NCBI GenBank assembly: GCA_963705255.1 | Contig: OY970061.1 | Coordinates: 2,048,001 to 2,112,000, forward strand | Length of the DNA stretch: 64,000 nucleotides | Reading direction: 5' to 3' | Source of the DNA: an uncultured Methanoregulaceae archaeon | GTDB lineage: Archaea; Halobacteriota; Methanomicrobia; Methanomicrobiales; Methanospirillaceae | In this document: positions 1 through 64,000 of the stretch, piece by piece | How positions within the stretch are numbered: position 1 is the first letter of the stretch | Layout: each line of letters begins with the position of its first letter | The notes under the pieces: generated by a model | Databases searched by the model: none | Seen by the model: only the letters and a program-made list of their open reading frames with translations | Told to the model about the DNA's origin: nothing | Made by a program: the position numbers and the translations under genes

Positions 1-133
1 GTCGATTCATTCCGTGCGACTGCACCTCGTGGAGTTCTTCTCAAAATTTTACGAGGGCGGCGGGATAGTGTACAGACCGTTTAAAAAAGAGATCGCCGAA
101 GTGAACCCCCCGCCGCCTTCCCCGCAATAAGTA

Positions 134-793
134 TTACCTGCCGGCCTGTTTTTTCTTCGCAGCTTTTTTCTTCCTCTCCATGATGCTCTTGACCTTTTTC
201 AGCCTGAACAGGTCCTCCCGCTCCCGTTCCTCGATGGCATTCTTGATGTATTTTGCCTGGCTCTTCAGCTCCGGGATCAGGATCTGTTCAAGGGCATTCA
301 CCCTGCGCCGGTTCATCTGGATCTCCGCCCCGAGCCGTCTCATGGCCGTCTCCGTCTCTGCAAGTTTTATCAGGAGGTCGAGTTCTATCTCGTACCGCTC
401 GGCGGCCTCGTCGATCCTCGCGCTGGTCGAGATGATGTCATACCCCCTCTCGAGCATGGTCTTTGAGACCCGTTTCTTCTCGATGACCGGGACCGGCACT
501 CCCATGATATTTTTTCCGGTGATGTCGACGGTGATGGACCTCCGGGTTGCGAAGGTGGCGGATTTCAGGGTGACCGGATCATCGACCGCCTGGGCGATCA
601 GGAGCGCGAGGTCTGCTGCGCGGGAGACCTGCTCGAGTTCGTCCCGCGATTCGGAGACCGAATTGAGGATCTTGAAGAATTCCTGGATCAGCGCGTCCAT
701 CTTCTCCCTGAGGAGGTCCCTCCCCTGCTCGGCGAGTTTGATCTGGGCCTTTTTCCGGATCAGCTCCATCCTCGTGGGCTTCACCTGCTCCAT
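134..793 (-). CDS. atpD: A/V-type ATP synthase subunit D
   Basis: N-terminal PTRMEL motif, RRVNALEQILIP and EREREDLFRLKKVK; last gene of the ATPase operon. Confidence 0.95.
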   Translation of the reverse strand: MEQVKPTRMELIRKKAQIKLAEQGRDLLREKMDALIQEFFKILNSVSESRDELEQVSRAADLALLIAQAVDDPVTLKSATFATRRSITVDITGKNIMGVPVPVIEKKRVSKTMLERGYDIISTSARIDEAAERYEIELDLLIKLAETETAMRRLGAEIQMNRRRVNALEQILIPELKSQAKYIKNAIEEREREDLFRLKKVKSIMERKKKAAKKKQAGR

Positions 794-795
794 GG

Positions 796-2202
796 TCAGG
801 CTCCCGCGTTCTCTGCATGTGCCGGGTGGTATTTCGCTATGTGTTCCCGCTTGATCCGTTTCAGTTCGTCCTCCGGCAGGAGCGAGAACAGGTCCCAGGC
901 GATGGAAAGGGTCTTCTCAATGGACCGGTCTTCATCGCCCTGGGTGATGAACTGCCGTTCAAAGCTGTCCGCGAACTTCAGGTATTTTTTATCCAGGTCC
1001 GTGAGGGCCTCCTCCCCGACAATTGCCACGAGCCTGCGCAGGTCCCGCCCGTACGCGTACGAAGCATACAACTGGTCCGCAACGCCGCGGTGGTCTTCCC
1101 GGGTCTTCCCCGCGCCGATCCCCAGGTTCATGAGCCGGGAGAGGCAGGGCAGTGCATCGACCGGGGGGTCAGCGCCCCGGCGGAAGAGGTCCCGCGAGAG
1201 CACGATCTGCCCTTCCGTGATGTAGCCGGTCAGGTCGGGAACCGGGTGGGTGATGTCGTCATCCGGCATGGTCAGGATAGGGATCTGGGTGATGGAACCG
1301 GCCTTTCCTTTCAGCCTCCCGGCCCGCTCGTATACCGATGCAAGGTCCGTGTACATGTAGCCGGGATATCCTCTCCTGCCGGGCACTTCTTCCCGGGCTG
1401 TTGAAATTTCACGCAGCGCCTCGCAGTAATTGATCATATCGGTCAGTATCACCAGCACGTGGAGGTGGTGGTTGAACGCGAGATATTCGGCGACCGTGAG
1501 CCCGCACCGCGGAGCGGCGAGGCGCTCCACCGTAGGGTCGTCCGCAAGGTTCATGAAAAAGACCACGCGTTCGAGGGCCCCGGTTCTCTCGAAATCCTGC
1601 ATGAAGAACGAGGCCTCCTTGTGCGTGATGCCCATCGCGACAAACACGACGGCAAACCGCTCTCCCTCGCCGCGGACTTTTGCCTGGCGTGCGATCTGGG
1701 CCGCGAGCTTGTTGGCGGGAAGACCGGAGCCCGAGAAGATGGGCAGTTTCTGGCCGCGGACAAGCGTGTTGAGGCCGTCGATTGCAGACATGCCGGTCTG
1801 GATAAAGTCCGCCGGCTTGTCCCGGGCTGACGGGTTGATGGGGGTCCCGGCAATGTCGAGCACGGCTTCCGGGACGATGTCCGGGCCCCCGTCCCGGGCC
1901 TTCCCGACGCCACTGAACACCCGCCCCAGCATGTCGATGGAGACATTGATCCGGGCGGGCTCGCCGATGAACCGGACATTCGTGTTGAGCGTGTCGATCC
2001 CCCGGGTGCCTTCATATACCTGGATGACCGCGTGCTCTTCGGAGATGTCGAGGACCTGCCCGGTACGTTCCTCCCCGTCCTTTAAGGTTATCCTGACGAT
2101 CTCGCCGAACGATGCCCCGTGGACATTGCTGACAAATATCAGGGGGCCCGAGACGTACCGGATAGTCCGGTAATCCTTCGTGAGGAGGGAGTCCTGTTTC
2201 AT
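796..2202 (-). CDS. atpB: A/V-type ATP synthase subunit B
   Basis: [31 protein letters not shown] and [11 protein letters not shown] motifs. Confidence 0.97.
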
Positions 2203-3935
2203 TTTTCCACCTCAAGGGACATAAGTTTCTCCTCGATCTCGGTGAGCATGTTCCGGATGGCGTCCAGGTCCGACACTTCCTTCATCCGCCCGATGGTTGC
2301 CTTCAGCGGGAGCCCCTGGATCTGCCGCAGGGAGACACCGCGGGTCATCACCTCGTTCACTTTTGCATAATACACCATGATCACCTTGAGCATCAGGTAT
2401 TGTTTTTCAATAGGGCAGAAGGAATCCGTGTCGCTGTACGCGCTCTGCTGGAGGAAGTCCTCGCGGATCATCCGGGTCACTTCCAGGATGGCCTTCTCGC
2501 TGTCGGGGAGGGCGTCGGGGCCCACCAGCTGGACGATCTCCTGCAGTTCCACCTCCTTCTGGAGCAGGTACATGGCATTTTCCCGCATCTCCCTCCAGTC
2601 CCGTGCGACGTTATTGATATACCAGTCCCCGATACTGTCGAGATAGAGCGAGTAACTTTTTATCCAGTTGACCGAGGGGAAATGCCTGCGGTACGCAAGG
2701 TTCGTGTCCAGCGCCCAGAACGTGCCGACGACCCGCAGCGTGTTCTGCGTGATCGGCTCCGAGAAATCCCCGCCGGGTGGCGATACCGCACCCACGACCG
2801 TGATGGAGCCGTTCCGCTCCCCGGAACCCGTGCATACGACCCTGCCGGCCCGCTCGTAAAAGGCTGAGAGCCGGGTGGCAAGATATGCGGGGTAGCCTTC
2901 TTCTCCCGGCATCTCCTCGAGCCTCCCCGACACTTCACGCAGCGCCTCGCCCCACCGGGATGTGGAGTCGGCCATCAGTGCAACGTCATATCCCATGTCG
3001 CGGAAATATTCGGCTATCGTGATCCCGGTATAGATCGAGGCCTCCCGTGCAGCGACCGGCATGTTGGACGTGTTTGCAATGAGGATGGTCCGCTCTATCA
3101 GCGGCAGGCCGGTCCTCGGGTCTACCAGTTCCGGGAACTCGGCAAGCACGTCGGTCATCTCGTTGCCGCGTTCCCCGCACCCGATATAGACCACGATCTG
3201 CGTGTCCGACCATTTGGCAAGGGTCTGTTCGGAGACAGTCTTCCCGGTCCCGAAACCGCCCGGGATCATCGCGGTCCCGCCTTTGGTTACCGGGAATATG
3301 CAGTCGAACACCCGTTGCCCCGTGATCAGCGGGAGGACCGGGTCGAGCTTCTTCTGGTGCGGGCGGGGATCCGGACCGCCAGAGCTGCATCATGGAGAGC
3401 CGGGTGGTATTGTCCAGGGTGCAGACGATCTCCTCGACCGTGAAAGTGCCCGCCCTGATGTCGGTGACTTTCCCGGATATTTTGTGCGGGACGAGGATCC
3501 GGTGCTCGAAATGGAACTCCCTGACGGTCCCGATGATGTCGCCCTCGGCTACCGTGTCGCCGGTCCTGACTGCCGGGACGAAGTCCCATTTTTTCTCGCG
3601 GTCAAGCCCGGGTGCCGAGATACCCCGGGCAATAAAGTCCCCGCTTTTCTGGAGGAGGACGGGCAGCGGGCGCTGGACGCCGTCATAGATTGACGATAAA
3701 AGCCCGGGGCCGAGTTCCACGGAAAGAGGCTTTTCCGTGTTCTCTACCGTCTCCCCGATCGTGAGACCCGTCGTGTCCTCGTAGACCTGGATGACCGCTT
3801 CTTCCCCGTCAAGCCGGATGATCTCCCCCTGAGGGCCTCCCCGCCGACTTTTACCACGTCATACATCTTGGACCCTTTCATGCCCCGGGATGTGATGACG
3901 GGTCCGGAAATCCGTGAAATCGTGCCTGTTATCAT
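2199..3935 (-). CDS. atpA: A/V-type ATP synthase subunit A (split by about three single-base frameshifts near 3826 and 3362-3378, probably sequencing errors)
   Basis: ORF pieces join into one protein: [13 protein letters not shown]..., [19 protein letters not shown]..., GGFGTGKT (Walker A), [13 protein letters not shown]. Confidence 0.93.
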
Positions 3936-3939
3936 AGCT

Positions 3940-4260
3940 TCACCTCTTTAATACGATGTTATAGCCGATCGCCCTGCGCAGGAGCTGTTCGATGTACGTC
4001 CTCCGGTCAACCTCTTTCGACTTCGAAGGGATGGGAATGATGAGCGGGCGGTGCATCTTCTCGATCCGGTCCATCAGTTTCTCATCGAGAGAGAGCATGT
4101 ACTCCTCGTTCACTGCTACGATGCCGATGTCGTCTTTGTACAAAAGGGGCGGGATAATCTTTTTTGCCTCCTCGATTGACCCCGCCTCCAGGACCTCGAC
4201 GCCGGCCAGCCGGAACCCCGACGCCCGGTCACTGTCCGTAACGATGACGAATTTATACAT
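3940..4260 (-). CDS. atpF: A/V-type ATP synthase subunit F
   Basis: SGFRLAGV motif, C-terminal RRAIG, 106 aa, operon position. Confidence 0.9.
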   Translation of the reverse strand: MYKFVIVTDSDRASGFRLAGVEVLEAGSIEEAKKIIPPLLYKDDIGIVAVNEEYMLSLDEKLMDRIEKMHRPLIIPIPSKSKEVDRRTYIEQLLRRAIGYNIVLKR

Positions 4261-5302
4261 ACACGAGTTCCTCCTTCAGGTTCTCAAGGGGGAAATCTGC
4301 GGTCTTGCACCGCGAGATGATCCGGATATTGGTGATCTCGTTATATTTTGCCCAGAAATAGCCTATGAGCGAGGTCACGCTGAGCGGATCCCCCAGAAAA
4401 GAACCCACGCCTTTCTGGATCAGGGACTTTTCGAGCTGTTTCTCGATGACCGATATCTTCTCCGTGCGAAGGGCGCTCTCGGGAATGCTGTTCAGGAACC
4501 GGTACCGGGTGGACTCAAGTGCCGAAAGGACATCCCTGATCGTTTTCAGGGAGAGGAGGGCGCTCAGGTCCTCGGGACCCAATTCCTTCCCCCCGTCAAT
4601 CAGGAATGTTTCAGCCTCCTCCGGATCGATGCGGTCCCGTATCATCCGCAGGATCGTCTTGATATTGATGACATCGATCTCAAGGGATATGAGGTCCCGG
4701 ATGATCGTGTTGTTGTAGGACGGTTTTTTTACTGAGACCAGAGCGTCCTGATAATAATACTTGTCAAGTTCGCATTCAAGAGTGGCAAGATTTTCGGTCT
4801 TCAGAAAGTCCGGGTACTTCTCCGTGAGGGGTTTTGCATAGGAGATACCCCATGTCGCAAGCAGGTCAATGACCGCCCGTACATCGGGCTGCCTGACGAG
4901 TTCCGTCAGGGTCGCCTCGTCGAGCTCCCCCGCGGGCACAAGACAATCGAGGATCTCCTCGTTCGTGATATGGATATTCTTCCCGCGGATGATCGTCTTG
5001 ATGTTCTGGACGTCCCAGCGGTGCAGGAATATCCTGATGTACCGCTCTGCCTCTTCTTCATGGGCGAAAGCAAGGATCTTCCGGAATGTCCGGGTGAAAT
5101 TTATCCGAAGGGCGTATTCAATGCAGAGTACCCCGGAGTACCTGCCTTTTGCCTCGGTAATCTCGTCCAGGTACGGGGTTTTTTCCAGCCTGGTTATCAG
5201 GGAAGGGATATCCGGCTGGAGGATGAGGTCATCGAGTTCCCGGTGGTCGAGCAGCCGGCTCCTCATCCCCCTCATCCGTGCATTGATATATCCCCAGTCC
5301 AT
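4253..5302 (-). CDS. atpC: A/V-type ATP synthase subunit C
   Basis: YINARMRGMRSRLL N-terminus, RWDVQNIKTIIR, EITNIRII; GGAGG RBS before ATG 5302. Confidence 0.9.
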   Translation of the reverse strand: MDWGYINARMRGMRSRLLDHRELDDLILQPDIPSLITRLEKTPYLDEITEAKGRYSGVLCIEYALRINFTRTFRKILAFAHEEEAERYIRIFLHRWDVQNIKTIIRGKNIHITNEEILDCLVPAGELDEATLTELVRQPDVRAVIDLLATWGISYAKPLTEKYPDFLKTENLATLECELDKYYYQDALVSVKKPSYNNTIIRDLISLEIDVINIKTILRMIRDRIDPEEAETFLIDGGKELGPEDLSALLSLKTIRDVLSALESTRYRFLNSIPESALRTEKISVIEKQLEKSLIQKGVGSFLGDPLSVTSLIGYFWAKYNEITNIRIISRCKTADFPLENLKEELVYV

Positions 5303-5303
5303 C

Positions 5304-5888
5304 TCAACCTCCGAACAGGACCGAATAGATCTCGTGTCTCTTTCGCTCTTGTGCCCGTTCAAGCCGGGACTCGATCGTATTGGAGATCACCACGGCTCCG
5401 TCAGGAGAACTCACCACGAGGCCTCCTGCACACTCCAGATCGGTGAATACCTCACAGGAGATCCGCATGGCAGAGAGCGTCTTTCGCAGGAGGTCCTCGT
5501 CCCGTTTGTCGATATGGACCGAAAACCGGTCCTCACCCACAGCACCGATGGCCTCATGTACCAGTTTTTCAAATATCGCCGGGTATCCCGGATGCTCCCG
5601 CACCGCCAAAAGCTGCTGCCCGGCCTCATGAAAAGCTGAAGAAAAGATCTTCTCCTTGATAGTTATGATCAGTTCCTTGTTCTCCCCTTTTGTGAGATAG
5701 AGCAGTTTGTTCTTTTCAACTTCCGCAGACTTTTCTGCACCTGACAGGTACGACTGCTGTATCTCGTCCGCCTGCTTCTTTGTCTGCGCCTTGATCTCAT
5801 CGATCGCGACGCGTGCCTTTTCCCGGAGCTCCCGCTCCCGTTCCGTGGCACTCTCCTCTACCGACTTCAAAAGATTTTCATACGCCAT
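5304..5888 (-). CDS. atpE: A/V-type ATP synthase subunit E
   Basis: Charged helical N-terminus and GGLVV...ISNTIESRLE C-terminus. Confidence 0.88.
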   Translation of the reverse strand: MAYENLLKSVEESATERERELREKARVAIDEIKAQTKKQADEIQQSYLSGAEKSAEVEKNKLLYLTKGENKELIITIKEKIFSSAFHEAGQQLLAVREHPGYPAIFEKLVHEAIGAVGEDRFSVHIDKRDEDLLRKTLSAMRISCEVFTDLECAGGLVVSSPDGAVVISNTIESRLERAQERKRHEIYSVLFGG

Positions 5889-6028
5889 AGGCTTTCCCGT
5901 CCTGTCTGAAGGTCCCGGAATCACCAGCTGTAAGAACAGGATACTCCCGGTTGTTCCCGGTACGGGAGTTCGGTGACGATCCGTGGAGACGGGAACGAAG
6001 TGAAACTACTGCACCTCTGGTTCTAGGA

Positions 6029-6253
6029 TTACTTGACCATCAGGATGATCATTGATGCGATCACAAACCCCAGAATCACCAGCGTTTCCGGGATAGCTTC
6101 GATGATGATGATAGACCCCGCGGTCTCGGGTTTTTCTGCAATCGTCCCTGCTCCGGCTGCACCAATCCTCGACTGTGCCCACCCTGTTCCAATCGCACCC
6201 GCGGAAAAGGCTAATGCCGCCCCGATGGGTACTTCCCAGCCTGCCACATCCAC
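6029..6253 (-). CDS. atpK: A/V-type ATP synthase proteolipid subunit K (c), single hairpin
   Basis: 74 aa, two hydrophobic helices, AQSRIGAA and IPETLVI with the ion-binding Glu; GGAGG RBS. Confidence 0.92.
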   Translation of the reverse strand: MDVAGWEVPIGAALAFSAGAIGTGWAQSRIGAAGAGTIAEKPETAGSIIIIEAIPETLVILGFVIASMIILMVK

Positions 6254-6348
6254 ACCTCCTAATGATAGAACCTAACAGATTGCAGCTATATTAAACTATT
6301 GAGAATAGTTCCGGAAAAATTCCGGGTGTCCGGATCCTTTCAACACGG

Positions 6349-6684
6349 TTATTCAACAGGAGGACGCCCGAGAATCGCGTCCAGTGCCGTGAACGTTTCA
6401 GGCGTCAGGCAGTGTCCGGATCGTATATCTCTTCCAGCCGTGATAAGTAAATGTATCTCTTCTTTGGTAAGTTTTGCAAAACTGTACGTATCCCATCGTT
6501 CCTGGTCAACATTGATCCAGACCTCGCCCAGAACTTCCCTCAATGCTGCATAATCTTCATCCGAGCACGATCTCCATCCGGAATCCTTCGCGCGGCGAAT
6601 CCTTTCGAGGGCATGCTCTACTGCTTTTTCCTTCCGGACCTGGAAACGCCTCCTGCCAAGAGTATCATCGGCTACGCGGGACAT
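6349..6684 (-). CDS. Hypothetical helical protein, paralog of 6860..7189
   Basis: Ungapped similarity to the divergent neighbour (GRR..Q..KEK.VE...IR.....W...W.N..Q..WD). Confidence 0.75.
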   Translation of the reverse strand: MSRVADDTLGRRRFQVRKEKAVEHALERIRRAKDSGWRSCSDEDYAALREVLGEVWINVDQERWDTYSFAKLTKEEIHLLITAGRDIRSGHCLTPETFTALDAILGRPPVE

Positions 6685-6859
6685 ACGACTATTTTGTGGG
6701 AATTATACAAGTACCGGTTTAAATTGCTTGTGCCGGTTGTATCCGTCTTTTTTGGATCTCCGGATTTTTCCCCGGGTTCAATCTCTCACCCCGGCCACAA
6801 GGAATATAGGCAGGGAGCGGGATTGTTTCATCATCTGAACACATGAGGGGGGGAATAAA

Positions 6860-7189
6860 ATGCCGGACGTGACAAAGACCGAGATCGGGAGAAGAATGTA
6901 CCAGCTCCACAAGGAAAAGAGCGTGGAGAAGATCATTGAGAAGATACGTGATAATATCGGACATGACTGGAAGTCATTCACCGGGGACGAGATCCACCTG
7001 CTGGAGCGGCTCCTGAGTGCAGCATGGGCAAACATCGAACAGTCAAACTGGGACAAAATACCGTTTTCCCGGATGTCAAAGGATGATGTCCGGCGGGTAC
7101 TCGATGTCGGGAAATACACTGATCTTGATAAAACACCGCAGCATGCTTTGGTGGCGGAGGTGGAAAAGGTCCTGCTCTCGGTAAAATGA
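6860..7189 (+). CDS. Hypothetical helical protein, paralog of 6349..6684
   Basis: Purine-rich RBS, T-tract after the stop, similarity to the divergent neighbour. Confidence 0.78.
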   Translation: MPDVTKTEIGRRMYQLHKEKSVEKIIEKIRDNIGHDWKSFTGDEIHLLERLLSAAWANIEQSNWDKIPFSRMSKDDVRRVLDVGKYTDLDKTPQHALVAEVEKVLLSVK

Positions 7190-7270
7190 TCCTCTTTTTT
7201 CCATATATCATGCTGCCGGGAGATTTTTCAGAATTCCCGGTGAAACGGGAGTGCCGGTCCTCTGCTGCAT

Positions 7271-7380
7271 TCAGCCAATCTCAAACCGGTCGATCACGCT
7301 CTGGGTCTCTGCTGCCGCCCTCTTCAGTTCCTCAATCCGGTCCGCGACCGTCTCCTCATGATGTTTCCGCTTTGCAGGAG
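7271..7380 (-). pseudogene. Possible C-terminal remnant of a methyl-accepting chemotaxis protein
   Basis: Reading frame ...EETVADRIEELKRAAAETQSVIDRFEIG* resembles an MCP C-terminus; no intact start. Confidence 0.25.
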
Positions 7381-7476
7381 CCGGGTTGATCGCGCCATGG
7401 GGTGCCCCGATGGTGCCATGGTCTTCTCACTCCAGACCCGTCCGGCCACCGCACCAGCACCGCCGGGACGACAATC

Positions 7477-7768
7477 AAATTCGAAGGGTGATTGATGTCA
7501 CCCTTCTCATCCTCGAATTTCGCTTTGCTCAATTCTTCGGAGATCGAAGAATTCTCGCGAATTCGGTCGAAGAACTTCGTTCAGGAGAAGATTCTTCTCC
7601 TGTCTCAAGTCCGATGACTTTCGACAAGAGGGATTTTTCAAATCCCTCTGCTTCATCCTTAAGGGATGAAGCATTCTGATGACCCTCAGCATTCTCCTCC
7701 TCCAGGTCGGAGAGGTTTATCAAAACCTCGATGAGGAGAAGGGAGGTGTAAGCCGACCTTCGACTTTC
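7477..7768. repeat. Modular hairpin repeat, copy A
   Basis: Chain of stems (GAAGGGTGA/TCACCCTTC, AATTCTTCG/CGAAGAATT, AGAGGGATTT/AAATCCCTCT, GCTTCATCC/GGATGAAGC, GAGGTTT/AAACCTC); blocks shared with copies at 12745 and 23807. Confidence 0.85.
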
Positions 7769-7981
7769 TTATGGACCTATCGGACGTCGGAGAAACCTGA
7801 TGGTTTCTTCTTTTCCTTCAGGTCTGATGACCTGTCGGACAAAAAAAACGACCGGCATGTACGCCGAACCCCTGAACACGACCAGCACAATGTCCAGCAC
7901 CATCCCGAGGGCCAGCCCTGCAGCGATGCCGACGATGAGGCGCCTGATCGTGCGGTCTTCGAAAATGGTGGAGTCCGTCAT
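7769..7981 (-). CDS. Small membrane protein (70 aa)
   Basis: ATG preceded by AAGGA; hydrophobic segment LIVGIAAGLALGMVLDIVLVVF. Confidence 0.55.
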   Translation of the reverse strand: MTDSTIFEDRTIRRLIVGIAAGLALGMVLDIVLVVFRGSAYMPVVFFVRQVIRPEGKEETIRFLRRPIGP

Positions 7982-8101
7982 GGTTATTTCCTTACTTATC
8001 TTGCGTCATGCTGGTTCTAGAAATTTTTTGCGGGGTTCAGCTTTGTTATTTCCATCACATCCAGGCACCGGACGGTGCCAGTGCACGGGTCATCATGCAT
8101 C

Positions 8102-8335
8102 TCAGCCGTCCCCGCTCCCGAACACGTCCGGGAAATATTCCCGGACCCGGCGGCGTTCCCGCTCGTTTAGCTCGCGGAGTTCCGGGCCGGCGAGCCCTAT
8201 GATGAATGCCGCCGCATCATCGCGGCACCTGAATATGCGGATCACCGGCCCGTCTCCCGCCGCGATCTGGTACCGGAGGTGAAAACAGGTCTCCTTTGCG
8301 GGCACCGGGCGGGCGCGGGAGTATTGTGCTGCCAT
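8102..8335 (-). CDS. Small hypothetical protein (77 aa)
   Basis: ATG ORF divergent from the XRE gene, plausible composition. Confidence 0.45.
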   Translation of the reverse strand: MAAQYSRARPVPAKETCFHLRYQIAAGDGPVIRIFRCRDDAAAFIIGLAGPELRELNERERRRVREYFPDVFGSGDG

Positions 8336-8511
8336 TATCCCGTATACCGGTGACTGGTGAGGTTTTCCCGGAACGACAGGGTACCACGTTCAGACCAAGC
8401 ATCTATAGCCGGGGGTGTCCGATCGGGATTTTCTTTGGGGTCCGGGGTTTGACGAATTTGATTCACCAGGCACCAAGGAATGTGTTGGCGGGCGGGGAGG
8501 ATAAATTTGTC

Positions 8512-8541
8512 GACTATAGTCTGCGATAGGCATTAGCCTAT
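8512..8541. promoter_or_regulatory. Palindromic operator pair upstream of the XRE gene
   Basis: GACTATAGTC (8512-8521) and ATAGGC-atta-GCCTAT (8526-8541), about 30-55 bp before the start. Confidence 0.55.
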
Positions 8542-8568
8542 TTTCAACTGAATCTCATTTGAGTGAAA

Positions 8569-8832
8569 ATGCACGAGGAAGAAATTTTTGGCAAGATGCT
8601 GCAGGAAGAGCGGAAAGCCAAAAAAATTTCCCAGGAGAAACTTGCAAAACTCGCCGGCCTCGACCGGACCTTCATCAGCCTCATCGAGAACGGAAAACGG
8701 AGCCCGACATTTTCTACTATTTTGAAGATCTGTTCAGTTCTCGAGATCGCTCCTTCTGAACTATTCTCGATTTACGAGAAGAAGGATCCGGATTACAGGG
8801 CGAAAAAAGGTGGGAAGCGTGAGAGGTTTTGA
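8569..8832 (+). CDS. XRE-family HTH regulator, restriction-modification controller (C protein)-like
   Basis: SQEKLAKLAGLDRTFISLIENGKRSPT helix-turn-helix signature. Confidence 0.9.
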   Translation: MHEEEIFGKMLQEERKAKKISQEKLAKLAGLDRTFISLIENGKRSPTFSTILKICSVLEIAPSELFSIYEKKDPDYRAKKGGKRERF

Positions 8833-8983
8833 CGCTCAATGGGGCTGGTCCGGCACCATTCACGATATTCTCCGATTGAATAAACCGCACTGGCTCGCAT
8901 CCATGAATGTAGCAGAACCTCTTTAATAAAAAATGCAACCATTTATCGTTTTCAGATAATAAAAGAGAAGCAGTGAGCCTGTC

Positions 8984-9430
8984 GTGAAGATATACCTGGA
9001 CGTATGCTGCCTCTGCCGGCCTTTCGATAACCATCATGAGACCAGGATACGGTTGGAGACGGAGGCAATTCTTACGATCCTGAAACGCTGTTCCCTCGAT
9101 TGGGAACTGGTCACGAGTACCGCAGTGCTGTACGAGGTTGGCCTCATCGGGGATCCGGTAAGAAGATCCCATGTCATGAGGCTGACGAGTCGCGCCCGAA
9201 AGACGATAACTGTTGATGAAGCCCTGTTGTTGCGGGCAGAAGAGATCGAAAAGGATGGAATCATGGGAATGGATGCCATTCATATTGCGTGTGCTGAGAG
9301 AGCCGGTGCGGTGTTCCTGACAACGGATGACGAGGTGATAAGGATTATGAAGAAGCATACCCCAGATATATCCATACGGGTCGATAACCCGCTGCGCTGG
9401 CTGATGGAGTTGAACCATGACGGAGAGTAA
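8984..9430 (+). CDS. PIN-domain (VapC-like) toxin
   Basis: IYLDVCC..RPFD, MDAIHIACA and FLTTDD acidic PIN motifs. Confidence 0.9.
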   Translation: MKIYLDVCCLCRPFDNHHETRIRLETEAILTILKRCSLDWELVTSTAVLYEVGLIGDPVRRSHVMRLTSRARKTITVDEALLLRAEEIEKDGIMGMDAIHIACAERAGAVFLTTDDEVIRIMKKHTPDISIRVDNPLRWLMELNHDGE

Positions 9431-9623
9431 GACCATTGCCCAGATCCAGAGTGAAGGGTACGATGCCCTGGTAAATGCTCTTGGACCGGAGGATGCCGTC
9501 CGGTTTATCCGGAGTTTCGATCCCGGGAGTGGCGATTATACAAAAGAGCGGAAGAAAACGTTTAAGAAAAAGACGGCAAAGCAGATCGGGAAAGAGATCC
9601 TTGAGCTGCAGAAGACGATCTGA
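9417..9623 (+). CDS. Small partner protein (putative antitoxin) of the PIN toxin
   Basis: Overlaps the PIN gene; ALGPEDAVRFIRSFDPGSGDYTKER is typical of PIN-associated small proteins. Confidence 0.75.
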   Translation: MTESKTIAQIQSEGYDALVNALGPEDAVRFIRSFDPGSGDYTKERKKTFKKKTAKQIGKEILELQKTI

Positions 9624-9840
9624 CTCTATTTTCACTTCTCTATCGTGTCGATCTCCGCAATGAACTCCATCAGCCGTTCGAGTTCCGGCCCGGACCATCG
9701 TTGTTTTTACTCCATCCCGTTCGACCACCGCACTAGTACCGCCAGGACCACGATGAGCACGAAGTCGAAGACTAGGATTACCAAACTAATTCCGGATACT
9801 TTCATAGTATACCGGTAAGCGGATTTCGGTATCCTCCACT

Positions 9841-9909
9841 TAACGTTTCTAACGCGATCGTCTACCGGTCAGGGGTCCGGTAGAGAGTTGCGTTAGAATC
9901 GTTATATAT
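9841..9909. promoter_or_regulatory. 28-bp-arm imperfect inverted repeat abutting a TATA-like box
   Basis: Arms 9841-9868 and 9877-9904 are 23/28 complementary; TTATATAT at 9902-9909. Confidence 0.6.
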
Positions 9910-10260
9910 CGCGTAACGAAATCCCCATTCGTGGACAGCCGGGGGTTGTCCCGAAAAGAAATGATGGGTTCACCAGGCGACGAACTTCGTTGAACCCGGT
10001 CCGCCCGCAGGCATGTGATCATTATCGTACATTCTTATGAGGATTTTCCCGTGCCCGGGTTGACAGCAAGGGAAGTGATAGCATAGACTCCACATACGGA
10101 AAGCAGAACAAAATGGCGGTATCCGGCAGGATACCGTCCTGGTTAACGAAGGAGAGCGGCCACTTACACCTTACCGGGGATGTACTCCGGGGGCAGGGAT
10201 TCCCGGCAGGGGTATCCGGTCAGCCTGCAGGAAAAAACCGGAAGCGGAGGCGGGCACAGG

Positions 10261-10530
10261 ATGCCGAAGAGTAAATCCGTGACTGAAGGCGGTATTCCGC
10301 TCTATCTCCTGCCTCAGGCAATCGCACGGCAGATCACCAGGATCGGCAACTCAGTGTACCGCATCAGCGTGAAACGGACGCACTGGCATTATTACAACAT
10401 ATCCGTCAGGACAAAATCCCTGCCAAAGGAGCTTGCCCCGGCACGGGTTATCCAACGTGCTTCCCCGCAGGAGAGGGAACCGGACAATCATTATCCTGTC
10501 ATCCAGGAGGATAAACGGTGTACGGTATGA
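10261..10530 (+). CDS. Basic hypothetical protein (89 aa)
   Basis: ATG ORF whose stop overlaps the next start (ATGA). Confidence 0.6.
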   Translation: MPKSKSVTEGGIPLYLLPQAIARQITRIGNSVYRISVKRTHWHYYNISVRTKSLPKELAPARVIQRASPQEREPDNHYPVIQEDKRCTV

Positions 10531-10916
10531 GCCGGGGACCACACCCGGGAAGGACGCTCGCCGTTGCCATCCCGATCGCAGAAATGCGGGGGACTGTCCA
10601 TATCGTCCGGCAGGCCCGCGGGAGCCTGTATGATTTCGTGATCTCGACTGCGGTCCCGGTCGCGTTTGTCCGCGTGAAGTATACGGACTGGATTCTCATG
10701 ACGCTCCCGGAGGCAGAAGCATACTACCGTGATGTGATCAATGGCCTCCGTGCCATTGCATCAACAGAGAATGTTTCGCGTGAACTCTGGCTGCGTTCCC
10801 GGCATGGGACCTGGCGGTTCTTCCGGGTTGGCGAGAACGGTCCCGTTGAGCTCTCACGGAACGGCATGGTATTCAATACACCCGGTAAGGAAAAAGTCAA
10901 ATCTCGTCAGGTATAG
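10527..10916 (+). CDS. Hjc-like PD-(D/E)XK-fold protein with an atypical active site
   Basis: IVRQARGS-LYD(36)FVI...FVR(49)VK(51)...GTWRFFRV pattern parallels archaeal Holliday junction resolvase motifs. Confidence 0.55.
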   Translation: MSRGPHPGRTLAVAIPIAEMRGTVHIVRQARGSLYDFVISTAVPVAFVRVKYTDWILMTLPEAEAYYRDVINGLRAIASTENVSRELWLRSRHGTWRFFRVGENGPVELSRNGMVFNTPGKEKVKSRQV

Positions 10917-11344
10917 GGAAGTGAGGAAGAAGGGATCTCCCCTCTTTTACCTCTCTTCTGATGGGGGGGATCCTGATCCTCTTTTGGGGGCACCTCCCAA
11001 ATCTCCCCTATACGGGCTCCGATTGGCCATTTTTCCGGATCCAGAGGAGGTATTTCGTCAAAATGAGACATTATTTCGCTAAGATTTGCTCATTTTCACG
11101 TCAGTAATCCAGAGACGCTATTTGGGTGTATTTGGAAGGCGAAAAACAGCTTGGATCGGCCTTCAGGCCAGGAGCGCCGGGAGGATGGTTAATGGGGCTT
11201 TTCAATTACGATCCCATTTTTGCGAAACCCTCCGGCAGATTTCCTGCCACGGATTATCTCCAAATGCCAGCAAAACCCTCCGTTTTGCCCTCTGAAAATT
11301 TATTCAGCCAAGCCCATCTGCTCATAAAACCCATACTGATATGT

Positions 11345-11515
11345 CCAAAGGAGTTCTGCAGAACCCCGTGGACGAGAAGAATGACGAAGTCATTCTTCAC
11401 TGTCAAAGGGGCCCTGGAGACACCAAAAGAAAACGAGGTTCGGTGAACCTTCGAGAGGTCGAAGAAATGTTTCACATTTCTTCTCCTCTTCGAGGTTCGA
11501 ATCGAACCTCTCAGA
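11345..11515. repeat. Modular hairpin repeat, copy B (leader of 11538 gene)
   Basis: GAAGAATGAC-gaa-GTCATTCTTC, GAAGAAATGT-ttc-ACATTTCTTC, GAGGTTCG-aat-CGAACCTC; 11479-11500 is the exact reverse complement of 23858-23879. Confidence 0.85.
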
Positions 11516-11537
11516 AACAAAAGGAGGAACCAAAAAC

Positions 11538-12041
11538 ATGGCAGATTTCGTACAGAAAACAACCGTAAAGACAGCGGTTCGCATCCTCGCGAACCCGATA
11601 GCAGACGCAGCGGCGTTCAACACGATCGTCCAGTCGGTCATCACGACCAACCCGTTTGCATGCACAGCCTATGAGACCGCCGGCGTCAGCCACCAGCCGG
11701 TAGAGAAGACCAAGGAGTCCTACGTGGCGAAGATCGTGTACCAGGATTCCGACGCGAAGACCGTCGGGACCGACTCCGGCAGGTTCAGCTCCATCGCCGG
11801 GTTCAATGCCGGCGCCACGGCACTCCTCGGGAATGCAGCCCTCACCGCAGCCCACGGGGGCACCCCGGCCCGGGACACGGCACACGAGACCTACTCGGCA
11901 ACCCTGAAGTGTCACGACGCGAACGGGGAGATCTACATGGTCACATTCGGCCGGCAGAGTGTGAGCCTCACCTCGTACTCGGACGATGCGATCCGGACCA
12001 AGGTCGATACCTGGGCCGACTCGGTGGGGGCCCTGGCATAA
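11538..12041 (+). CDS. Uncharacterised 167-aa Ala/Thr-rich protein with an internal duplication
   Basis: Strong AAGGAGG RBS, host-like codon usage, two similar halves (AAAFN..ESYVAKIVYQD / AGFN..ETYSATLKCHD). Confidence 0.85.
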   Translation: MADFVQKTTVKTAVRILANPIADAAAFNTIVQSVITTNPFACTAYETAGVSHQPVEKTKESYVAKIVYQDSDAKTVGTDSGRFSSIAGFNAGATALLGNAALTAAHGGTPARDTAHETYSATLKCHDANGEIYMVTFGRQSVSLTSYSDDAIRTKVDTWADSVGALA

Positions 12042-12064
12042 CGTGTTCTGGGCGTGAAGTCGCC

Positions 12065-12094
12065 AAAGGGGGTGACCAGCGGTCACCTCCCTTT
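12065..12094 (+). terminator. Intercistronic hairpin (attenuator or RNA-stabilising element)
   Basis: AAAGGGGGTGACC-agc-GGTCACCTCCCTTT just after the 12041 stop. Confidence 0.5.
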
Positions 12095-12127
12095 CTGGCC
12101 CGTCCATCCTATCACGGAGGCAAAACC

Positions 12128-12292
12128 ATGGAAACTGAAATTCTGGGATTGCTGCTCGGGGCCGTCCTCCCGCTCTATCCCCTGCTGTTCGCCATCTACC
12201 AGAAGACCGGCAGGTATGACGAGATCGTCGAGGAGTTCAAAAGACTCCGGGACGAGCACGAGCATTACCGGGAGGCGCATCATGGGGGATGA
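12128..12292 (+). CDS. Small membrane-anchored protein (54 aa; TM plus charged helix)
   Basis: GGAGG RBS; METEILGLLLGAVLPLYPLLFAIY followed by a coiled-coil-like tail; overlaps the next gene. Confidence 0.7.
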   Translation: METEILGLLLGAVLPLYPLLFAIYQKTGRYDEIVEEFKRLRDEHEHYREAHHGG

Positions 12293-12746
12293 GATCGCAC
12301 CGGTCGCAACCGTGACCGGCCTGTACCGGGGCACCTTCAGCGGCCTCGAACCGCTCACGAAGGACACCCCGCTCACGCTCGACGAGGTTCGGCGCAACCC
12401 GGTTTTCTACGAGCTGGAACTGCACCCGGAGCAAGAGAAGGCGAACCTGATCATCGATGTGATCTATGACAACATGTCGCCGCTGCGGCTGCAGGACCTG
12501 ATGCGGGGAACGGATCTCCCGCGGGGCGTCCGGTTCTGGCCGGACTGGTTCGAGATCCCGCCCTACCGGGAGATGCGCGATATTGACGGCCGCAGGGTCT
12601 ACCCGCGCTCGCCGGGCATCCACACGGTCCGTATCCGGACCGCGAAGCGGAAACTGGGAAATGTCCGGGACTTCAGCCCGGCAAACGGCGGGTACACGAG
12701 TCCGGTGTTTGAGATTACCATAGTCGCGGACAGGAACAACGTTTGA
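12282..12746 (+). CDS. Uncharacterised 154-aa beta/Pro-rich protein
   Basis: GGAGG RBS before ATG 12282, host-like codon usage. Confidence 0.75.
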   Translation: MGDEIAPVATVTGLYRGTFSGLEPLTKDTPLTLDEVRRNPVFYELELHPEQEKANLIIDVIYDNMSPLRLQDLMRGTDLPRGVRFWPDWFEIPPYREMRDIDGRRVYPRSPGIHTVRIRTAKRKLGNVRDFSPANGGYTSPVFEITIVADRNNV

Positions 12747-12870
12747 GAATGTTGAGGGTCATCAGACCCGAAACAGGAGAATGTCGAGAGTCATCAGATT
12801 TGAGACATGAGAAGACCGAAGGTCTTCGAATGAACGAAGTTCTTCGACTGAATTGAAAGTCATCACATCC
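12745..12870. repeat. Modular hairpin repeat, copy C (inverted relative to copy A)
   Basis: Three colinear blocks match the reverse complement of copy A at 21/22, 30/34 and 23/24 nt. Confidence 0.85.
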
Positions 12871-13021
12871 GGGCAACCCTCTTCAGGAGGGAGGACGATG
12901 TTTGAGAACGAGCTGCAGGCCCCGGCCGCCGTCTGCGGTTCCAGGCTCCTGCCCGGGATTATTTTTTTCACCTGCCGCTCCGCGATGACTGGTTCGGGAC
13001 TTTGACGGGATCAAACCCACC

Positions 13022-14185
13022 CTACTCCGTCGCCACCTTCACGCACTCCTCGATCGTCCCGATCCGGGCCACCGCAGCACACATGTCCGGGACGTACGCG
13101 AGCGCCTTGCCGCTGTTCACCATGATCGCCTCGTACTGCTCCATGACCGGTGAGACCACCATGCAGGTGTCCGCAAAGACCCGGGCCCCGCTCTTCTCGA
13201 TAGAGTCGGCAACCCGCTGGCTGGCCTCGATGACGCCCTGCGCAGCAAAGACGTAGAGCGGCATCGTGACCAGTTTTCCCTTCAGGAGCCGGGCGATCTC
13301 TTCCAGTTCTTCAGGGGAGCAGTGGGGGCACCCGACCGCGACCGCATCGACCGGGATCTCTTTGAACAGGTGCCGGATCTCACCGGATTCCACGGCGATA
13401 GTCTCAAGGCCGGTGAGATCGAAGGGCACCTTCACCGCCTCGGGCGTGATGCCCTCCACATGGTAGAGCGCCACGGCCCCGGTCGCCGCCATCGCCGCCC
13501 CGAGGGCCTTGAGCTGGTCGCGGTCCGGGTTTATCCCTGAGAAGAACGGGATGCGATTGCCTGCCAGTTTTCCCGCATGGTAGCCAAGCGCCCCGAAATG
13601 TGCGATGGACCAGTCACGGGTATCGGCCTGCACCCGGATGACCAGCTGCGGCTTCCGGTTTTTTGCAAGGTGAAGGCCGTAGCAGGGGGTCTTCCCGACC
13701 AGTGCGGCGGCAAGGGCGCCGGGGCCCCCTTCCCGGTTCGTCCGGGCACCGATGACCGAGTTCGCGTAGCTGACCGCGGACGACTCCGACCATGCGAGGT
13801 GGTCGCCAAAGCTCGTCTCGTGCAGGTAGTAGGGCGTGCAGGTGCATTCGAGGCCGATGCCGAGCCGCTCGTAGGCAGCGACCACGGCCTGCTGCTTCTG
13901 CGCAAAGTCCTCGTCCACGCCCATCTCCTGCCAGCGCCCGCGGGGCATCCCTATCGGGTTCAGCACGGCCGGGACCACGGCTTTTGCGTCGAGCGAGTTG
14001 AGCCACTGGAGGCCGTACTCGCCGATCGTCTTGTAGGACGCGCCGCTCACCTGTGCGCTCCGGATCCTGACCAGCCGTTCCGCACCGAAGACCTTCCCCA
14101 GCGCGACGAGGAGCTCCAGCATCCTCTGCCGGGTCTCGCCCTCTTCTCCGGCAAGGACCCGTTCGTCCTCAGGTTCGAGCTGCAT
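13022..14185 (-). CDS. Aconitase X large subunit (probable phosphomevalonate dehydratase large subunit)
   Basis: SGASYKTIG, CTCTPY, AWSESSA, GARTNREG and GCPHCS motifs; adjacent to ubiD/ubiX. Confidence 0.88.
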   Translation of the reverse strand: MQLEPEDERVLAGEEGETRQRMLELLVALGKVFGAERLVRIRSAQVSGASYKTIGEYGLQWLNSLDAKAVVPAVLNPIGMPRGRWQEMGVDEDFAQKQQAVVAAYERLGIGLECTCTPYYLHETSFGDHLAWSESSAVSYANSVIGARTNREGGPGALAAALVGKTPCYGLHLAKNRKPQLVIRVQADTRDWSIAHFGALGYHAGKLAGNRIPFFSGINPDRDQLKALGAAMAATGAVALYHVEGITPEAVKVPFDLTGLETIAVESGEIRHLFKEIPVDAVAVGCPHCSPEELEEIARLLKGKLVTMPLYVFAAQGVIEASQRVADSIEKSGARVFADTCMVVSPVMEQYEAIMVNSGKALAYVPDMCAAVARIGTIEECVKVATE

Positions 14186-14189
14186 CGGT

Positions 14190-15424
14190 TCACCACGTCG
14201 CACGGGAGAATTCGTCCTCGCGCCCGAGCACCATCGTTGCGTCGATCCCGACCTTGACGTTCGTGCCGTCCTCCAGCTGGCAGGGGTCGAGGGACGACCC
14301 TCTCACGCCGGTGATCACCATGATGTCCCGGTCGCCGCTGACCCGGGTCGCGACCGCGTACTCCACGTCGTTGGGGTCGCAGGGGTCGATGTCCTCGTCA
14401 ACGACAACGACGTGCTTGAGCGAGGTGTGGGCGGCGAATGCGGCCATGATCGCGTTCTTTGCATCGCCCTGCGTGCTCTTTTTGATCTGGATCACCGCGT
14501 GGAGGTAGCCGCAGCCCCCCTTGGTCAGGACCACGTTTCTCACTTCGGTAACCCCGGCCACTGCGCGGTAGATCTTCGGTTCATACGGGCAACCCATCAG
14601 CACTTTATGCTCGTCTCCCCCGGGCAGGATACCATGATAGATGAAGTCCGTTTTCGTGTGCATACCGCTGAACTCGATGACGGGCTGGCGCCGGACAGGA
14701 TCGTAGGTCCCGGTGATATCGACAAACGGCCCTTCGTCCGTGAGATCGGGGCCGATGAACCCTTCGAGCACGATCTCCGCATCGGGCACAAGCACCCCGT
14801 TGCTGCACTTCCGTACCGGATTTCGCCGCCGAGAAGTTCTGCTGCATACCCGAGCTCCATGCCGGTCGGCACCCGGGTGCAGCTCGCAAACGTGACTGCC
14901 GGGTGGGTCCCGATGGTCACAGCGATGGGCAGTTTCCCGCCTTCCGCGAGCGCTTTTTTGAGCATCACGTGCGTGTGCCGCCCCTCGACAAGCCGGGCCG
15001 CCACCCGGTGGTCGTCGAGCACCAGCATCCGGTGGATCGAAGCGTTCTCCACGCCGTCGAACCGCGAGAAGACGATAGCCGAAGTGAGGTACTTCCCTGC
15101 GTCTTTCGGGAAGTGGTGCATGATCGGCAGGCGGGAGAGGTCGGGTTTTTTCATCGGCAGGGTGCCGTCCTGCACCACCTTCCCGTCAAATTTTGCATCG
15201 GCAAGGGTCTTCACGATCTGTCTCTCGTCGATGCCGAGGGCAACGGAGAGCGAGGCCCGGCTCGCGGTGAGGTTCATGACCGCCCGCCCCCCGCCGATGT
15301 TGTGGAAGAACAGGAGCTTGTCGGTGGTGGCTGCCATCTTCGGGGCCTGCATCTCTGCCGAGACCGGCTCGTCGATATCGATGACCAGGTCCCGCTTTCG
15401 CATCTTCTCTATGAATTCACGCAT
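14190..15424 (-). CDS. UbiD-family decarboxylase (probable anhydromevalonate phosphate decarboxylase); frameshift near 14815
   Basis: [21 protein letters not shown] and VVVVDEDID motifs split over two ORFs. Confidence 0.88.
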
Positions 15425-15971
15425 CGTAACCATTCCAGCGTTTTATGAGGTCGTGCTCCACCCCGAGATGGTCGAGCACGCGCGCGACGACCATGTCCAC
15501 AAGGTCGTCGATGGTCTTCGGGTTGTGGTAGAATGCCGGGCAGGCGGGCATGATCGTTGCGCCGGCGTCCCCGGCGGCCAGCATGTTCTTCAGGTGGATC
15601 TTCGAGAGCGGGGTCTCGCGGGTGACAAGGATGCACTTCCGGTGCTCCTTGAGGCAGACATCGGCAGTGCGGGTGATCAGGTTGTCGGCGTAGCCGGCTG
15701 CGATTGCGGCAAGCGTCTTCTGGCTGCACGGGATCACCACGAGGCCGTCAAACCGGTGGGAGCCGCTTGCGATGGGTGCGGCGATCTTATCAATATCATG
15801 GTAGACCGCATCGAAACCTTCGAATGAGACCCCTTCGTGGCTGGCAATCTGTTGTGCCACGTCCGACACGATGATGTGTACCGTTGCGTCCCTGCAGAGC
15901 ACCTCCAGCAGGCGCCGGGCATAGCAGGCCCCGCTCGCGCCCGTCACTCCGACTGCAAACTCTCTCTTCAT
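15417..15971 (-). CDS. ubiX: Flavin prenyltransferase UbiX
   Basis: GVTGASG, APIASGS, RETPL and PAFY motifs. Confidence 0.93.
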   Translation of the reverse strand: MKREFAVGVTGASGACYARRLLEVLCRDATVHIIVSDVAQQIASHEGVSFEGFDAVYHDIDKIAAPIASGSHRFDGLVVIPCSQKTLAAIAAGYADNLITRTADVCLKEHRKCILVTRETPLSKIHLKNMLAAGDAGATIMPACPAFYHNPKTIDDLVDMVVARVLDHLGVEHDLIKRWNGYDA

Positions 15972-16055
15972 GGTTGCGTTCCGCTCTCCTGTGATACCAA
16001 TGTCGGGTTTATGACAAAAAGAGTTTATGCCGGGATCCGCCCGCCCGGGCCCTTG

Positions 16056-16502
16056 TTACCGGGTTTTGGGCGGGGCGAAGAAGCGGTACCTGACCTGGGC
16101 CTCCTCGACCTTCCGGGCATGGGACGGGTTGAGGTCGCGGCGCGCCTCGATGACCAGGGTGTTGAGGATGTTGTGGAGGCGGAGCGTGTCGTATTCCTTG
16201 TCCTTGTGTTCATTGAGGAAATCCAGCAGGTCGTTGGTGCTCCTCAGGACCCCGCCACTCCCCACGAGGTTCAAGCGGTTGAGCGTCAGGGCAAGGTTCT
16301 TCTTTGCGATGTCCATCTTGTACGGGTCGCCACCGGCAAGGTTCAGCTCGGTGATAGCATTGAGCAGGTCCGTATACACCCTGAGCTTGTGGGTGCTCTC
16401 GTGCATCCGCCGTTCTGCGCTGCGCAGCTTCAGGAAGGCGATGGCGATGACTATCACTACAGCCACTGCGCAGCAGGCCGCTACAATCCAGTCTTCGATC
16501 AT
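16056..16502 (-). CDS. Membrane-anchored hypothetical protein
   Basis: N-terminal TM helix followed by a helical domain. Confidence 0.7.
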   Translation of the reverse strand: MIEDWIVAACCAVAVVIVIAIAFLKLRSAERRMHESTHKLRVYTDLLNAITELNLAGGDPYKMDIAKKNLALTLNRLNLVGSGGVLRSTNDLLDFLNEHKDKEYDTLRLHNILNTLVIEARRDLNPSHARKVEEAQVRYRFFAPPKTR

Positions 16503-16534
16503 ATTCCTTTCACCATTTTTCCATCATAGAGAGA

Positions 16535-17013
16535 TTACGGGTTCCGCCTGGCAATAATGACATCGACACTCACACGGTTGCCCTTCAGATCAAACCGGTA
16601 GGGGCCTTCATTGTACATGGGGTGCTGCTGGTATTTGTCCAGAGGGTAACCGCGGCCATAGCCAAAGGTCTCCGACCGGCGGAATCTATGTTGGTTGCCG
16701 TGATCTCGAACCAGGTATACTGGGGATCGGGATTTGTCGGGTTCACGGTAAAATCAATTGCCCACGGATCGTTCGTAACATGGAACTGCTCCGAAAATGT
16801 TTCGCTCTCACTGGTAAATGAATATTTTTTATGGAGATACTCCTGCCCCAGCGTAAATGAGAACTGAGGGACTGCGGTTGTCGTGACCGGCGCTGCGGTC
16901 ATGGCCGGAGTCGTCGCAGCCGGCGGTAACTGGGCCGGTGGAGCAGTACATCCGGCAAGGATCGCTCCGGCACCGATGAGCAGGAGTATGGCAATGACAC
17001 GGTCTCTCATCAT
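16535..17013 (-). CDS. Lipoprotein-like secreted protein (frameshift near 16680)
   Basis: LAGC lipobox, P/T-rich linker; continues in another frame as ...ETFGYGRGY...GNRVSVDV to the stop at 16535. Confidence 0.7.
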
Positions 17014-17117
17014 GGGGAATGTTTGGGAACCGTGCTATATTATTTTTTATTTGTGGAATGGTGTCATTTCCGCTGGACTTCAGCGATGGAATCCCTGCCA
17101 GGCCGGCATGTGCCGGA

Positions 17118-18314
17118 TCAAAAAAGGGTGTCCTGGCGGGTGGGTTTCCTGATATGCAGGACCTCGCACCCTGCCTCGGCGACTCTTTCCCGGAACTCAG
17201 GGAGCGTATAGATGCCGAGGCGCCACTGTTCCCGCCGGGTTGCATTGAACGTCCGTATCCGGGGCGAGATCTCCTCGAAACTGACCACGGTATGCCGGTT
17301 TTTCACCCGCACGCCCAGCGACAACTCACTGGGGATGGAAGGGATGTCCACGAGTACTTCATGAGGGCTGATACCTGCGCAGTCCGCGATCTGCCGGGCG
17401 AATTCGCGGCATCTCTCGATGGCGATCCCGTCCTGGAACGGTACCGCATTGACCTGCCCGCTCCCCACGTAGAGTGCCCGTTTGTACAGCCGCCGCTCGT
17501 ACAGGCGGCGCGAAAGGTCCCTGGCAACAGGGCTTGCCGATGTGCGCAGGGCCTGGAGGCAGGTGGGGTCATCCATGCTGAGGAGGGACTCCGGTGTTAC
17601 CCGGGTCTCCCGCAGGTGTTCCAGCACCGCCAGCTGGAACATGCTCTCGCCGATACGACTCACGTGGTGGTAATAGACCGAGGGGCGCATGAGCGTGCGG
17701 GCGATCAGGAGGGATTCGGCTGCGTTCACCCCATTCTCGTCCAGCACCGTTCCTTCCGGCGTGTGGATCAGGTACCGGATCAGGCGCTGGGCATCCACCG
17801 TCCCGTACGGGGCCCCGGTATAATAAGCATCCCGGAGCAGGTAGTCCATCCGGTCGACATCGAGATCACCATGGATGATCCCCGAGAGGGGATGGTTTCC
17901 TTTTATGACCGTGCAGAGCTCGTCCGGTTGTATCCCTGACTTCCTGAGCAGGTCTCCCACCTGGTCTTCGACGATTGCCTCGATGTCGTCGTGGGTGCGG
18001 TGGAGGAACTCCTCCATCAGCGGCTCGCTCGCGTGCGAGAACGGCCCGTGCCCGATATCGTGGAGGAGGGCCGCGGCCGTGACAAGGGTCCGCTCGTCTT
18101 CCGGAAGCCCGAACCTCCTGCCTGCCACATCGGCGAGGAACATGGTCCCGAGCGAGTGCTCGAAGCGCGTATGGTTGGCGCCGGGGTAGACCAGATAGGA
18201 AAAACCGAGCTGCTTGATGTAGCGGAGGCGCTGCAGCGCCGTGGAATCGAGCAGGGCGAGCGCGAAATCCTCCACCTCCACGTAGCCATGGACCGGGTCC
18301 TTGATGATCTTCAC
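17118..18314 (-). CDS. HD-domain phosphohydrolase (dNTP triphosphohydrolase-like)
   Basis: IKDPVHG, HTRFEHSLG, LLHDIGHGPFSH and DVDRMDYL motifs; start approximate. Confidence 0.9.
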   Translation of the reverse strand: MKIIKDPVHGYVEVEDFALALLDSTALQRLRYIKQLGFSYLVYPGANHTRFEHSLGTMFLADVAGRRFGLPEDERTLVTAAALLHDIGHGPFSHASEPLMEEFLHRTHDDIEAIVEDQVGDLLRKSGIQPDELCTVIKGNHPLSGIIHGDLDVDRMDYLLRDAYYTGAPYGTVDAQRLIRYLIHTPEGTVLDENGVNAAESLLIARTLMRPSVYYHHVSRIGESMFQLAVLEHLRETRVTPESLLSMDDPTCLQALRTSASPVARDLSRRLYERRLYKRALYVGSGQVNAVPFQDGIAIERCREFARQIADCAGISPHEVLVDIPSIPSELSLGVRVKNRHTVVSFEEISPRIRTFNATRREQWRLGIYTLPEFRERVAEAGCEVLHIRKPTRQDTLF

Positions 18315-18362
18315 AGACTCACTAAAAGAATCTTCATATACATCGCATAAAAGTATTGAGTA

Positions 18363-19265
18363 ATGATAACGTTCCTTTCTGGCGGGACCGGCACCCCGAA
18401 GCTCCTCCGGGGCATGCAGAAGGTCATGGACCGGCACGAGATCTCGGTCGTTGTCAATACTGCCGAAGACATCTGGATATCGGGAAACCACATCTCTCCT
18501 GACCTTGACACGGTCATGTACCTGTTCGCCGGTATTCTCAACACGGAGACCTGGTGGGGTGTCCGGAGCGATACCTTTACCACCCACGAAGAGGCCACCC
18601 GCCTCGGGGCCGATGAGTTCATCGCCATCGGCGACAGGGACCGTGCGGTCCACATCGCCCGCGGCGGGATGATGCGCAACGGCATGCGCCTCACCAATGT
18701 GACAAAGATCCTCTGCGAGCGGTTCGGCGTCCGGGAGAACGTCCTCCCCATGACCGATACCGAAGTGACGACCCAGGTCAAGACCGATCTCGGCCTGATC
18801 CATTTCCAGGAGTACTGGGTGAGGGCGAAAGGCAGGATCGGGATTGAGGAAGTCCTGCGCACGTACAACGAACCCCCGGTGGCCACGGAAGAAGTGCTCC
18901 TGGCTGTTGCGGCCAGTGACGCCGTTGTCATCGGTCCCTCCAACCCCATCACCAGTATCCTGCCGATCCTCTCGTGCGAAGGGATGAAGCAGGCACTCGG
19001 GGGAAAACCTGTCATCGCCGTCAGCCCGTTTATCGGCAACGCACCGGTCAGCGGCCCGGCAGGAGTGCTTATGGAGGCCTCGGGATTTGAACCGAGTTCG
19101 ATGGGCACCTTCAACTGCTACGAAGGGATCACCGATATCTTCGTACAGGATATCCGCGACCCGGTGCAGGTGAGGGACTCGGTACGGTTTGACACCCTGA
19201 TGACGGATGAAGAGAAGAGCATCGCCCTGGCACACGATATTCTGGAGCTGGTCCGGAAATGCTGA
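18363..19265 (+). CDS. cofD: 2-phospho-L-lactate transferase (F420 biosynthesis)
   Basis: [34 protein letters not shown] and [10 protein letters not shown] motifs. Confidence 0.95.
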
Positions 19266-19455
19266 CCCATTCCTGTTACAATCGATGTATCCACCCGGGT
19301 GTTGAAAAAAATCCCGTGAAATTCGCACGATCCCGTCACCAGCACGGTAAAACCCGCAGAGGACCTTCAACCACGTTACAATCGACCACATGAAAAAATT
19401 AAAAAAGTATTTCAGGGTTCAATCCAGATATCCAGTCGATGATGTAGGAGTGGAG

Positions 19456-20372
19456 ATGTTCCGGAAACTTGTTATCCCCATGGTAATTTTCAGTATCCTC
19501 ATAGCAGGATGCATATCCGGCCCGAATACGGCAAAAGGTACGCTCAATTTTTCATCCTCACCATCCGGTGCCCAGATATACCTCGACAGTCAGTACCAGG
19601 GGACTACGCCGAGCACCTTACCCGGTATAAATCCGGGAGATCACGCCCTCGAATACCGGTACCCCGGGTACCAGAGCTGGTACACGAATATTACGGTATC
19701 GTCGGGTTCGTCGGTAATCTATGCAGCGTTGATCCCTGCCGGCATGATCGCGAACCCTTCGTCGCTCGTTCAGGTTGAAACCACCCCCGCTCCTTCTTCC
19801 CCGCAGGCACTTACCCTGAATGTCGGGAAGGACCCTATGATCGTTGGCAACTCGCAGATATTTTCCGGCACAGGTACCCGGGCGGGACCGTGCAGCTGGT
19901 CCTGTCGGGCCCGGGAAAATATACGAACGGGGTGAACCTGTCCCGGCAAACTGTCGGTTCCGGCGGGACCTGGCAATATACCTGGAACCCGGGGTCTTCA
20001 GTCCTGGCCGGTTCCTACAGCATCGTCGCAAGCGATCCTCAAAAGGCAACGTCCGTGAGGGCCGCGTTCAATGTCGTCGGCGGGGGCCAGGTTACCGTCA
20101 TAACGGGCAGGTATTCCTACAAAATTGGCGATACCATAACCTTTTCCGGTTTATGTACAACCGGTGCCCAGAGTGTCATCCTGACCCTCTCCGGTCCGGG
20201 GCAGTTTTCCAATGGAATAAGCCTTGGGACGCAGTCGGTTAATGCCGACAACTCCTGGACGTACAAATATGTGACATCCTATTCGATGCCGGTCGGATCG
20301 TATACGATAAATGTCAACGATGCACAAATGACGGCTTCTGCATCTTCGATCTTTTCAGTCTCCAGCGGGTGA
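19456..20372 (+). CDS. PEGA-domain secreted/lipoprotein (frameshift near 19880)
   Basis: IAGC signal, SSPSGAQIYLD..GTTP PEGA motif, followed by two Ig-like repeats (LSGPG.Y/F.NG). Confidence 0.75.
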
Positions 20373-20575
20373 GGGAACAACCGGCTGGAAATAATCCGGC
20401 GCCGCTCATAAAAAAATTTCCCGTTTTTCTTTCCGGTTCATGGAAAAAATGTCGTTTTAATGGAGGAGATCCGCCAGTATTCGGCAAATACTCGGCGCAA
20501 TGAAAATAAAAACCCGAACCAGCCATCCGATACCTATTTGAATGATTTTATACTAATATTCGTTCGGAGAACACC

Positions 20576-21763
20576 ATGGGCATTATCAAGAAATTCCTCA
20601 ACATGTTCAAATCGGGAAAAGGAGAGGAGGATGAAGCGCGCCTCCGTGCACAGAAGGAGCGCTCAGAGAACTTCCTCAGGGCCCTGACGGAGGGGGACCT
20701 CGACGCCCGGTGGGCAGCAGTCCGGTCTGTCGGTGATCTTGGTGAACCCTTCATCGAACCACTGATACAGGGTCTGAAGGATGAATACTGGATCATCCGG
20801 AGGGGCTCAGCCGACACCCTTGGCAAGATCGGCGCCCCGGCAGTTGCCCCGCTGATCGGTGCGCTGGATGAGCCGTGGGACGATATCCGGCAGGAGACGA
20901 TCCGGGCGCTCCAGCTGATCGGCGAGCCATCGGTCGCGCCCCTCATCCAGGCGACCACGAACCACCACCCGCTCATCCGGCGTGGCGCCGTTCAGGCGCT
21001 CGGTATCATGGGAGAAGGGCGGGCAGTACCGGTCCTGATCGGGTCCCTGAAAGACGCAGACGCGGGCGTCCGGCGCGAGTGTGCCGTTGCGTTAGGCAGG
21101 ATCGGCGATCCTCAGGCAGTCCCGCACCTTGTCGATTGCCTCAGCGATGCACAGGAACAGGTCAGGAGTGCCGCGATGGCTACCCTCTGCTCCCTGGGCG
21201 GGCCATCCATCGGGCCGCTGATCTATGCCCTTGTTGACGTGAATGAGGATGTCTGTCGCCGTGCCGCGATGGCCCTGATCACGATTGGCGAGCCGTCCGT
21301 CGATGCCCTGATATCCGCCCTGAAGGATCCGAACCCCGGCATCCGCAGGGGTGCTGCCGAAGTGCTCGGGCAGATCGGGAACACGAAAGCCATTGGCCCG
21401 ATTATCGATGCATTTGACGATCCTGAACGGCTGGTCAGGAGCGAAGCAGTCCGGTCCCTTGCTGCGCTTGGCGTACCTGCCATTGCCCCGCTCATGCAGG
21501 TCTTCCGTGAAGGTGACAACCGGATGAGGACCGGTGCCATGGAGGCGCTCTGGATGCTGGGCCAGCCGGCAACGACACCGCTTATCATGGTGCTGAAAGA
21601 CGACCAGAGCGATGTGCGGAAGCGGGCAGCGCTCCTGCTTGGTGAGATTGGCGACGCCAAAGCTGTTGACCACCTGACCGGGCTGCTTTCCGACGATAAT
21701 GTTGCGGTGCGTAAGGAAGCGTTCGAAGCTCTCGAGATGATCAAGAACCGGACTTCTCCATAA
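20576..21763 (+). CDS. HEAT/PBS-lyase repeat protein
   Basis: Repeated VR..AA.ALG.IGD..AV..LI..L.D units. Confidence 0.9.
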   Translation: MGIIKKFLNMFKSGKGEEDEARLRAQKERSENFLRALTEGDLDARWAAVRSVGDLGEPFIEPLIQGLKDEYWIIRRGSADTLGKIGAPAVAPLIGALDEPWDDIRQETIRALQLIGEPSVAPLIQATTNHHPLIRRGAVQALGIMGEGRAVPVLIGSLKDADAGVRRECAVALGRIGDPQAVPHLVDCLSDAQEQVRSAAMATLCSLGGPSIGPLIYALVDVNEDVCRRAAMALITIGEPSVDALISALKDPNPGIRRGAAEVLGQIGNTKAIGPIIDAFDDPERLVRSEAVRSLAALGVPAIAPLMQVFREGDNRMRTGAMEALWMLGQPATTPLIMVLKDDQSDVRKRAALLLGEIGDAKAVDHLTGLLSDDNVAVRKEAFEALEMIKNRTSP

Positions 21764-21867
21764 ACTCCCTCCTTTTTTTGAGCAGACATCCGGTTCAGGG
21801 TAGTTATCGGACAATAATCCATCCCGAAGTCTTTTTTCCCTGCCAGTGAAACAGTGATACTGACACC

Positions 21868-22833
21868 ATGTTCGGGTTTTTTTCTTATAAGAAAGCGGTG
21901 ACCGGCCAGTCCGCTGGTGCCAAACAGCAGACCGCCCGGCTCTCGGTCATCTCCAATATATCCCTTGTTGTCATGAAACTCGCTGTCGGGTCAGCCGTTG
22001 GCTCGCTCGCCATCATCTCCGAAGCCCTTCACTCGGGGATAGACCTCCTCGCCGCCCTTATTGCGTACTTATCGATAAAGAAAGCAAGTGAGCCGCCGGA
22101 CGAGATCCACCGGTTCGGGCATGGCAAATTCGAGGACATATCCGGTTTTTTCGAGGCCCTGCTCATCTTTGCTGCCGCTGTCCTGATCATGTACGAAGCC
22201 GTCATGAAACTCATCCACGGTGAAACCGGCCTGGACACCGGCGCGCTGCTGTATGCCGGTATCGCTGTCATGGGGGTTTCGGCGGTGGTGAATTTTTACG
22301 TTTCCGGTCGCCTGATGAATGTGGCAAAAGCGACCGAGTCCATCGCCCTTGAAAGCGACGCCTGGCACCTCCGCACCGACGTCTATACCTCCCTTGGGAT
22401 CATGGCAGGGCTGGTCCTGATCAAACTCACCGGTATCGTGATTCTCGACCAGCTCTTTGCTTTCGGGGTTGCCGTTGTTATCATGCACGCAGCATACGAA
22501 CTGACGGTACGCTCCTTTGGCACCCTCACCGATCGCCGCCTCTCCGATAAGGAGGAGGACCGGATCAAGCAGATCCTGTGCGATCATGCGACGGACTATG
22601 CCAATTTCCATGCCCTGAGGACGAGAAGGTCCGGTGCCGACCGGTTCATCGACCTCCACCTGGTCGTGGCAAAAGATACCACGGTCCAGGAAGCGCACGA
22701 TCTTTCCGATCATCTCGAGTCCGATATCCTTCTTGAGTTCCCGAGGGCGAGCATCTCCATCCATGTGGAACCGTGCAGCGGGGACTGCAACGACTGCTCC
22801 TCTCTGTGCAGGGGACATAAGCCTGCAGTCTGA
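21868..22833 (+). CDS. Cation diffusion facilitator (FieF-like) transporter
   Basis: EALHSGID, HRFGHGKFE, DAWHLRTD and IHVEP motifs. Confidence 0.93.
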   Translation: MFGFFSYKKAVTGQSAGAKQQTARLSVISNISLVVMKLAVGSAVGSLAIISEALHSGIDLLAALIAYLSIKKASEPPDEIHRFGHGKFEDISGFFEALLIFAAAVLIMYEAVMKLIHGETGLDTGALLYAGIAVMGVSAVVNFYVSGRLMNVAKATESIALESDAWHLRTDVYTSLGIMAGLVLIKLTGIVILDQLFAFGVAVVIMHAAYELTVRSFGTLTDRRLSDKEEDRIKQILCDHATDYANFHALRTRRSGADRFIDLHLVVAKDTTVQEAHDLSDHLESDILLEFPRASISIHVEPCSGDCNDCSSLCRGHKPAV

Positions 22834-23091
22834 TCGCAGCTTCTGGTAGTATTGCCTGGTACCCTCCCCTCCGGTACGCCCCTGATCGTACCCTTTGTTT
22901 CCGCACACAGCACTTGCCCGGAGGGAGCAAAGGCCTCTGCCGTTATCGCCCCAGGGCCGGCAGGGTGTCTTTTGCCTTCTCCGGTACATTCTCTCCAACA
23001 CTACCGTGCGGGAATTCTTCCATCCCACTCATCCTGCTGCCATGGCAGGTTCACAACCTATTTCCGATCCGGGGGACACTACCAGTGAGGT

Positions 23092-23535
23092 ATGGCAATG
23101 CGACTGGTGGTTACATTACGAAACCGCGAAGCAGTGACAAAGGGGTCAACGGGTGGCCCTGCAGCTGGTGTCCTGCCCGACACCTACCGCGAACGGCTGA
23201 TCAAGTATATCCCGGTAGAAGTGATCGTGCTCTTCGTAGCGGCATATGGCACGGGCTACGCTGTGCTGGGTACCGAGCCGCTTTTTCCCAGGATTGCCCT
23301 CTGGATAGTTCTTGTGGGGATCATAGGGACACCTCTCTATCTCTGGAAGGCCGGACAGGTGACCGACCTGGTACAGCTGTTCATATCGACTCTTGGGTTT
23401 GTCCTCTGGGTGTTTGCTCTCGGAGTGCTCCCCATTTCAGATCTTCCGTGGTATAACCAGGTGGTCGCCGCGCTGGTCCTGCCGGTGTACGTCTTTGCTT
23501 CGCCACTCGCCGTGGGCATTCCGGACCGCTGGTGA
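23092..23535 (+). CDS. Membrane hypothetical protein (about 4 TM)
   Basis: Hydrophobic helices; ERLIKYIPVE motif. Confidence 0.65.
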   Translation: MAMRLVVTLRNREAVTKGSTGGPAAGVLPDTYRERLIKYIPVEVIVLFVAAYGTGYAVLGTEPLFPRIALWIVLVGIIGTPLYLWKAGQVTDLVQLFISTLGFVLWVFALGVLPISDLPWYNQVVAALVLPVYVFASPLAVGIPDRW

Positions 23536-23724
23536 GTGCTCCTATGCCGGGTCACCGCGATCAAAAAAAAGCGCGGTCAGCCGGAAAGAGGCAGCGCCGG
23601 AATGAAAACAGGTCGGGAGGAAAAGGACGGGAAAGGATCATAGTATAGCCGGAAAATGATAAAAAAATGGGCTTTGTAGAAATTCTATTTTATCGCATGA
23701 TTCGCTCATATTCTTCAACGGAAT

Positions 23725-24115
23725 GAGCGTGACCCCCTCTCTCAAGTCGAAGGGGGGAGGCAACGCAAGGGAGCATCCCCTTGAATCTCTGAGAGGTCTT
23801 CGGAATGTCGAAGGTCGGCTTTTGCCTCCCTTCTCCTTCTCGGGATTTGATAACCCCTCGAACCTCGAAGAGGAGAAGATTTACAAAGTAAATCTTCGAC
23901 CCCTTTTTCGGGATTTTTCATAAACCTTCTGAGGGACTATCGCAATTTTGGGGGAAATCTGCCGTTGCCCAAGGCAAGGGCAGATTCGAGAAGATGCGAG
24001 AGCATCTTCGCTGTGCCCTGGTGGCAGGCAATTCGAAGAACGCTGACGCGTTCTTCTCTTGTCTCCATGACTTCGTCATGTCGACATCCCCAAGAGCGAC
24101 TGCTTGTCTCTATAA
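23725..24115. repeat. Modular hairpin repeat, copy D (longest)
   Basis: 23807-23877 is about 80% identical to the reverse complement of 7692-7764; stems GAAGATTTAC-aaa-GTAAATCTTC, GAAGATGC-gaga-GCATCTTC, GAAGAACGC-tgac-GCGTTCTTC, CATGAC-ttc-GTCATG. Confidence 0.85.
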
Positions 24116-24148
24116 GGATTTCTACAGAACCAAACAATGAGAAAGGAC

Positions 24149-24815
24149 TTACAGTTCCCCGAGGTCCTTCCAGTAGTCGGTACTCATGCTTCCAGAATTC
24201 TTTGTTGAATGACACCAGGCGTTTGAAGTACTCTTTGCGCTCGTGGTGGTATTTTTCCTGGGCCGGGTCTTTCCACTTCGTCCTGACGGCATCGGCCAGT
24301 CTTCTCCCGAGTTCCTTTGCCTGGTGTTCTCCGCCGGTGATGGCATTCGGGTCTGCGCCGACAAGCACTCCGACTCTTCCTACCGTTGTTGCCCCGAGGT
24401 TCTGGAGCGTGACGTTCATGTAGTCGGCAACCTCGTCTGCCATGGAGCCCCCCGCCGTGCAGACACCGCACCCGTACTTCCCGGCGAATGACTGGCAGTG
24501 GATCGAGTCGGCCATCCGGTCGAGTACCGTTTTGAGCTGGGCCGTGACCTGGTTGATATAATTCGGTGAACCGAGCACGATCCCGTCCGCGTCCATCATC
24601 TTTTCGAGAAGCGCGGGAAAGTCGTCATCGTTGACGCACTCGCCTTTCGCATAACAGGTCCCGCATGCAGTGCAGTACTTTATATCGAGGCCACAGATGT
24701 CTATGAACGTTACATCCGCTCCCGCCTGGCGCGCTCCTTCGAGCACCCCCATGACAAGCCGACGGGTCTGGCTCTTCTCCCCTTTCGGGCTCGCGTTGAT
24801 TCCGATGATCTTCAC
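24149..24815 (-). CDS. Iron-sulfur flavoprotein / flavodoxin-family protein (frameshift near 24180)
   Basis: INASPKG, CTACGTC....C and GSPNY motifs; natural end ...YDYWKDLGEL* lies in another frame. Confidence 0.85.
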
Positions 24816-24958
24816 GATATCACCTACTGTACTGGTGCCTGCCGGGTATCATAAAGATGTGCGGTACCCGCTCATAACCGGAATGTTCCGGCGGAATACA
24901 TCTGCAAAAGGGAGGACACTTATAGGCGGTACGGACCATCACTTTTTGTGAATCAACC

Positions 24959-25348
24959 ATGATCATCCGCGATGTCACCGATTGCTCTCATGAACGGGTC
25001 ATTGACCGGTCCCTTCTCTGCGAGCTCCTCCATCCCGACAGGGTGGAAGGGACAGGAAGTCTCGGGTGCAGTGTCGCCCACGCGATCGTCCCGCACGGTG
25101 AATCGACTCTTCCGCATGTATTGAAAACATCATCGGAACTCTACTATATCCTCGAAGGGACGGGAGAGATGCATATCGGCCGCGAGAGCACGCCGGTTCA
25201 TGGAGGCCAGATTGTATACATTCCCCGTGGTGAGCAGCAGCATATCCGTAATTCCGGCTCAGGAGATCTTGTATTTCTCTGCATCGTTGCCCCGAAATGG
25301 CAGGCCGCGGACGAGGAACTTGTCAGATATCCTGCCGGTCAAAAGTAA
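24959..25348 (+). CDS. Cupin-domain protein
   Basis: PH.....ELYYILEG.GEM and IPRGEQQHIRN motifs. Confidence 0.85.
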   Translation: MIIRDVTDCSHERVIDRSLLCELLHPDRVEGTGSLGCSVAHAIVPHGESTLPHVLKTSSELYYILEGTGEMHIGRESTPVHGGQIVYIPRGEQQHIRNSGSGDLVFLCIVAPKWQAADEELVRYPAGQK

Positions 25349-25411
25349 CCTGAGCGAGGAATGGCGTACCGATGCGGATGTTTTTTATAAATTGAGCAAT
25401 ATTCCTCATCT

Positions 25412-25774
25412 ATGGGTATCACAGGTCTAAGTCAGGAAAACAGGACACGGGTATTCTTCTTCCTGATCCTTTTTGCTGCCGTGCTCTGGGCAGTATTCCT
25501 CCTGCAGCGCGGCGAGATATTCCAGCTCAGTATCCTGGTCGCATCGCTTGCCGCCATCAACCCGGTGGTAGGACTTATCGAAGTGAGAAATCCCCGGAAA
25601 GCACGGTCCCTGTTCTTCCTGTATCTTCTTATCCTTGTGGGCCTCCTGTGGGCGACGTTTCTCATTGTCCTCGGGGTTCAGCTCTGGATCAGCCTCTTCC
25701 TCATCATCGTTGCCATCGGGATACCCGCAATCCTCAAGATGACTACCCATGAACTGGATCCGGTTGTGAAGTAA
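25412..25774 (+). CDS. Small 4-TM membrane protein
   Basis: Hydrophobicity pattern. Confidence 0.6.
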   Translation: MGITGLSQENRTRVFFFLILFAAVLWAVFLLQRGEIFQLSILVASLAAINPVVGLIEVRNPRKARSLFFLYLLILVGLLWATFLIVLGVQLWISLFLIIVAIGIPAILKMTTHELDPVVK

Positions 25775-25983
25775 CATATTTACGATTTTATCACGAAACC
25801 GATACCAGGCAGGAAAATTATCCCTTACGAGAGGAAAGGCCGGGGGTACAGGGTATCCTGTCGTCAAAACCGGAATGAAAATGCATCGATGGCGTCTTTG
25901 CTGGTTGCTGTGACCGGCCCGGTTGCCGGGACAATAGTCCACCGGATTTCTGACAATTCAAAAAGAGACAGGATCAAAAAAAG

Positions 25984-26577
25984 TTATTCCCAGTAATATT
26001 TTACAAACAGCTTAGATTTCTGGATGGATGGCGTGAAGACCCGGAGTGCAACCGGTATTATCAGGACGGTCACGATAATGTTGCCGACCAGCCAGCTGGA
26101 GAAGACACTGCCCATCTGGCCGCCAGGGATTACGTTGCCGAGCCCGAGGGTCCAGGCACCCCATGCGGCACCGACGATATTGTTGATCACGACGCCGAAG
26201 AGGAGGAGGAGGGATATGTCCCGCCGGTTTTTCAGCGTCAGGTCGACTTCGAAGGTACGGAGCGCCACCAGCGGGATAAGGACCTGGAGGAGTCCGGCAA
26301 CAGCCCAGTATATCGCGACATCGGGATGGCTGGCAATGGTCCCGGCGGAGAGGAGCCCTGACCCGATCAGCGTGCCGGCATACGCGGCAATTGCACCATA
26401 GGCGCCAAACCAGAGCGTGAAGAGGATCATGAACGCAACGGCAGGATACAGCCAGGAGACCCCGCTCACGCCCGCGGGGAAGAGAGCACCGGAGAGCTGG
26501 GCGAGGAGGATGTTGACAACGATGAGAACGAGCGTGAGAATGACAAAGGAGTACGTGGGTTCATGGACGTTTTTCAT
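25984..26577 (-). CDS. MASE1-like integral membrane protein
   Basis: WLYPAVA..LFTLWFG.YG and WLVGN motifs, multiple TM helices. Confidence 0.65.
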   Translation of the reverse strand: MKNVHEPTYSFVILTLVLIVVNILLAQLSGALFPAGVSGVSWLYPAVAFMILFTLWFGAYGAIAAYAGTLIGSGLLSAGTIASHPDVAIYWAVAGLLQVLIPLVALRTFEVDLTLKNRRDISLLLLFGVVINNIVGAAWGAWTLGLGNVIPGGQMGSVFSSWLVGNIIVTVLIIPVALRVFTPSIQKSKLFVKYYWE

Positions 26578-26811
26578 GAATTCACCTGTATTCCATATGG
26601 TACGTGTATATATAGTATTTTTCCGGGTTCTGGCAAGTTGTCGGGAGTTCGACTATTCCGGAATCTTTGTCAAAAATCGGCAGCTCGCAATGTAAACTTT
26701 GAGGATTGTTGAAAGCAGTTATCATCATGGGATAAAAGTTAGTGTTAACTGTCGTGGATTAGAAGAAAAAATTTGTTACTGTGGTAGCGGACGATTATAA
26801 TTAATGTACCA

Positions 26812-27383
26812 TTAATCGTCGTTGTAATCGCTTAAAGGTACATTCTTGCTGATTCTCTCAAGCTCTCTGTGAATGTCAATATAAAGCGGGACTGTATCAC
26901 GCCCTTTCAATTTTTGAGGATCTATGATTGCTTCATGAAAATCAAACCTTTTGTAGAACCCAACGGCTTCTGGTTCGCATCGACCGTAATAATTCTGCAA
27001 CCGATATATGCTGAGAATCGGATCCAGATTGCGTAAATCTTTCTAAGCATACAGCGGCCTATTCCCTGTCGTTCAAATTCTTGATGGGTGGCTAAACGTG
27101 CAATTTTTAGTGCAGGATATGTACTATATGTAAAACCGGGATCTCCATCTCCATTAATGAGTTCCTTCTTCTTGATGACGTCAGTGACCAGAGTGAAATA
27201 CCCCGCAAGCCGACCTTTATAAAAAACGAGTCGTGTAACTGATGTCCGGTCTAACTGATTCTCATAGGCATCCTCAATTAAAAAGCCCTTCAATTCATCA
27301 TTATTGCATTTAAAAGTGGGAAGATGATGAAGATAATCAGCAGTCAGAACTAAAAAGTCTAGATCTTCACAGCCGATACTCAT
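26812..27383 (-). CDS. GNAT-family acetyltransferase toxin (frameshift near 26970)
   Basis: FKCNNDELKGFL, YPALKIARLA, RQGIG and VDA[K]PEAVGFYKRFDF motifs. Confidence 0.85.
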
Positions 27384-27530
27384 TTAAAGACGTGATCTCT
27401 CAGCTAACTCAGCCGCTTCCCTAATCAGCTTACGACCCGCATCAGTATATTTCGGATTATCAATATATTCTTGAAATCTGATAGACTCCTCGTGATCAAG
27501 GACGAGTCCCAACTCAATAGGTTTTGCCAT
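27384..27530 (-). CDS. 48-aa putative antitoxin of the GNAT toxin (not in ORF track)
   Basis: MAKPIELGLVLDHEESIRFQEYIDNPKYTDAGRKLIREAAELAERSRL*; stop abuts the toxin ATG. Confidence 0.75.
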   Translation of the reverse strand: MAKPIELGLVLDHEESIRFQEYIDNPKYTDAGRKLIREAAELAERSRL

Positions 27531-27545
27531 CTCTCATCTCCCCTA

Positions 27546-27565
27546 TGTTAACACGAGTGTTAACA
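27546..27565. promoter_or_regulatory. Perfect palindromic operator upstream of the GNAT TA pair
   Basis: TGTTAACAC-ga-GTGTTAACA, 15 bp upstream of the antitoxin start. Confidence 0.65.
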
Positions 27566-27760
27566 CTTTGTTAGCAATGTTATATTATAATTACTTAAAG
27601 ATTATTCCATTTTACTAGAGAACACTCTCTTATTTTATAGAGAAAAATTCCATAACTGGTTGTTATCTCACATCATCATGAATTCATTTGTTCTTATGTT
27701 TTTACCAACAGCCACTTATCACACCCATTAGAATCTATCTAAAAGAAAAAAATATTGAGA

Positions 27761-27970
27761 TTATTTTACTCGTGCCATCTGGCTTGCATTCCGTATCAAT
27801 ACCATCCACTTGGTATCCCCCTCAACAACAATCCCGCACGCCTCAGCGGGTGTCTTTCCTTTTAACGCTTCGTGCCCACGGACAAAGTTGTGGTAAATCT
27901 GCATTCCGGGGAGGATCTTTGTATCGACTTTCTTTAACCCGCGCATTGCTTGTTCCCGGTCCCGAATCAA
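27761..27970 (-). mobile_element. C-terminal remnant of a DDE transposase (IS6-like)
   Basis: MRGLKK...IYHNFVRGHEALKGKTPAEACGI...KW..LI.NA; 5' portion missing. Confidence 0.7.
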
Positions 27971-28097
27971 CTTGACAGAACCTTGTTGCGGTCCGGCCGG
28001 AAGCGGTACCGTTCCGGTCTTTCAGCCCGGCCGGAACAGTGATATGCAGCAATTATTATTGCAGCGATACCGAACTATAGATTGAGGAAGGTCGCTC

Positions 28098-29204
28098 ATG
28101 AAGAAGTCACAGGACCCGGATCTGGCTTCAGTATCTGCGGAAGAGGCTGAACTGGTACAGGCAGCGATGCAGGCCGTGAGCGAACGCGACAACGCAGGAC
28201 TCGAAGGGCTCGTCGGCGGCCTTGATTCCGTCATCATCACCACCGAACCGGACAACCTCGTCCCCGCCGTCTACGAACTGCTGAGGTATACCGGCCTCTC
28301 GTGCCAGGAGGCATTTTTTAACGCCGAAGCGCAGAGCTATGTCCTTGGCCTCCCGGGATCAGCGTCCCTTATCATACGGTCACGCGGCGGGGCGCCAAAC
28401 CCGTTTGCCGGTGCCAATAAAGCCCGGCTGACTGCACACCTCCCCAATACACGGCTCGAGACGTTCGTCTTCTCCACGCCGGATATCCGGCAGTACGTGG
28501 CGATCCAGAAGAAAAGGGGGGTGAAGTTCCTCACTGCCGGTCCCCGGGAATCGGATTACTTCCTGTTCATCCAGACCGTCCCCTCCCCGTTCACCGGAAA
28601 CTCGGTCGGGTTCATCGAATGGCAGGATGATATGAAGACCTATGCACCACAGGGGGCGACCCGTGTCTCACCTGACCTTGAAAAGCCGTCGTTCCGCCAC
28701 CTCGGCAATATCTTTGAGCTCGACCATGTTGCCACCCGTGTGCGGGCCCAGGACCGGAAGGCCGCCATCCTCGAATTCGTCGGTCTCACCAATTACCATT
28801 ACGATTTCGGCGTGCATGTCAGGTCCCTCAACTCGATCACGAGCGTGGCACGGCGCAACCCTGACGATTTTGCCATGGTGTTCACTTCCGGGATCACCCC
28901 CTTCGTCTCGGAAGAGGTGTCCGGGCCTACCGAGAAGTTCATCCGGAACTACGGGACCCGGGCCCACCATATGGCGTTCCGGACCGGGAATATCGAGGCG
29001 ACGATAAAGAACCTGAAAAAAGACGGGATGAAGTTCCTGCTCGAGCTGGCAGGTTCTGAAGAGGAGGGGCTCAAACAGATCTTCTCGGAGCCTTCGCCCT
29101 CCACCCTGATCGTCAACGAATACATCCACCGGTATGGTGGTTTTGACGGCTTTTTTACCCGATCCAACGTAGAAAAACTGACCGGGGCAACCGCACGACA
29201 GTAA
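28098..29204 (+). CDS. VOC-superfamily, 4-hydroxyphenylpyruvate dioxygenase-like protein
   Basis: LDHVATRV, AHHMAF, LKQIFS and NEYIHRYGGFDGFF motifs. Confidence 0.7.
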   Translation: MKKSQDPDLASVSAEEAELVQAAMQAVSERDNAGLEGLVGGLDSVIITTEPDNLVPAVYELLRYTGLSCQEAFFNAEAQSYVLGLPGSASLIIRSRGGAPNPFAGANKARLTAHLPNTRLETFVFSTPDIRQYVAIQKKRGVKFLTAGPRESDYFLFIQTVPSPFTGNSVGFIEWQDDMKTYAPQGATRVSPDLEKPSFRHLGNIFELDHVATRVRAQDRKAAILEFVGLTNYHYDFGVHVRSLNSITSVARRNPDDFAMVFTSGITPFVSEEVSGPTEKFIRNYGTRAHHMAFRTGNIEATIKNLKKDGMKFLLELAGSEEEGLKQIFSEPSPSTLIVNEYIHRYGGFDGFFTRSNVEKLTGATARQ

Positions 29205-29274
29205 AAAAAGATTATCCGGCTTCAGGCATTCCGGGTTATTGCCGGGCGGGGCCCTGAAAGATGTTTTTGACGGT

Positions 29275-29781
29275 TCAGGCCGGCTGGGCATTCATGTCAG
29301 GCGGGATCAGGTGCCTGAGTATGAGTTCCGGGACCTGGTCGGATGTCCTGACGGTCATGGTGAAGTCCGCGTTTCCTCCGGTCGAGCCGAGATAGGTCAG
29401 GGTTATCTGGAAGTCCGTGTCAAAGACCGGGATACCCATAACAGTTATCCGTGCGTGCCGGGGGCTGATCACCCGTTCCTGTCCGACCACCAGTTCCTCT
29501 TTTGTCCCGTCCACGTCTGCCACCGTCCCGTTGTTATACGACACGACAAGGATATGGCTGCTCCCGATCGTGATCGGCTCCCCGTCCGGGAGGGTGACCC
29601 GGTACGTCGTGGTGTACGGGAGCGCCGTCCCGGTCGTCGTATCGAGCACTGCGATGGTGAGGGTAAAAACAGCGAGGGTGGCAATGACGATGACCAGGAG
29701 TACGATGCCGAGCAGGACCTTCGTCCCGGTACTCCAGCCTCGTGCGCCCTTTGTATCAGCACTTCGGGAACTTTCCGCCAT
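29275..29781 (-). CDS. Membrane-anchored hypothetical protein
   Basis: N-terminal TM helix followed by a beta-rich domain. Confidence 0.7.
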   Translation of the reverse strand: MAESSRSADTKGARGWSTGTKVLLGIVLLVIVIATLAVFTLTIAVLDTTTGTALPYTTTYRVTLPDGEPITIGSSHILVVSYNNGTVADVDGTKEELVVGQERVISPRHARITVMGIPVFDTDFQITLTYLGSTGGNADFTMTVRTSDQVPELILRHLIPPDMNAQPA

Positions 29782-29875
29782 AGGTCTTCCATTGTACAGG
29801 AGTTCCCGGAATATTATATGGGTTGTGGATTTGTCGTGTCCCGGCCCGCTCATCCCGTGGTGCTGGTACTATCAA

Positions 29876-30060
29876 AGTCGAAGAAATTTTGATGAATCTC
29901 ATCTCCTGCCTGTTTTTCTCTCAGTGCTGATACTGACATGGTCGAAGAAATTCTTTTTTGAATTTCTTCTCCAGCCTGCCCTTCCCTGCGGGATCCGAGA
30001 GGTTCGACAGAACCTCGAGGAGGAGGAGAATTCATCAGAATTCTTCGACCAAGGCAGGCT
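29876..30060. repeat. Modular hairpin repeat, copy E
   Basis: GGTCGAAGAAATTC-t6-GAATTTCTTCTCC and GAGAGGTTCGA..GAACCTCGAGGAGGAG...TTCTTCGACC, the latter enclosed by AGCCTGCC/GGCAGGCT. Confidence 0.8.
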
Positions 30061-30103
30061 ATCATAAACTCCATAACCCCCCCCGGCCCAGTATTATAGG
30101 ATT

Positions 30104-31399
30104 TTGATGCGCATACCCATACAATCAGTGACGCCGGAGTGCGGCCACGCGGAGATCTGCGGCTGGGTCCACGAGGTCAGGGATCTCGGGGGCCTCGCGT
30201 TCTTTTTGATCCGCGACCGGACCGGCATCATCCAGGTGACCATCCCGAAGAAGAAGGCTCCCGAGGCGGTGCTTGCCGCCGCAAAAGCGGTCTCCCGCGA
30301 ATCGGTCGTCCGGGTAACCGGGACCGTGAAGGCGATCGACAAGGCTCCCGGCGGCCGTGAACTGGTGCCCGAGACCTTCGAGATCGTCTCCCTTGCGGAG
30401 ACCCCGCTCCCCCTCGATGTATCCGAGAAGGTCCCGGTCGAGCTGGATACCCGGCTCGATGCCCGGTTCCTTGACGTGCGGAGGCCCCGGGTTGCTGCGG
30501 TCTTCGAGATCCGCAGCGCGGCCCTGCATGCCATCAACCAGTATTTCCACCACGAGGGGTTCACCAACATCACCACGCCCAAGATTGTCGCAGCAGCAAC
30601 CGAGGGCGGGACCGAGCTGTTTCCCATAGCGTACTTCGACAAGGAGGCTTTCCTCAACCAGAGCCCCCAGCTCTACAAGCAGATGATGATGGCGGCAGGC
30701 TGCGAGAAGGTGTACCAGATCGGCCCGATCTTCCGTGCCGAGGAGCATAACACCACGAAGCACCTGAACGAGGCGACCAGTATCGATATCGAGGTCTCGT
30801 TTGCAGACCACTTTGAGGTCATGCGCATCCTCGAGGATCTCATTGTCAGGGTCTACGGGTACGTGAACGGGACGTGTTCTCCCCAGCTCGCAAACCTGGA
30901 AATTACGGACTTCCCCTTGCCGAAAGCCCCGTTCCCCCGGCTCCCGTACAGTGAAGCAATCGAGATCGCGAAGAAGCAGATCGAGGACCCCCTCAGGTAT
31001 GGCGATGACATCAGCCCCGCGGCCGAGCGTGCGATCGGTGCTGAGATGGGCGGCCACTACTTCATCGTGGACTGGCCCAGCGAGATCCGTCCCTACTACG
31101 CAATGCAGTACCAGAACGATCCCTCGATCTGCAAGGCGTTCGACCTGATGCACCCGCGGATGGAACTCTCGAGCGGGGCCCAGCGGGAGCACAGGTACGA
31201 CCGGCTCGTGCACCAGATCAGCAGGAAAGGTCTCAACCCCGGGAGCTTCGAGTTCTACCTCCGCCCGTTCCGGTACGGCATGCCCCCCCACGCAGGCTGG
31301 GGTCTCGGGGCAGAGCGGCTGGTCATGACCATGCTCGGCCTTTCCAATGTGCGGGAAGCGGTCCTGTTCCCGCGGGACATGCACCGGCTGGTCCCCTGA
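30104..31399 (+). CDS. aspS: Aspartate--tRNA ligase (archaeal type)
   Basis: GWVHEVRDLGG, QSPQLYKQ, FRAEEHNT and GMPPHAGWGLGAER motifs. Confidence 0.97.
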   Translation: MMRIPIQSVTPECGHAEICGWVHEVRDLGGLAFFLIRDRTGIIQVTIPKKKAPEAVLAAAKAVSRESVVRVTGTVKAIDKAPGGRELVPETFEIVSLAETPLPLDVSEKVPVELDTRLDARFLDVRRPRVAAVFEIRSAALHAINQYFHHEGFTNITTPKIVAAATEGGTELFPIAYFDKEAFLNQSPQLYKQMMMAAGCEKVYQIGPIFRAEEHNTTKHLNEATSIDIEVSFADHFEVMRILEDLIVRVYGYVNGTCSPQLANLEITDFPLPKAPFPRLPYSEAIEIAKKQIEDPLRYGDDISPAAERAIGAEMGGHYFIVDWPSEIRPYYAMQYQNDPSICKAFDLMHPRMELSSGAQREHRYDRLVHQISRKGLNPGSFEFYLRPFRYGMPPHAGWGLGAERLVMTMLGLSNVREAVLFPRDMHRLVP

Positions 31400-31460
31400 C
31401 CACGAACTATTTTTACACACGGGACAATCCAGCTGTAGCAGACACCTGCCCGGATCCCTT

Positions 31461-32366
31461 ATGGCAAAAGCGTATTTCATCAATAAAGTGCTGGCAACTA
31501 CGGTAGTCGGCAGCTACCCGGTCACGAAGGGCGGGGGACTGCGGAGCCTCTTCGACCCGCTCCACGCTGCAGTAGAGACTGCGGTCGCGGACCAGATTGC
31601 TGCCGGCATCGACATCATCTCGGACGGACAGGTCCGGGGGGACATGATCCAGATGTTCACCGCACGACTGCCAGGTATCAGAGGGCAGGACGTGATCGGC
31701 AAGGTGGAACCGGCCGCAGGCGCTATAACCGTTGGCGACACGAAGTATGCCCTCTCGAAAGCCCCGAAGGTCAAGGGGATCATCACCGGCCCTTCCACGC
31801 TCGCACACGACCTCCATATCAGCACCCCGATGTACCGGAACAAGGAGGAGCTCGCGCTCGACCTTGCCGCAGCCCTCATTGTCGAGGCAAAGAGCCTGGA
31901 GGCTGCCGGGGTGGCCCTGCTCCAGATCGATGAGCCGATCCTCTCGACCGGCATCGCCGATCTCGCGGTGGGGAAGCAGGCCGTGGAGATGATCACATCG
32001 GCAATCCGCATCCCTGTCTGCATGCACGTCTGCGGGAACCTTGCAAACGTGCTCGACGAACTCCTGAAGTTCAATGTCAATGTACTGGACTTCGAGTTCT
32101 CTAAAAACCCGGCAAACCTCGATATCCTCTCACGCAGGGACCTTGCCGGCAAGATGCTCGGGTACGGGTGCGTAGACTCGGCTTCTGAAGAGGTTGAGCC
32201 GGTACAGGAAATCCGGAAGCGGATCGAGAAGGGTCTCGCTACGTTCGACCCGAAGATCATGCTGATAGACCCGGACTGCGGGATGCGGATGCGGAGCCGG
32301 GAGTCGGCCTACTGGAAACTCAAGAACATGGTCGAGGCGGCAAAGGAAGTACGGATTGCACTGTGA
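31461..32366 (+). CDS. Core (single-barrel) methionine synthase
   Basis: TTVVGSYP, ISDGQ, QIDEP, HVCG and DPDCG zinc-binding motifs. Confidence 0.88.
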   Translation: MAKAYFINKVLATTVVGSYPVTKGGGLRSLFDPLHAAVETAVADQIAAGIDIISDGQVRGDMIQMFTARLPGIRGQDVIGKVEPAAGAITVGDTKYALSKAPKVKGIITGPSTLAHDLHISTPMYRNKEELALDLAAALIVEAKSLEAAGVALLQIDEPILSTGIADLAVGKQAVEMITSAIRIPVCMHVCGNLANVLDELLKFNVNVLDFEFSKNPANLDILSRRDLAGKMLGYGCVDSASEEVEPVQEIRKRIEKGLATFDPKIMLIDPDCGMRMRSRESAYWKLKNMVEAAKEVRIAL

Positions 32367-32733
32367 GCCGTGAATTTTTTCCTGCTGAATATCAGATCTG
32401 AAGCCCCGCTACGGGCACACCGGTTTTTTTGTCTATTGCACCCTGCTGATAAATCCGGCGCGGATTTGATCGGCCCAAAATTATCTTTGCCGTATGTCCG
32501 ATCGGGGCAAAATACCTCCGGTTCCCTTCAGATCGCACCAAAAGGGTCCGGCACAGGAGTATTTGATCCGGGTAATCTCCCATGGTACCAAATTATCTCC
32601 CCTCAACGGTTTGCGCAGCAATAGCAATGACGCATCCGGTTGTCGTGTAAAGGATTGGGGGAACCTCCAGGAAACCGCAGGGAACAACACCCGTCAATAC
32701 GGAAAGGTCCGAATTCCGGGCCACATCCCTGGT

Positions 32734-33108
32734 TCAGTGGATGTAATCCCGTAATTTCCGGATAAGGGCGAGCTGCTGGTTCGCCTCTTCCTTCTTCTCT
32801 GTCTCGATGCTGTTCATGATCTCGGTGATGGGTCTGGCCAGTGTGTAGATCTTCGTCGGGCGTCCTATGGTTTCTGCCGAAACTTCGCGGCTCCGGATCC
32901 ATCCCTTCTCCGAGAGGGACCGCATGGCCATGCTAACCTCGGGCTGGCGCAGGTCGATCCCGCGTTCGATCTCATGGGACGATGCCTCCGGGGTATTTGC
33001 CAGAAACACCAGTACCTTGGCAATATTTTTCCTGGTTCCTATCTCGATCAGGAGGTTGGCAAACTCTTCTTCTTCATCGGTAAAATACAGAACGTTTTTC
33101 TCTTTCAT
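32734..33108 (-). CDS. Archaeal wHTH transcriptional regulator
   Basis: SHEIERGIDLRQPEVS and GRPTKIY motifs. Confidence 0.85.
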   Translation of the reverse strand: MKEKNVLYFTDEEEEFANLLIEIGTRKNIAKVLVFLANTPEASSHEIERGIDLRQPEVSMAMRSLSEKGWIRSREVSAETIGRPTKIYTLARPITEIMNSIETEKKEEANQQLALIRKLRDYIH

Positions 33109-33279
33109 GGTGCTCCCGGTTTTTTATCCGGCCCTCTTTATCATGATTTTTAAATATTCCCATAAATGCATTCCGGTATTACCACGGAAACAGGCGCAAC
33201 TCTCAGGATACCTCGACATGATCGGGAGTAACTCTCCCGGAATTCCCGCACCGGGTTCAAAAAAGCGTGAGGGGTTCCG

Positions 33280-33903
33280 TTACACGACTCTCGATGTTGT
33301 CGACGCCTCGATGCCCTTATCGGTGATGATGAACGGGAGCAGCCGCTGGGGTGCTGCCGAGTCCTTGATCTTGTGGACAGCAAGTGTCCGCTCAATCTCT
33401 GCCTGATGGATCTCCGTCTTGAACTCAATGACAATATCCGCTGCACGCATGATCCGGGTCATTTCCATGGGCGGGTGGATGCCGGTATAGACGACAAACA
33501 TCAGGTTTGCGCCGCGTTTCTTCATCTCATCGCGGGCGAGGCGCAGGAACTTCAGCGCCCCGTCAATCCCGTACCTGACGACAATGGCGGAGAGCGAGTC
33601 CACGACAATCCTCCCGCCGGCCATCTGTGTGAGGTACATCTCGGGATGCATTTCAGAGGCGTCGACCATGCCGGTATCGACATCGCCATCGTTCATGAAG
33701 TACGTGCCCTCTTCCCCACCTTCCGCCTTCCAGAACTGCATGGCGGCCAGGTCGACCCCGGCGAGCGGCGTCCCGTAGATCATGATGAGGGTCCCCTCGG
33801 GAAACCCGCCGTCAAGGAGGAGGTTGAGCCCTACGATACCGGTGGTCCGCTTCTTGTACCTCCCGCCAGCCGGGATGTCAAAGATGCGGCTTGTCGTGTC
33901 CAT
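33280..33903 (-). CDS. KaiC/RAD55-family protein with a degenerate P-loop
   Basis: TTGIVGLNLLLDGGFP, IVVDSLS and ADIVIEF motifs; Walker A reads GTPLAGVD. Confidence 0.82.
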   Translation of the reverse strand: MDTTSRIFDIPAGGRYKKRTTGIVGLNLLLDGGFPEGTLIMIYGTPLAGVDLAAMQFWKAEGGEEGTYFMNDGDVDTGMVDASEMHPEMYLTQMAGGRIVVDSLSAIVVRYGIDGALKFLRLARDEMKKRGANLMFVVYTGIHPPMEMTRIMRAADIVIEFKTEIHQAEIERTLAVHKIKDSAAPQRLLPFIITDKGIEASTTSRVV

Positions 33904-33995
33904 CGGGGATGCACCGGAGAGTATTATTGAATATCTGCTTAAAAAGTTTGTGGGGTCACGGGCGATTTTGTCGCAGAATATCCCTCTATTCCGGA

Positions 33996-35537
33996 TTAGG
34001 AGTCCGTTCCGCCGAACTTTTGCCGGAGGTCCCTGCGCAGCAGCTTCCAGCCATGGACGCGGGGCAGCGAATCAACGAGAATGAGTTTCCGGGGAACCTT
34101 GTACCCTGCCATGTGGTCCCTGCAATAGGTCGCAAACTCCGGTTCTGTCAATGATGTACCGGGCCTGAGCACAACGGCAGCGACCGGAACTTCGCCTCTG
34201 CGTTCGTCCGGAACCCCGAACACTGCAACGTCTGCAACCGCAGGGTGCCGGACGATCATGTTCTCAACTTCAGTCGGATAAACCTTCCAGCCGGACATGA
34301 TGATCATGTCCTTTTTCCTGTCGGTGATGCAGAGGATGCCTTCCGTATCAAGGTTCCCGATATCGCCGGTCAGGAACCAGCCGTCATGCCGGAATACTTC
34401 ACGGGTCGCTTCCGGCATGTTCCAGTACCCTTTTGCAACTGCCGGGCCCCGGAGTGCGATCTCGCCGATCTCGCCGGAAGGCATCTCTTTTTCAGGATCT
34501 TCCGTGTCAACGATCCGTATCTCCGTATACCCGACTGCAACCCCTACGCTCTGATATCCTTTCGTGAGGTGCGGGTACTCCGGGAGCGTGGTTGTTCCCG
34601 AACCGATCACGATCGTCTCCGAAAGGCCGTACGAGTTCGCCACCGCGATGTGGTAGCGCCGGTCGAACGCCTCCCAGACCGCAGGCAGGAGCTGCCCGCC
34701 ACCCGATATGATGACCCGGGCATGCCGGAGCCGCTGCTCGGTCCCGGGAGGGGAGTGGACGAGCGAGTGGATGACCGGTGGCATGCCGGCCAGAATCGTC
34801 ACCTCGTGTTTTTCTGCAAGGGAAAGATACTGCTCACCCTCGAACCGCTCCATCATGACGTACGTCCCGCCGGCGCGGATGACCGAGAGCCCCCACGAGA
34901 TCCCGACATGGCCCATGGGGTAGATCCCGAGGTAGGTATCGACCGGGCGGAGCCTGAGGGCGTCACGTTCCGTGTCAAGTGCCGTCATCCAGTTGCCATG
35001 CGTGAGCATGGCGCCCTTGGGCTTTCCGGTCGTTCCCGCAGTGTACTGAATGTGGCTGAGGTCCTCAGTCGAGCAGTTGGCCGCACGCATGCTGGCCGGG
35101 GCAGGAGGGAAGGACGCCCATTCCACCGATCCCTTGCAGGAACCGTCAGTGCAGATGATATGGCGGACGGCGGGGACATGCTGGCGGATGCTGCTGACGA
35201 CCGATGCTCCCTGCAGGTCGGTAATTACCGCAATGGCGCCGGCATCATTGAGCACGTGCAGCAGTTCCTCACCCTTGTACACGATGTTGGTAGGGACCGC
35301 GACTGCACCGATCCGCCAGAGCGCAAAATAACTGATGAGGTATTCCGGTGAGCTGTCAAGATAGATGCAGACCCGGTCCCCCTTTTCCACACCGAGATTT
35401 ACAAGGCCGAGGCCGACCCTGTTCATCTCGTCCCGGAGGCTCCCGTAACTGTAACTCTCGTTCCGGGAAGGGCAGATGAGGGCGGCTTTGCTGGCCGGAA
35501 CGCTTTTTGCATCGAGGAGCGTAGTGACGTTGGACAT
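33996..35537 (-). CDS. Acyl-CoA synthetase (class I adenylate-forming enzyme)
   Basis: YTAGTTGKPKG, YGLSET, TGDIG and YKVPR motifs. Confidence 0.92.
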   Translation of the reverse strand: MSNVTTLLDAKSVPASKAALICPSRNESYSYGSLRDEMNRVGLGLVNLGVEKGDRVCIYLDSSPEYLISYFALWRIGAVAVPTNIVYKGEELLHVLNDAGAIAVITDLQGASVVSSIRQHVPAVRHIICTDGSCKGSVEWASFPPAPASMRAANCSTEDLSHIQYTAGTTGKPKGAMLTHGNWMTALDTERDALRLRPVDTYLGIYPMGHVGISWGLSVIRAGGTYVMMERFEGEQYLSLAEKHEVTILAGMPPVIHSLVHSPPGTEQRLRHARVIISGGGQLLPAVWEAFDRRYHIAVANSYGLSETIVIGSGTTTLPEYPHLTKGYQSVGVAVGYTEIRIVDTEDPEKEMPSGEIGEIALRGPAVAKGYWNMPEATREVFRHDGWFLTGDIGNLDTEGILCITDRKKDMIIMSGWKVYPTEVENMIVRHPAVADVAVFGVPDERRGEVPVAAVVLRPGTSLTEPEFATYCRDHMAGYKVPRKLILVDSLPRVHGWKLLRRDLRQKFGGTDS

Positions 35538-35698
35538 ATGAGACGGCTACTTCAGACCGTAAAAAAATTGGACGCTGATGTATATAGTTGTTCATTCCCC
35601 CGTGCAGGAATATGACACTGCCTCAGGTATTTCGGGCCGATTTACCGGGAATGCCAAACTATTTGTGGTTCCTGCCCCGATTAATCAGTCTGACACGT

Positions 35699-36031
35699 AT
35701 GGCTGAAGAGAACCAGCAGACACAGGATCCCCCCGTCCAGCCGGAGCGGCCATTACCGACACCGGAGAATCCGGGGACTCCCCAGAATAACCGGCAACCG
35801 CGGCGAGACCGGGGCAGGTACCCCGGTGGCCAGAGGCACCATTTCCGCCGGGAACAGCCCCCGGACCCGGCTGCGGGAAAACCGGTGGAGCCTGCGGAAG
35901 AGGATGCAGGTACCGATGACGACGAAGAGACTGAACGTGACCGCTCATCATCTCAGCACCGGCACCGCCGCGGCGGCAGGCCGGAAAAGAGAATAATCGA
36001 GGAATGGGCAAACGACCCGTACTGCGAGTAG
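35699..36031 (+). CDS. Small disordered protein
   Basis: Low-complexity P/Q/R/E ORF ending IIEEWANDPYCE. Confidence 0.5.
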   Translation: MAEENQQTQDPPVQPERPLPTPENPGTPQNNRQPRRDRGRYPGGQRHHFRREQPPDPAAGKPVEPAEEDAGTDDDEETERDRSSSQHRHRRGGRPEKRIIEEWANDPYCE

Positions 36032-36227
36032 CCGGACCGGAGCGCGGCTGGCGGGGTTTGCAAATCTTTTTTTGGGGTAGAGTTCAGTGGGAGAGATCCC
36101 TCTTGGGGAACCGTCTTTCACGGGGATGGCACCTCTCATTAAACGATGGCAATTCCTCTCGGGCCTGATAACCGGTACTCCAAAACAACCAAGAAAAACC
36201 GGTAAAACGTGGGTAATAAAAGAGAGA

Positions 36228-38647
<2,420 letters not shown>

Positions 38648-38689
38648 TACCTTAAAGGTCATATACGCAGGGATTTATAAGTACTGATA

Positions 38690-39910
38690 ATGAGGGTCCT
38701 TATTCTCGATCCATTTCACGGGGCGGCGGGCGACATGGTCTCCGGGGCACTGCTGGACTGCGGGGCGGACGAGAGCCTCGTCGTCCGGGCAATGCAGTCT
38801 GTTGTTGCCGAACCCGTGATAACCCGCGTCACGAGAGCCGGCATCCGGGCGGTAAAAGTGGATACCCGGGCGACACCGGCCCACCGCACGCTTGCCGACG
38901 TGTTCAAACGGCTTGACGAGGCCGCTCCCCGCGTTCCGGGACCGGCCCTCGCCATGGCCCGCCGGGTCTTTGAACGGATCCACGCGGCAGAAGAAGAAGT
39001 TCACGGGGCCCACGCCCACTTCCACGAAGTCGGGGCCGATGACGCGATCGCGGACGTGATCGGTGCATGCACGGCCCTTCACTCGCTCGAAGTCGATGGC
39101 GTCAGGGTCCTGCCCGTCACCGTGGGACACGGGACCGCAACCGGCTCCCATGGTACGTTTCCGGTCCCGGCTCCGGCAACTGCCGTGATCCTCAGGACCA
39201 GCGGGCTCGTCTCCGTCCCCGGCAACCATATGGGCGAGCTCTGCACGCCAACCGGGGCGGCACTCCTCGCGGAATTCGCCACCATGGCCGTTGCCGAACC
39301 CGCTGCATACACAATCGAGGCTGTCGGGTACGGGGCCGGTACACGGGATCCGCATCACGCCCCCAACGTTCTGAGAGCGATGATTGTCCAGACGACCGGG
39401 AGCGGGGCTTCCCGTGCAATGCCCGAAGACTGCGTGGATATCCTTGAGACAAACGTGGACGATGTAAGCGGGGAAGTGATCGCCCACGCGATCACGCGGT
39501 TCATGGAAGCCGGTGCACGGGATGCAAGCGCCACACCGGTTATCATGAAGAAAGGCCGCCCGGGCTTCCTCATCCGGGTGATCAGCCTGCCGGAAACAAG
39601 CACGCCGCTCGCGGAACTGATGGCACGCGAGCTCGGGACACTGGGTATCCGCTGCATCCCCGCAGTCCACCGCTTCATCGCGGAGCGGTCTGTCGAAGAG
39701 GTGGAGGTCGAAATTTCCGGGATACGCCGGAAGGTGCCGCTGAAGTGCGGGTGGATGAACGGTTCCGTATATAGGGTAAAAGCTGAGTTCGGGCCGGCCA
39801 GGGACTGGGCGACCGAACTTAACCTCCCGGTGAGGGAGGTACTTCGCATCATCGAAGATGCCGGCTGGAACGCCGTAAAGGCCCGGGCAGGTGGCGATGA
39901 AGACCGATAG
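38690..39910 (+). CDS. larC: Nickel pincer cofactor biosynthesis protein LarC
   Basis: GAAGDM, HFHEVGA.D, HG.FPVPAPAT, TPTGAA, ETNVDD and MKKGRPG motifs. Confidence 0.92.
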   Translation: MRVLILDPFHGAAGDMVSGALLDCGADESLVVRAMQSVVAEPVITRVTRAGIRAVKVDTRATPAHRTLADVFKRLDEAAPRVPGPALAMARRVFERIHAAEEEVHGAHAHFHEVGADDAIADVIGACTALHSLEVDGVRVLPVTVGHGTATGSHGTFPVPAPATAVILRTSGLVSVPGNHMGELCTPTGAALLAEFATMAVAEPAAYTIEAVGYGAGTRDPHHAPNVLRAMIVQTTGSGASRAMPEDCVDILETNVDDVSGEVIAHAITRFMEAGARDASATPVIMKKGRPGFLIRVISLPETSTPLAELMARELGTLGIRCIPAVHRFIAERSVEEVEVEISGIRRKVPLKCGWMNGSVYRVKAEFGPARDWATELNLPVREVLRIIEDAGWNAVKARAGGDEDR

Positions 39911-40574
39911 GCAGACAAGCGGGAACGAGGCTCTTGACGCGCTTCTTGGCGGAGGTCTCGAAATGCGGACAGTCACCCAGTTTTACGGCGAACCGGCGAG
40001 TGGCAAGAGCACGCTGTGCGCAATCGCCGCTGTTGCCACTCTCAGGGCCGGCCATGCTGTGGTGTATATTGATTCCGAGGGCTTTTCCATAGAGCGGTTC
40101 CGCCAGATCGCGGGAGCTGATACGGAAAAGATTGCCGATCGCCTCTTCCTGTTCGAACCGATCGATTTCGAGCACCAGGGGGCTATGATCGCCGAAGCAG
40201 AGAAGGTGCTCAAGGCCCACAAGCCGGGCCTGCTCGTCATGGATTCAGCAACCGCCCTGTACCGTACTGATCTTGAGAAAGGACGGGATGCCATGCAGGC
40301 CCTGACCCGGCAGATGATCCACCTCCTTGGCTATGCCAAGCGGTATGGGATCCCGGTCGTCATCACCAACCAGGTTTACATGGACACGGTGAAAAATACC
40401 TATTTCGGCCTTGGGGGAACTGCTCTTGAACATCTCTCAAAAGTGATCGTGCGGCTTGAGAAGACCGACAGCCCCGGAATCCGTCGGGCCAGGCTCGTCA
40501 AACACCGTTCCCGGCCGGAAGGTGCTTCCTTTGACTATGAGATCGTCGAGGATGGCATCAGGGTAAAAGCGTAA
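39897..40574 (+). CDS. radB: DNA repair and recombination protein RadB
   Basis: GEPASGKST, YIDSEGFS.ER, ITNQVY and C-terminal KHR motifs. Confidence 0.93.
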   Translation: MKTDRQTSGNEALDALLGGGLEMRTVTQFYGEPASGKSTLCAIAAVATLRAGHAVVYIDSEGFSIERFRQIAGADTEKIADRLFLFEPIDFEHQGAMIAEAEKVLKAHKPGLLVMDSATALYRTDLEKGRDAMQALTRQMIHLLGYAKRYGIPVVITNQVYMDTVKNTYFGLGGTALEHLSKVIVRLEKTDSPGIRRARLVKHRSRPEGASFDYEIVEDGIRVKA

Positions 40575-40678
40575 TACCCGGACTGCCGGGATATTTCCAT
40601 TCTCCTCCCCATTTTTTTATCACCGGCACGAGAAAATTGTAATGATTATATCTTCCGGGATCGAATATTTACAGTCCG

Positions 40679-42424
40679 ATGCCTCTGAGCAGCGAAATTA
40701 CCGCGCAAATCAAGGATATCCTGAAGGAGAACCCGCAGGGCCTCAGCATCACCGACCTCGTGAAGTCAGTCGGGATCAACCGGAACACTCCCGGGCGGTA
40801 CCTGGACAACCTGCTCGTGTCCGGGGAAGTCGAGATGCGCCCCTTCGGGATGTCCAAGATCTATACCCTCTCCCAGCGGATCCCTGCCTCTTCCGTACTC
40901 TCTATCTCATCTGAATTTGTCCTGCAGCTTGACGGCAACCTGCGCATCATTTTTGCCAACGATCCTTTCCTCCGGTTTCTGGGCGTCTCCTCGCAGCACC
41001 TGCTGGGGAAAAATATTGAATACACTCGTGTGGCTTTGGACTTTGAAGATGTGTTTCCTGATTTTCTCACCCGCCTCAAAACCGGGCTTTCAGGAACGGC
41101 GTGGCAGGGAGAGCTCGCCCTGCCCGGACGGGGGATGACCTTCAACAGCAGGATTGCCCCGACGGTGTTTGGCAACGGTCTGAGGGGGGTCTCGTGCCTC
41201 CTCGATGATATCACCGACAAAAAACGCACCGAAGAACGGGTCTTTGAAAGTGAAGACCGGTACCGGAAGCTCGTGGAGAGATCTCCTGATACTATCCTGC
41301 TACACCGTGACGGGAAGATTATTTATGCAAATCCCGCCGCCTTTAATCTCCTTGGCGCTTCGCGGGCTGACGAAATTGTCGGTAAACCTCTCTTTGATTT
41401 TATCAGATCCGGATACCGCGATGGCGTTATGGCAAATATCCAAAAAGATCTCGGCGGCGGTGTATCGCCACCTATGGAAGTGGAGATGATCCGGCTCGAT
41501 GGCACGTCGGTGATGATCGAGGGCTGGGGGGTACAGACATTTACCGATTGCAAACCTGCGGTTCAGGTGGCAATCAGGGATATCACCGAACGCAAACGGA
41601 CAGAGGTGGCGCTGCGCGAGAGCGAAGCCCGGTACCGTTCCCTATCAGAGGCCTCTCAGGATCTCATCTTCGTTGTCGATCGGGAGGACAAGGTGCTCTA
41701 CATCAACCACAAAGCCGCAGCTCTCCTCCGGAAACCGGCCGAAATGGTCATCAACCAGCCCCGGAGCACATTTTTCCCCCCGGATATCTCCACCCGCCAG
41801 TACGAGGCGCTCCAGCACGTGTTCAGGACCGGCCAACCGGTGAGGAGCGAGGGGCCGGTGATGATCAGGGATGAGATCCTGTGGTTTGATCATGCGCTGG
41901 TACCGATTGCGGACACGGGAGGTCGTGTTGCTTCAGTACTTGGTGTGTCACGGGATATCACAAAACGCATCAATGCAGAGCGGGAGATCCGGGAGAAAGA
42001 GGAGAATTACCGGTTCATTGCCGAACACTCTGTCGATATCATCAACCGCCAGACCCCGGAGTGCATCTGTACCTACACCTCTCCTTCCGTCACCACGCTG
42101 CTCGGGTATGCGGAGGAGGAGGTGCTGGGCAGGTGCGTGCTCGAGCTGGTGCACCCCGACGATCTTCCCGGCGTGATGAAGGATATCGGGACGATCCGCC
42201 GCCTTGGCCTTACGGATGTCACATCGGTCTTCCGGTTCCGGCACAGGGACGGGCACTACCTCTGGTTTGAGTCAACGACCAGGATCGTCCGGGACGAGGC
42301 AGGGCAGATCACGGAGTTCCTGAGCATATCTAGGGACATCACGGGACGGAAGCCGGATAGTCCATGCCAGACCAGGCCTGCCGGAATCGAACGAAGGAAA
42401 AAGAGAGGGATCAGAACGGGATGA
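40679..42424 (+). CDS. HTH plus multi-PAS sensor protein (no kinase domain)
   Basis: N-terminal wHTH (INRNT..RYL..L), repeated DIT.RK PAC motifs. Confidence 0.85.
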   Translation: MPLSSEITAQIKDILKENPQGLSITDLVKSVGINRNTPGRYLDNLLVSGEVEMRPFGMSKIYTLSQRIPASSVLSISSEFVLQLDGNLRIIFANDPFLRFLGVSSQHLLGKNIEYTRVALDFEDVFPDFLTRLKTGLSGTAWQGELALPGRGMTFNSRIAPTVFGNGLRGVSCLLDDITDKKRTEERVFESEDRYRKLVERSPDTILLHRDGKIIYANPAAFNLLGASRADEIVGKPLFDFIRSGYRDGVMANIQKDLGGGVSPPMEVEMIRLDGTSVMIEGWGVQTFTDCKPAVQVAIRDITERKRTEVALRESEARYRSLSEASQDLIFVVDREDKVLYINHKAAALLRKPAEMVINQPRSTFFPPDISTRQYEALQHVFRTGQPVRSEGPVMIRDEILWFDHALVPIADTGGRVASVLGVSRDITKRINAEREIREKEENYRFIAEHSVDIINRQTPECICTYTSPSVTTLLGYAEEEVLGRCVLELVHPDDLPGVMKDIGTIRRLGLTDVTSVFRFRHRDGHYLWFESTTRIVRDEAGQITEFLSISRDITGRKPDSPCQTRPAGIERRKKRGIRTG

Positions 42425-43229
42425 CACCGGAAAAAACGGTTGTCGCCGGCCCTTCCATCTTTGCCCCGTCCTGTAAGTAAATGGTGAGGGGACCGCCCCG
42501 GGTCTCGACCTCGACGGTCTCCCCGGTATGCCCGAGCCTGTGGACCACCGCTGCCGATGCTGTTGCACCGGTACCGCAGGAAAGGGTCTCCTCCTCCACG
42601 CCACGCTCGAACGTCCGGATCCTGATACTGTTCTCACCCGTCTTTTCCACGAAGTTGACGTTCGCCCCCTTTTCGAACGTGGCATGATGGCGGATGGGGG
42701 GGGCTGCGGTGTCCATGTCGACAGCGTCGACGGAATCCACCAGGATGACGGCATGGGGAACCCCGGTATTCACTGCATAAACATCGTAATCCCCGATTCG
42801 CTCCCGGTACTCACCGCTTCCGGTTGCGGGGATATCCCTGCGATCGAAACGTGGCGGGGTCATCGTCGCGGTCGCGAAGAAATCGTCCTCCCGGTACCCC
42901 ATCGCGACGCCGATCTCCCCGGCAGGGGTCTCCACGGTGCAGGACTCCTTTGCATAGCCGGCATCGAAAGCGTATTTGGCAAAGCAGCGGATACCGTTGC
43001 CGCACATCTCAGCCTCGCTCTCGTCCGGCTGGAGGAGGCGCATTTTCAGCCCGCCTTTTTGGGACTTTGCGAGGTAGATGATGCCATCCGCCCCGATGCC
43101 GAAGTGCCGGTCGCAATAAATCGCAGCGAACTGGCCTTTCATCTCATCGGGTATGACAACACCGTTGTACTCGTCTACTATCACAAAATCATTCCCGTTC
43201 CCGTGCAATTTAGCGAATGGTATCTCCAT
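42411..43229 (-). CDS. dapF: Diaminopimelate epimerase
   Basis: HGNGNDF, EMCGNGIRC, GVPH and ERG.EETLSCGTG motifs. Confidence 0.95.
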   Translation of the reverse strand: MEIPFAKLHGNGNDFVIVDEYNGVVIPDEMKGQFAAIYCDRHFGIGADGIIYLAKSQKGGLKMRLLQPDESEAEMCGNGIRCFAKYAFDAGYAKESCTVETPAGEIGVAMGYREDDFFATATMTPPRFDRRDIPATGSGEYRERIGDYDVYAVNTGVPHAVILVDSVDAVDMDTAAPPIRHHATFEKGANVNFVEKTGENSIRIRTFERGVEEETLSCGTGATASAAVVHRLGHTGETVEVETRGGPLTIYLQDGAKMEGPATTVFSGVIPF

Positions 43230-43406
43230 GGAAAAATCCCTCACTGGTATACGGACACCGGCAGGTGCACCTGATCCTGTATGATCATCAGCACCTGTCG
43301 TTTCATAAATGCATCGACGGCTGACGCGCCTGCCATATCTCCCCTCAGGTAAGACGGACTGAAAAAAGACCTTCAGGTCACCTGCATGACCGGGCCGCGC
43401 ACAGGT

Positions 43407-44369
43407 TCATTCATCATGGTTGGCACCGATCCCGATCGATTCATGGAATTCCTCGATGCCCCAGCCAAGGTACTCCCGGATGATGATGTAGGCCATCTGC
43501 GGCGGGATCGCCCCCTGTTCCGTAACGATAAGATCGATATATTCGGCAGGCGTCACATCGAAGGCGGGGTTGCGCACCGTGACGTTCGGGAGGGTCCGTG
43601 CGATCTCGTCGGCAAGCACCTCGTTTGCCTCGCGCTCCTCGATCCGTATGAGATCTCCCATGATGGTCTGCGGTGCAAACTTGTAGGTCTCTGCGGCAAC
43701 CAGCACGCTCACCCGCGCCTCGGCCGCCGTGTGGGCGACCTGGGAAGTCCCGATCTTGTTCACTACGGCACCGTTGACGGTAACAGCATCTGCCCCGACA
43801 ATGACCAGGTCGACATCGTGGATGTATGAGCGTACGGCCGAGTCTACGATGAAATTTGTTTTTATCCCGGCATCATTGAGGGTCCGGATCGTGATGAGCC
43901 CCTGGTTTCTCGGGCGCACTTCCGTTGCGAAGACCTCGATCTCCTTGCCGCTCCGGTGCGCTTCGATGATGCAGCCGAGGGCCACCTCCGAGTTGCAGTG
44001 CGTGAGGATCGTATCCCCATCCCTGATATGGCGTGCCCCGAAACCGGAGATCTTTTCCACCGCATGCTGGGACGACTGGATGAACCGGGCGGCCCGCTGG
44101 ATCAGGCCCTCCCGTGCCTCTTCCGTGGTTGATGCGTGTTCGAGTCCCGCCATGACGATGTGAACGGCGTTCGGGAGCGAGACTGCAGTCGGGCGGGTGG
44201 CAACCAGCGTTGCTGCGGCCCGCTCCATCTCCTGACGGAACGCAGCGACGTCAGATGATCTGACGGAAGCAGCATGGTCACGCAGGGCTTCTGCGGCGGC
44301 CCGTGCTATCCGCCCCGCGCCACGGACCTCCATACTCTTTATTTTCTCTGCGGTATCAGTTACAGACAT
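43407..44369 (-). CDS. Ribose-1,5-bisphosphate isomerase (eIF2B-like)
   Basis: MEVRGA, RPTAVSLPN, THCNS, EVRP, NKIGT and NPAFDVTP motifs. Confidence 0.9.
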   Translation of the reverse strand: MSVTDTAEKIKSMEVRGAGRIARAAAEALRDHAASVRSSDVAAFRQEMERAAATLVATRPTAVSLPNAVHIVMAGLEHASTTEEAREGLIQRAARFIQSSQHAVEKISGFGARHIRDGDTILTHCNSEVALGCIIEAHRSGKEIEVFATEVRPRNQGLITIRTLNDAGIKTNFIVDSAVRSYIHDVDLVIVGADAVTVNGAVVNKIGTSQVAHTAAEARVSVLVAAETYKFAPQTIMGDLIRIEEREANEVLADEIARTLPNVTVRNPAFDVTPAEYIDLIVTEQGAIPPQMAYIIIREYLGWGIEEFHESIGIGANHDE

Positions 44370-44426
44370 CAGTTTCAAATGATTGAATGTCAGGAAGAGA
44401 CATAGAGTTTATTACCGGGTGCCACC

Positions 44427-45257
44427 TTGTCAGTCGCCGTTGTTTTTGACAGTGCCGGGACGCTCCTCAACACCTACCGGGTAGCAAAAGACATCCGTAA
44501 CCGGAAACTGCTCCCCGGCATAGAGACGACGACCCTGACGTTCAGTTCTCCCGACCGGGTACTCATCGTCCTTCCCGTGCACTCAAAAGACCTCATGGCC
44601 ACCCGGGGGGACCTGCTCCTGTCCGAATACCTTATCCGGCACCACATCGGTTTCGGCGTGAGCTGTACGAGAAAGATCACGACTGCCGAAGAGATCGGGG
44701 ACGTGCTCTATACCGACAGCAGGACGCAGGTAGGCGACCTGCAGGAATGCATACGGAACGTCTGGACGGTCTGCAGTCAGGAATCCGTGGTAACGCTCAA
44801 CAGCGGGGCGATCATCGACATGGCGCAAAAGGAGATCGAGTTCGCCATCACCGCGGGCGGCTGGCCGTTTGACGGTGCAAAAGAGGCGATCACCGCGTTA
44901 CACCGGATGGGAGTGCCGACCTTTATCGCTTCCGGCGACCGGGTCACAAAACTCGAGAAGATGGCAGATCACTTCGGTATCCCGCGGGACCGCGTGTACG
45001 GGGTGGCAACACCCACGGTAAAGGCGCAGATCGTCAATGACCTCCGGCAGGAGTATGACAAAGTCCTGATGGTCGGGGACGGGATCAACGATCTGTGTGC
45101 CATGCAGAATGCCGATATTGCCATTCTTACGGTCCAGCAGCCCGGCAACCGCCCTGAAGATCTGTACAAGGCTGCCGATTACGTGGTGAAAAGTGTCGGC
45201 GAAGTGGTGACCATCGTGGAGGGGCTGGTACGGCCCGCACAGAATTTGCGATCGTGA
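44427..45257 (+). CDS. HAD-family hydrolase (soluble P-type ATPase-like)
   Basis: FDSAGTL, IASGD and MVGDGIND motifs. Confidence 0.85.
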   Translation: MSVAVVFDSAGTLLNTYRVAKDIRNRKLLPGIETTTLTFSSPDRVLIVLPVHSKDLMATRGDLLLSEYLIRHHIGFGVSCTRKITTAEEIGDVLYTDSRTQVGDLQECIRNVWTVCSQESVVTLNSGAIIDMAQKEIEFAITAGGWPFDGAKEAITALHRMGVPTFIASGDRVTKLEKMADHFGIPRDRVYGVATPTVKAQIVNDLRQEYDKVLMVGDGINDLCAMQNADIAILTVQQPGNRPEDLYKAADYVVKSVGEVVTIVEGLVRPAQNLRS

Positions 45258-45320
45258 CAGAAGTGATACATCATATAAAAGGTAATATGCGACTTATGTC
45301 ACATTAGGTACAAGGGTATT

Positions 45321-46934
45321 ATGAAGGCTCCATTGATCACGGTCGATAACCTCTGCATGGACTTTGATGGCGAGAGGGTACTGAAGAATATCTCTTTTGA
45401 GATCGCTGAGGGAGAGATCCTGGGGATTATTGGCAGGAGCGGCGCCGGTAAGACGGTTCTGATGCATCTCCTCCGCGGTGTGGAACAGCCCCCGACCAGC
45501 GGCCGGATTATCTACCATGTTGCTGCCTGCAGCGGGTGCGATTACATGGACGTCGCCGGTTCGGCGGGAAAACCCTGTCCCCACTGTGGCAGCACCCTCA
45601 CTCCCCTCGACGTGGATCTCTGGAATGAGAAAGATGAGACCCTGAAGCGGCGTCTCATGCGGAGGACCGCCATCATGTTCCAGCGGACCTTCGCCCTGTA
45701 CGGCGACGACCGGGTCATCGAGAATGTCCTTCACGCTCTCGACGATATCGACTATCCCCCGGACAAGGCTATCAACCGGGCGGCAGACCTCATCGACCAG
45801 GTCCGGCTCTCCCACCGGATGATGCACATCGCCCGGGACCTGTCCGGCGGAGAAAAACAGCGTGTTGTGCTCGCACGGCAGCTGGCAAAGGAACCGTTCA
45901 TGCTCTTTGCCGATGAGCCGACCGGCACGCTCGACCCCGGAACTGCCCGGATCGTCCACACGATGCTGTCGGACGCGGCGAAGACCAATAACATGGGCAT
46001 CGTCGTCACTTCCCACTTCTCGCAGGTCATCGAGGACACCGCACACCGCGCCATCCTCCTTGTTGACGGCAGCATCGCAAAGATCGGGAGCCCGAAAGAG
46101 GTCATCGGCGAATTCATGAAAGGGTGCGATGATACCGAGAAGTTTGAAGAGGCAGAGCTCGGGGAAAACGTCGTTATGGCACGTGACCTCTTCAAGCGGT
46201 ACATCTCCGTGGACCGCGGGGTTGTCAAAGCGGTAAACGGTGTCTCCTTCGAGGTCAACACGAAAGAGATCTTCGGGATCATCGGCAAGAGCGGGGCGGG
46301 AAAGACCACCCTTTCGGGAATCATTGCCGGTCTTATCGAGCCGACGAGCGGCGAGATGAACATCCGGATCGGCGATGAATGGGTGGACATGACCAAGCCG
46401 GGCATCGAGCAGAGGGGGCGTGCGACAGGCTACATCGGGCTCCTCCACCAGGAGTACGACCTCTTCCCCCACCGGACCGTGCTTGACAACCTCACCGATG
46501 CGATCGGGCTTGAGTTCCCCAAGGAACTTGCAATGCGCAAAGCTCTTGTCACCCTCAAGATGGCGGGGTTCACCGACCAGAAGAGCAGGGAGATCCTCGA
46601 CCGCATGCCTGCCCAGCTCTCGGAAGGAGAGCGGCACCGCGTGGCCCTTGCCCAGGTCCTGATCCGCGAGCCCCGGATCGTGATCCTCGACGAGCCGACC
46701 GGTACCATGGATCCCATCACCAAGATCGATGTCAAGCACTCGATCATGCACTCCCGCGAGGAGATGGACGAGACGTTCATTGTCGTGTCCCATGACATGG
46801 AGTTTGTGCGGGACATCTGCGACCGGCTCGCGCTCATGAGGGGCGGCAAGATCGTCCAGATAGGCAAGACCGCGGAAGTACTCGCAACCCTTACCGAGGA
46901 AGAGCGCAGGATTATGGGCCAGCCGACAGCCTGA
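45321..46934 (+). CDS. atwA: Methyl-coenzyme M reductase system component A2
   Basis: Two ABC cassettes with a CxxC..CxxC zinc insert; heads the marker cluster. Confidence 0.93.
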   Translation: MKAPLITVDNLCMDFDGERVLKNISFEIAEGEILGIIGRSGAGKTVLMHLLRGVEQPPTSGRIIYHVAACSGCDYMDVAGSAGKPCPHCGSTLTPLDVDLWNEKDETLKRRLMRRTAIMFQRTFALYGDDRVIENVLHALDDIDYPPDKAINRAADLIDQVRLSHRMMHIARDLSGGEKQRVVLARQLAKEPFMLFADEPTGTLDPGTARIVHTMLSDAAKTNNMGIVVTSHFSQVIEDTAHRAILLVDGSIAKIGSPKEVIGEFMKGCDDTEKFEEAELGENVVMARDLFKRYISVDRGVVKAVNGVSFEVNTKEIFGIIGKSGAGKTTLSGIIAGLIEPTSGEMNIRIGDEWVDMTKPGIEQRGRATGYIGLLHQEYDLFPHRTVLDNLTDAIGLEFPKELAMRKALVTLKMAGFTDQKSREILDRMPAQLSEGERHRVALAQVLIREPRIVILDEPTGTMDPITKIDVKHSIMHSREEMDETFIVVSHDMEFVRDICDRLALMRGGKIVQIGKTAEVLATLTEEERRIMGQPTA

Positions 46935-46942
46935 GGCCTGCC

Positions 46943-48472
46943 ATGCCAGTTATCCACCTCGATGGAGTGAGACTGGAGATCAGCGAAGGAAATACCCTCT
47001 CTTCTGTTCTTTCCCGCCAGCCCGAGGGCTGCTGCGTGGCCATCATCCGCCCGGCAACCAAGGAACAGGCTAAGACAGCAAGCCTTGCGATGAACACAAC
47101 TGCCGGAGAGGTGACCGTGGAGATGACCGGGCAGGGAGCCGGCCTTCTCGAATCGCCGGAGATCGCAGGCCAGCTGGCGATTCACTGGAGCGACCGGTAC
47201 GCAGCGGCATTCGGGCCGTTCCCTTCCACGATCCGTCCCGAACGCAAACCCCATCTCTATGAACGGGGGGACATTATCCTCGGTTGCGGCGGCTATGATC
47301 CCAAACGGTCTTACCTCATCTTCTCCAGGACCCGCCACGCGGCAGACCACGGGGCTGACGAAAGCGGAGGGGTCATCGCAAAGGTCGTGAGCGGCAGGGC
47401 AGTGCTCGACCGCTGGGCAAGCGGTGACCGGGTCACAAAAATCGAACCGGTTATGTCCTGGGCAGACACCAGCCGTTCGTTCACGACCAGCGACATGGGT
47501 CTTGTCCTTGAGGACGGGACGCTCATTGTAACCCACCTGAAGATCCTGGCCCAGGGATATTCCCCCGACAGTGTAACCACCGAAGCTGCAGGCAGTGTCG
47601 AGCACCTCATTCTTGCCCTCCAGTCTGGGAGGCTCACCGTGGACAGGGCGACGAGCACCCACATCCTCGATCTCCACCTCGCCGGGACCGATGACATCCC
47701 GGTGGAACACCGGCACCCCCGCCGGGAGGGAACGGTTACCGTGCGTACTTCGGGGAAATCTGCCGGAGGGATCTATCTTTACCGGACTGATGTCCCCAGC
47801 AGCCTGGTGCATGCCGTTGTCGGCCATGTCGTTCACGGGATCGAACTGGTCAAACTCGCAAAAGAGCGCGACATCATTGCTGTCACGGTGGAGCCGGAGC
47901 GGATCGACCTCCTCGGGCTCCCCCTTGGTAAAGCACGGGAGATCGCAGCGTCACGAGGTGTTGCACTCAGGTTCGATAACGGCGAGGGAGAGCGGATTGT
48001 CGTGTCCCAGGAGCCGGGCACCACCCTTGACGTACTCTCGGAACGCCAGGTGATCGTTACCACAGCACCGGTCGAAAAGGTGATCGATATCGAACTTGAT
48101 GATGGAAAAGCACCGATGAGCTGCGAAGTGTTCCGGAGGTTTACCGGCCTCAAAGACCACGACGCCGGCATGATGCCGGTCTTTTTCAGGTTCGATGATG
48201 TCATCCTCTTCAAGCCGGCCATTGCCCCGGGCACCAAACTCATTCCCGAGAATCCCCCGAAAGATGAGGCCCCTGCTGCAGCTCTTGGGATCACCAACGA
48301 CTCCTGCAAAGGGTCGGGACTTGTCGGCGTACGCCTGTCGGCAAACCGTGATTTCGGCCCTACGTCAGAGTTGTTCGAAGGAACCAACCTTATCGGGCGC
48401 GTGATTGACACAGAGAAACTGGAAAAACTGAAGGAGCGGGAGACCGTGTATATCCGGGAGGTGAAGCGGTGA
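46943..48472 (+). CDS. mmp3: Methanogenesis marker protein 3
   Basis: Cyclophilin-like C-terminus (IPENP, GITN, GVRL..N..FGPT.E.FEGTN); synteny. Confidence 0.85.
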   Translation: MPVIHLDGVRLEISEGNTLSSVLSRQPEGCCVAIIRPATKEQAKTASLAMNTTAGEVTVEMTGQGAGLLESPEIAGQLAIHWSDRYAAAFGPFPSTIRPERKPHLYERGDIILGCGGYDPKRSYLIFSRTRHAADHGADESGGVIAKVVSGRAVLDRWASGDRVTKIEPVMSWADTSRSFTTSDMGLVLEDGTLIVTHLKILAQGYSPDSVTTEAAGSVEHLILALQSGRLTVDRATSTHILDLHLAGTDDIPVEHRHPRREGTVTVRTSGKSAGGIYLYRTDVPSSLVHAVVGHVVHGIELVKLAKERDIIAVTVEPERIDLLGLPLGKAREIAASRGVALRFDNGEGERIVVSQEPGTTLDVLSERQVIVTTAPVEKVIDIELDDGKAPMSCEVFRRFTGLKDHDAGMMPVFFRFDDVILFKPAIAPGTKLIPENPPKDEAPAAALGITNDSCKGSGLVGVRLSANRDFGPTSELFEGTNLIGRVIDTEKLEKLKERETVYIREVKR

Positions 48473-48927
48473 CCGATTATGTGCCGACCCACGCGGGCAC
48501 CGTTACGAAATACGTGGTCGTTGAATCGTTCGATATAACTCCGGCGGATCTCGGGATCCGGGCATACGGGCTATCGAAAGGTGTTATGATCAAGGAGACC
48601 TGCTTCGGGCTGGTCATCAACGGCGAGGAGAAAGAGGTCGACCGCATCGTTGCCGAACTCCGCAAGATCGACCCTGCCCATATCTTCGTCAAGGACCGGG
48701 GATTCCCGCCGGGAGACTCGCGGCGGTGCCGGGCAAACCTTGGCGGCGCACGGCCGGGATACCATGGCATGGAATTTGAGATGACTGTCATCCCCTACAT
48801 CTCCCACGGTCTTGAGGAACTGAAGGACCGGGACGAGAGCACGGTCGCCCCACCCGAGAACCCGCTCGACCATACGGTGCTTGACATCGCAAAACTGAAG
48901 AAACTGATCGATGCACAGGAGTCCTGA
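48469..48927 (+). CDS. mmp6: Methanogenesis marker protein 6
   Basis: IKETCFG and KDRGFPPGD.RRCRA..GG.RPG motifs. Confidence 0.88.
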   Translation: MTDYVPTHAGTVTKYVVVESFDITPADLGIRAYGLSKGVMIKETCFGLVINGEEKEVDRIVAELRKIDPAHIFVKDRGFPPGDSRRCRANLGGARPGYHGMEFEMTVIPYISHGLEELKDRDESTVAPPENPLDHTVLDIAKLKKLIDAQES

Positions 48928-48928
48928 C

Positions 48929-49375
48929 ATGGTAAAAGTATTCATCTACCCCTCAACAAGCCTCATCCTCTCTGACCTGGTGGCACGGCACGGCCATACC
49001 CCGCTCTCGTCCGCTGTCGCCATCCGCGAACGTATCCAGACCGCAGGACTCGAATCTCCCCCGCTCCAGGTCACACCCGAGGAACCGAAAAAAGGACTGA
49101 AATGGGCTGCTGTCGAGGTCCCGAGTGGTGTCCGGGGTCGTATGGCGCTCTACGGGCCGATGATCGAGGAGTGCGAAGCTGCCATCATCATCAACGATGC
49201 CGACCTCGCGTTCGGGTGCATGGGGTGCGCACGGACAAATGAGCTGATCAAGTTCCTCGTGCGCCGGAAGGACATCCCCAGACTCGACCTGTACTACCCG
49301 AAAAACGAAGAAGAGGGTGTCAAGTTCGTCGCAGCCATCAGGCGGTTCCTGCACGACCTCGGGGGAGTGAAATGA
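48929..49375 (+). CDS. mmp5: Methanogenesis marker protein 5
   Basis: [10 protein letters not shown] and [12 protein letters not shown] motifs. Confidence 0.88.
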
Positions 49376-50610
49376 CTGCACCGGTGCGGATTGCCCAGCT
49401 CTCCTGCGGCCCGGAATACTCCGGCGTCCAGCACGAGATCGATGCCGCGGCAAAAGAGGTGAACGGGGAGATCTTCTACCCGGATATCGCGCTGAAGGAT
49501 GTACAGCGGGACTTCGACCTGTTCGGGCTTGACGTGCGCAGCCCGGATCTCAAGCTTGCCATTGCCCGTGCCAAGGCCCTTGTCGAGGGCAGGGTGGAGG
49601 CAGATGCAGTCTTCATCGCGACCTGTTTCCGCTGTGCCGAAGCTGCCATCGTAAGGAATGAACTCCGGCGGTACATCCACGAGAATTCCCGGCTCCCGGT
49701 GGTCAGTTACTCCTTCACCGAAAGGACGACTGCGGGCACGCTTCTCACGCGGATGGAGGCACTGACAACCATTGCACGGCGGCGTGCCCTCCTGGCACGT
49801 GAAACCCAGCAGGGGATCACGCTCGGGGTCGACTCCGGCTCTTCGACAACCAAGGCCATCGTGATGAAGGACAACCGGATCATCGGGACCGGGTGGCAGC
49901 CCACAACCGAGGTGATGAAAAGCGCTCAGGACGTGATCGACCATGCGCTCTCGGAAGCCGGCATAACGGCTGATGAAATTCAGGCCACTGGCACAACCGG
50001 GTACGGGCGGTTCCTTGTCGGAAAGGAGATCAAGGCGGACCTCATCCAGGAAGAACTGACCGTCAACTCGAAAGGTGCGGTCTTCCTTGCCGACCGGCAG
50101 CACGGGCCTGCAACGGTCATCGATATCGGCGGTATGGACAACAAGGCCATCTCGGTCATGGACGGCATCCCGGGCACCTTCACGATGGGCGGTATCTGCG
50201 CCGGGGCAAGCGGGCGGTTCCTCGAGATGACCGCCAAGCGGCTCGGCGTTGACATCACCGAGCTCGGGCCGCTTGCCATGAAAGGGTTTGGCGGACGCGT
50301 GCCGATGAACAGCTACTGCATTGTCTTTGGCACCCAGAGCCTCGTGAACGCCCTCGCGGCCGGAAGTACCCGTGAAGATGTGGCTGCGGCAGCCTGCCAC
50401 AGCGTAGCCGAGCAGGTCTTCGAACAGCAGCTGCAGGAAGTGGATATCAAGGAGCCGGTCATCATGGTCGGGGGGACGTCGCTCATCGAAGGGCTCGTCC
50501 ATGCAATGGGCGAGCTCCTGCAGACGAAGATCGTCGTACCGCGCCATTCCCAGTATATCGGTGCGGTCGGATCGGCGCTCCTTGCATCAGGTTTTATCAG
50601 GGACGATTAG
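49372..50610 (+). CDS. mmp15: Methanogenesis marker protein 15 (ASKHA activase-like)
   Basis: [27 protein letters not shown] and [10 protein letters not shown] motifs. Confidence 0.9.
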
Positions 50611-51192
50611 ATGCTTGCCATTGAGTACTTTGAGGTGGAATGCCCCGAACCCCTGGGTGCGGAGTACTACAAGCAGATCACGAACGATGTCCTGCTCGAC
50701 CACAACCTGCTCAAGGTGATCCGGAAACTCCACGTCTTCATCGATCCCAAGGTGCCGCTCTTCGTTGCGGTCGGGACGCTCAAAAAACTGACGACCGTCG
50801 TCAGGGTGCGGGATCTTGCCAACGTAAACCCGCTTGAAGGCAAAATTACCCTTGTCATCTCCGATGAGACCTATCTTGCCCCCATGCTCAGGATCTTCTG
50901 GCAGCGGTTCGGCAAGGAGCACGTGGAGCAGCCGGACCGCTTCACCGTAATCCTCTATGATGTGCCGGCCGACCCGCGGGAGATCGAGGAGATCGTGGTC
51001 GGTGACCCGAGCGAGTCCCTCTTCAAGGACCTCATCTACGCGTTCCGGTGCATCGCTCCTGAGGGGTTCAGGGTCCGGAGCGAGATCTTCACTACGGAAA
51101 AGTTCTCGTTCGTGGCAAGCGAGAACACTCTCGCCGAGGACATAAGCCCGGTTATCCGGGAGAAATTCGCGCTCATGGGTGAGACGCCATGA
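50611..51192 (+). CDS. mmp17: Methanogenesis marker protein 17
   Basis: QPDRF, PEGFRVR and ASEN motifs; synteny. Confidence 0.82.
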   Translation: MLAIEYFEVECPEPLGAEYYKQITNDVLLDHNLLKVIRKLHVFIDPKVPLFVAVGTLKKLTTVVRVRDLANVNPLEGKITLVISDETYLAPMLRIFWQRFGKEHVEQPDRFTVILYDVPADPREIEEIVVGDPSESLFKDLIYAFRCIAPEGFRVRSEIFTTEKFSFVASENTLAEDISPVIREKFALMGETP

Positions 51193-52127
51193 CGCTCGTC
51201 CCGGTAACCTACAAGGGCGGCATCTACCAGCACGACCTCATCGAGGACCTCATCGAAGACCTCGGCGGATATATAGTCCAGAAACACATCATCGCAGCAG
51301 AGGTAGTACTGCAGTGCTTCGTCCCTCAGGGCGACATCGAACTCATCCGCCAGATCGCCCGCCCGCTCTTCGGGGAGGTGACGGACTCCCCGCTCGTGGG
51401 CACGGAGATTGCGGTCGTCAGCATGAGCCTTGAGATCCACCACCTCCCCCACCCGTCCTGCGACATTGCGGAGTACCTCCGGCGGCTGGGTGCCAAGACC
51501 AACATGGTCAGCCTTGCCCGCGGGCCGGGAAAACGGATTGCCGGGCTGAATGATGAGGAACGCGATGTCATCAACGAACATGACATCGCGGTCTATCTCC
51601 TTGGCAATTTTGAAGCATGTATCGAATACAAGATGCCCACGCTGAGGCGGGGGATTGAGGTGCCGATCGTGCTCTGCGGGGGCCCTGACGAAGAGGCCCT
51701 CAGGAGAATCACCGACCCTCCGCTTGACGGGTACGTGGGCAATGTCGGCAGGTTCATGCGCCGGACCAAGGAGGCGGACGAGCTTGCAAAGCTGGACGAG
51801 ATCATAGCCGAGGTGACCCGTGTCCTCGGGAAGAAGCGGGAGGCGATCGCGAAAGACCCACTCTCCGTATCCCCGGCCCGGCTCATGGGCCTGATCCGGG
51901 AGAATGTCCCGGCGATTCTTGATGTGACGTCCCCGACCCCGCTGACCGTCCAGATGGCGGGACTCCGGGTCAAACTCCCGTACGATACGTTCGCTGATCA
52001 GATCCGGAAGGTGGAGATCGAGGACGGGATTACGCTCGGGGACGTAACAGAAGTAGTCCCCTCCCGTATGCGGGACTATATCCTGGTAAAGATCCTGCCG
52101 TTCTCGGAAACGAACGTGGTGGTATGA
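51189..52127 (+). CDS. mmp7: Methanogenesis marker protein 7
   Basis: YKGGIY.HD..EDLIEDLGG, HHLPHPSCDIAEYLRR and LARGPG motifs. Confidence 0.88.
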   Translation: MTLVPVTYKGGIYQHDLIEDLIEDLGGYIVQKHIIAAEVVLQCFVPQGDIELIRQIARPLFGEVTDSPLVGTEIAVVSMSLEIHHLPHPSCDIAEYLRRLGAKTNMVSLARGPGKRIAGLNDEERDVINEHDIAVYLLGNFEACIEYKMPTLRRGIEVPIVLCGGPDEEALRRITDPPLDGYVGNVGRFMRRTKEADELAKLDEIIAEVTRVLGKKREAIAKDPLSVSPARLMGLIRENVPAILDVTSPTPLTVQMAGLRVKLPYDTFADQIRKVEIEDGITLGDVTEVVPSRMRDYILVKILPFSETNVVV

Positions 52128-52624
52128 TGACAAAATCGACCAAAGAAGAGTTCGAGGAGAAGCTTGCAAGGATCGTAGAGCAGGGTGCGGACCTGACTGC
52201 CGATGAATGGATGAAGGCGATCGAGTTCGAATACGGGCGGGTGCCTCTCATCTTCAAGCGGATGGGGGAGCGCCCCGAGGTTCTCATCTCCCACCTCCTG
52301 TACAAAGGAACGGTGGCGCAGACAAGCCCGCTCGACCCGAAGTACGTGGAGCTGATCAGCCTCGCCGTGGGTGCAGCCCTCAAGTGCCCGCACTGTACCG
52401 GCTACCACATGCAGGCGGCAATCAAGATGGGGGCGAGCCGGGAGGAGATCCTCGAGGTGATCCTCCTTGCCGGCATGATCTCGAACTCCTCGGTGCTTGC
52501 CAACGCCTACCGGATCATTGATGAGAAACTCGAACGCTGTATCCCCTGCGAGACGAAGGGCGTGGAGCGGGAGGCAGAGGCTACAGGGCGGAAGAAAAGA
52601 ACGGTGCGAACGAGGAAAAATTAA
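52124..52624 (+). CDS. Carboxymuconolactone decarboxylase / AhpD-like protein
   Basis: LDPKYVELISLAVGAALKCPHC..YH and GASREEILE motifs; overlaps mmp7 (ATGA). Confidence 0.85.
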   Translation: MMTKSTKEEFEEKLARIVEQGADLTADEWMKAIEFEYGRVPLIFKRMGERPEVLISHLLYKGTVAQTSPLDPKYVELISLAVGAALKCPHCTGYHMQAAIKMGASREEILEVILLAGMISNSSVLANAYRIIDEKLERCIPCETKGVEREAEATGRKKRTVRTRKN

Positions 52625-52702
52625 CGATCTCTTTCAATCTTTTTTCCATAGATCGCAGCCCGTTCCAGCCATCTTTTCAACATCTCCGGGATAGCGGAAA
52701 TA

Positions 52703-53083
52703 TCATATGATATTATCGGACGTTACCGTATACCGGTAGGTATACGCGCAGTCAAGGCCCCCGATCTCTGAAAAGGAGATCTGTTCATTCTTCTTCTCGT
52801 TCGGGTAAAATACCGGGAACTCGAGGTTTGTTACCTGCTGGTGGCAGTAGGTCATCGAAGGGATGAGGACGATCTGTGCCCTGACGTTCTCGAAGGTCAC
52901 GTTCGTGGGGTTCTCGACCCGGAAATTTGTGGTGTAGGTATCGAACGATCCGACAGGGATCGGGGTGATGTCCGATATGTCCATGCTGGTGATCCTGATG
53001 GTTGTATTCTGGTATCCCGAGACGCACCCGGCAGATATTGAAAGGATTACCAGCATTCCCAGAATAACGCACGCGGTCTTCAT
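52703..53083 (-). CDS. Small lipoprotein-like secreted protein
   Basis: SAGC lipobox-like signal, beta-rich body. Confidence 0.65.
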   Translation of the reverse strand: MKTACVILGMLVILSISAGCVSGYQNTTIRITSMDISDITPIPVGSFDTYTTNFRVENPTNVTFENVRAQIVLIPSMTYCHQQVTNLEFPVFYPNEKKNEQISFSEIGGLDCAYTYRYTVTSDNII

Positions 53084-53554
53084 CCTGTCACCCGGCTGCA
53101 TACGGTAAGAATATACCAAGGTTTGTTTCTGGCACGAGAAAAAGGAGTCGTGTAAACGGATGAATCTACCAGGTTCACGGTTATCACGTCATCGTGCAGC
53201 ATGCCCCGCCGTGGAAAAGTCGGATCGCTTTCAGAATGCGGGATTTCACGTGAAGGGCCCGGACCCGGCTGGTCAGGTGGTTTATACAGGGTCGTGATAG
53301 AAACCGAACCCTCTCAAAGGAATAGGGTAAGACCGGCGCCTTGGGCGAAAGGGTTCCTGTCATCAGAAGAGCCGGCTGAAAATTATCTGGACAAGGTATG
53401 ACACGGGACCGGAGTGTCCGGGGAGCCTGCCTCTGATCAACCCTCATTTTTCTGTCGCGGCTGCAGGCTTTATTGCATCTGCATGAACTGTCTCCTGAAA
53501 CACAGTTATCATCCAAGCACACCAATATCATTCGCAATACAGGGGATAGTCTGA

Positions 53555-54491
53555 ATGGCAAAACCGTGCGACGACCCGGTCATCCAGATCCACGTCAGGC
53601 CCGGGATGACGGTCAGCGAGCTGGTGGATGCGATGGGCCGGGCCGGCGCCTACAACGGCGGGGCACTGCACCGGGCGGCAGACATCTGCGAGCGGATGCT
53701 GCGGGATCCGGAGGCAACGAAATTCTTCGGTCTCGCGGGCGCGATGGTGCCGGCGGGAATGGGGGGGATAGTCTCCGATCTTATCAGGGAAGGGCATATC
53801 GACGTGCTCGTGTCCACGGGGGCCAACCTGACCCACGACATCATCGAGGCGATCGGCTGCCGGCACTTCCACGGCACCGCCTTCTGCAACGACATCGAGC
53901 TCCGCCACGATGAGATCAACCGGATCTACGATGTCTACCTCCCGAACGAGGCCTTCGGGCATTTCGAGGAGTTCATGCAGACGGTCTTTGGGGGACTTGA
54001 ACCCGGAAGCACCATCTCCATCTCCGGGCTCCTTGCCTATATCGGGAAAAATACGAAGTCCGGTATTCTTCACACCGCCGCCCGCAACAAGATCCCGGTC
54101 TACTGCCCGGCCGTACAGGACTCCATGGTCGGTCTCCAGTACCTGGCTCTTCTCCCAGACCGGCACCGTTACCGTGGACGCGTTTGCCGATATGCCGGCC
54201 CTCATGGACCGCTGTTTTACAACAAAGAAAGCCGGGGCGCTGCTGGTTGGCGGTGGCGTTCCCAAGAACTTTATCCTCCAGAGCATGCTCATGACCCCGA
54301 ACGGGTTCGATTATGCAGTCCAGCTCACGGGCAACCGGCCGGACCTTGGCGGCCTCTCGGGGGCTACGCTCGACGAGGCCCGGTCCTGGGGCAAGATAAC
54401 CGAGGAAGCCCAGGCAGTCACCGTGTACGGCGACGCGACGATCACCCTCCCGGTCCTGATCGCGGCCGTGATGGAGCGGATGGCACGATGA
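53555..54491 (+). CDS. dys: Deoxyhypusine synthase (frameshift near 54145)
   Basis: GAMVPAG, TGANLTHD, GGGVPKNF, GGLSGATLDEARSWGK and GDATI motifs; the apparent fusion to pyrF is a frameshift artefact. Confidence 0.9.
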
Positions 54492-55123
54492 CCGAACTGA
54501 TCCTCGCCCTTGACGTGACCGGGAAGAAGGAAGCGCTTGCCATAGCACGCTCCTGTGCCCCTCATCTCGATGCCATCAAGCTCGGCTACCCGCTCATCCT
54601 CTCGTGCGGTCTCTCCATCACCCGCGAGATGGAAGACCTGGACCTGCCCCTCATCGCCGACTTCAAGGTCGCCGATATCCCGAACACGAACCGGCTCATC
54701 ACCGAGCAGGTCTTTGACGCGGGATTCGCCTCCGTCATCTGCCACGGGTTCACCGGAAAAGACTCCGTTCAGATGTGCGTGGACACCGCTGCCGATTATG
54801 GCGGGGCCTGTTTCGTGGTCGCGGAGATGAGCCACCCGGGCGCGACCGGGTTCTTCCATGCCGGAACTGCAGAACAGATCGCCCGGCTCGCGGTGGAGTG
54901 CGGCGCCGACGGGATCATTGCGCCCGCCACCCGCCCCGGGCGCGTAACGGTGCTGCGCGGTATCGTGGGCAGCCGGAAGATCCTTTCACCCGGAATCGGT
55001 GCACAGGGCGGGGATGCTGCGGCGGTATCAAAGATCGTCGACGGGATCATCGTCGGGCGTGCAATTTACGAAGCAAAAGACCCGCAAGCCGCTGTAAAGG
55101 CATTCTCGGATGTCCGCAAATGA
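54488..55123 (+). CDS. pyrF: Orotidine-5'-phosphate decarboxylase
   Basis: LILALD, DFKVADIPNT, SPGIGAQGG and IVGRAI motifs. Confidence 0.95.
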   Translation: MTELILALDVTGKKEALAIARSCAPHLDAIKLGYPLILSCGLSITREMEDLDLPLIADFKVADIPNTNRLITEQVFDAGFASVICHGFTGKDSVQMCVDTAADYGGACFVVAEMSHPGATGFFHAGTAEQIARLAVECGADGIIAPATRPGRVTVLRGIVGSRKILSPGIGAQGGDAAAVSKIVDGIIVGRAIYEAKDPQAAVKAFSDVRK

Positions 55124-55253
55124 CGTAAAGGCTTATTAATACCCTCCAATTTATGACCAGATCCGCATATGCGCGCTTTATAAACGGTAAAATGCCAGTC
55201 CGCTGAACCTAAAGGGTCTAAAAATTTATTAAGGACTTGTGCGATGTTATAGT

Positions 55254-55616
55254 ATGGATTGGAGTTCAGAACAAAGGAAAATAGCGGATACCTACAAGGG
55301 CCTCGATGAAATTCCGGAAAAGGAGCGGAAATACAAATGCCATACCTGTCACCTCATCGTAGCCGAGAAGCCCTGCCCCAACTGCGGTGAGACGCACCTT
55401 GAAGTGATGTGCCCGCTCGACCACTGCCACTGCACCCACGAAGTCATCTCGGGGATCGAGTACTGCCCCCTCTGCGGCCAGCCGGTCTGCCCCGAGTGCG
55501 GCTCGCACGACGTCACGCAGATCAGCCGTGTCACCGGTTACCTGCAGGACGTCTCCGGCTGGAATGCCGGGAAGCAGCAGGAACTCAAGGACCGGACCCG
55601 CTATTCGGTCGCATGA
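55254..55616 (+). CDS. Small Cys-rich protein bearing the class III RNR (NrdD) C-terminal glycyl-radical motif
   Basis: Several CxxC pairs, then ISRVTGYL...[12 protein letters not shown]. Confidence 0.85.
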
Positions 55617-56507
55617 GATATTATACCGATACCAGTACCTCTTTTCATCCGCGGTGATTTCCGCGCGGCAAGCACCGGCACCGCGGGCGGGATCCGCTCG
55701 GTCTCAACGCTGTTCAACCACACGATACCCCTCGAAAATGACCACCAGGATACGGAAAAGGAGCTTGAACTCGTTGTTGCTGCTGCGGGTATTAACTGTG
55801 ACGCGTTCGGCCTGCTGACACCGGTGCCTGTCAGCCAGACCGTCGTGCTCCAGTATGATTTTGTGACCGTGCTCATCACGGCCGGCATCCGCCGCGAACC
55901 CCCGGCTTCCACCGGCTCCGTCAGCATCATCGTCTGCAGCCGCGAGGGAATGGCCGATTCAGCGCTCCTCGAAACGATCATGGTCGCAACCGAGGCAAAA
56001 GCCGAGGCCCTTCAGGCCATGGGCCTCCCGCTCACCGGCACACCTGCGGACGCGGTGATCACTGCGTCTGAGGGCGCCGTTGCGCACAGAAGTGCCGGGC
56101 GGCTCACCGGGGTTGGAAAGAGAGTCCGGGAAGGGGTGCTTCACGGGATACCGGAAGCACTCAGGCGCCACGACGCCCCGGTGGAATCAGGCAGGGCTCC
56201 TGCATTTTTTATCTTCAGCCGGTTCAAAGGCGAGCACTGGATCGAATGGACTCCCGATAACTGCCCGTATTATCCCTGCCATTTTGCCGGCCAGGCCTGC
56301 GATTTCTGCTACTGCCCGTTCTATCCCTGCAGCGACGAGGCTCTCGGGCAGTGGGTGGACAGCATGAACGGCGGGAAGATCTGGAACTGCGCCCGTTGCA
56401 GGCTCCTGCACGAGCCGGAGATCGCGGACTATTACAAACGGTTTCCCGGTGCCTCGCGTGATGAACTGATGCGGCTGTATGAAAAGGGCAAAAAAGAAAA
56501 AAAGTGA
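55613..56507 (+). CDS. cbiZ: Adenosylcobinamide amidohydrolase-like protein with C-terminal Cys-rich domain (frameshift near 55640)
   Basis: ATEAK..AL...TGTP.DAV motif; [20 protein letters not shown]. Confidence 0.72.
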
Positions 56508-56665
56508 CGACGATTTTTCCGAGGTCCGGCAGGGGCCTGGTGAAAAGAGTAATCGCTATTCACTCTTTGATTCTGTACGACATCAGGAGCACAGATACAA
56601 GAAAAAGGTCAATGTATTCTTATATTTCGTGCGGTTTTACTGCACGATAAAAAAGAGTGAGCTCT

Positions 56666-56860
56666 TCACTCTTTGACATCGAGTGCCTTGAGGAGCTCGG
56701 GAAGCGGGATGCCGTGTGCCTCTGCTGCTTCCCGTATCGTCTCGCCCCGGGCAATAGCACAGCCGACACAGCCCATGCCGAACTTGAAAAGGGCCTCGGT
56801 TGCATCGGGTTTTGCCTTGAGAAGATCGTAAATGGTACTGTCTGCGGTAATTTCTGCCAT
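56666..56860 (-). CDS. DUF1858-domain protein
   Basis: GMGCVGC....ETI.EAAEAHG motif. Confidence 0.85.
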   Translation of the reverse strand: MAEITADSTIYDLLKAKPDATEALFKFGMGCVGCAIARGETIREAAEAHGIPLPELLKALDVKE

Positions 56861-56989
56861 ACCGTTCTTAGTCTGCTTAGGGTGAGATAAACTTCACCAT
56901 AGCGGCGATGCAAAATTCATTCCGACACTTTCACTACACATACTAACCCTATATAGTCAGGATAACACCGCACAAATAACTGGAGATGT

Positions 56990-58240
56990 ATGAGTATGGA
57001 TTTTTCCGAAGCAGCAGAAAGAATCTCCCGAAAGTTCTCAAAAGACGGACAGCCCGCAGATCCGAAGAAGATCGAGGGCAAGCTCCGCAGGCTTGTACAG
57101 GAATTCGGCGTCCAGCCGTCTGAGGCAGAGCGCAGTGTAACGAACGAACTCGCCAAGGAGTACAATGTACCTCTTCCCGGATCCGGTTCTGGTGGCAGGA
57201 GCGGGGGCGGGACCGAGGAGAAGACCATCGCCAGGGCAGCGCCCGGCGAGTGGGTGACTTTTGAGGGCAAGATAGTCGCCCTCTCCGCGCCAGCTTCCCC
57301 GGCCATTGCCCAGAGCGGGATCATTGCCGATGAGTCCGGCGCGATCCGTTTCGTTGCATGGGCCAAGGCAAATGCCCCGGCTATGACCGAAGGGTCATGG
57401 TACCGGATCGAGTCTGCGGTGGTGGACGAATACAAGGGTGTCCCAAACCTGAAGATCCATTCCGGCACCACAATCAAGGAGATCGGCGAGGACCGGGCAC
57501 TCATCCCCACCCCGGTCCCGATCAAGGATCTTCATCCGGGAATCGGCGGGGTCCGTGCTAAGGTGATCCAGGAGTGGGACGCGAGCCATGAGCGTATGCT
57601 CCAGTCCGGGCTGCTGGGCGATGAGAGCGGCACGATCAAGTTCGTGATGTGGAAAGAGCCGGGCAAGGAGAAACTCGCCGTCGGCTCCGTGTACAATATC
57701 TTCTATGCACAGGTGGACGAGTTCAACGGCAGGCTCTCCCTGAACCTGAACACGGCCACCATCATGCAGGAGGATGCGGACATCCCGGTCAGTGGCGGAG
57801 AGTCGGCTGTGCGGGGCTCCATTGTCCATATCGCGCCCGGCTCCGGTATTATCAAGCGCTGCCCGGTGGAGGGCTGCAACCGGGCCCTCTCGCGCCAGAA
57901 CTACTGCCCGGTCCACGAGATCCAGCCGAATTTCGTGTACAACCTCCGGATCAAAGGTTGGCTCGACGATGGTGAGAAGACGCACAACATCCTGCTCCAG
58001 CGGGACGTGGTGGAGTCCCTCACCGGCATCGGCCTCGATGCGGCAAAGGAGATCGCGGAGAACAACCCGCTCGGGATGGACGAGGTCTTCCTGCGGATGC
58101 GGGATGAGGTGCTCGGGCGTTACGTCATCTGTCACGGGCGGGAGATCGATAACCGCATTCTCGTCAACAAATGCGAACGCGTGAAATTCGAGAGCGGTGA
58201 ACATGCGGCGCTGCTGAACCGGGCCGGGGGTGCATCATGA
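56990..58240 (+). CDS. Replication protein A (multi OB-fold, Zn finger)
   Basis: Repeated G..gDESG.I.FV.W OB-fold motif; C..C....C.VH zinc finger. Confidence 0.88.
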   Translation: MSMDFSEAAERISRKFSKDGQPADPKKIEGKLRRLVQEFGVQPSEAERSVTNELAKEYNVPLPGSGSGGRSGGGTEEKTIARAAPGEWVTFEGKIVALSAPASPAIAQSGIIADESGAIRFVAWAKANAPAMTEGSWYRIESAVVDEYKGVPNLKIHSGTTIKEIGEDRALIPTPVPIKDLHPGIGGVRAKVIQEWDASHERMLQSGLLGDESGTIKFVMWKEPGKEKLAVGSVYNIFYAQVDEFNGRLSLNLNTATIMQEDADIPVSGGESAVRGSIVHIAPGSGIIKRCPVEGCNRALSRQNYCPVHEIQPNFVYNLRIKGWLDDGEKTHNILLQRDVVESLTGIGLDAAKEIAENNPLGMDEVFLRMRDEVLGRYVICHGREIDNRILVNKCERVKFESGEHAALLNRAGGAS

Positions 58241-58836
58241 GCGCGAACCCCCGCGATGCGGGACGGAAGGAGGGGGCGTTCGAACGCGAACCGGCACGGC
58301 GTGTCTTTCCCGGCGAGCTGCGGGAATGCCGTTACCAGTTCAAGGACGGCGAGGACGAGAAGAGCCCGACATTCGTGCTCCTGCCGACGGGAGAACGCTC
58401 CAACCGCATATTCCTTGTCGGGACGCTGACCGAGAAGCAGCGGCAGGGCGAACAGAACATTTTTTACCGGGGGCGCGTGGTCGATCCCACCGGGACCTTC
58501 TTCATCATGGCAGGGAGTTACCAGCCGGAAGCGATGCAGCAGCTGGCAAAAGTGGAGGCCCCGGCCTTTGTGGCGGTTATCGGGAAGCCCAACCTGTACC
58601 AGAAGCCGGATGGTTCCGTCCTCGTCTCAGTCAGGGTCGAGTCCATCACGGTCGTCGACAAGGACACGCGGGACCTCTGGGTGCTCGACGCTGCCGGACG
58701 CACCCTTGACAGGGTTGATGCCTCCAAGGCAGGCACTATGCCGGATGTTATCAAGGCAAAGGAGCAGTATCCCACCATCGATCCGGCAGTCTTCCGGAAG
58801 ATGGCCTACGATGCGCTCGCGCAGATCAAGATATAA
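58237..58836 (+). CDS. RPA-associated OB-fold protein
   Basis: REPARRVF, PTGERSNR and DPTG.F..AG.YQPEA motifs; overlaps RPA. Confidence 0.85.
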   Translation: MSANPRDAGRKEGAFEREPARRVFPGELRECRYQFKDGEDEKSPTFVLLPTGERSNRIFLVGTLTEKQRQGEQNIFYRGRVVDPTGTFFIMAGSYQPEAMQQLAKVEAPAFVAVIGKPNLYQKPDGSVLVSVRVESITVVDKDTRDLWVLDAAGRTLDRVDASKAGTMPDVIKAKEQYPTIDPAVFRKMAYDALAQIKI

Positions 58837-59093
58837 TTTTTGGCTCTGGGGAGATCATCGGCTTTCATCATTGATGGTCTTGGGGCTACAGCATCTGATG
58901 CATCTGTCCCCGCGACAATGGTATCCTCTCTATAGAGATCATCTCTTGGAATGTTAGTGAAAATACCCCCTAAAAGGGAGTCACTCTCATAACTATTGAA
59001 GAATATAACTGAATCGCACGATAAAACAGAATTTCCTTTGAAAATCGTAGTGTTCAGATATCACAGGAGATGAGCCCTCTTTTTATTATTGCG

Positions 59094-59226
59094 ATGAACC
59101 CCGCCGCCCCCGACGGGGCGCCCCCGCGGCGGATCAATTACCTGAATGATAACAACGCAGGTAATCTGCCCAGCGAGGCCCCGACGAGGCGGCCGAGCGA
59201 CCCCATACAGGGTTGGGTTTCCTCAT
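59094..59226. repeat. GC-rich multi-hairpin intergenic element (MITE-like)
   Basis: CCGCCGC/GCGGCGG and ATTACCTG/CAGGTAAT stems; two GCCCCGACG.GGCG units. Confidence 0.5.
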
Positions 59227-59449
59227 AATTTTCGATCAATCGGACAAAACTATTTTTTCTATCTATCTTTACTTCGCTTCGATCGCTTCAATACTCCCAG
59301 CCCCGTGCCAAATATGAGCCATAGCCAAAATCCTGTACTCACGAGGATTTCCAAGCAGCGCAAAAAACTCCAGCAGCGGCCGACCCGCTAAGATACTATG
59401 CAAATCATAACCGGGATGTAGTCATCCGAAAATAAATTCCGGAAAATCG

Positions 59450-59702
59450 TTTCGCGATTGAAAAATTTTCAGGAATTTTGCGATCGCGATCTTTTGGAAA
59501 AAATCCGGATCAGGGCCGGCAGTCCACGCCGGAGAAAAATTTCTGCTGTTAGTTGTACAACCAATTGTAGGATAATTATCCAATTGTAGCCTCATGAACT
59601 AACACCTCATGATCGCGATCGAAAAATTTTTACCGGACTTTGTTCATCAGAATTTGGTCCGGGCCTGACCGGATTTGCCGGAAATTTTGCAGAAAAAAAT
59701 TG
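59450..59702. repeat. AT-rich nested-palindrome element
   Basis: GATCGCGATC x2, CCAATTGTAG x2, TGTTAGTT/AACTAACA and AAATCCGG..CCGG/CCGG..CCGGATTT inverted arms. Confidence 0.55.
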
Positions 59703-59729
59703 TGGGAGGTAAGAGTAAAAGGGTCAGCC

Positions 59730-60415
59730 TCAACAGGTGTTCTTCCTGCCTTTCTCAACTTCCCACCGCTCCAGCACTTCCGGTCCCTCGATAAACACGA
59801 GCCCGTGCTTACGGCCATAGAGTTTCGCATCCGCTTTGGAGAGGGCATAGCCGGACTCGTCGTCCAGCATCTCGCAGATCGTGACTGACGGCGTGATGCC
59901 CGCCATGTCTGCCATTGCGATTGAGAGCTCGGTCTGGCCGCGCCGCACATCGAGGAGCCCGTCCGCTGCCCGCAGGAGCGCCATGTGGCCCGGGTCCGGA
60001 AGGTCTCGTGGAAGTTCACCCCGCCACCGTTGAGGGCACGTTTGACCTGCTCGGCGATAGCGTTCACGGTCAGCGCCCGGTCCCGGTCGGTGATGCCGGT
60101 AAAGGTGTTCCGGTGGTTCACCCAGAGCGAGAACGACGAGTGGTTCTTCCGGTCATAGGGGATGTCGCCCTCACGTTCTGCAACGGCAATTGCCCTGAGG
60201 GCGTCGCTCGCAAACGGCAGGCCGAGTCGCTGGGCAGCGACCGGGTGGACAGCCGTACAGATCAGGCCGCCGCCGTCCTTTCGCATCCGGACGATATCCT
60301 TCGGGGTTACCGCATCCGACCGGATTGCAAAGTCCGTCTCTCCCTCGCGGTCGTCGAAATCATAGAGAAGGATGAACTTGCCTTCGCGGAGCGCTGCGAG
60401 CGCATCATCTATCAC
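59730..60415 (-). CDS. ribB: 3,4-dihydroxy-2-butanone-4-phosphate synthase (frameshift near 59993)
   Basis: YDFDDREGETD, GGLIC, TGITDRDRA, RRGQTE and ICEMLD motifs. Confidence 0.9.
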
Positions 60416-61077
60416 TGCCCCACCTCGACGCTCACGCTGTCCGTGTCCTCGACCCCGAGCCTGCGGCGCAATGCGATGGGCGCGATCACTTCGATGATGT
60501 CCTCGGGATAATGGGTCCTGCCGGGCACGACTATCCCGCAGGAGATGTCTCCGATCCGGCACGGGAGGCACCGGGCGTCGCCGAAGGTACGGCCGTCGGT
60601 CGAGAACCCCTTGATCCTCACCCAGTTGAGGGCATCGATCTTCTTGCGCACCGGGACACTCGCCGGAGAGAGACGGATATTCAGGGTGCCCGGGTACGGG
60701 ACGAACCCGAGGTGAGTGTTGAACTGCTCTTTGTATGCCGGGAGGCTCATGTAATATTTCCCTTCACCGATGCCGCTGACGACCGTTCCGCTCAGCGTAT
60801 ATCCTTTCGTGTGATCCGAGAAGATCCGGCAGTAGTCCTGGAATTCCTTCCGGAGCTCCTCCTCCCCATGACGGGTCAGGGTGACATGCTGGCCGTCTGC
60901 GGCCATCGTCCGCGTAATAAAACCCTGTGTTTCAAGGCCTTTCAGCCTGCGCGATGCGGTCTGCTGGCTGATCGCGAGCATCTCGCCGATACTCTGGGTA
61001 GAGACAAAGACCGGCCCCCTGCACCCGCCCCCCAGGGCAATCGCCTTGAGACACTGGAGATCCTCCGCTGGTATCAT
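60412..61077 (-). CDS. ribK: CTP-dependent riboflavin kinase with N-terminal wHTH (RbkR-type)
   Basis: SQQTASRRL, SGIGEGKYY, PYPGTLN and RTHYP..IIE motifs. Confidence 0.92.
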   Translation of the reverse strand: MIPAEDLQCLKAIALGGGCRGPVFVSTQSIGEMLAISQQTASRRLKGLETQGFITRTMAADGQHVTLTRHGEEELRKEFQDYCRIFSDHTKGYTLSGTVVSGIGEGKYYMSLPAYKEQFNTHLGFVPYPGTLNIRLSPASVPVRKKIDALNWVRIKGFSTDGRTFGDARCLPCRIGDISCGIVVPGRTHYPEDIIEVIAPIALRRRLGVEDTDSVSVEVGQ

Positions 61078-61201
61078 GCTTATCAAAATTGAGATGCTTA
61101 TTATTTATGGGTTGCCCTCCGGTCAAACCTCCGTCGTGATTCGTTCACTGTCGAAATCCTGTTCGTTAATTATTTAACATCACGGGTGCATCCTATTGAG
61201 C

Positions 61202-61912
61202 ATGAAATCCGGATTGCGGAACCAGCTTGCCGAGAAGATGGCAGGTGAGATCACGCTGTCGGACTCACCGGGACATGCGCTGAAGAAATGGCGCATGAAC
61301 TTTGAGATCGCCCCCGGCGTCCTGTCGGACCGCCTTGGTGTCTCGCCTTCTGTCATCAGCGATTATGAAAGCGGCAGAAGAAAAAGTCCCGGCACTGCCG
61401 TAGTCGGCAAGATTGTCGACACGCTCCTTGCCATTGACGAGGAGACCGGCGGTAAACACATCCAGAAATTTTCAACCATGCTCTTTTCGAATGTTGACGA
61501 TGACGTGATCTACGACCTCCACGAGTACGCGGAACCGGTCCCACTGAAAGATTTTACTGGCGCGATCGGATGCACGCTGCTCTGCGGGTCCATGGACCAG
61601 GTTATCTTCGGCTATACGGTGGTAAACAGCCTGAACGCGATCATGCAGCTCTCTTCGGACGAGTTCAACCGCATTTATGGCTGGAGCACGGAGCGGGCGC
61701 TGGTCTTCACCAACGTCTCGACCGGAAAATCACCGATGGTCGCGATCCGCGTCACCCCTTTCAAGCCGCGCTGCGTGGTGCTGCAGGGAATTGACGCTGC
61801 CGACGTCCACCCCATCGTGGAGAAGATGGCAGAGAAGGATCGCATCACCGTCATGTGTACGGGCATGGATATCGACAAGATCGTAAGTACCCTGAGGGAA
61901 AAAGAATGGTAG
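61202..61912 (+). CDS. Conserved archaeal XRE-family regulator
   Basis: [25 protein letters not shown] and [11 protein letters not shown] motifs. Confidence 0.85.
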
Positions 61913-62958
61913 GCATCATTACCTACGGTGTATATATACCGAGATACCGCATCAAGGTCGAAGAGATCGCACGGGTCTGGGGCGCGAATGCCTCGGACAT
62001 CTCCGGGGGTCTGGGGGTTTTTGAAAAATCCGTCCCGGATCTCGATGAGGACGCTGCGACCATCGCCGTCGAGGCGGCACGCAATGCACTGCTCCGCAGA
62101 AGGGTCAGCCCGGACGAGATTGGTGCCGTGTACGTGGGGAGCGAATCGCATCCCTATGCGGTGAAACCGACCGCCTGCACGGTGGGTGAAGCCATCGGCG
62201 CAACACCCAACATGACCGCTGCGGATTACGAGTTTGCCTGCAAGGCGGGTACTGCGGCCATCCAGACCTGCATGGGCCTGGTGAAGAGCAGGATGATCAC
62301 CTACGGGCTCGCGATCGGCTCCGATGTCTCGCAGGGTGCACCGAGTGATGCCCTTGAGTACACGGCGGCAGCGGGCGGGGCGGCTTTCGTGATCGGGCGT
62401 GACGACCCGATCGCGACCATCCACCACACCTGTTCGTTCACGAGCAACACGCCGGACTTCTGGCGCCGCGAGGGGCAGGACTATCCACGCCACGGCGGCC
62501 GGTTCACCGGTGATCCAGGGTACTTCAAGCACGTGGAGGGGGCGAGCAGGCTGCTTTTCCAGCAGACGGGAAAGACTCCGAAGGACTATACCTACGCGGT
62601 CTTCCACCAGCCCAACGCGAAGTTCCCGCAAAAGGTAGCCAAGACCCTCGGGTTCAAACCCGAACAGATCAAGCCGGGGCTCGTCGTCCCTTACCTGGGC
62701 AACACCTACTCCGGGGCCTCACCCATCGGCCTTGCGGCCACGCTGGACATTGCAAAACCGGGCGACACCATCTTTGTCTGTTCGTTCGGGTCGGGTGCCG
62801 GGAGCGATGCGTTCGATATCGAAGTGACGGATGCAATCCATTCGGACACGTTCCGGCGTGACGCCGCACCGGGTGTCGTGCAGTTGCTGAAAAACCCCAT
62901 CTACCTTGACTATGCACGGTACGCGAAACACAAGGGAAAGATCGTGATGCAATCATGA
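61906..62958 (+). CDS. Hydroxymethylglutaryl-CoA synthase (archaeal)
   Basis: [24 protein letters not shown] and GNTYSG motifs. Confidence 0.95.
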
Positions 62959-64000
62959 GAGACGTAGCAGTTATCGGGGCCGGCTGCACCACGTTCGGTG
63001 AGAAATGGGAGAGCTCGTTCCGCGACCTCTTTGTCGAGGCCGGGGCCCTTGCGCTCGAGGATGCCCAGCTCTCAGGCGAGAAGATAGACGCAATGTATGT
63101 CGGTAATATGAGTGCGGGCCGCTTCATCGAGCAGGAGCATATCGGTGCCCTTATCGCGGACTATGCCGGCCTGACTACCAACCATATCGCCTCGACCCGT
63201 GTCGAAGCTGCCTGTGCTTCCGGCGGGCTCGCCTTCCGGCAGGCGGTCATCGCGGTCGCAAGCGGCATGGAAGACATCGTGGTGGCAGCGGGAGTCGAGA
63301 AGATGACCGATGTCGAGCCCGGTGCAAGCACCGATGCCCTCACCGGTGCAGCGGATCGCGAGTGGGAAGGGTTTGTCGGCGCGACATTTCCCGGCCTGTA
63401 CGCGATGATCGCAAACGACTACATGCACAAGTACTCCATGACCCGCGAGCAGCTCGCTCAGGTTGCGGTGAAGAACCACTACAACGGCGCACGCAACCCG
63501 ATCGCCCAGTTCCAGCAGGAGATCACGCTCGAGACCGTGCTGAAGTCCACCATGGTTGCTGAACCGCTCCGGCTCTTCGACTGCTCGCCCATTACTGACG
63601 GGGCGGCAGCCGTCATCGTCGCACCGCTCGAACGGGCACGGGAGTTCACAGACACGCCGATCAAGGTGCTGGCCACGGCACAAGCAAGCGATTCCATCGC
63701 GCTCCATGACCGGCGCGATATCTCGACACTGGACGCAACCGTTGCCGCAGGGCAGAGGGCATTCAGGATGGCGAAGCTGACGCACAAGGATATCGACATG
63801 GTGGAAGTCCACGACTGCTTCTCGATCGCGGAGATCTGTGCAATCGAGGACCTCGGGTTCTGCAGGAAAGGAACGGCAGGTAAGTTCACCGCTGACGGCG
63901 AGACCGCGCTTGGCGGGAAGATCCCGGTCAACACGAGCGGGGGGCTCAAGGCGTGCGGCCACCCGGTCGGCGCGACCGGTATCAAGCAGGTGTACGAGAT
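62955..64000 (+). CDS. Acetoacetyl-CoA thiolase (runs off the window end)
   Basis: [22 protein letters not shown] and [18 protein letters not shown] motifs; overlaps HMG-CoA synthase. Confidence 0.93.

Follow-up and report, generated by a model that had tools for sequence, protein, structure and literature searches.

The five hairpin-rich tracts (A to E) of the window, the 64,000-nucleotide stretch of DNA analysed here from the one-contig, 2.6-Mb Methanoregula genome of a peat methanogen, probably represent selfish repeat DNA in two layers, one nested in the other: a MITE family and a family of hairpin modules. Self-folding repeats occur genome-wide and one lies in a recently inserted MITE, which argues for mobile repeat DNA resembling bacterial REPs and not for a conserved RNA gene. 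The first layer would be a MITE with 15-bp TIRs, an 8-bp TSD, and a skeleton of ~250 bp, present genus-wide in Methanoregula. In the second layer, hairpin modules of 20–30 nt would fill three slots of the MITE in this lineage and form the free arrays A, B, C, and E. A preliminary description of the window had reported the five tracts as they are found here. Its figure of at least five loci reflects a real family but understates it, as ~200 sites across the genome carry hairpin modules and the window itself contains a sixth copy (58842-59037).

The MITE Layer and the Free Arrays

Tract D lies within a transposon of the classical TIR/TSD type, a MITE, and such elements move in double-stranded form. 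The tract had been delimited as 23725-24115; the TIRs (23670-23684 and 24117-24131) and TSD of the element place the limits at 23670-24131. The features of the window are as follows.

7477..7848, no strand: tract A, free array of ~10 hairpins in both orientations, ending in an A8 run (T8 on the minus strand); no L-arm or R-arm match in the profile search
11345..11515, no strand: tract B, free array upstream of ORF 11538-12041
12745..12870, plus strand: tract C, chain of four GA-closed hairpins, all on the plus strand
23662..23669, no strand: left TSD AAAAAATG, single copy in the sister genome
23670..24131, plus strand: tract D, complete 462-bp MITE from L-arm to R-arm, based on TIRs, TSD, arm profiles, and an empty site in the sister genome
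23670..23743, plus strand: MITE L-arm, consisting of the 15-bp TIR GGCTTTGTAGAAATT and a conserved arm with the end GTGACCCCCTCTCTC, based on the arm profile
23785..23899, no strand: MITE slot 2, filled with hairpins, based on comparison with canonical copies of ~253 bp
23956..24087, no strand: MITE slot 3, five hairpins of GA-type and TC-type, based on skeleton comparison
24088..24131, plus strand: MITE R-arm, beginning CCCCAAGAGCG and ending in the terminal TIR GATTTCTACAGAACC, based on the arm profile
24132..24139, no strand: right TSD AAACAATG, 7/8 identical to the left TSD
29876..30060, no strand: tract E, free array between divergent genes, with two GA hairpins nested within the 3' arm of another hairpin
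58842..59037, minus strand: sixth copy, a MITE remnant of ~196 bp without GA hairpins and with a truncated L-arm TIR

The insertion of tract D postdates the divergence from the sister genome (G057, ~96% identical). The preliminary description had suggested comparing orthologous loci for presence or absence and for target duplications; the D site is empty in the sister genome, which has a single AAAAAATG, and the inserted copy is flanked by an 8-bp TSD. The insertion lies in an AT-rich stretch (target AAAAAATG) directly 3' of an FMN-reductase gene. Two MITE copies are found only in the sister genome, with overlaps of 8 and 7 bp, and at a further locus (L095) it is the source genome (G000) that has the empty site.

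Terminal repeats and target duplications identify the wider family. The 15-bp TIR consensus is GGCTCTGTAGAAATC, and 27 TIR pairs with a spacing of 100–900 bp are present in this genome. The 8 bp outside the TIR ends are identical at 8/8 positions in seven pairs, at 7/8 in seven, and at 6/8 in five; a target match of at least 6/8 was therefore seen in 19/27 pairs compared to 1/27 in a shifted control, where 25/27 pairs score ≤3. Profile searches gave 51 L-arm and 45 R-arm matches, which form 38 paired copies of 157–626 bp. Targets are AT-rich 8-mers, mostly directly behind genes. The L-arm is multi-copy in 17 of 24 genomes of the same genus, and the MITE layer is also evident in the sister genome (82 matches). 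Two other Methanoregula species (L008 and L011) have canonical copies of ~250 bp (252–257) that lack GA hairpins, and in the source genome hairpins fill three slots of this ~250-bp skeleton. Slot 2 of tract D, for example, holds the 22-nt match to tract B and a GA-closed hairpin at 23874-23899. Modules spread passively inside transposing MITEs.

Neither an autonomous element with matching TIRs nor a multi-copy IS was found in the genome. The only intact DDE genes seen there are two IS240-type ORFs without MITE-type ends, and no transposase bounded by such ends was found in this genome or at 12 IS240-type loci of the genus. ISL3, IS256, and IS1595 were not found in the genome, IS4/5 is present only as fragments, and the MITE-rich genomes G007, G009, G013, and G019 had no PF13610 match.

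The free arrays have varied surroundings. Tracts A, B, and C share a 5.8-kb island of small unknown ORFs and an HTH/PIN pair, with an array behind each of them, and this island is missing at the locus in the sister genome. Tract A has paralogues at genome positions 2427640-2428010 and 2430480-2430760, with which it has both flanks in common while whole modules differ. Tract B lies within a segment that is duplicated at genome positions 2467529-2469163 (99% identity), and tract C begins at the stop codon of ORF 12054-12746. Tract E, which carries modules on both strands as described earlier, is flanked by a minus-strand gene (29275-29853) and a plus-strand aspartyl-tRNA synthetase gene (30104-31399).

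Hairpin Modules and the Folding Strand

The typical module of 20–30 nt has the form (G)GA-GAAGA-N2..5-loop-N2..5-TCTTC-GA-C. A GA-closed hairpin with an NTCA loop often stands 5' of it, giving a two-hairpin unit of ~55 nt. Besides the free arrays and MITE slots, there are ~150 single hairpins. The search for further genome copies proposed in the preliminary description yielded 173–174 matches to the anchor GAGAAGA-N7..26-TCTTCGA (78 forward and 95 reverse when resolved by strand, compared to 1 and 0 for a backwards control pattern). Pairing is complete in 141/174 matches, and 81/109 distinct inserts are paired compared to 107/2180 shuffles. Genome-wide, 302 of 4319 perfect hairpins have GA/GA flanks (either strand), and the next most frequent flank pair occurs 53 times. 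In predicted ssDNA folds, tract A has z = −9.6 and tract D z = −6.3, with 0/100 shuffles folding equally well in each case.

Several of the earlier sequence comparisons were reproduced. The segment 11479-11500 of tract B is the exact 22-nt reverse complement of 23858-23879 in tract D, and 7736-7763 reads GA-GAAGG-GA-GG-TGTAAG-CC-GA-CCTTC-GA. The inverse similarity between tracts A and D is real (46 nt at 83%, 7723-7768 vs. 23803-23848) but shorter than the 71 nt claimed. Tract B in reverse complement (GAGAAGA-AATGT-GAA-ACATT-TCTTCGACC) and tract D (GAGAAGA-TTTAC-AAA-GTAAA-TCTTCGACC) had been presented as a case of covariation. Stems do covary, with 37 different apical stems among the anchor inserts and 2–4 Watson-Crick pair types per apical pair position, but much of the B/D case is exchange of whole apical modules on a common stem base; such differences need not be paired point changes.

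Extra-stable DNA mini-hairpins are formed by C(GNA)G loops with sheared G.A pairs, and RNA and DNA alike gain stability from tandem G.A pairs and from GNRA-like loops. As the preliminary description had observed, GA..GA closures and GNA/GNNA loops share one strand. The closure strand has 54 GNA vs. 7 TNC triloops, 41 GNNA vs. 2 TNNC tetraloops, and 77 NTCA vs. 1 TGAN, a coupling that may in part stem from common descent of the copies; control hairpins with triloops are nearly balanced (104 GNA vs. 87 TNC). Among 105 triloop hairpins, C-GAA-G (25) and C-GCA-G (12) are on the same strand as the closure. Coupling of the closure to GNA, GNNA, and NTCA loops on one strand suggests that this strand is shaped to fold alone. 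Judged by sequence, it is the purine strand that is shaped for its own folding, by tandem G.A closure together with C(GNA)G, GNNA, and NTCA loops. It may fold as extruded or replication-exposed ssDNA and not as a dedicated RNA.

Turnover and Alternative Explanations

Arrays change rapidly in related genomes. Orthologous arrays differ through block indels of 55–330 nt; tract E, for example, is kept in the sister genome, and the source genome has 64 extra bases at window positions 29872-29935. Junctions of block insertions have microhomology of at most 3–5 nt and no common target. Whole blocks are gained and lost at or in existing hairpins without target duplication, probably by template switching (copy-choice) or by recombination between stem bases that have GAAGA/TCTTC in common, and a structure-specific enzyme perhaps assists the exchange. 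For the host, the effect is likely near-neutral; at most, the hairpins might serve as barriers or stabilisers at transcript ends in either orientation. Anchor matches number 173 in the source genome, 178 in G019, 34 in G038, and 14 in G025, and most other genomes have ≤12.

A more far-reaching explanation, which we put forward only tentatively, is that the GA-closed hairpins are an archaeal counterpart of REP sequences, a distinct class recognised by its fold (conserved tandem-G.A foot with GAAGA/TCTTC base, and free top). A structure-specific enzyme of non-HUH type, common to the Methanomicrobiales, would copy these modules into MITE slots and into hairpins. If true, this would explain the patchy bursts and the retained GA/GA mismatch.

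The hairpins could instead be a neutral by-product, quasi-palindromes whose perfection is maintained through intra-strand template switching and whose arrangement changes through unequal recombination, with no strand selection and no recognising factor. Perfect stems in 219/275 GA-closed hairpins agree with this, as do the short repeats that bound block indels (TCAGA at locus L096 and a 64-nt repeat in tract E) and the conservation of orthologous free hairpins, which is close to the genome average when summed over the loci compared. However, template switching should erase the GA/GA mismatch, yet this is the commonest closure genome-wide. The mismatch is also strand-coupled to loop type, and other families of the order have hairpins of the same design built on different stems (G038 with 34 anchor matches and G025 with 14). 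We consider a purely neutral origin unlikely.

Somewhat less probable still are structured RNA modules acting in transcripts, either as 3'-end stabilisers or as k-turn/G.A-binding docking sites (e.g., for L7Ae), for which the DNA repeats would be carriers only. Both tandem sheared G.A pairs and GNNA loops are well-established motifs of RNA, MITEs and many arrays are directly behind stop codons, and the four GA hairpins of tract C are sense to the upstream gene, with one stem that requires two G.T pairs. However, orientation relative to flanking genes is unbiased (classes of 49, 50, 44, and 31 among 174 anchors, based on the 2310 genes predicted by a crude caller, which take up 74% of the genome), and GA-type and TC-type hairpins, that is, both orientations, alternate inside one array. 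The GA..GA internal loop, in which G.A pairs are possible, is symmetric (2x2) and lacks the 3-nt k-turn bulge; of 137 hairpins with a 3-bp helix outside a 2x2 mismatch, 59 show GA/GA on one or the other strand. Stem mismatches have no G.U bias, as G.T (14) is no commoner than A.C (12), and even genomes that are ~96% identical differ in which copies they carry. Rfam gave no match in the whole window at the gathering threshold (best sub-threshold score 29 bits vs. gathering 96), and the preliminary description was right that the tracts are not simple terminators.

The preliminary description compared the tracts to a REP/BIME-like mosaic, which holds for their dispersed, modular appearance but not for membership in REP-RAYT systems. 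In a REP/REPIN-RAYT or IS200/IS605 palindrome-associated system, a Y1 HUH transposase would mobilise the hairpins as ssDNA; short extragenic palindromes, mosaics of alternating orientation, and block insertion without target duplication fit this scheme. REP palindromes are described as having one end marked by a conserved GTAG or CGTC tag (PMC3733652). The foot of the present hairpins is GA...GA-C, without a GTAG/CGTC-type tag, and PF01797 (Y1/HUH, RAYT/IS200) has no match in the one-contig genome (the control was positive in 6/14 reference genomes), and the HUH (TnpA/RAYT) gene for which a search next to copies had been suggested is absent from it. Without gene and tag, the hairpins are not REP-RAYT members, and this explanation is close to refuted for this genome. 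Elements that depend on ssDNA often show replichore bias; none was seen for the GA strand, which also counts against the ssDNA folding favoured above, in a test that has little power because the GC skew of the genome is weak.

Most improbable are integron-like cassettes, with the arrays as attC-like folded recombination sites between small cassettes of the 5.8-kb island: attC sites do combine a conserved base with a variable top, and arrays follow the small ORFs and HTH/PIN pair of an island that the sister genome lacks, but there is no adjacent IntI-type tyrosine recombinase (the sole PF00589 match, at genome positions 2540082-2540543, is ~490 kb away), R''/R' core sites are absent by eye, and hairpins occur in both orientations, at ~200 sites without cassette context.

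Comparison with Known Repeat Systems

The two layers of selfish repeat DNA resemble different known systems. Members of the IS6/IS26 family have a target duplication of 8 bp. Like prokaryotic MITEs, in particular those of this family, the present MITE is short and non-coding, with TIRs and a fixed 8-bp TSD; its copies number in the dozens at dispersed positions, and related genomes have empty sites. ISfinder is reported to file MITEBth2 and MITEHarch3 with the IS6/IS26 family, and the ends of nearly all short bacterial members are described as starting with GG and having G at position 7 (PMC6807381), as does the MITE consensus TIR. Unlike in that family, no DDE_Tnp_IS240 transposase bounded by MITE TIRs was found, and the interior is a conserved skeleton of ~250 bp with three hairpin-collecting slots and no IS deletion derivative.

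Bacterial REP, BIME, and REPIN sequences, as far as they are covered in PMC3116915, PMC3733652, and bioRxiv 10.1101/2021.07.10.451892, are likewise high-copy, extragenic, imperfect palindromes that form mosaics in both orientations, lie mostly behind genes, and turn over fast. Here, in contrast, there is no RAYT/Y1, the foot consists of tandem G.A, many modules reside in a TIR/TSD transposon, and the host is an archaeon.

The C-GAA-G and C-GCA-G triloops on the GA..GA strand are like those of extra-stable DNA mini-hairpins, although the latter are a physical motif and the present hairpins a genetic element. Pneumococcal BOX elements and neisserial NIMEs and Correia elements are modular repeats with shuffled or nested boxes. 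They resemble the present family in being modular constructions from few boxes, in their strong predicted folding, and in their intergenic location, but their sequences and hosts are unrelated, and the unit here is a GA-closed hairpin whose base is conserved and whose top varies freely.

Hairpin tracts and the MITE family

A repeat search of the window and a re-reading of tracts A to E agree with the preliminary description of five hairpin tracts. The module that it reported in B and D lies in a 47-nt alignment (79% identity) that contains the exact 22-mer; A and D have an inverse match of 46 nt (83%), and A and C have two cross-matches. Further copies, for which a genome-wide search had been proposed, were found when tracts A-E were compared with their own genome (G000, one contig of 2,600,650 bp, 54.6% G+C) by short-word BLAST, giving 293 HSPs at dozens of loci. 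A 13-mer census of G000 identified 880 repeat loci, and the intergenic set (crude gene calls) held 56% of repeat-locus bases compared with 26% genome-wide. The whole window had 0 Rfam matches at the gathering threshold, so no known family was matched at these scores; at E up to 1 there was nothing of note (three far sub-threshold matches).

Other repeats are also present. In the window, a stretch of about 107 bp between 11-bp direct repeats (GTTACAATCGA) at 19291-19397 is missing in the sister genome and is not a hairpin module. The two copies of a 154-nt direct repeat (37084-37237 and 37904-38057), spaced 820 bp and 82% identical, probably fall in paralogous coding sequence. G000 also has a 42-copy GC-rich hairpin family with core CCCCGCCTCAGGGCC, a further type of element bounded by terminal inverted repeats (TIRs; e.g., 1267970-1268475), and a CRISPR array of approximately 30 repeats (504943-506887).

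Long intergenic loci have inverted ends in common. The sequence GGCTCTGTAGAAATC has 136 matches in G000 with up to 3 mismatches, and 27 plus/minus TIR pairs have a spacing of 100-900 bp. The flanking 8 bp are identical at 8/8 positions in 7 pairs, at 7/8 in 7, at 6/8 in 5, and at 5 or fewer in 8; with flanks shifted 20 bp as a control, 25/27 pairs score 3 or less. At least 3 of the 27 look like chance pairs. Arm profiles, which match their own building copies by construction, identified 51 L-arms and 45 R-arms in G000. These assemble into 38 paired copies of 157-626 bp, leaving 13 L-arms and 7 R-arms solo. Twenty-two of the 27 TIR pairs could be oriented relative to crude gene calls (5 were dropped); they lie between convergent (9) or co-directional (13) genes and never between divergent genes (0). 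Tract D belongs to this family:

Window 23670-24131: tract D MITE, flanked by AAAAAATG and AAACAATG

In the sister genome G057 (~96% identical), the flanks of D abut at the matching locus (L027), and AAAAAATG is single. The check for presence/absence and target duplication proposed in the preliminary description gave, at D, an empty site with one target copy. Across 400 kb of synteny, two MITE copies of 352 and 180 bp, whose flanks overlap by 8 and 7 bp, are found only in G057, and two further G000 copies are absent from G057, with less clean flanks. The L095 site is empty in G000.

The FMN-reductase-type gene of G057 ends in ...DLGEL-stop, 10 nt ahead of the target, which indicates that MITE D entered an AT-rich stretch directly behind a stop codon. 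This stretch may be the oligo-T termination signal of the gene. The G000 gene (window 23937-24815, minus strand) has a frameshift near its end relative to the sister genome; the sister gene ends in ...HEYDYWKDLGEL-stop, and the G000 frame continues for ~65 codons into the MITE. Mobile repeats can thus lengthen ORFs.

The L-arm is multi-copy in 17/24 same-genus genomes and in 2/16 genomes of other genera. MITE copies of 257 bp (L008) and 252 bp (L011) in two other species have no GA hairpins, nor do about six copies of 253 bp in G000. Relative to this skeleton, D has added modules at 23744-23752, 23785-23899, and 23956-24087.

GA-closed hairpins and free arrays

Perfect hairpins (stem of at least 6, loop of 3-6) number 4319 in G000, and 302 of them have GA/GA flanks on either strand (139 + 163), compared with 53 for the second-commonest flank pair. 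Where hairpins run on into a 3-bp outer helix past a 2x2 mismatch, 59/137 have GA/GA. The internal loop is symmetric, and therefore this is not a k-turn.

Covariation was assessed with an anchor (GAGAAGA-N7..26-TCTTCGA), a search that used the conserved foot alone and did not demand pairing of the insert. It addresses the question that a covariance model would, with no structure fitted beforehand. The anchor has 174 matches in G000, and 141 are paired right up to a 3-6-nt loop. Full pairing occurs in 81/109 distinct inserts compared with 107/2180 shuffled inserts. Above the shared foot there are 37 different apical stems, and each apical position has 2-4 Watson-Crick pair types with few non-pairs. 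These results indicate that the stems covary, which bears out the earlier claim; the B/D stem pair on which it was built is one case among many tops on one common base. Mismatches in GA-closed stems showed no wobble (G.U) preference (14 G.T/T.G vs 12 A.C/C.A).

Loops read on the GA strand of 275 GA-closed hairpins are strongly asymmetric, although the copies share kinship and the counts are therefore not independent events. Among 105 triloops, 54 are GNA (including 25 C-GAA-G and 12 C-GCA-G) and 7 are TNC; among 139 tetraloops, GNNA outnumbers TNNC 41 to 2, and NTCA outnumbers TGAN 77 to 1. Control hairpins are symmetric (104 GNA vs 87 TNC). The single-strand signature noticed earlier is thus real, and the skew fits DNA and RNA alike and does not discriminate between them.

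The 275 hairpins are distributed among paired MITEs (54), other intergenic DNA (174), and crude gene calls (47). GA-strand orientation, classed for 174 cases, is unrelated to the flanking genes (four classes of 49, 50, 44, and 31) and to genome position. No replichore bias of the GA strand was seen in G000, where GC skew is weak.

Anchor matches are patchy among genomes: G000 has 173, G019 178, G002 34, G022 29, G025 14, G038 (another family of the order) 34, and most others 0-12, compared with 0-6 per genome for a backwards control pattern. The MITE-rich genomes G007, G009, and G013 have 3 or fewer. The hairpins thus form a layer distinct from the MITEs, one that is younger or arose in bursts. 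The same hairpin design with other stems, partly in tandem 55-nt units, is found in G038, G025, and G019. At locus L131 (G019:C14:14450-14732), at least three tandem 55-nt units are present at a contig end, each consisting of two GA-closed hairpins read on the opposite strand; head-to-tail amplification of the two-hairpin unit is thus also shown to occur.

Profile searches identified no L-arm or R-arm at A, B, C, or E, which are free hairpin arrays. Tracts A, B, and C are within a 5.8-kb stretch (window 7200-13022) that is missing at this locus in G057, which has 728 bp instead, and paralogues of the stretch are present at genome positions 2.428-2.431 and 2.4675-2.471 Mb. Genes in the stretch include:

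Window 8563-8832: HTH_3 gene
Window 8984-9430: PIN-domain gene

Several small ORFs without a Pfam match are interleaved with A, B, and C. The three paralogous A-type arrays have common flanks and differ by a swapped hairpin top, two inserted hairpins, and a 66-nt two-hairpin block inside the loop of another hairpin. Between G000 and G057, E differs by a 64-nt block, and other orthologous arrays differ by blocks of ~70 and 121 nt, 51 + 55 nt, and 329 nt. The 329-nt block is the interior of a MITE, and G057 has the ends of that MITE but lacks this interior. No target is duplicated at the block junctions, where microhomology does not exceed a few bases. Thirteen free hairpins common to both genomes are ~96% identical (summed over rows), which is approximately the genome average.

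Candidates for a mover

The preliminary description had looked to an HUH (TnpA/RAYT) gene next to the copies. None is there, and the Y1/HUH domain (PF01797) is absent from the whole of G000. Searches of G000 also identified no ISL3 (PF01610), IS256 (PF00872), or IS1595 (PF12762) gene, no multi-copy IS, and only two fragments of IS4/5 type (PF01609). Long repeats were rejected as IS, as those checked were FrhB/FdhB, DUF3821, and glycosyltransferase paralogues. The integron idea was rejected because G000 has one tyrosine recombinase gene only; this gene (G000:C1:2540082-2540543) has a MITE copy (2540686-2540922) ~140 bp away, which is probably coincidence.

The only intact DDE transposase genes found were two 395-aa IS240-type ORFs (PF13610), 35-42 kb past the window end:

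G000:C1:2147365-2148549: IS240-type ORF
G000:C1:2152908-2154095: IS240-type ORF

In both, a zinc-ribbon/SWIM-like N-terminus is combined with a DDE_Tnp_IS240 domain. DNA identity between the two is 78% and is confined to the ORF; both are within a hypervariable stretch of ~11 kb that differs between G000 and G057. Neither has ends matching the MITE, and no MITE-like ends (up to 4 mismatches) were found at twelve PF13610 loci of the genus or at the G057 copy. Presence of PF13610 does not track MITE abundance across genomes.

Interpretation and comparison with known systems

We read these repeats as two layers of selfish DNA whose purine strand is prone to fold. To judge by their design, the hairpins are recognised as a folded single strand, with no HUH transposase; the way hairpin blocks get copied is what we infer. 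The case is clearly bounded, pairing a MITE that can be dated and has empty sites with a hairpin family, and it provides a concrete system for asking how small palindromes multiply in archaea. Annotators should be aware that what look like hairpin-rich "structured RNA candidates" are, in these genomes, mobile repeats.

Literature searches identified no account of MITEs or hairpin repeats in Methanoregula, and nothing relevant on MITEs of methanogens. In one preprint, REPINs and REP-like repeat systems are said not to be known from archaea (bioRxiv 10.1101/2021.07.10.451892). For the MITE, the closest comparison is with the IS6/IS26 family: the TIR obeys the "GG ... G7" rule of that family, a likeness in end features alone, and two MITEs are on file for it (PMC6807381). 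This likeness is a lead rather than membership.

Follow-up and report, generated by a model that had tools for sequence, protein, structure and literature searches.

A decayed Methanoregula-specific operon headed by a multi-copy protein family apparently restricted to Methanomicrobiales

In a window of 64,000 nucleotides (the whole stretch of DNA analysed) lies a cassette that represents an operon specific to Methanoregula, p1-p2-p3-p4, in a decayed state. Judged by its distribution in sequenced genomes, the family of its first gene, p1, is unnamed, multi-copy and vertically inherited, and appears to be restricted to Methanomicrobiales. Our preferred reading, to which we assign a probability of roughly 0.4, is that the p1 protein is soluble and works together with small partners in the membrane.

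Results

All genes of the cassette lie on the forward strand. The first, p1 (11538..12041), encodes an acidic alpha/beta protein of 167 aa and follows a structured 5' leader on the same strand (11335..11537), which consists largely of dispersed hairpin repeats (copy B) and carries AAGGAGG at 11521-11527, 10 nt ahead of the p1 ATG. A forward-strand stem-loop occupies the p1-p2 spacer (about 12062..12099) and is followed by p2 (12128..12292, with its start at 12128 and not 12129; 54 aa) and p3 (12282..12746; 154 aa), which overlap by 11 nt. The p3 stop codon abuts an inserted dispersed hairpin repeat (copy C, family D3; 12745..12897, strand not assigned), behind which lies a forward-strand remnant of p4 (12898..13005) that keeps about 24 conserved N-terminal codons and is then truncated. 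Nearly all of what the original prediction had described for the three genes is present in the sequence, and so is its proposed layout: a first gene with a strong ribosome-binding site, a conserved stem-loop with a U-run, and then translationally coupled small genes. The products of p1, p2 and p3 all exist as called proteins in public collections, and median dN/dS values of 0.27, 0.21 and 0.20, respectively, show that purifying selection acts on all three and that the genes are real.

The idea of a three-gene unit holds for the genes themselves but not for their completeness. The operon normally has a fourth gene, p4, which encodes a polytopic membrane protein; it was found downstream of p3 at 16 of 20 loci, two of which have it in pieces. 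In the window it is reduced to the 24-codon remnant behind the 150-bp repeat insertion. The junction between the p3 stop and the p4 start is duplicated at both flanks of the insert (12736-12749 and 12895-12908; 11-17 bp, imperfect, about 14/17 positions), and the same junction runs uninterrupted through loci L042, L039 and L040. When this genome was searched with the G020 protein as query, no other match to p4 was found, and p1-p3 are intact without p4 in both copies of this genome. The gene is lost or split elsewhere too (L029, L030, L036 and L045). With p4 missing or split at these loci, the supposed membrane complex is not obligatory as a whole.

The hairpin leader proposed earlier folds strongly (11335-11540, -82.5 kcal/mol, z = -7.2; none of 200 shuffled sequences did as well). 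The hairpins that flank the cassette are nonetheless dispersed repeats of MITE-like type, inserted into the leader and the p3-p4 junction, and they are not parts of the system. Distinct repeat loci in this genome number 33 for the C type, about 22 for the B core (11470-11520) and 32 for the A type; the leaders of orthologous cassettes differ and are mostly devoid of the B repeat, and hairpin repeats lie in or near just 2 of 18 foreign cassettes. A search of positions 6000-13500 against Rfam matched no family, giving two chance-level matches far below gathering scores. Because the repeats are found genome-wide and in so few foreign cassettes, the cassette proteins probably do not serve to recognise them, contrary to what had been suggested for these proteins.

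The 13-bp intercistronic hairpin, which had also been predicted, is both present and conserved. In the window it folds with z = -2.4, and related genomes show the stem-loop in all 11 of their short p1-p2 spacers. Of its 22 pairs, 5 carry a compensatory double change in a single sequence; such changes are few, and the covariation term stands at +0.19. In most spacers the stem is followed by a run of four to five T, although the window copy has just TTTC on the descending arm, a weak U-run. The combination expected of an attenuator or partial terminator, a conserved stem-loop with a U-run, was found across the 11 short spacers, and it may cause p1 to be made in excess over p2-p4.

The second gene had been proposed to encode a membrane anchor, and the p2 product does resemble one, with a single hydrophobic N-terminal helix and a charged helix at its C-terminus; mean column identity in its alignment (A3) is 82%. 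The third was expected to be beta-rich, and p3 is modelled by AlphaFold2 as a beta-sandwich (pLDDT 87.8), predicted to be cytoplasmic, whose structure matches are generic Ig-like folds only and whose ESM Atlas matches are unnamed archaeal clusters only. With p2 predicted to be single-pass, p3 cytoplasmic and p4 polytopic, the three products together look like a small membrane-bound set, and because their genes overlap they are probably translationally coupled. Within the genus, 30 of 36 genomes carry p3, versus 0 of 24 genomes from five other families; p2 adjoins p3 in 19 of 19 foreign loci, and p1 lies upstream in 18 of these 19. The p2-p3 pair thus appears to be genus-specific, and p3 is highly conserved. 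The order of the three genes is kept within the genus, but it is not a general rule for p1, as the majority of p1 genes, both here and elsewhere in the order, occur without p2-p3. Five of the six p1 copies here lie in four unrelated contexts without a membrane partner, so that p1 can presumably act alone and its association with p2-p4 could have been added in this genus only.

Searches with p1 retrieved 1305 proteins (414 representatives at 50% identity). The gene is present in 143 of 151 genomes of the class, and in 25 of 27 genomes within the order versus 0 of 173 from other families of the phylum. A genome may carry 1 to 16 copies, and pseudogenised fragments of p1 and of a partner gene, q81 (see below), are numerous and sometimes clustered; this genome holds the six copies plus fragments. 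One p1 paralogue is frameshifted and atpA is split, either of which may be an indel error of the assembly. These counts confirm the 'MADF...' proteins in multiple copies that the original prediction had mentioned for Methanomicrobiales. The length of 167 aa is constant among family members, most of which are devoid of a signal peptide; three distant homologues (P0125, P0126 and P0134) have N-terminal extensions with a lipoprotein-like Ser-Gly-Cys motif. Fused or longer forms of at least 294 aa were not found, which by the search tool's own statement is weak evidence. Searches of 50,697 phage records and 72,556 plasmid records found no relative of p1, and a scan of IMG/VR viral contigs, limited by its patterns and on the p1 side by a single-protein query, returned no relative of p1 or p3. 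The codon-adaptation index places p1 at about the 94th percentile of long ORFs, p3 at the 97th and the neighbouring PIN gene at the 13th, although the index is rough: its reference set was crude and included shadow ORFs as contaminants, and its values mostly follow GC3. Taken with the phage, plasmid and viral-contig searches, it argues that the cassette is native rather than foreign.

The p1 product is rich in Ala, Thr, Val and Ser (Ala 16.8%, Thr 12.6%, Val 8.4%) and has a pI of 5.7. Its AlphaFold2 model is confident (pLDDT 94.1) and contains a helix-plus-three-strands unit that occurs repeatedly. A profile-profile alignment of residues 17-84 against 80-148 recovered the register of the two-fold internal repeat claimed for this protein, with P = 5.9e-4 and a probability of 29%, making the repeat plausible but not proven. 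The residues Cys125, Arg15, Arg139, Asn38, Tyr45 and Asp161 are near-invariant in a coordinate-free alignment of 35 sequences, and Cys42 is present in most family members.

Sequence and structure searches placed p1 in no known family. Pfam gave no match for p1, p2 or p3, and when every member of the p1 alignment (A1) was scanned it gave scattered matches only, all with E >= 0.0067; NCBIfam held no model matched by p1 or p2, PHROG none matched by p1 or p3, and PADLOC returned 0 families for p1, p2, p3, p4, u89 and u132. A PDB sequence search with the A1 profile produced a single chance match (E 0.28), and the best ESM Atlas score for p1, 0.75, offered no lead. Foldseek searches of PDB and BFVD with the model yielded no match at E <= 0.001, and the best VIA-align Z of 7.5 equals the background level stated for that tool. 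The predicted p1 structure is confident, then, and has no clear structural relative.

These results bear directly on the proposal of p1 as a structural subunit that is abundant and assembles by itself into a shell, filament or coat, anchored by p2 and with p3 as an accessory. A subunit of this kind would suit the strong ribosome-binding site, structured leader and well-adapted codons of p1, as well as its composition, its fixed length, its many paralogues and the attenuator-like hairpin after the first gene, and the lipoprotein-like motif of the three distant homologues suggests that the fold can work at a surface. However, no capsid, tube or OB-type/ssDNA-binding fold is among the top 50 VIA-align rows for p1, and none stood out in the two Foldseek searches; the acidic pI argues against a nucleic-acid coat, and the rarity of signal peptides, the lack of relatives in the phage, plasmid and viral sequences searched and the generic nature of the hairpins proposed as the target all weigh against the proposal. 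The shell, filament or coat reading has therefore gained no support, and we regard it as quite unlikely.

In other families, p1 has a different companion. The gene q81 encodes a small tail-anchored coiled-coil protein and is present in 54 of 151 genomes of the class but in 0 of 77 of this family. In 27 of 30 q81 loci a p1 gene lies within 1 kb, and the two are divergent in all 27. No homology was detected between p2 and q81 (hhalign probability 0.1%), and among 30 solo p1 loci of this family a divergent hydrophobic ORF was seen in four, none of them q81-like. These arrangements bear on a further alternative, in which p1 is a stand-alone enzyme or small-molecule- or metal-binding protein and its adjacency to p2-p4 or q81 reflects co-regulation or history. 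The near-invariant polar residues, including Cys125, together with Cys42, favour it, as do the monocistronic majority of copies, one paralogue beside the NikR and CbiM/CbiQ nickel-cobalt transport genes, another beside a nitroreductase gene, and FMN reductase, nitroreductase, MarR or HxlR genes near several cassettes; CYTH/triphosphate-tunnel enzymes are also the top weak fold matches by two methods. Yet a divergent p1/q81 pair in 27/30 loci and p1-p2-p3 in 18/19 are too regular for chance, the CYTH likeness is poor (detailed in the Discussion), and the neighbouring genes differ from locus to locus, all of which leaves this alternative doubtful.

No consistent neighbour hinting at function was found across 6 cassette loci, 6 loci of this genome and 30 q81 loci. 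The p1 and q81 modules often have toxin-antitoxin, Orc1/Cdc6, methylase and Fic genes as neighbours. Three p1 loci have type I restriction genes nearby (L030, locus C of this genome and, in the form of an N6 methylase-like ORF, L050); the others have none. Such surroundings raise the alternative of a conflict module (toxin-antitoxin-like, abortive-infection or exclusion), in which the membrane proteins q81 or p2-p4 would be effectors, an excess of p1 would neutralise or sense them, and solo p1 genes would be orphan neutralisers. The loci often fall at contig ends or in variable regions with PIN, MNT/HepT, Fic, DUF4258, orphan Orc1/Cdc6, DNA methylase or type I restriction genes, the window region is lower in GC and contains a PIN pair as well as repeats, the gene layout would yield p1 in excess of the membrane proteins, and the range in copy number and the many pseudogenised fragments also favour a conflict module. 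Against this, no PADLOC model matched, and near-universality in one order with absence outside it points to vertical descent rather than to the patchy cross-phylum spread of defence genes. Moreover, the codon usage of p1 and p3 is well adapted whereas that of their island neighbours is not, a divergent gene pair is unusual among toxin-antitoxin modules, and no consistent defence neighbour emerged from 6 annotated cassette loci and 5 loci of this genome. A conflict module is thus rather unlikely, if less so than either a structural subunit or a stand-alone protein; a conflict system fits the toxin-antitoxin, Orc1, methylase and Fic neighbourhood as well as the membrane-partner reading does.

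Discussion

The reading of p1 as a soluble protein with small membrane partners can be put in mechanistic terms. The p1 product would act at the cytoplasmic face of the membrane via small bitopic partners; within Methanoregula the partner would be p2, with p3 and p4, and in four to five other families it would be the unrelated q81, whose gene lies next to p1 in divergent orientation. That some p1 residues hardly vary points to a putative site for binding a ligand or partner, and not to a building block. A more specific version, which we consider rather improbable, is a two-part membrane module specific to Methanomicrobiales in which an excess of soluble p1 would regulate or neutralise a partner active at the membrane (q81 in most families, p2-p3-p4 in Methanoregula), as a new conflict or defence system or as a stand-in for a phage-shock-type membrane-stress response. 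PspA is reported in the text of PMC2686161 as a signature exclusive to Methanosarcinales.

Methanomicrobiales, including Methanoregula, are major producers of methane in peat and wetlands, and many of their lineage-specific genes lack annotation. The text of PMC2686161 gives 62 Methanomicrobiales signature clusters, of which 26 are hypothetical. Literature searches on Methanomicrobiales signature proteins and on uncharacterised or abundant proteins of Methanoregula and Methanoculleus turned up no description of the p1 family, although the supplements of PMC2686161 might list it by locus tag. With more than a thousand sequences, a confident model of p1 and two independent conserved partnerships with small membrane proteins, the family is now defined for direct testing.

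The p1 family matched no known family or system. Its nearest structural likeness is to CYTH/triphosphate tunnel metalloenzymes (5a65, 7ns8 and 5a61), which are similar in size (160-200 aa), all-antiparallel beta with flanking helices, and which gave the top match to the p1 model in both Foldseek (E 4.6e-3) and VIA-align (Z 7.5), in each case with scores at background level. However, the TM scores are 0.27-0.37, the rmsd is 9.9 A over 123 residues and sequence identity is 7-14%. CYTH enzymes are built as an eight-stranded antiparallel beta tunnel, with conserved basic residues in the tunnel and an acidic-x-acidic-x-lysine motif near the N-terminus; the motif was not found in the first strand of p1 (residues 11-16) or in the A1 alignment, and p1 is without charged tunnel residues, R15 and R139 being its sole near-invariant basic residues. 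The p1 model also resembles TBP-like, KA1 and AdoMetDC-type sandwiches (6m1u, 5wi2, 2iii and 1vjh), which like it have helices packed against one side of a sheet, and the modelled structure of p1 shows an internal duplication (VIA-align Z 6.4-7.3, rmsd about 3 A over 80-94 residues). Since only about half of p1 is aligned, with no sequence signal, and the matched families are functionally unrelated, this likeness probably indicates a common arrangement and not kinship.

At the level of gene order, operons of the archaellin, pilin and gas-vesicle gvpA type begin with the gene for an abundant subunit, after which come a partial terminator and genes for minor accessory proteins, and the cassette is like them in its strong first ribosome-binding site, conserved stem-loop with U-run and overlapping small genes. 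It differs in that p1 has neither a signal peptide nor homology to such subunits, no assembly ATPase or peptidase is encoded nearby, and most p1 genes are monocistronic. The hairpins, finally, compare with the MITE- and REP-like dispersed repeats of prokaryotes, such as the Correia and REPIN types. Whereas the copies here are modular strings of small hairpins that vary in make-up, they share with those elements a short, non-coding, strongly folded and multi-copy nature and the duplicated junction. Showing them to be mobile repeats removes a misleading cue to the function of the cassette and provides an example of repeats breaking up operons.

A conserved operon of uncharacterized genes

The window is part of a 2.60-Mb single-contig genome, and the cassette of the original prediction was recovered in it as three co-directional ORFs: p1 (11538-12041; 167 aa), p2 (12128-12292; 54 aa), and p3 (12282-12746; 154 aa), with an 11-nt overlap between p2 and p3. 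The predicted layout around p2 held, although its start coordinate did not (the ATG is at 12128), and the strong ribosome-binding site proposed for p1 is present as AAGGAGG 10 nt before the ATG; by inspection, GGAGG-type sites also lie ahead of p2 and p3. Median dN/dS values against 18-19 orthologous loci were 0.27, 0.21, and 0.20 for p1, p2, and p3, respectively; judged from these ratios, purifying selection acts on all three genes. Their products are all found in public collections as called proteins, always named ‘hypothetical’, and the closest matches are labeled Methanoregula sp. by their sources. "Uncharacterized" proved an apt description: there was no match in Pfam (p1, p2, and p3), PHROGs (p1 and p3), NCBIfam (p1 and p2), or PADLOC (cassette proteins), and PDB sequences gave a single chance match to the p1 profile (E 0.28). 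No description of the p1 family was found in the literature searched; in one paper, 26 of the 62 signature clusters of the Methanomicrobiales are given as hypothetical (PMC2686161).

The gene order is conserved within the genus, as predicted, with p2 and p3 adjacent in 19/19 foreign loci and p1 upstream in 18/19; at locus L012, there is no p1 within 1.3 kb of p2-p3. A search with p3 returned 821 proteins (75-100% identity among the matches listed). Of 36 genomes of the genus, 30 carry p3, often as 2-7 copies; the gene was not found in any of 24 genomes from five sister families. In the 17-kb loci compared, p3 is directly followed, with overlapping stop and start, by a fourth gene, p4, which encodes a polytopic membrane protein of ~197 aa that has no match in Pfam. 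It is recognizable in 16 of 20 loci and in pieces at L036 and L045. A search of this genome gave no p4 match; the remnant in the window (12898-13005) retains ~24 N-terminal codons and sits behind a 150-bp repeat that is flanked on both sides by a duplicated p3/p4 junction. A second cassette copy at 2.469 Mb (96.7% identical to the window over 9880-12044 and 92% over 12155-12727) has p4 truncated in the same way, and a 540-bp repeat-rich insert separates its p1 from p2.

Co-duplicated with p1 at 2.468 Mb is an overlapping two-gene module, u89 (10261-10530) and u132 (10518-10916); in 6-8 of 20 loci it precedes the cassette. This genome holds ~12 diverged copies of u132 and four of u89; their GC3 is lower (0.63-0.65), neither matches Pfam, PHROG, or PADLOC, and together they may form a small selfish or toxin-antitoxin-like module.

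Hairpins within and around the cassette

The original prediction described the cassette as enclosed by hairpin repeats. The p1 leader does fold very strongly (z = -7.2), and the repeat behind p3 comprises small hairpins strung together (z = -2.6). Both are members of dispersed repeat families that occupy 22 and 33 distinct loci, respectively, in this genome, and they occur in or near only 2 of 18 foreign cassettes, both from close relatives; other cassettes have short leaders unlike this one. The hairpins that enclose the cassette thus represent MITE-like repeat insertions and do not belong to it. Further dispersed families lie at 10990-11170 (11 loci genome-wide) and 7400-7720 (32 loci), and the GC content of 4000-11500 is 0.49-0.56 versus 0.60-0.65 in the flanks. 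The predicted hairpin between p1 and p2 fared better: a stem-loop is kept in 11/11 short spacers, most with a run of T on the descending arm, and shows few compensatory changes. Its form would fit partial termination or processing that favors p1.

Distribution and origin of p1

A word-indexed search with p1 found 1305 proteins at E <= 1e-3 among 1496 candidates, nearly all of the 120 listed being 167 aa and unnamed. When representatives at 50% identity were searched exhaustively, 414 clusters matched, of which 33 scored below 1e-30; no p1 form as long as 294 aa was detected. Such proteins are multi-copy in Methanomicrobiales, as originally suggested: a profile from the 35-sequence p1 alignment matches 143 of the 151 class genomes, usually several times per genome (1-16). 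In a phylum-wide draw, p1 was present in 25/27 genomes of the order’s six families and in 0/173 genomes from 20 other families. This genome has six copies (100, 99, 65, 56, 52, and 42% identical to that in the window) and one 30-residue fragment. The 65% paralogue (201466-201967, locus L077) is frameshifted near its C-terminus; on one side it has NikR and the CbiM/CbiQ genes for nickel-cobalt transport, and on the other a complete operon for type I restriction-modification. In three distant homologues (P0125, P0126, and P0134), the predicted N-terminus is extended, and the extension ends in a lipoprotein-like Ser-Gly-Cys motif, which may point to surface-anchored forms of the p1 fold.

In a tree of 49 p1 sequences, the 17 cassette-linked copies group with the p1 designated ‘core’ in other families and are separate from a clade of 16 solo-only sequences (support 100/96); the cassette label requires five changes on this tree and so does not mark one clean clade. 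Searches of phage and plasmid records and pattern scans of IMG/VR detected no relatives. By a rough codon index, which tracks GC3 and whose reference set contains shadow ORFs, p1 and p3 rank among the highest 6% and 3% of long ORFs, respectively.

Association with small membrane proteins

A second small gene, q81, was first seen divergent from p1 at single-copy p1 loci of other families. Its ~80-aa product combines a coiled-coil-like N-terminal part with a Gly-rich membrane helix at the C-terminus, and represents an unannotated, multi-copy tail-anchored coiled-coil family (loci L083-L112, L049-L051, and L072-L076). It was detected in 54 of 151 class genomes (families f5, 23/25; f3, 9/9; f4, 16/17; f6, 5/19; f2, 1/3) and in 0/77 genomes of the family studied here. 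Among the best 30 q81 loci, 27 have p1 within 1 kb, divergent in every case and with a gap of 102-322 nt in 23. There is no Pfam match for q81, and no relationship to p2 was found. On this gene arrangement, p1 is linked with a small bitopic membrane protein through two unrelated genes in different lineages, which is the main basis for our mechanistic reading: with a probability of roughly 0.4, p1 is a native, soluble protein, predicted to be well expressed, that would act together with small membrane partners.

A less probable alternative is that p1 and its partners form a conflict system, because p1 neighborhoods have a flexible-genome flavor, copy number is variable, and fragments are many. 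Cassette neighbors vary by locus (regulators, redox/detoxification genes, type I restriction genes), the p1 paralogues of this genome lie near NikR/CbiMQ, nitroreductase, Pst/KaiC, and GNAT genes, and the p1/q81 modules near MNT/HepT, Orc1/Cdc6, Fic, DUF4258, methylase, and many unknown genes; no neighbor of p1 is consistent from locus to locus.

Elsewhere in the window, a PIN-domain ORF (8984-9430; Pfam E 1.4e-6) and an overlapping 68-aa ORF (9417-9623) make up a toxin-antitoxin-like pair, with a second copy, 49-55% identical, near 2.458 Mb. The ATPase genes on the minus strand at 134-5924 (D, B, A, F, C, E) constitute a second copy of the set; both a paralogous stretch (68% DNA identity) and a full subunit I are located at 1.846-1.851 Mb, and a subunit-I-like gene is found on the opposite strand just ahead of the window (2.047-2.048 Mb). 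The A-type ATPase A subunit (2199-3720, minus strand) appears to be divided between two ORFs that overlap in different frames (2986-3720 and 2199-3311), which, with a completeness of 89.5% despite the single contig, suggests assembly indel errors or real frameshifts.

Predicted structures and comparison with known folds

The AlphaFold2 model of p1 (pLDDT 94.1, pTM 0.83) is an alpha/beta protein in which a helix-plus-three-strand unit is present twice. A two-fold repeat had been predicted, and profile-profile comparison of the two halves recovered its register at P 5.9e-4, with a probability of only 29%. The protein is acidic (pI 5.7); P39 and W159 are invariant in the alignment, and F4, R15, N38, Y45, G77, C125, R139, A160, D161, and L166 nearly so. 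The original suggestion of a self-assembling shell, filament, or nucleic-acid coat gained no support from the fold searches, Foldseek with the p1 model giving no match at E <= 0.001 in PDB or BFVD. Across 48,161 chains, VIA-align gave a top Z of 7.5, which is background by the tool’s own description; the top rows comprise CYTH tunnel enzymes, which superpose poorly, and TBP-like, KA1, and AdoMetDC sandwiches. The p3 model, from an alignment with a mean column identity of 75%, is a beta-sandwich (pLDDT 87.8) whose resemblance to known structures is generically Ig-like only, the best scores being E 8.9e-4 and TM 0.47, for the Wzt carbohydrate-binding domain, and Z 7.5.
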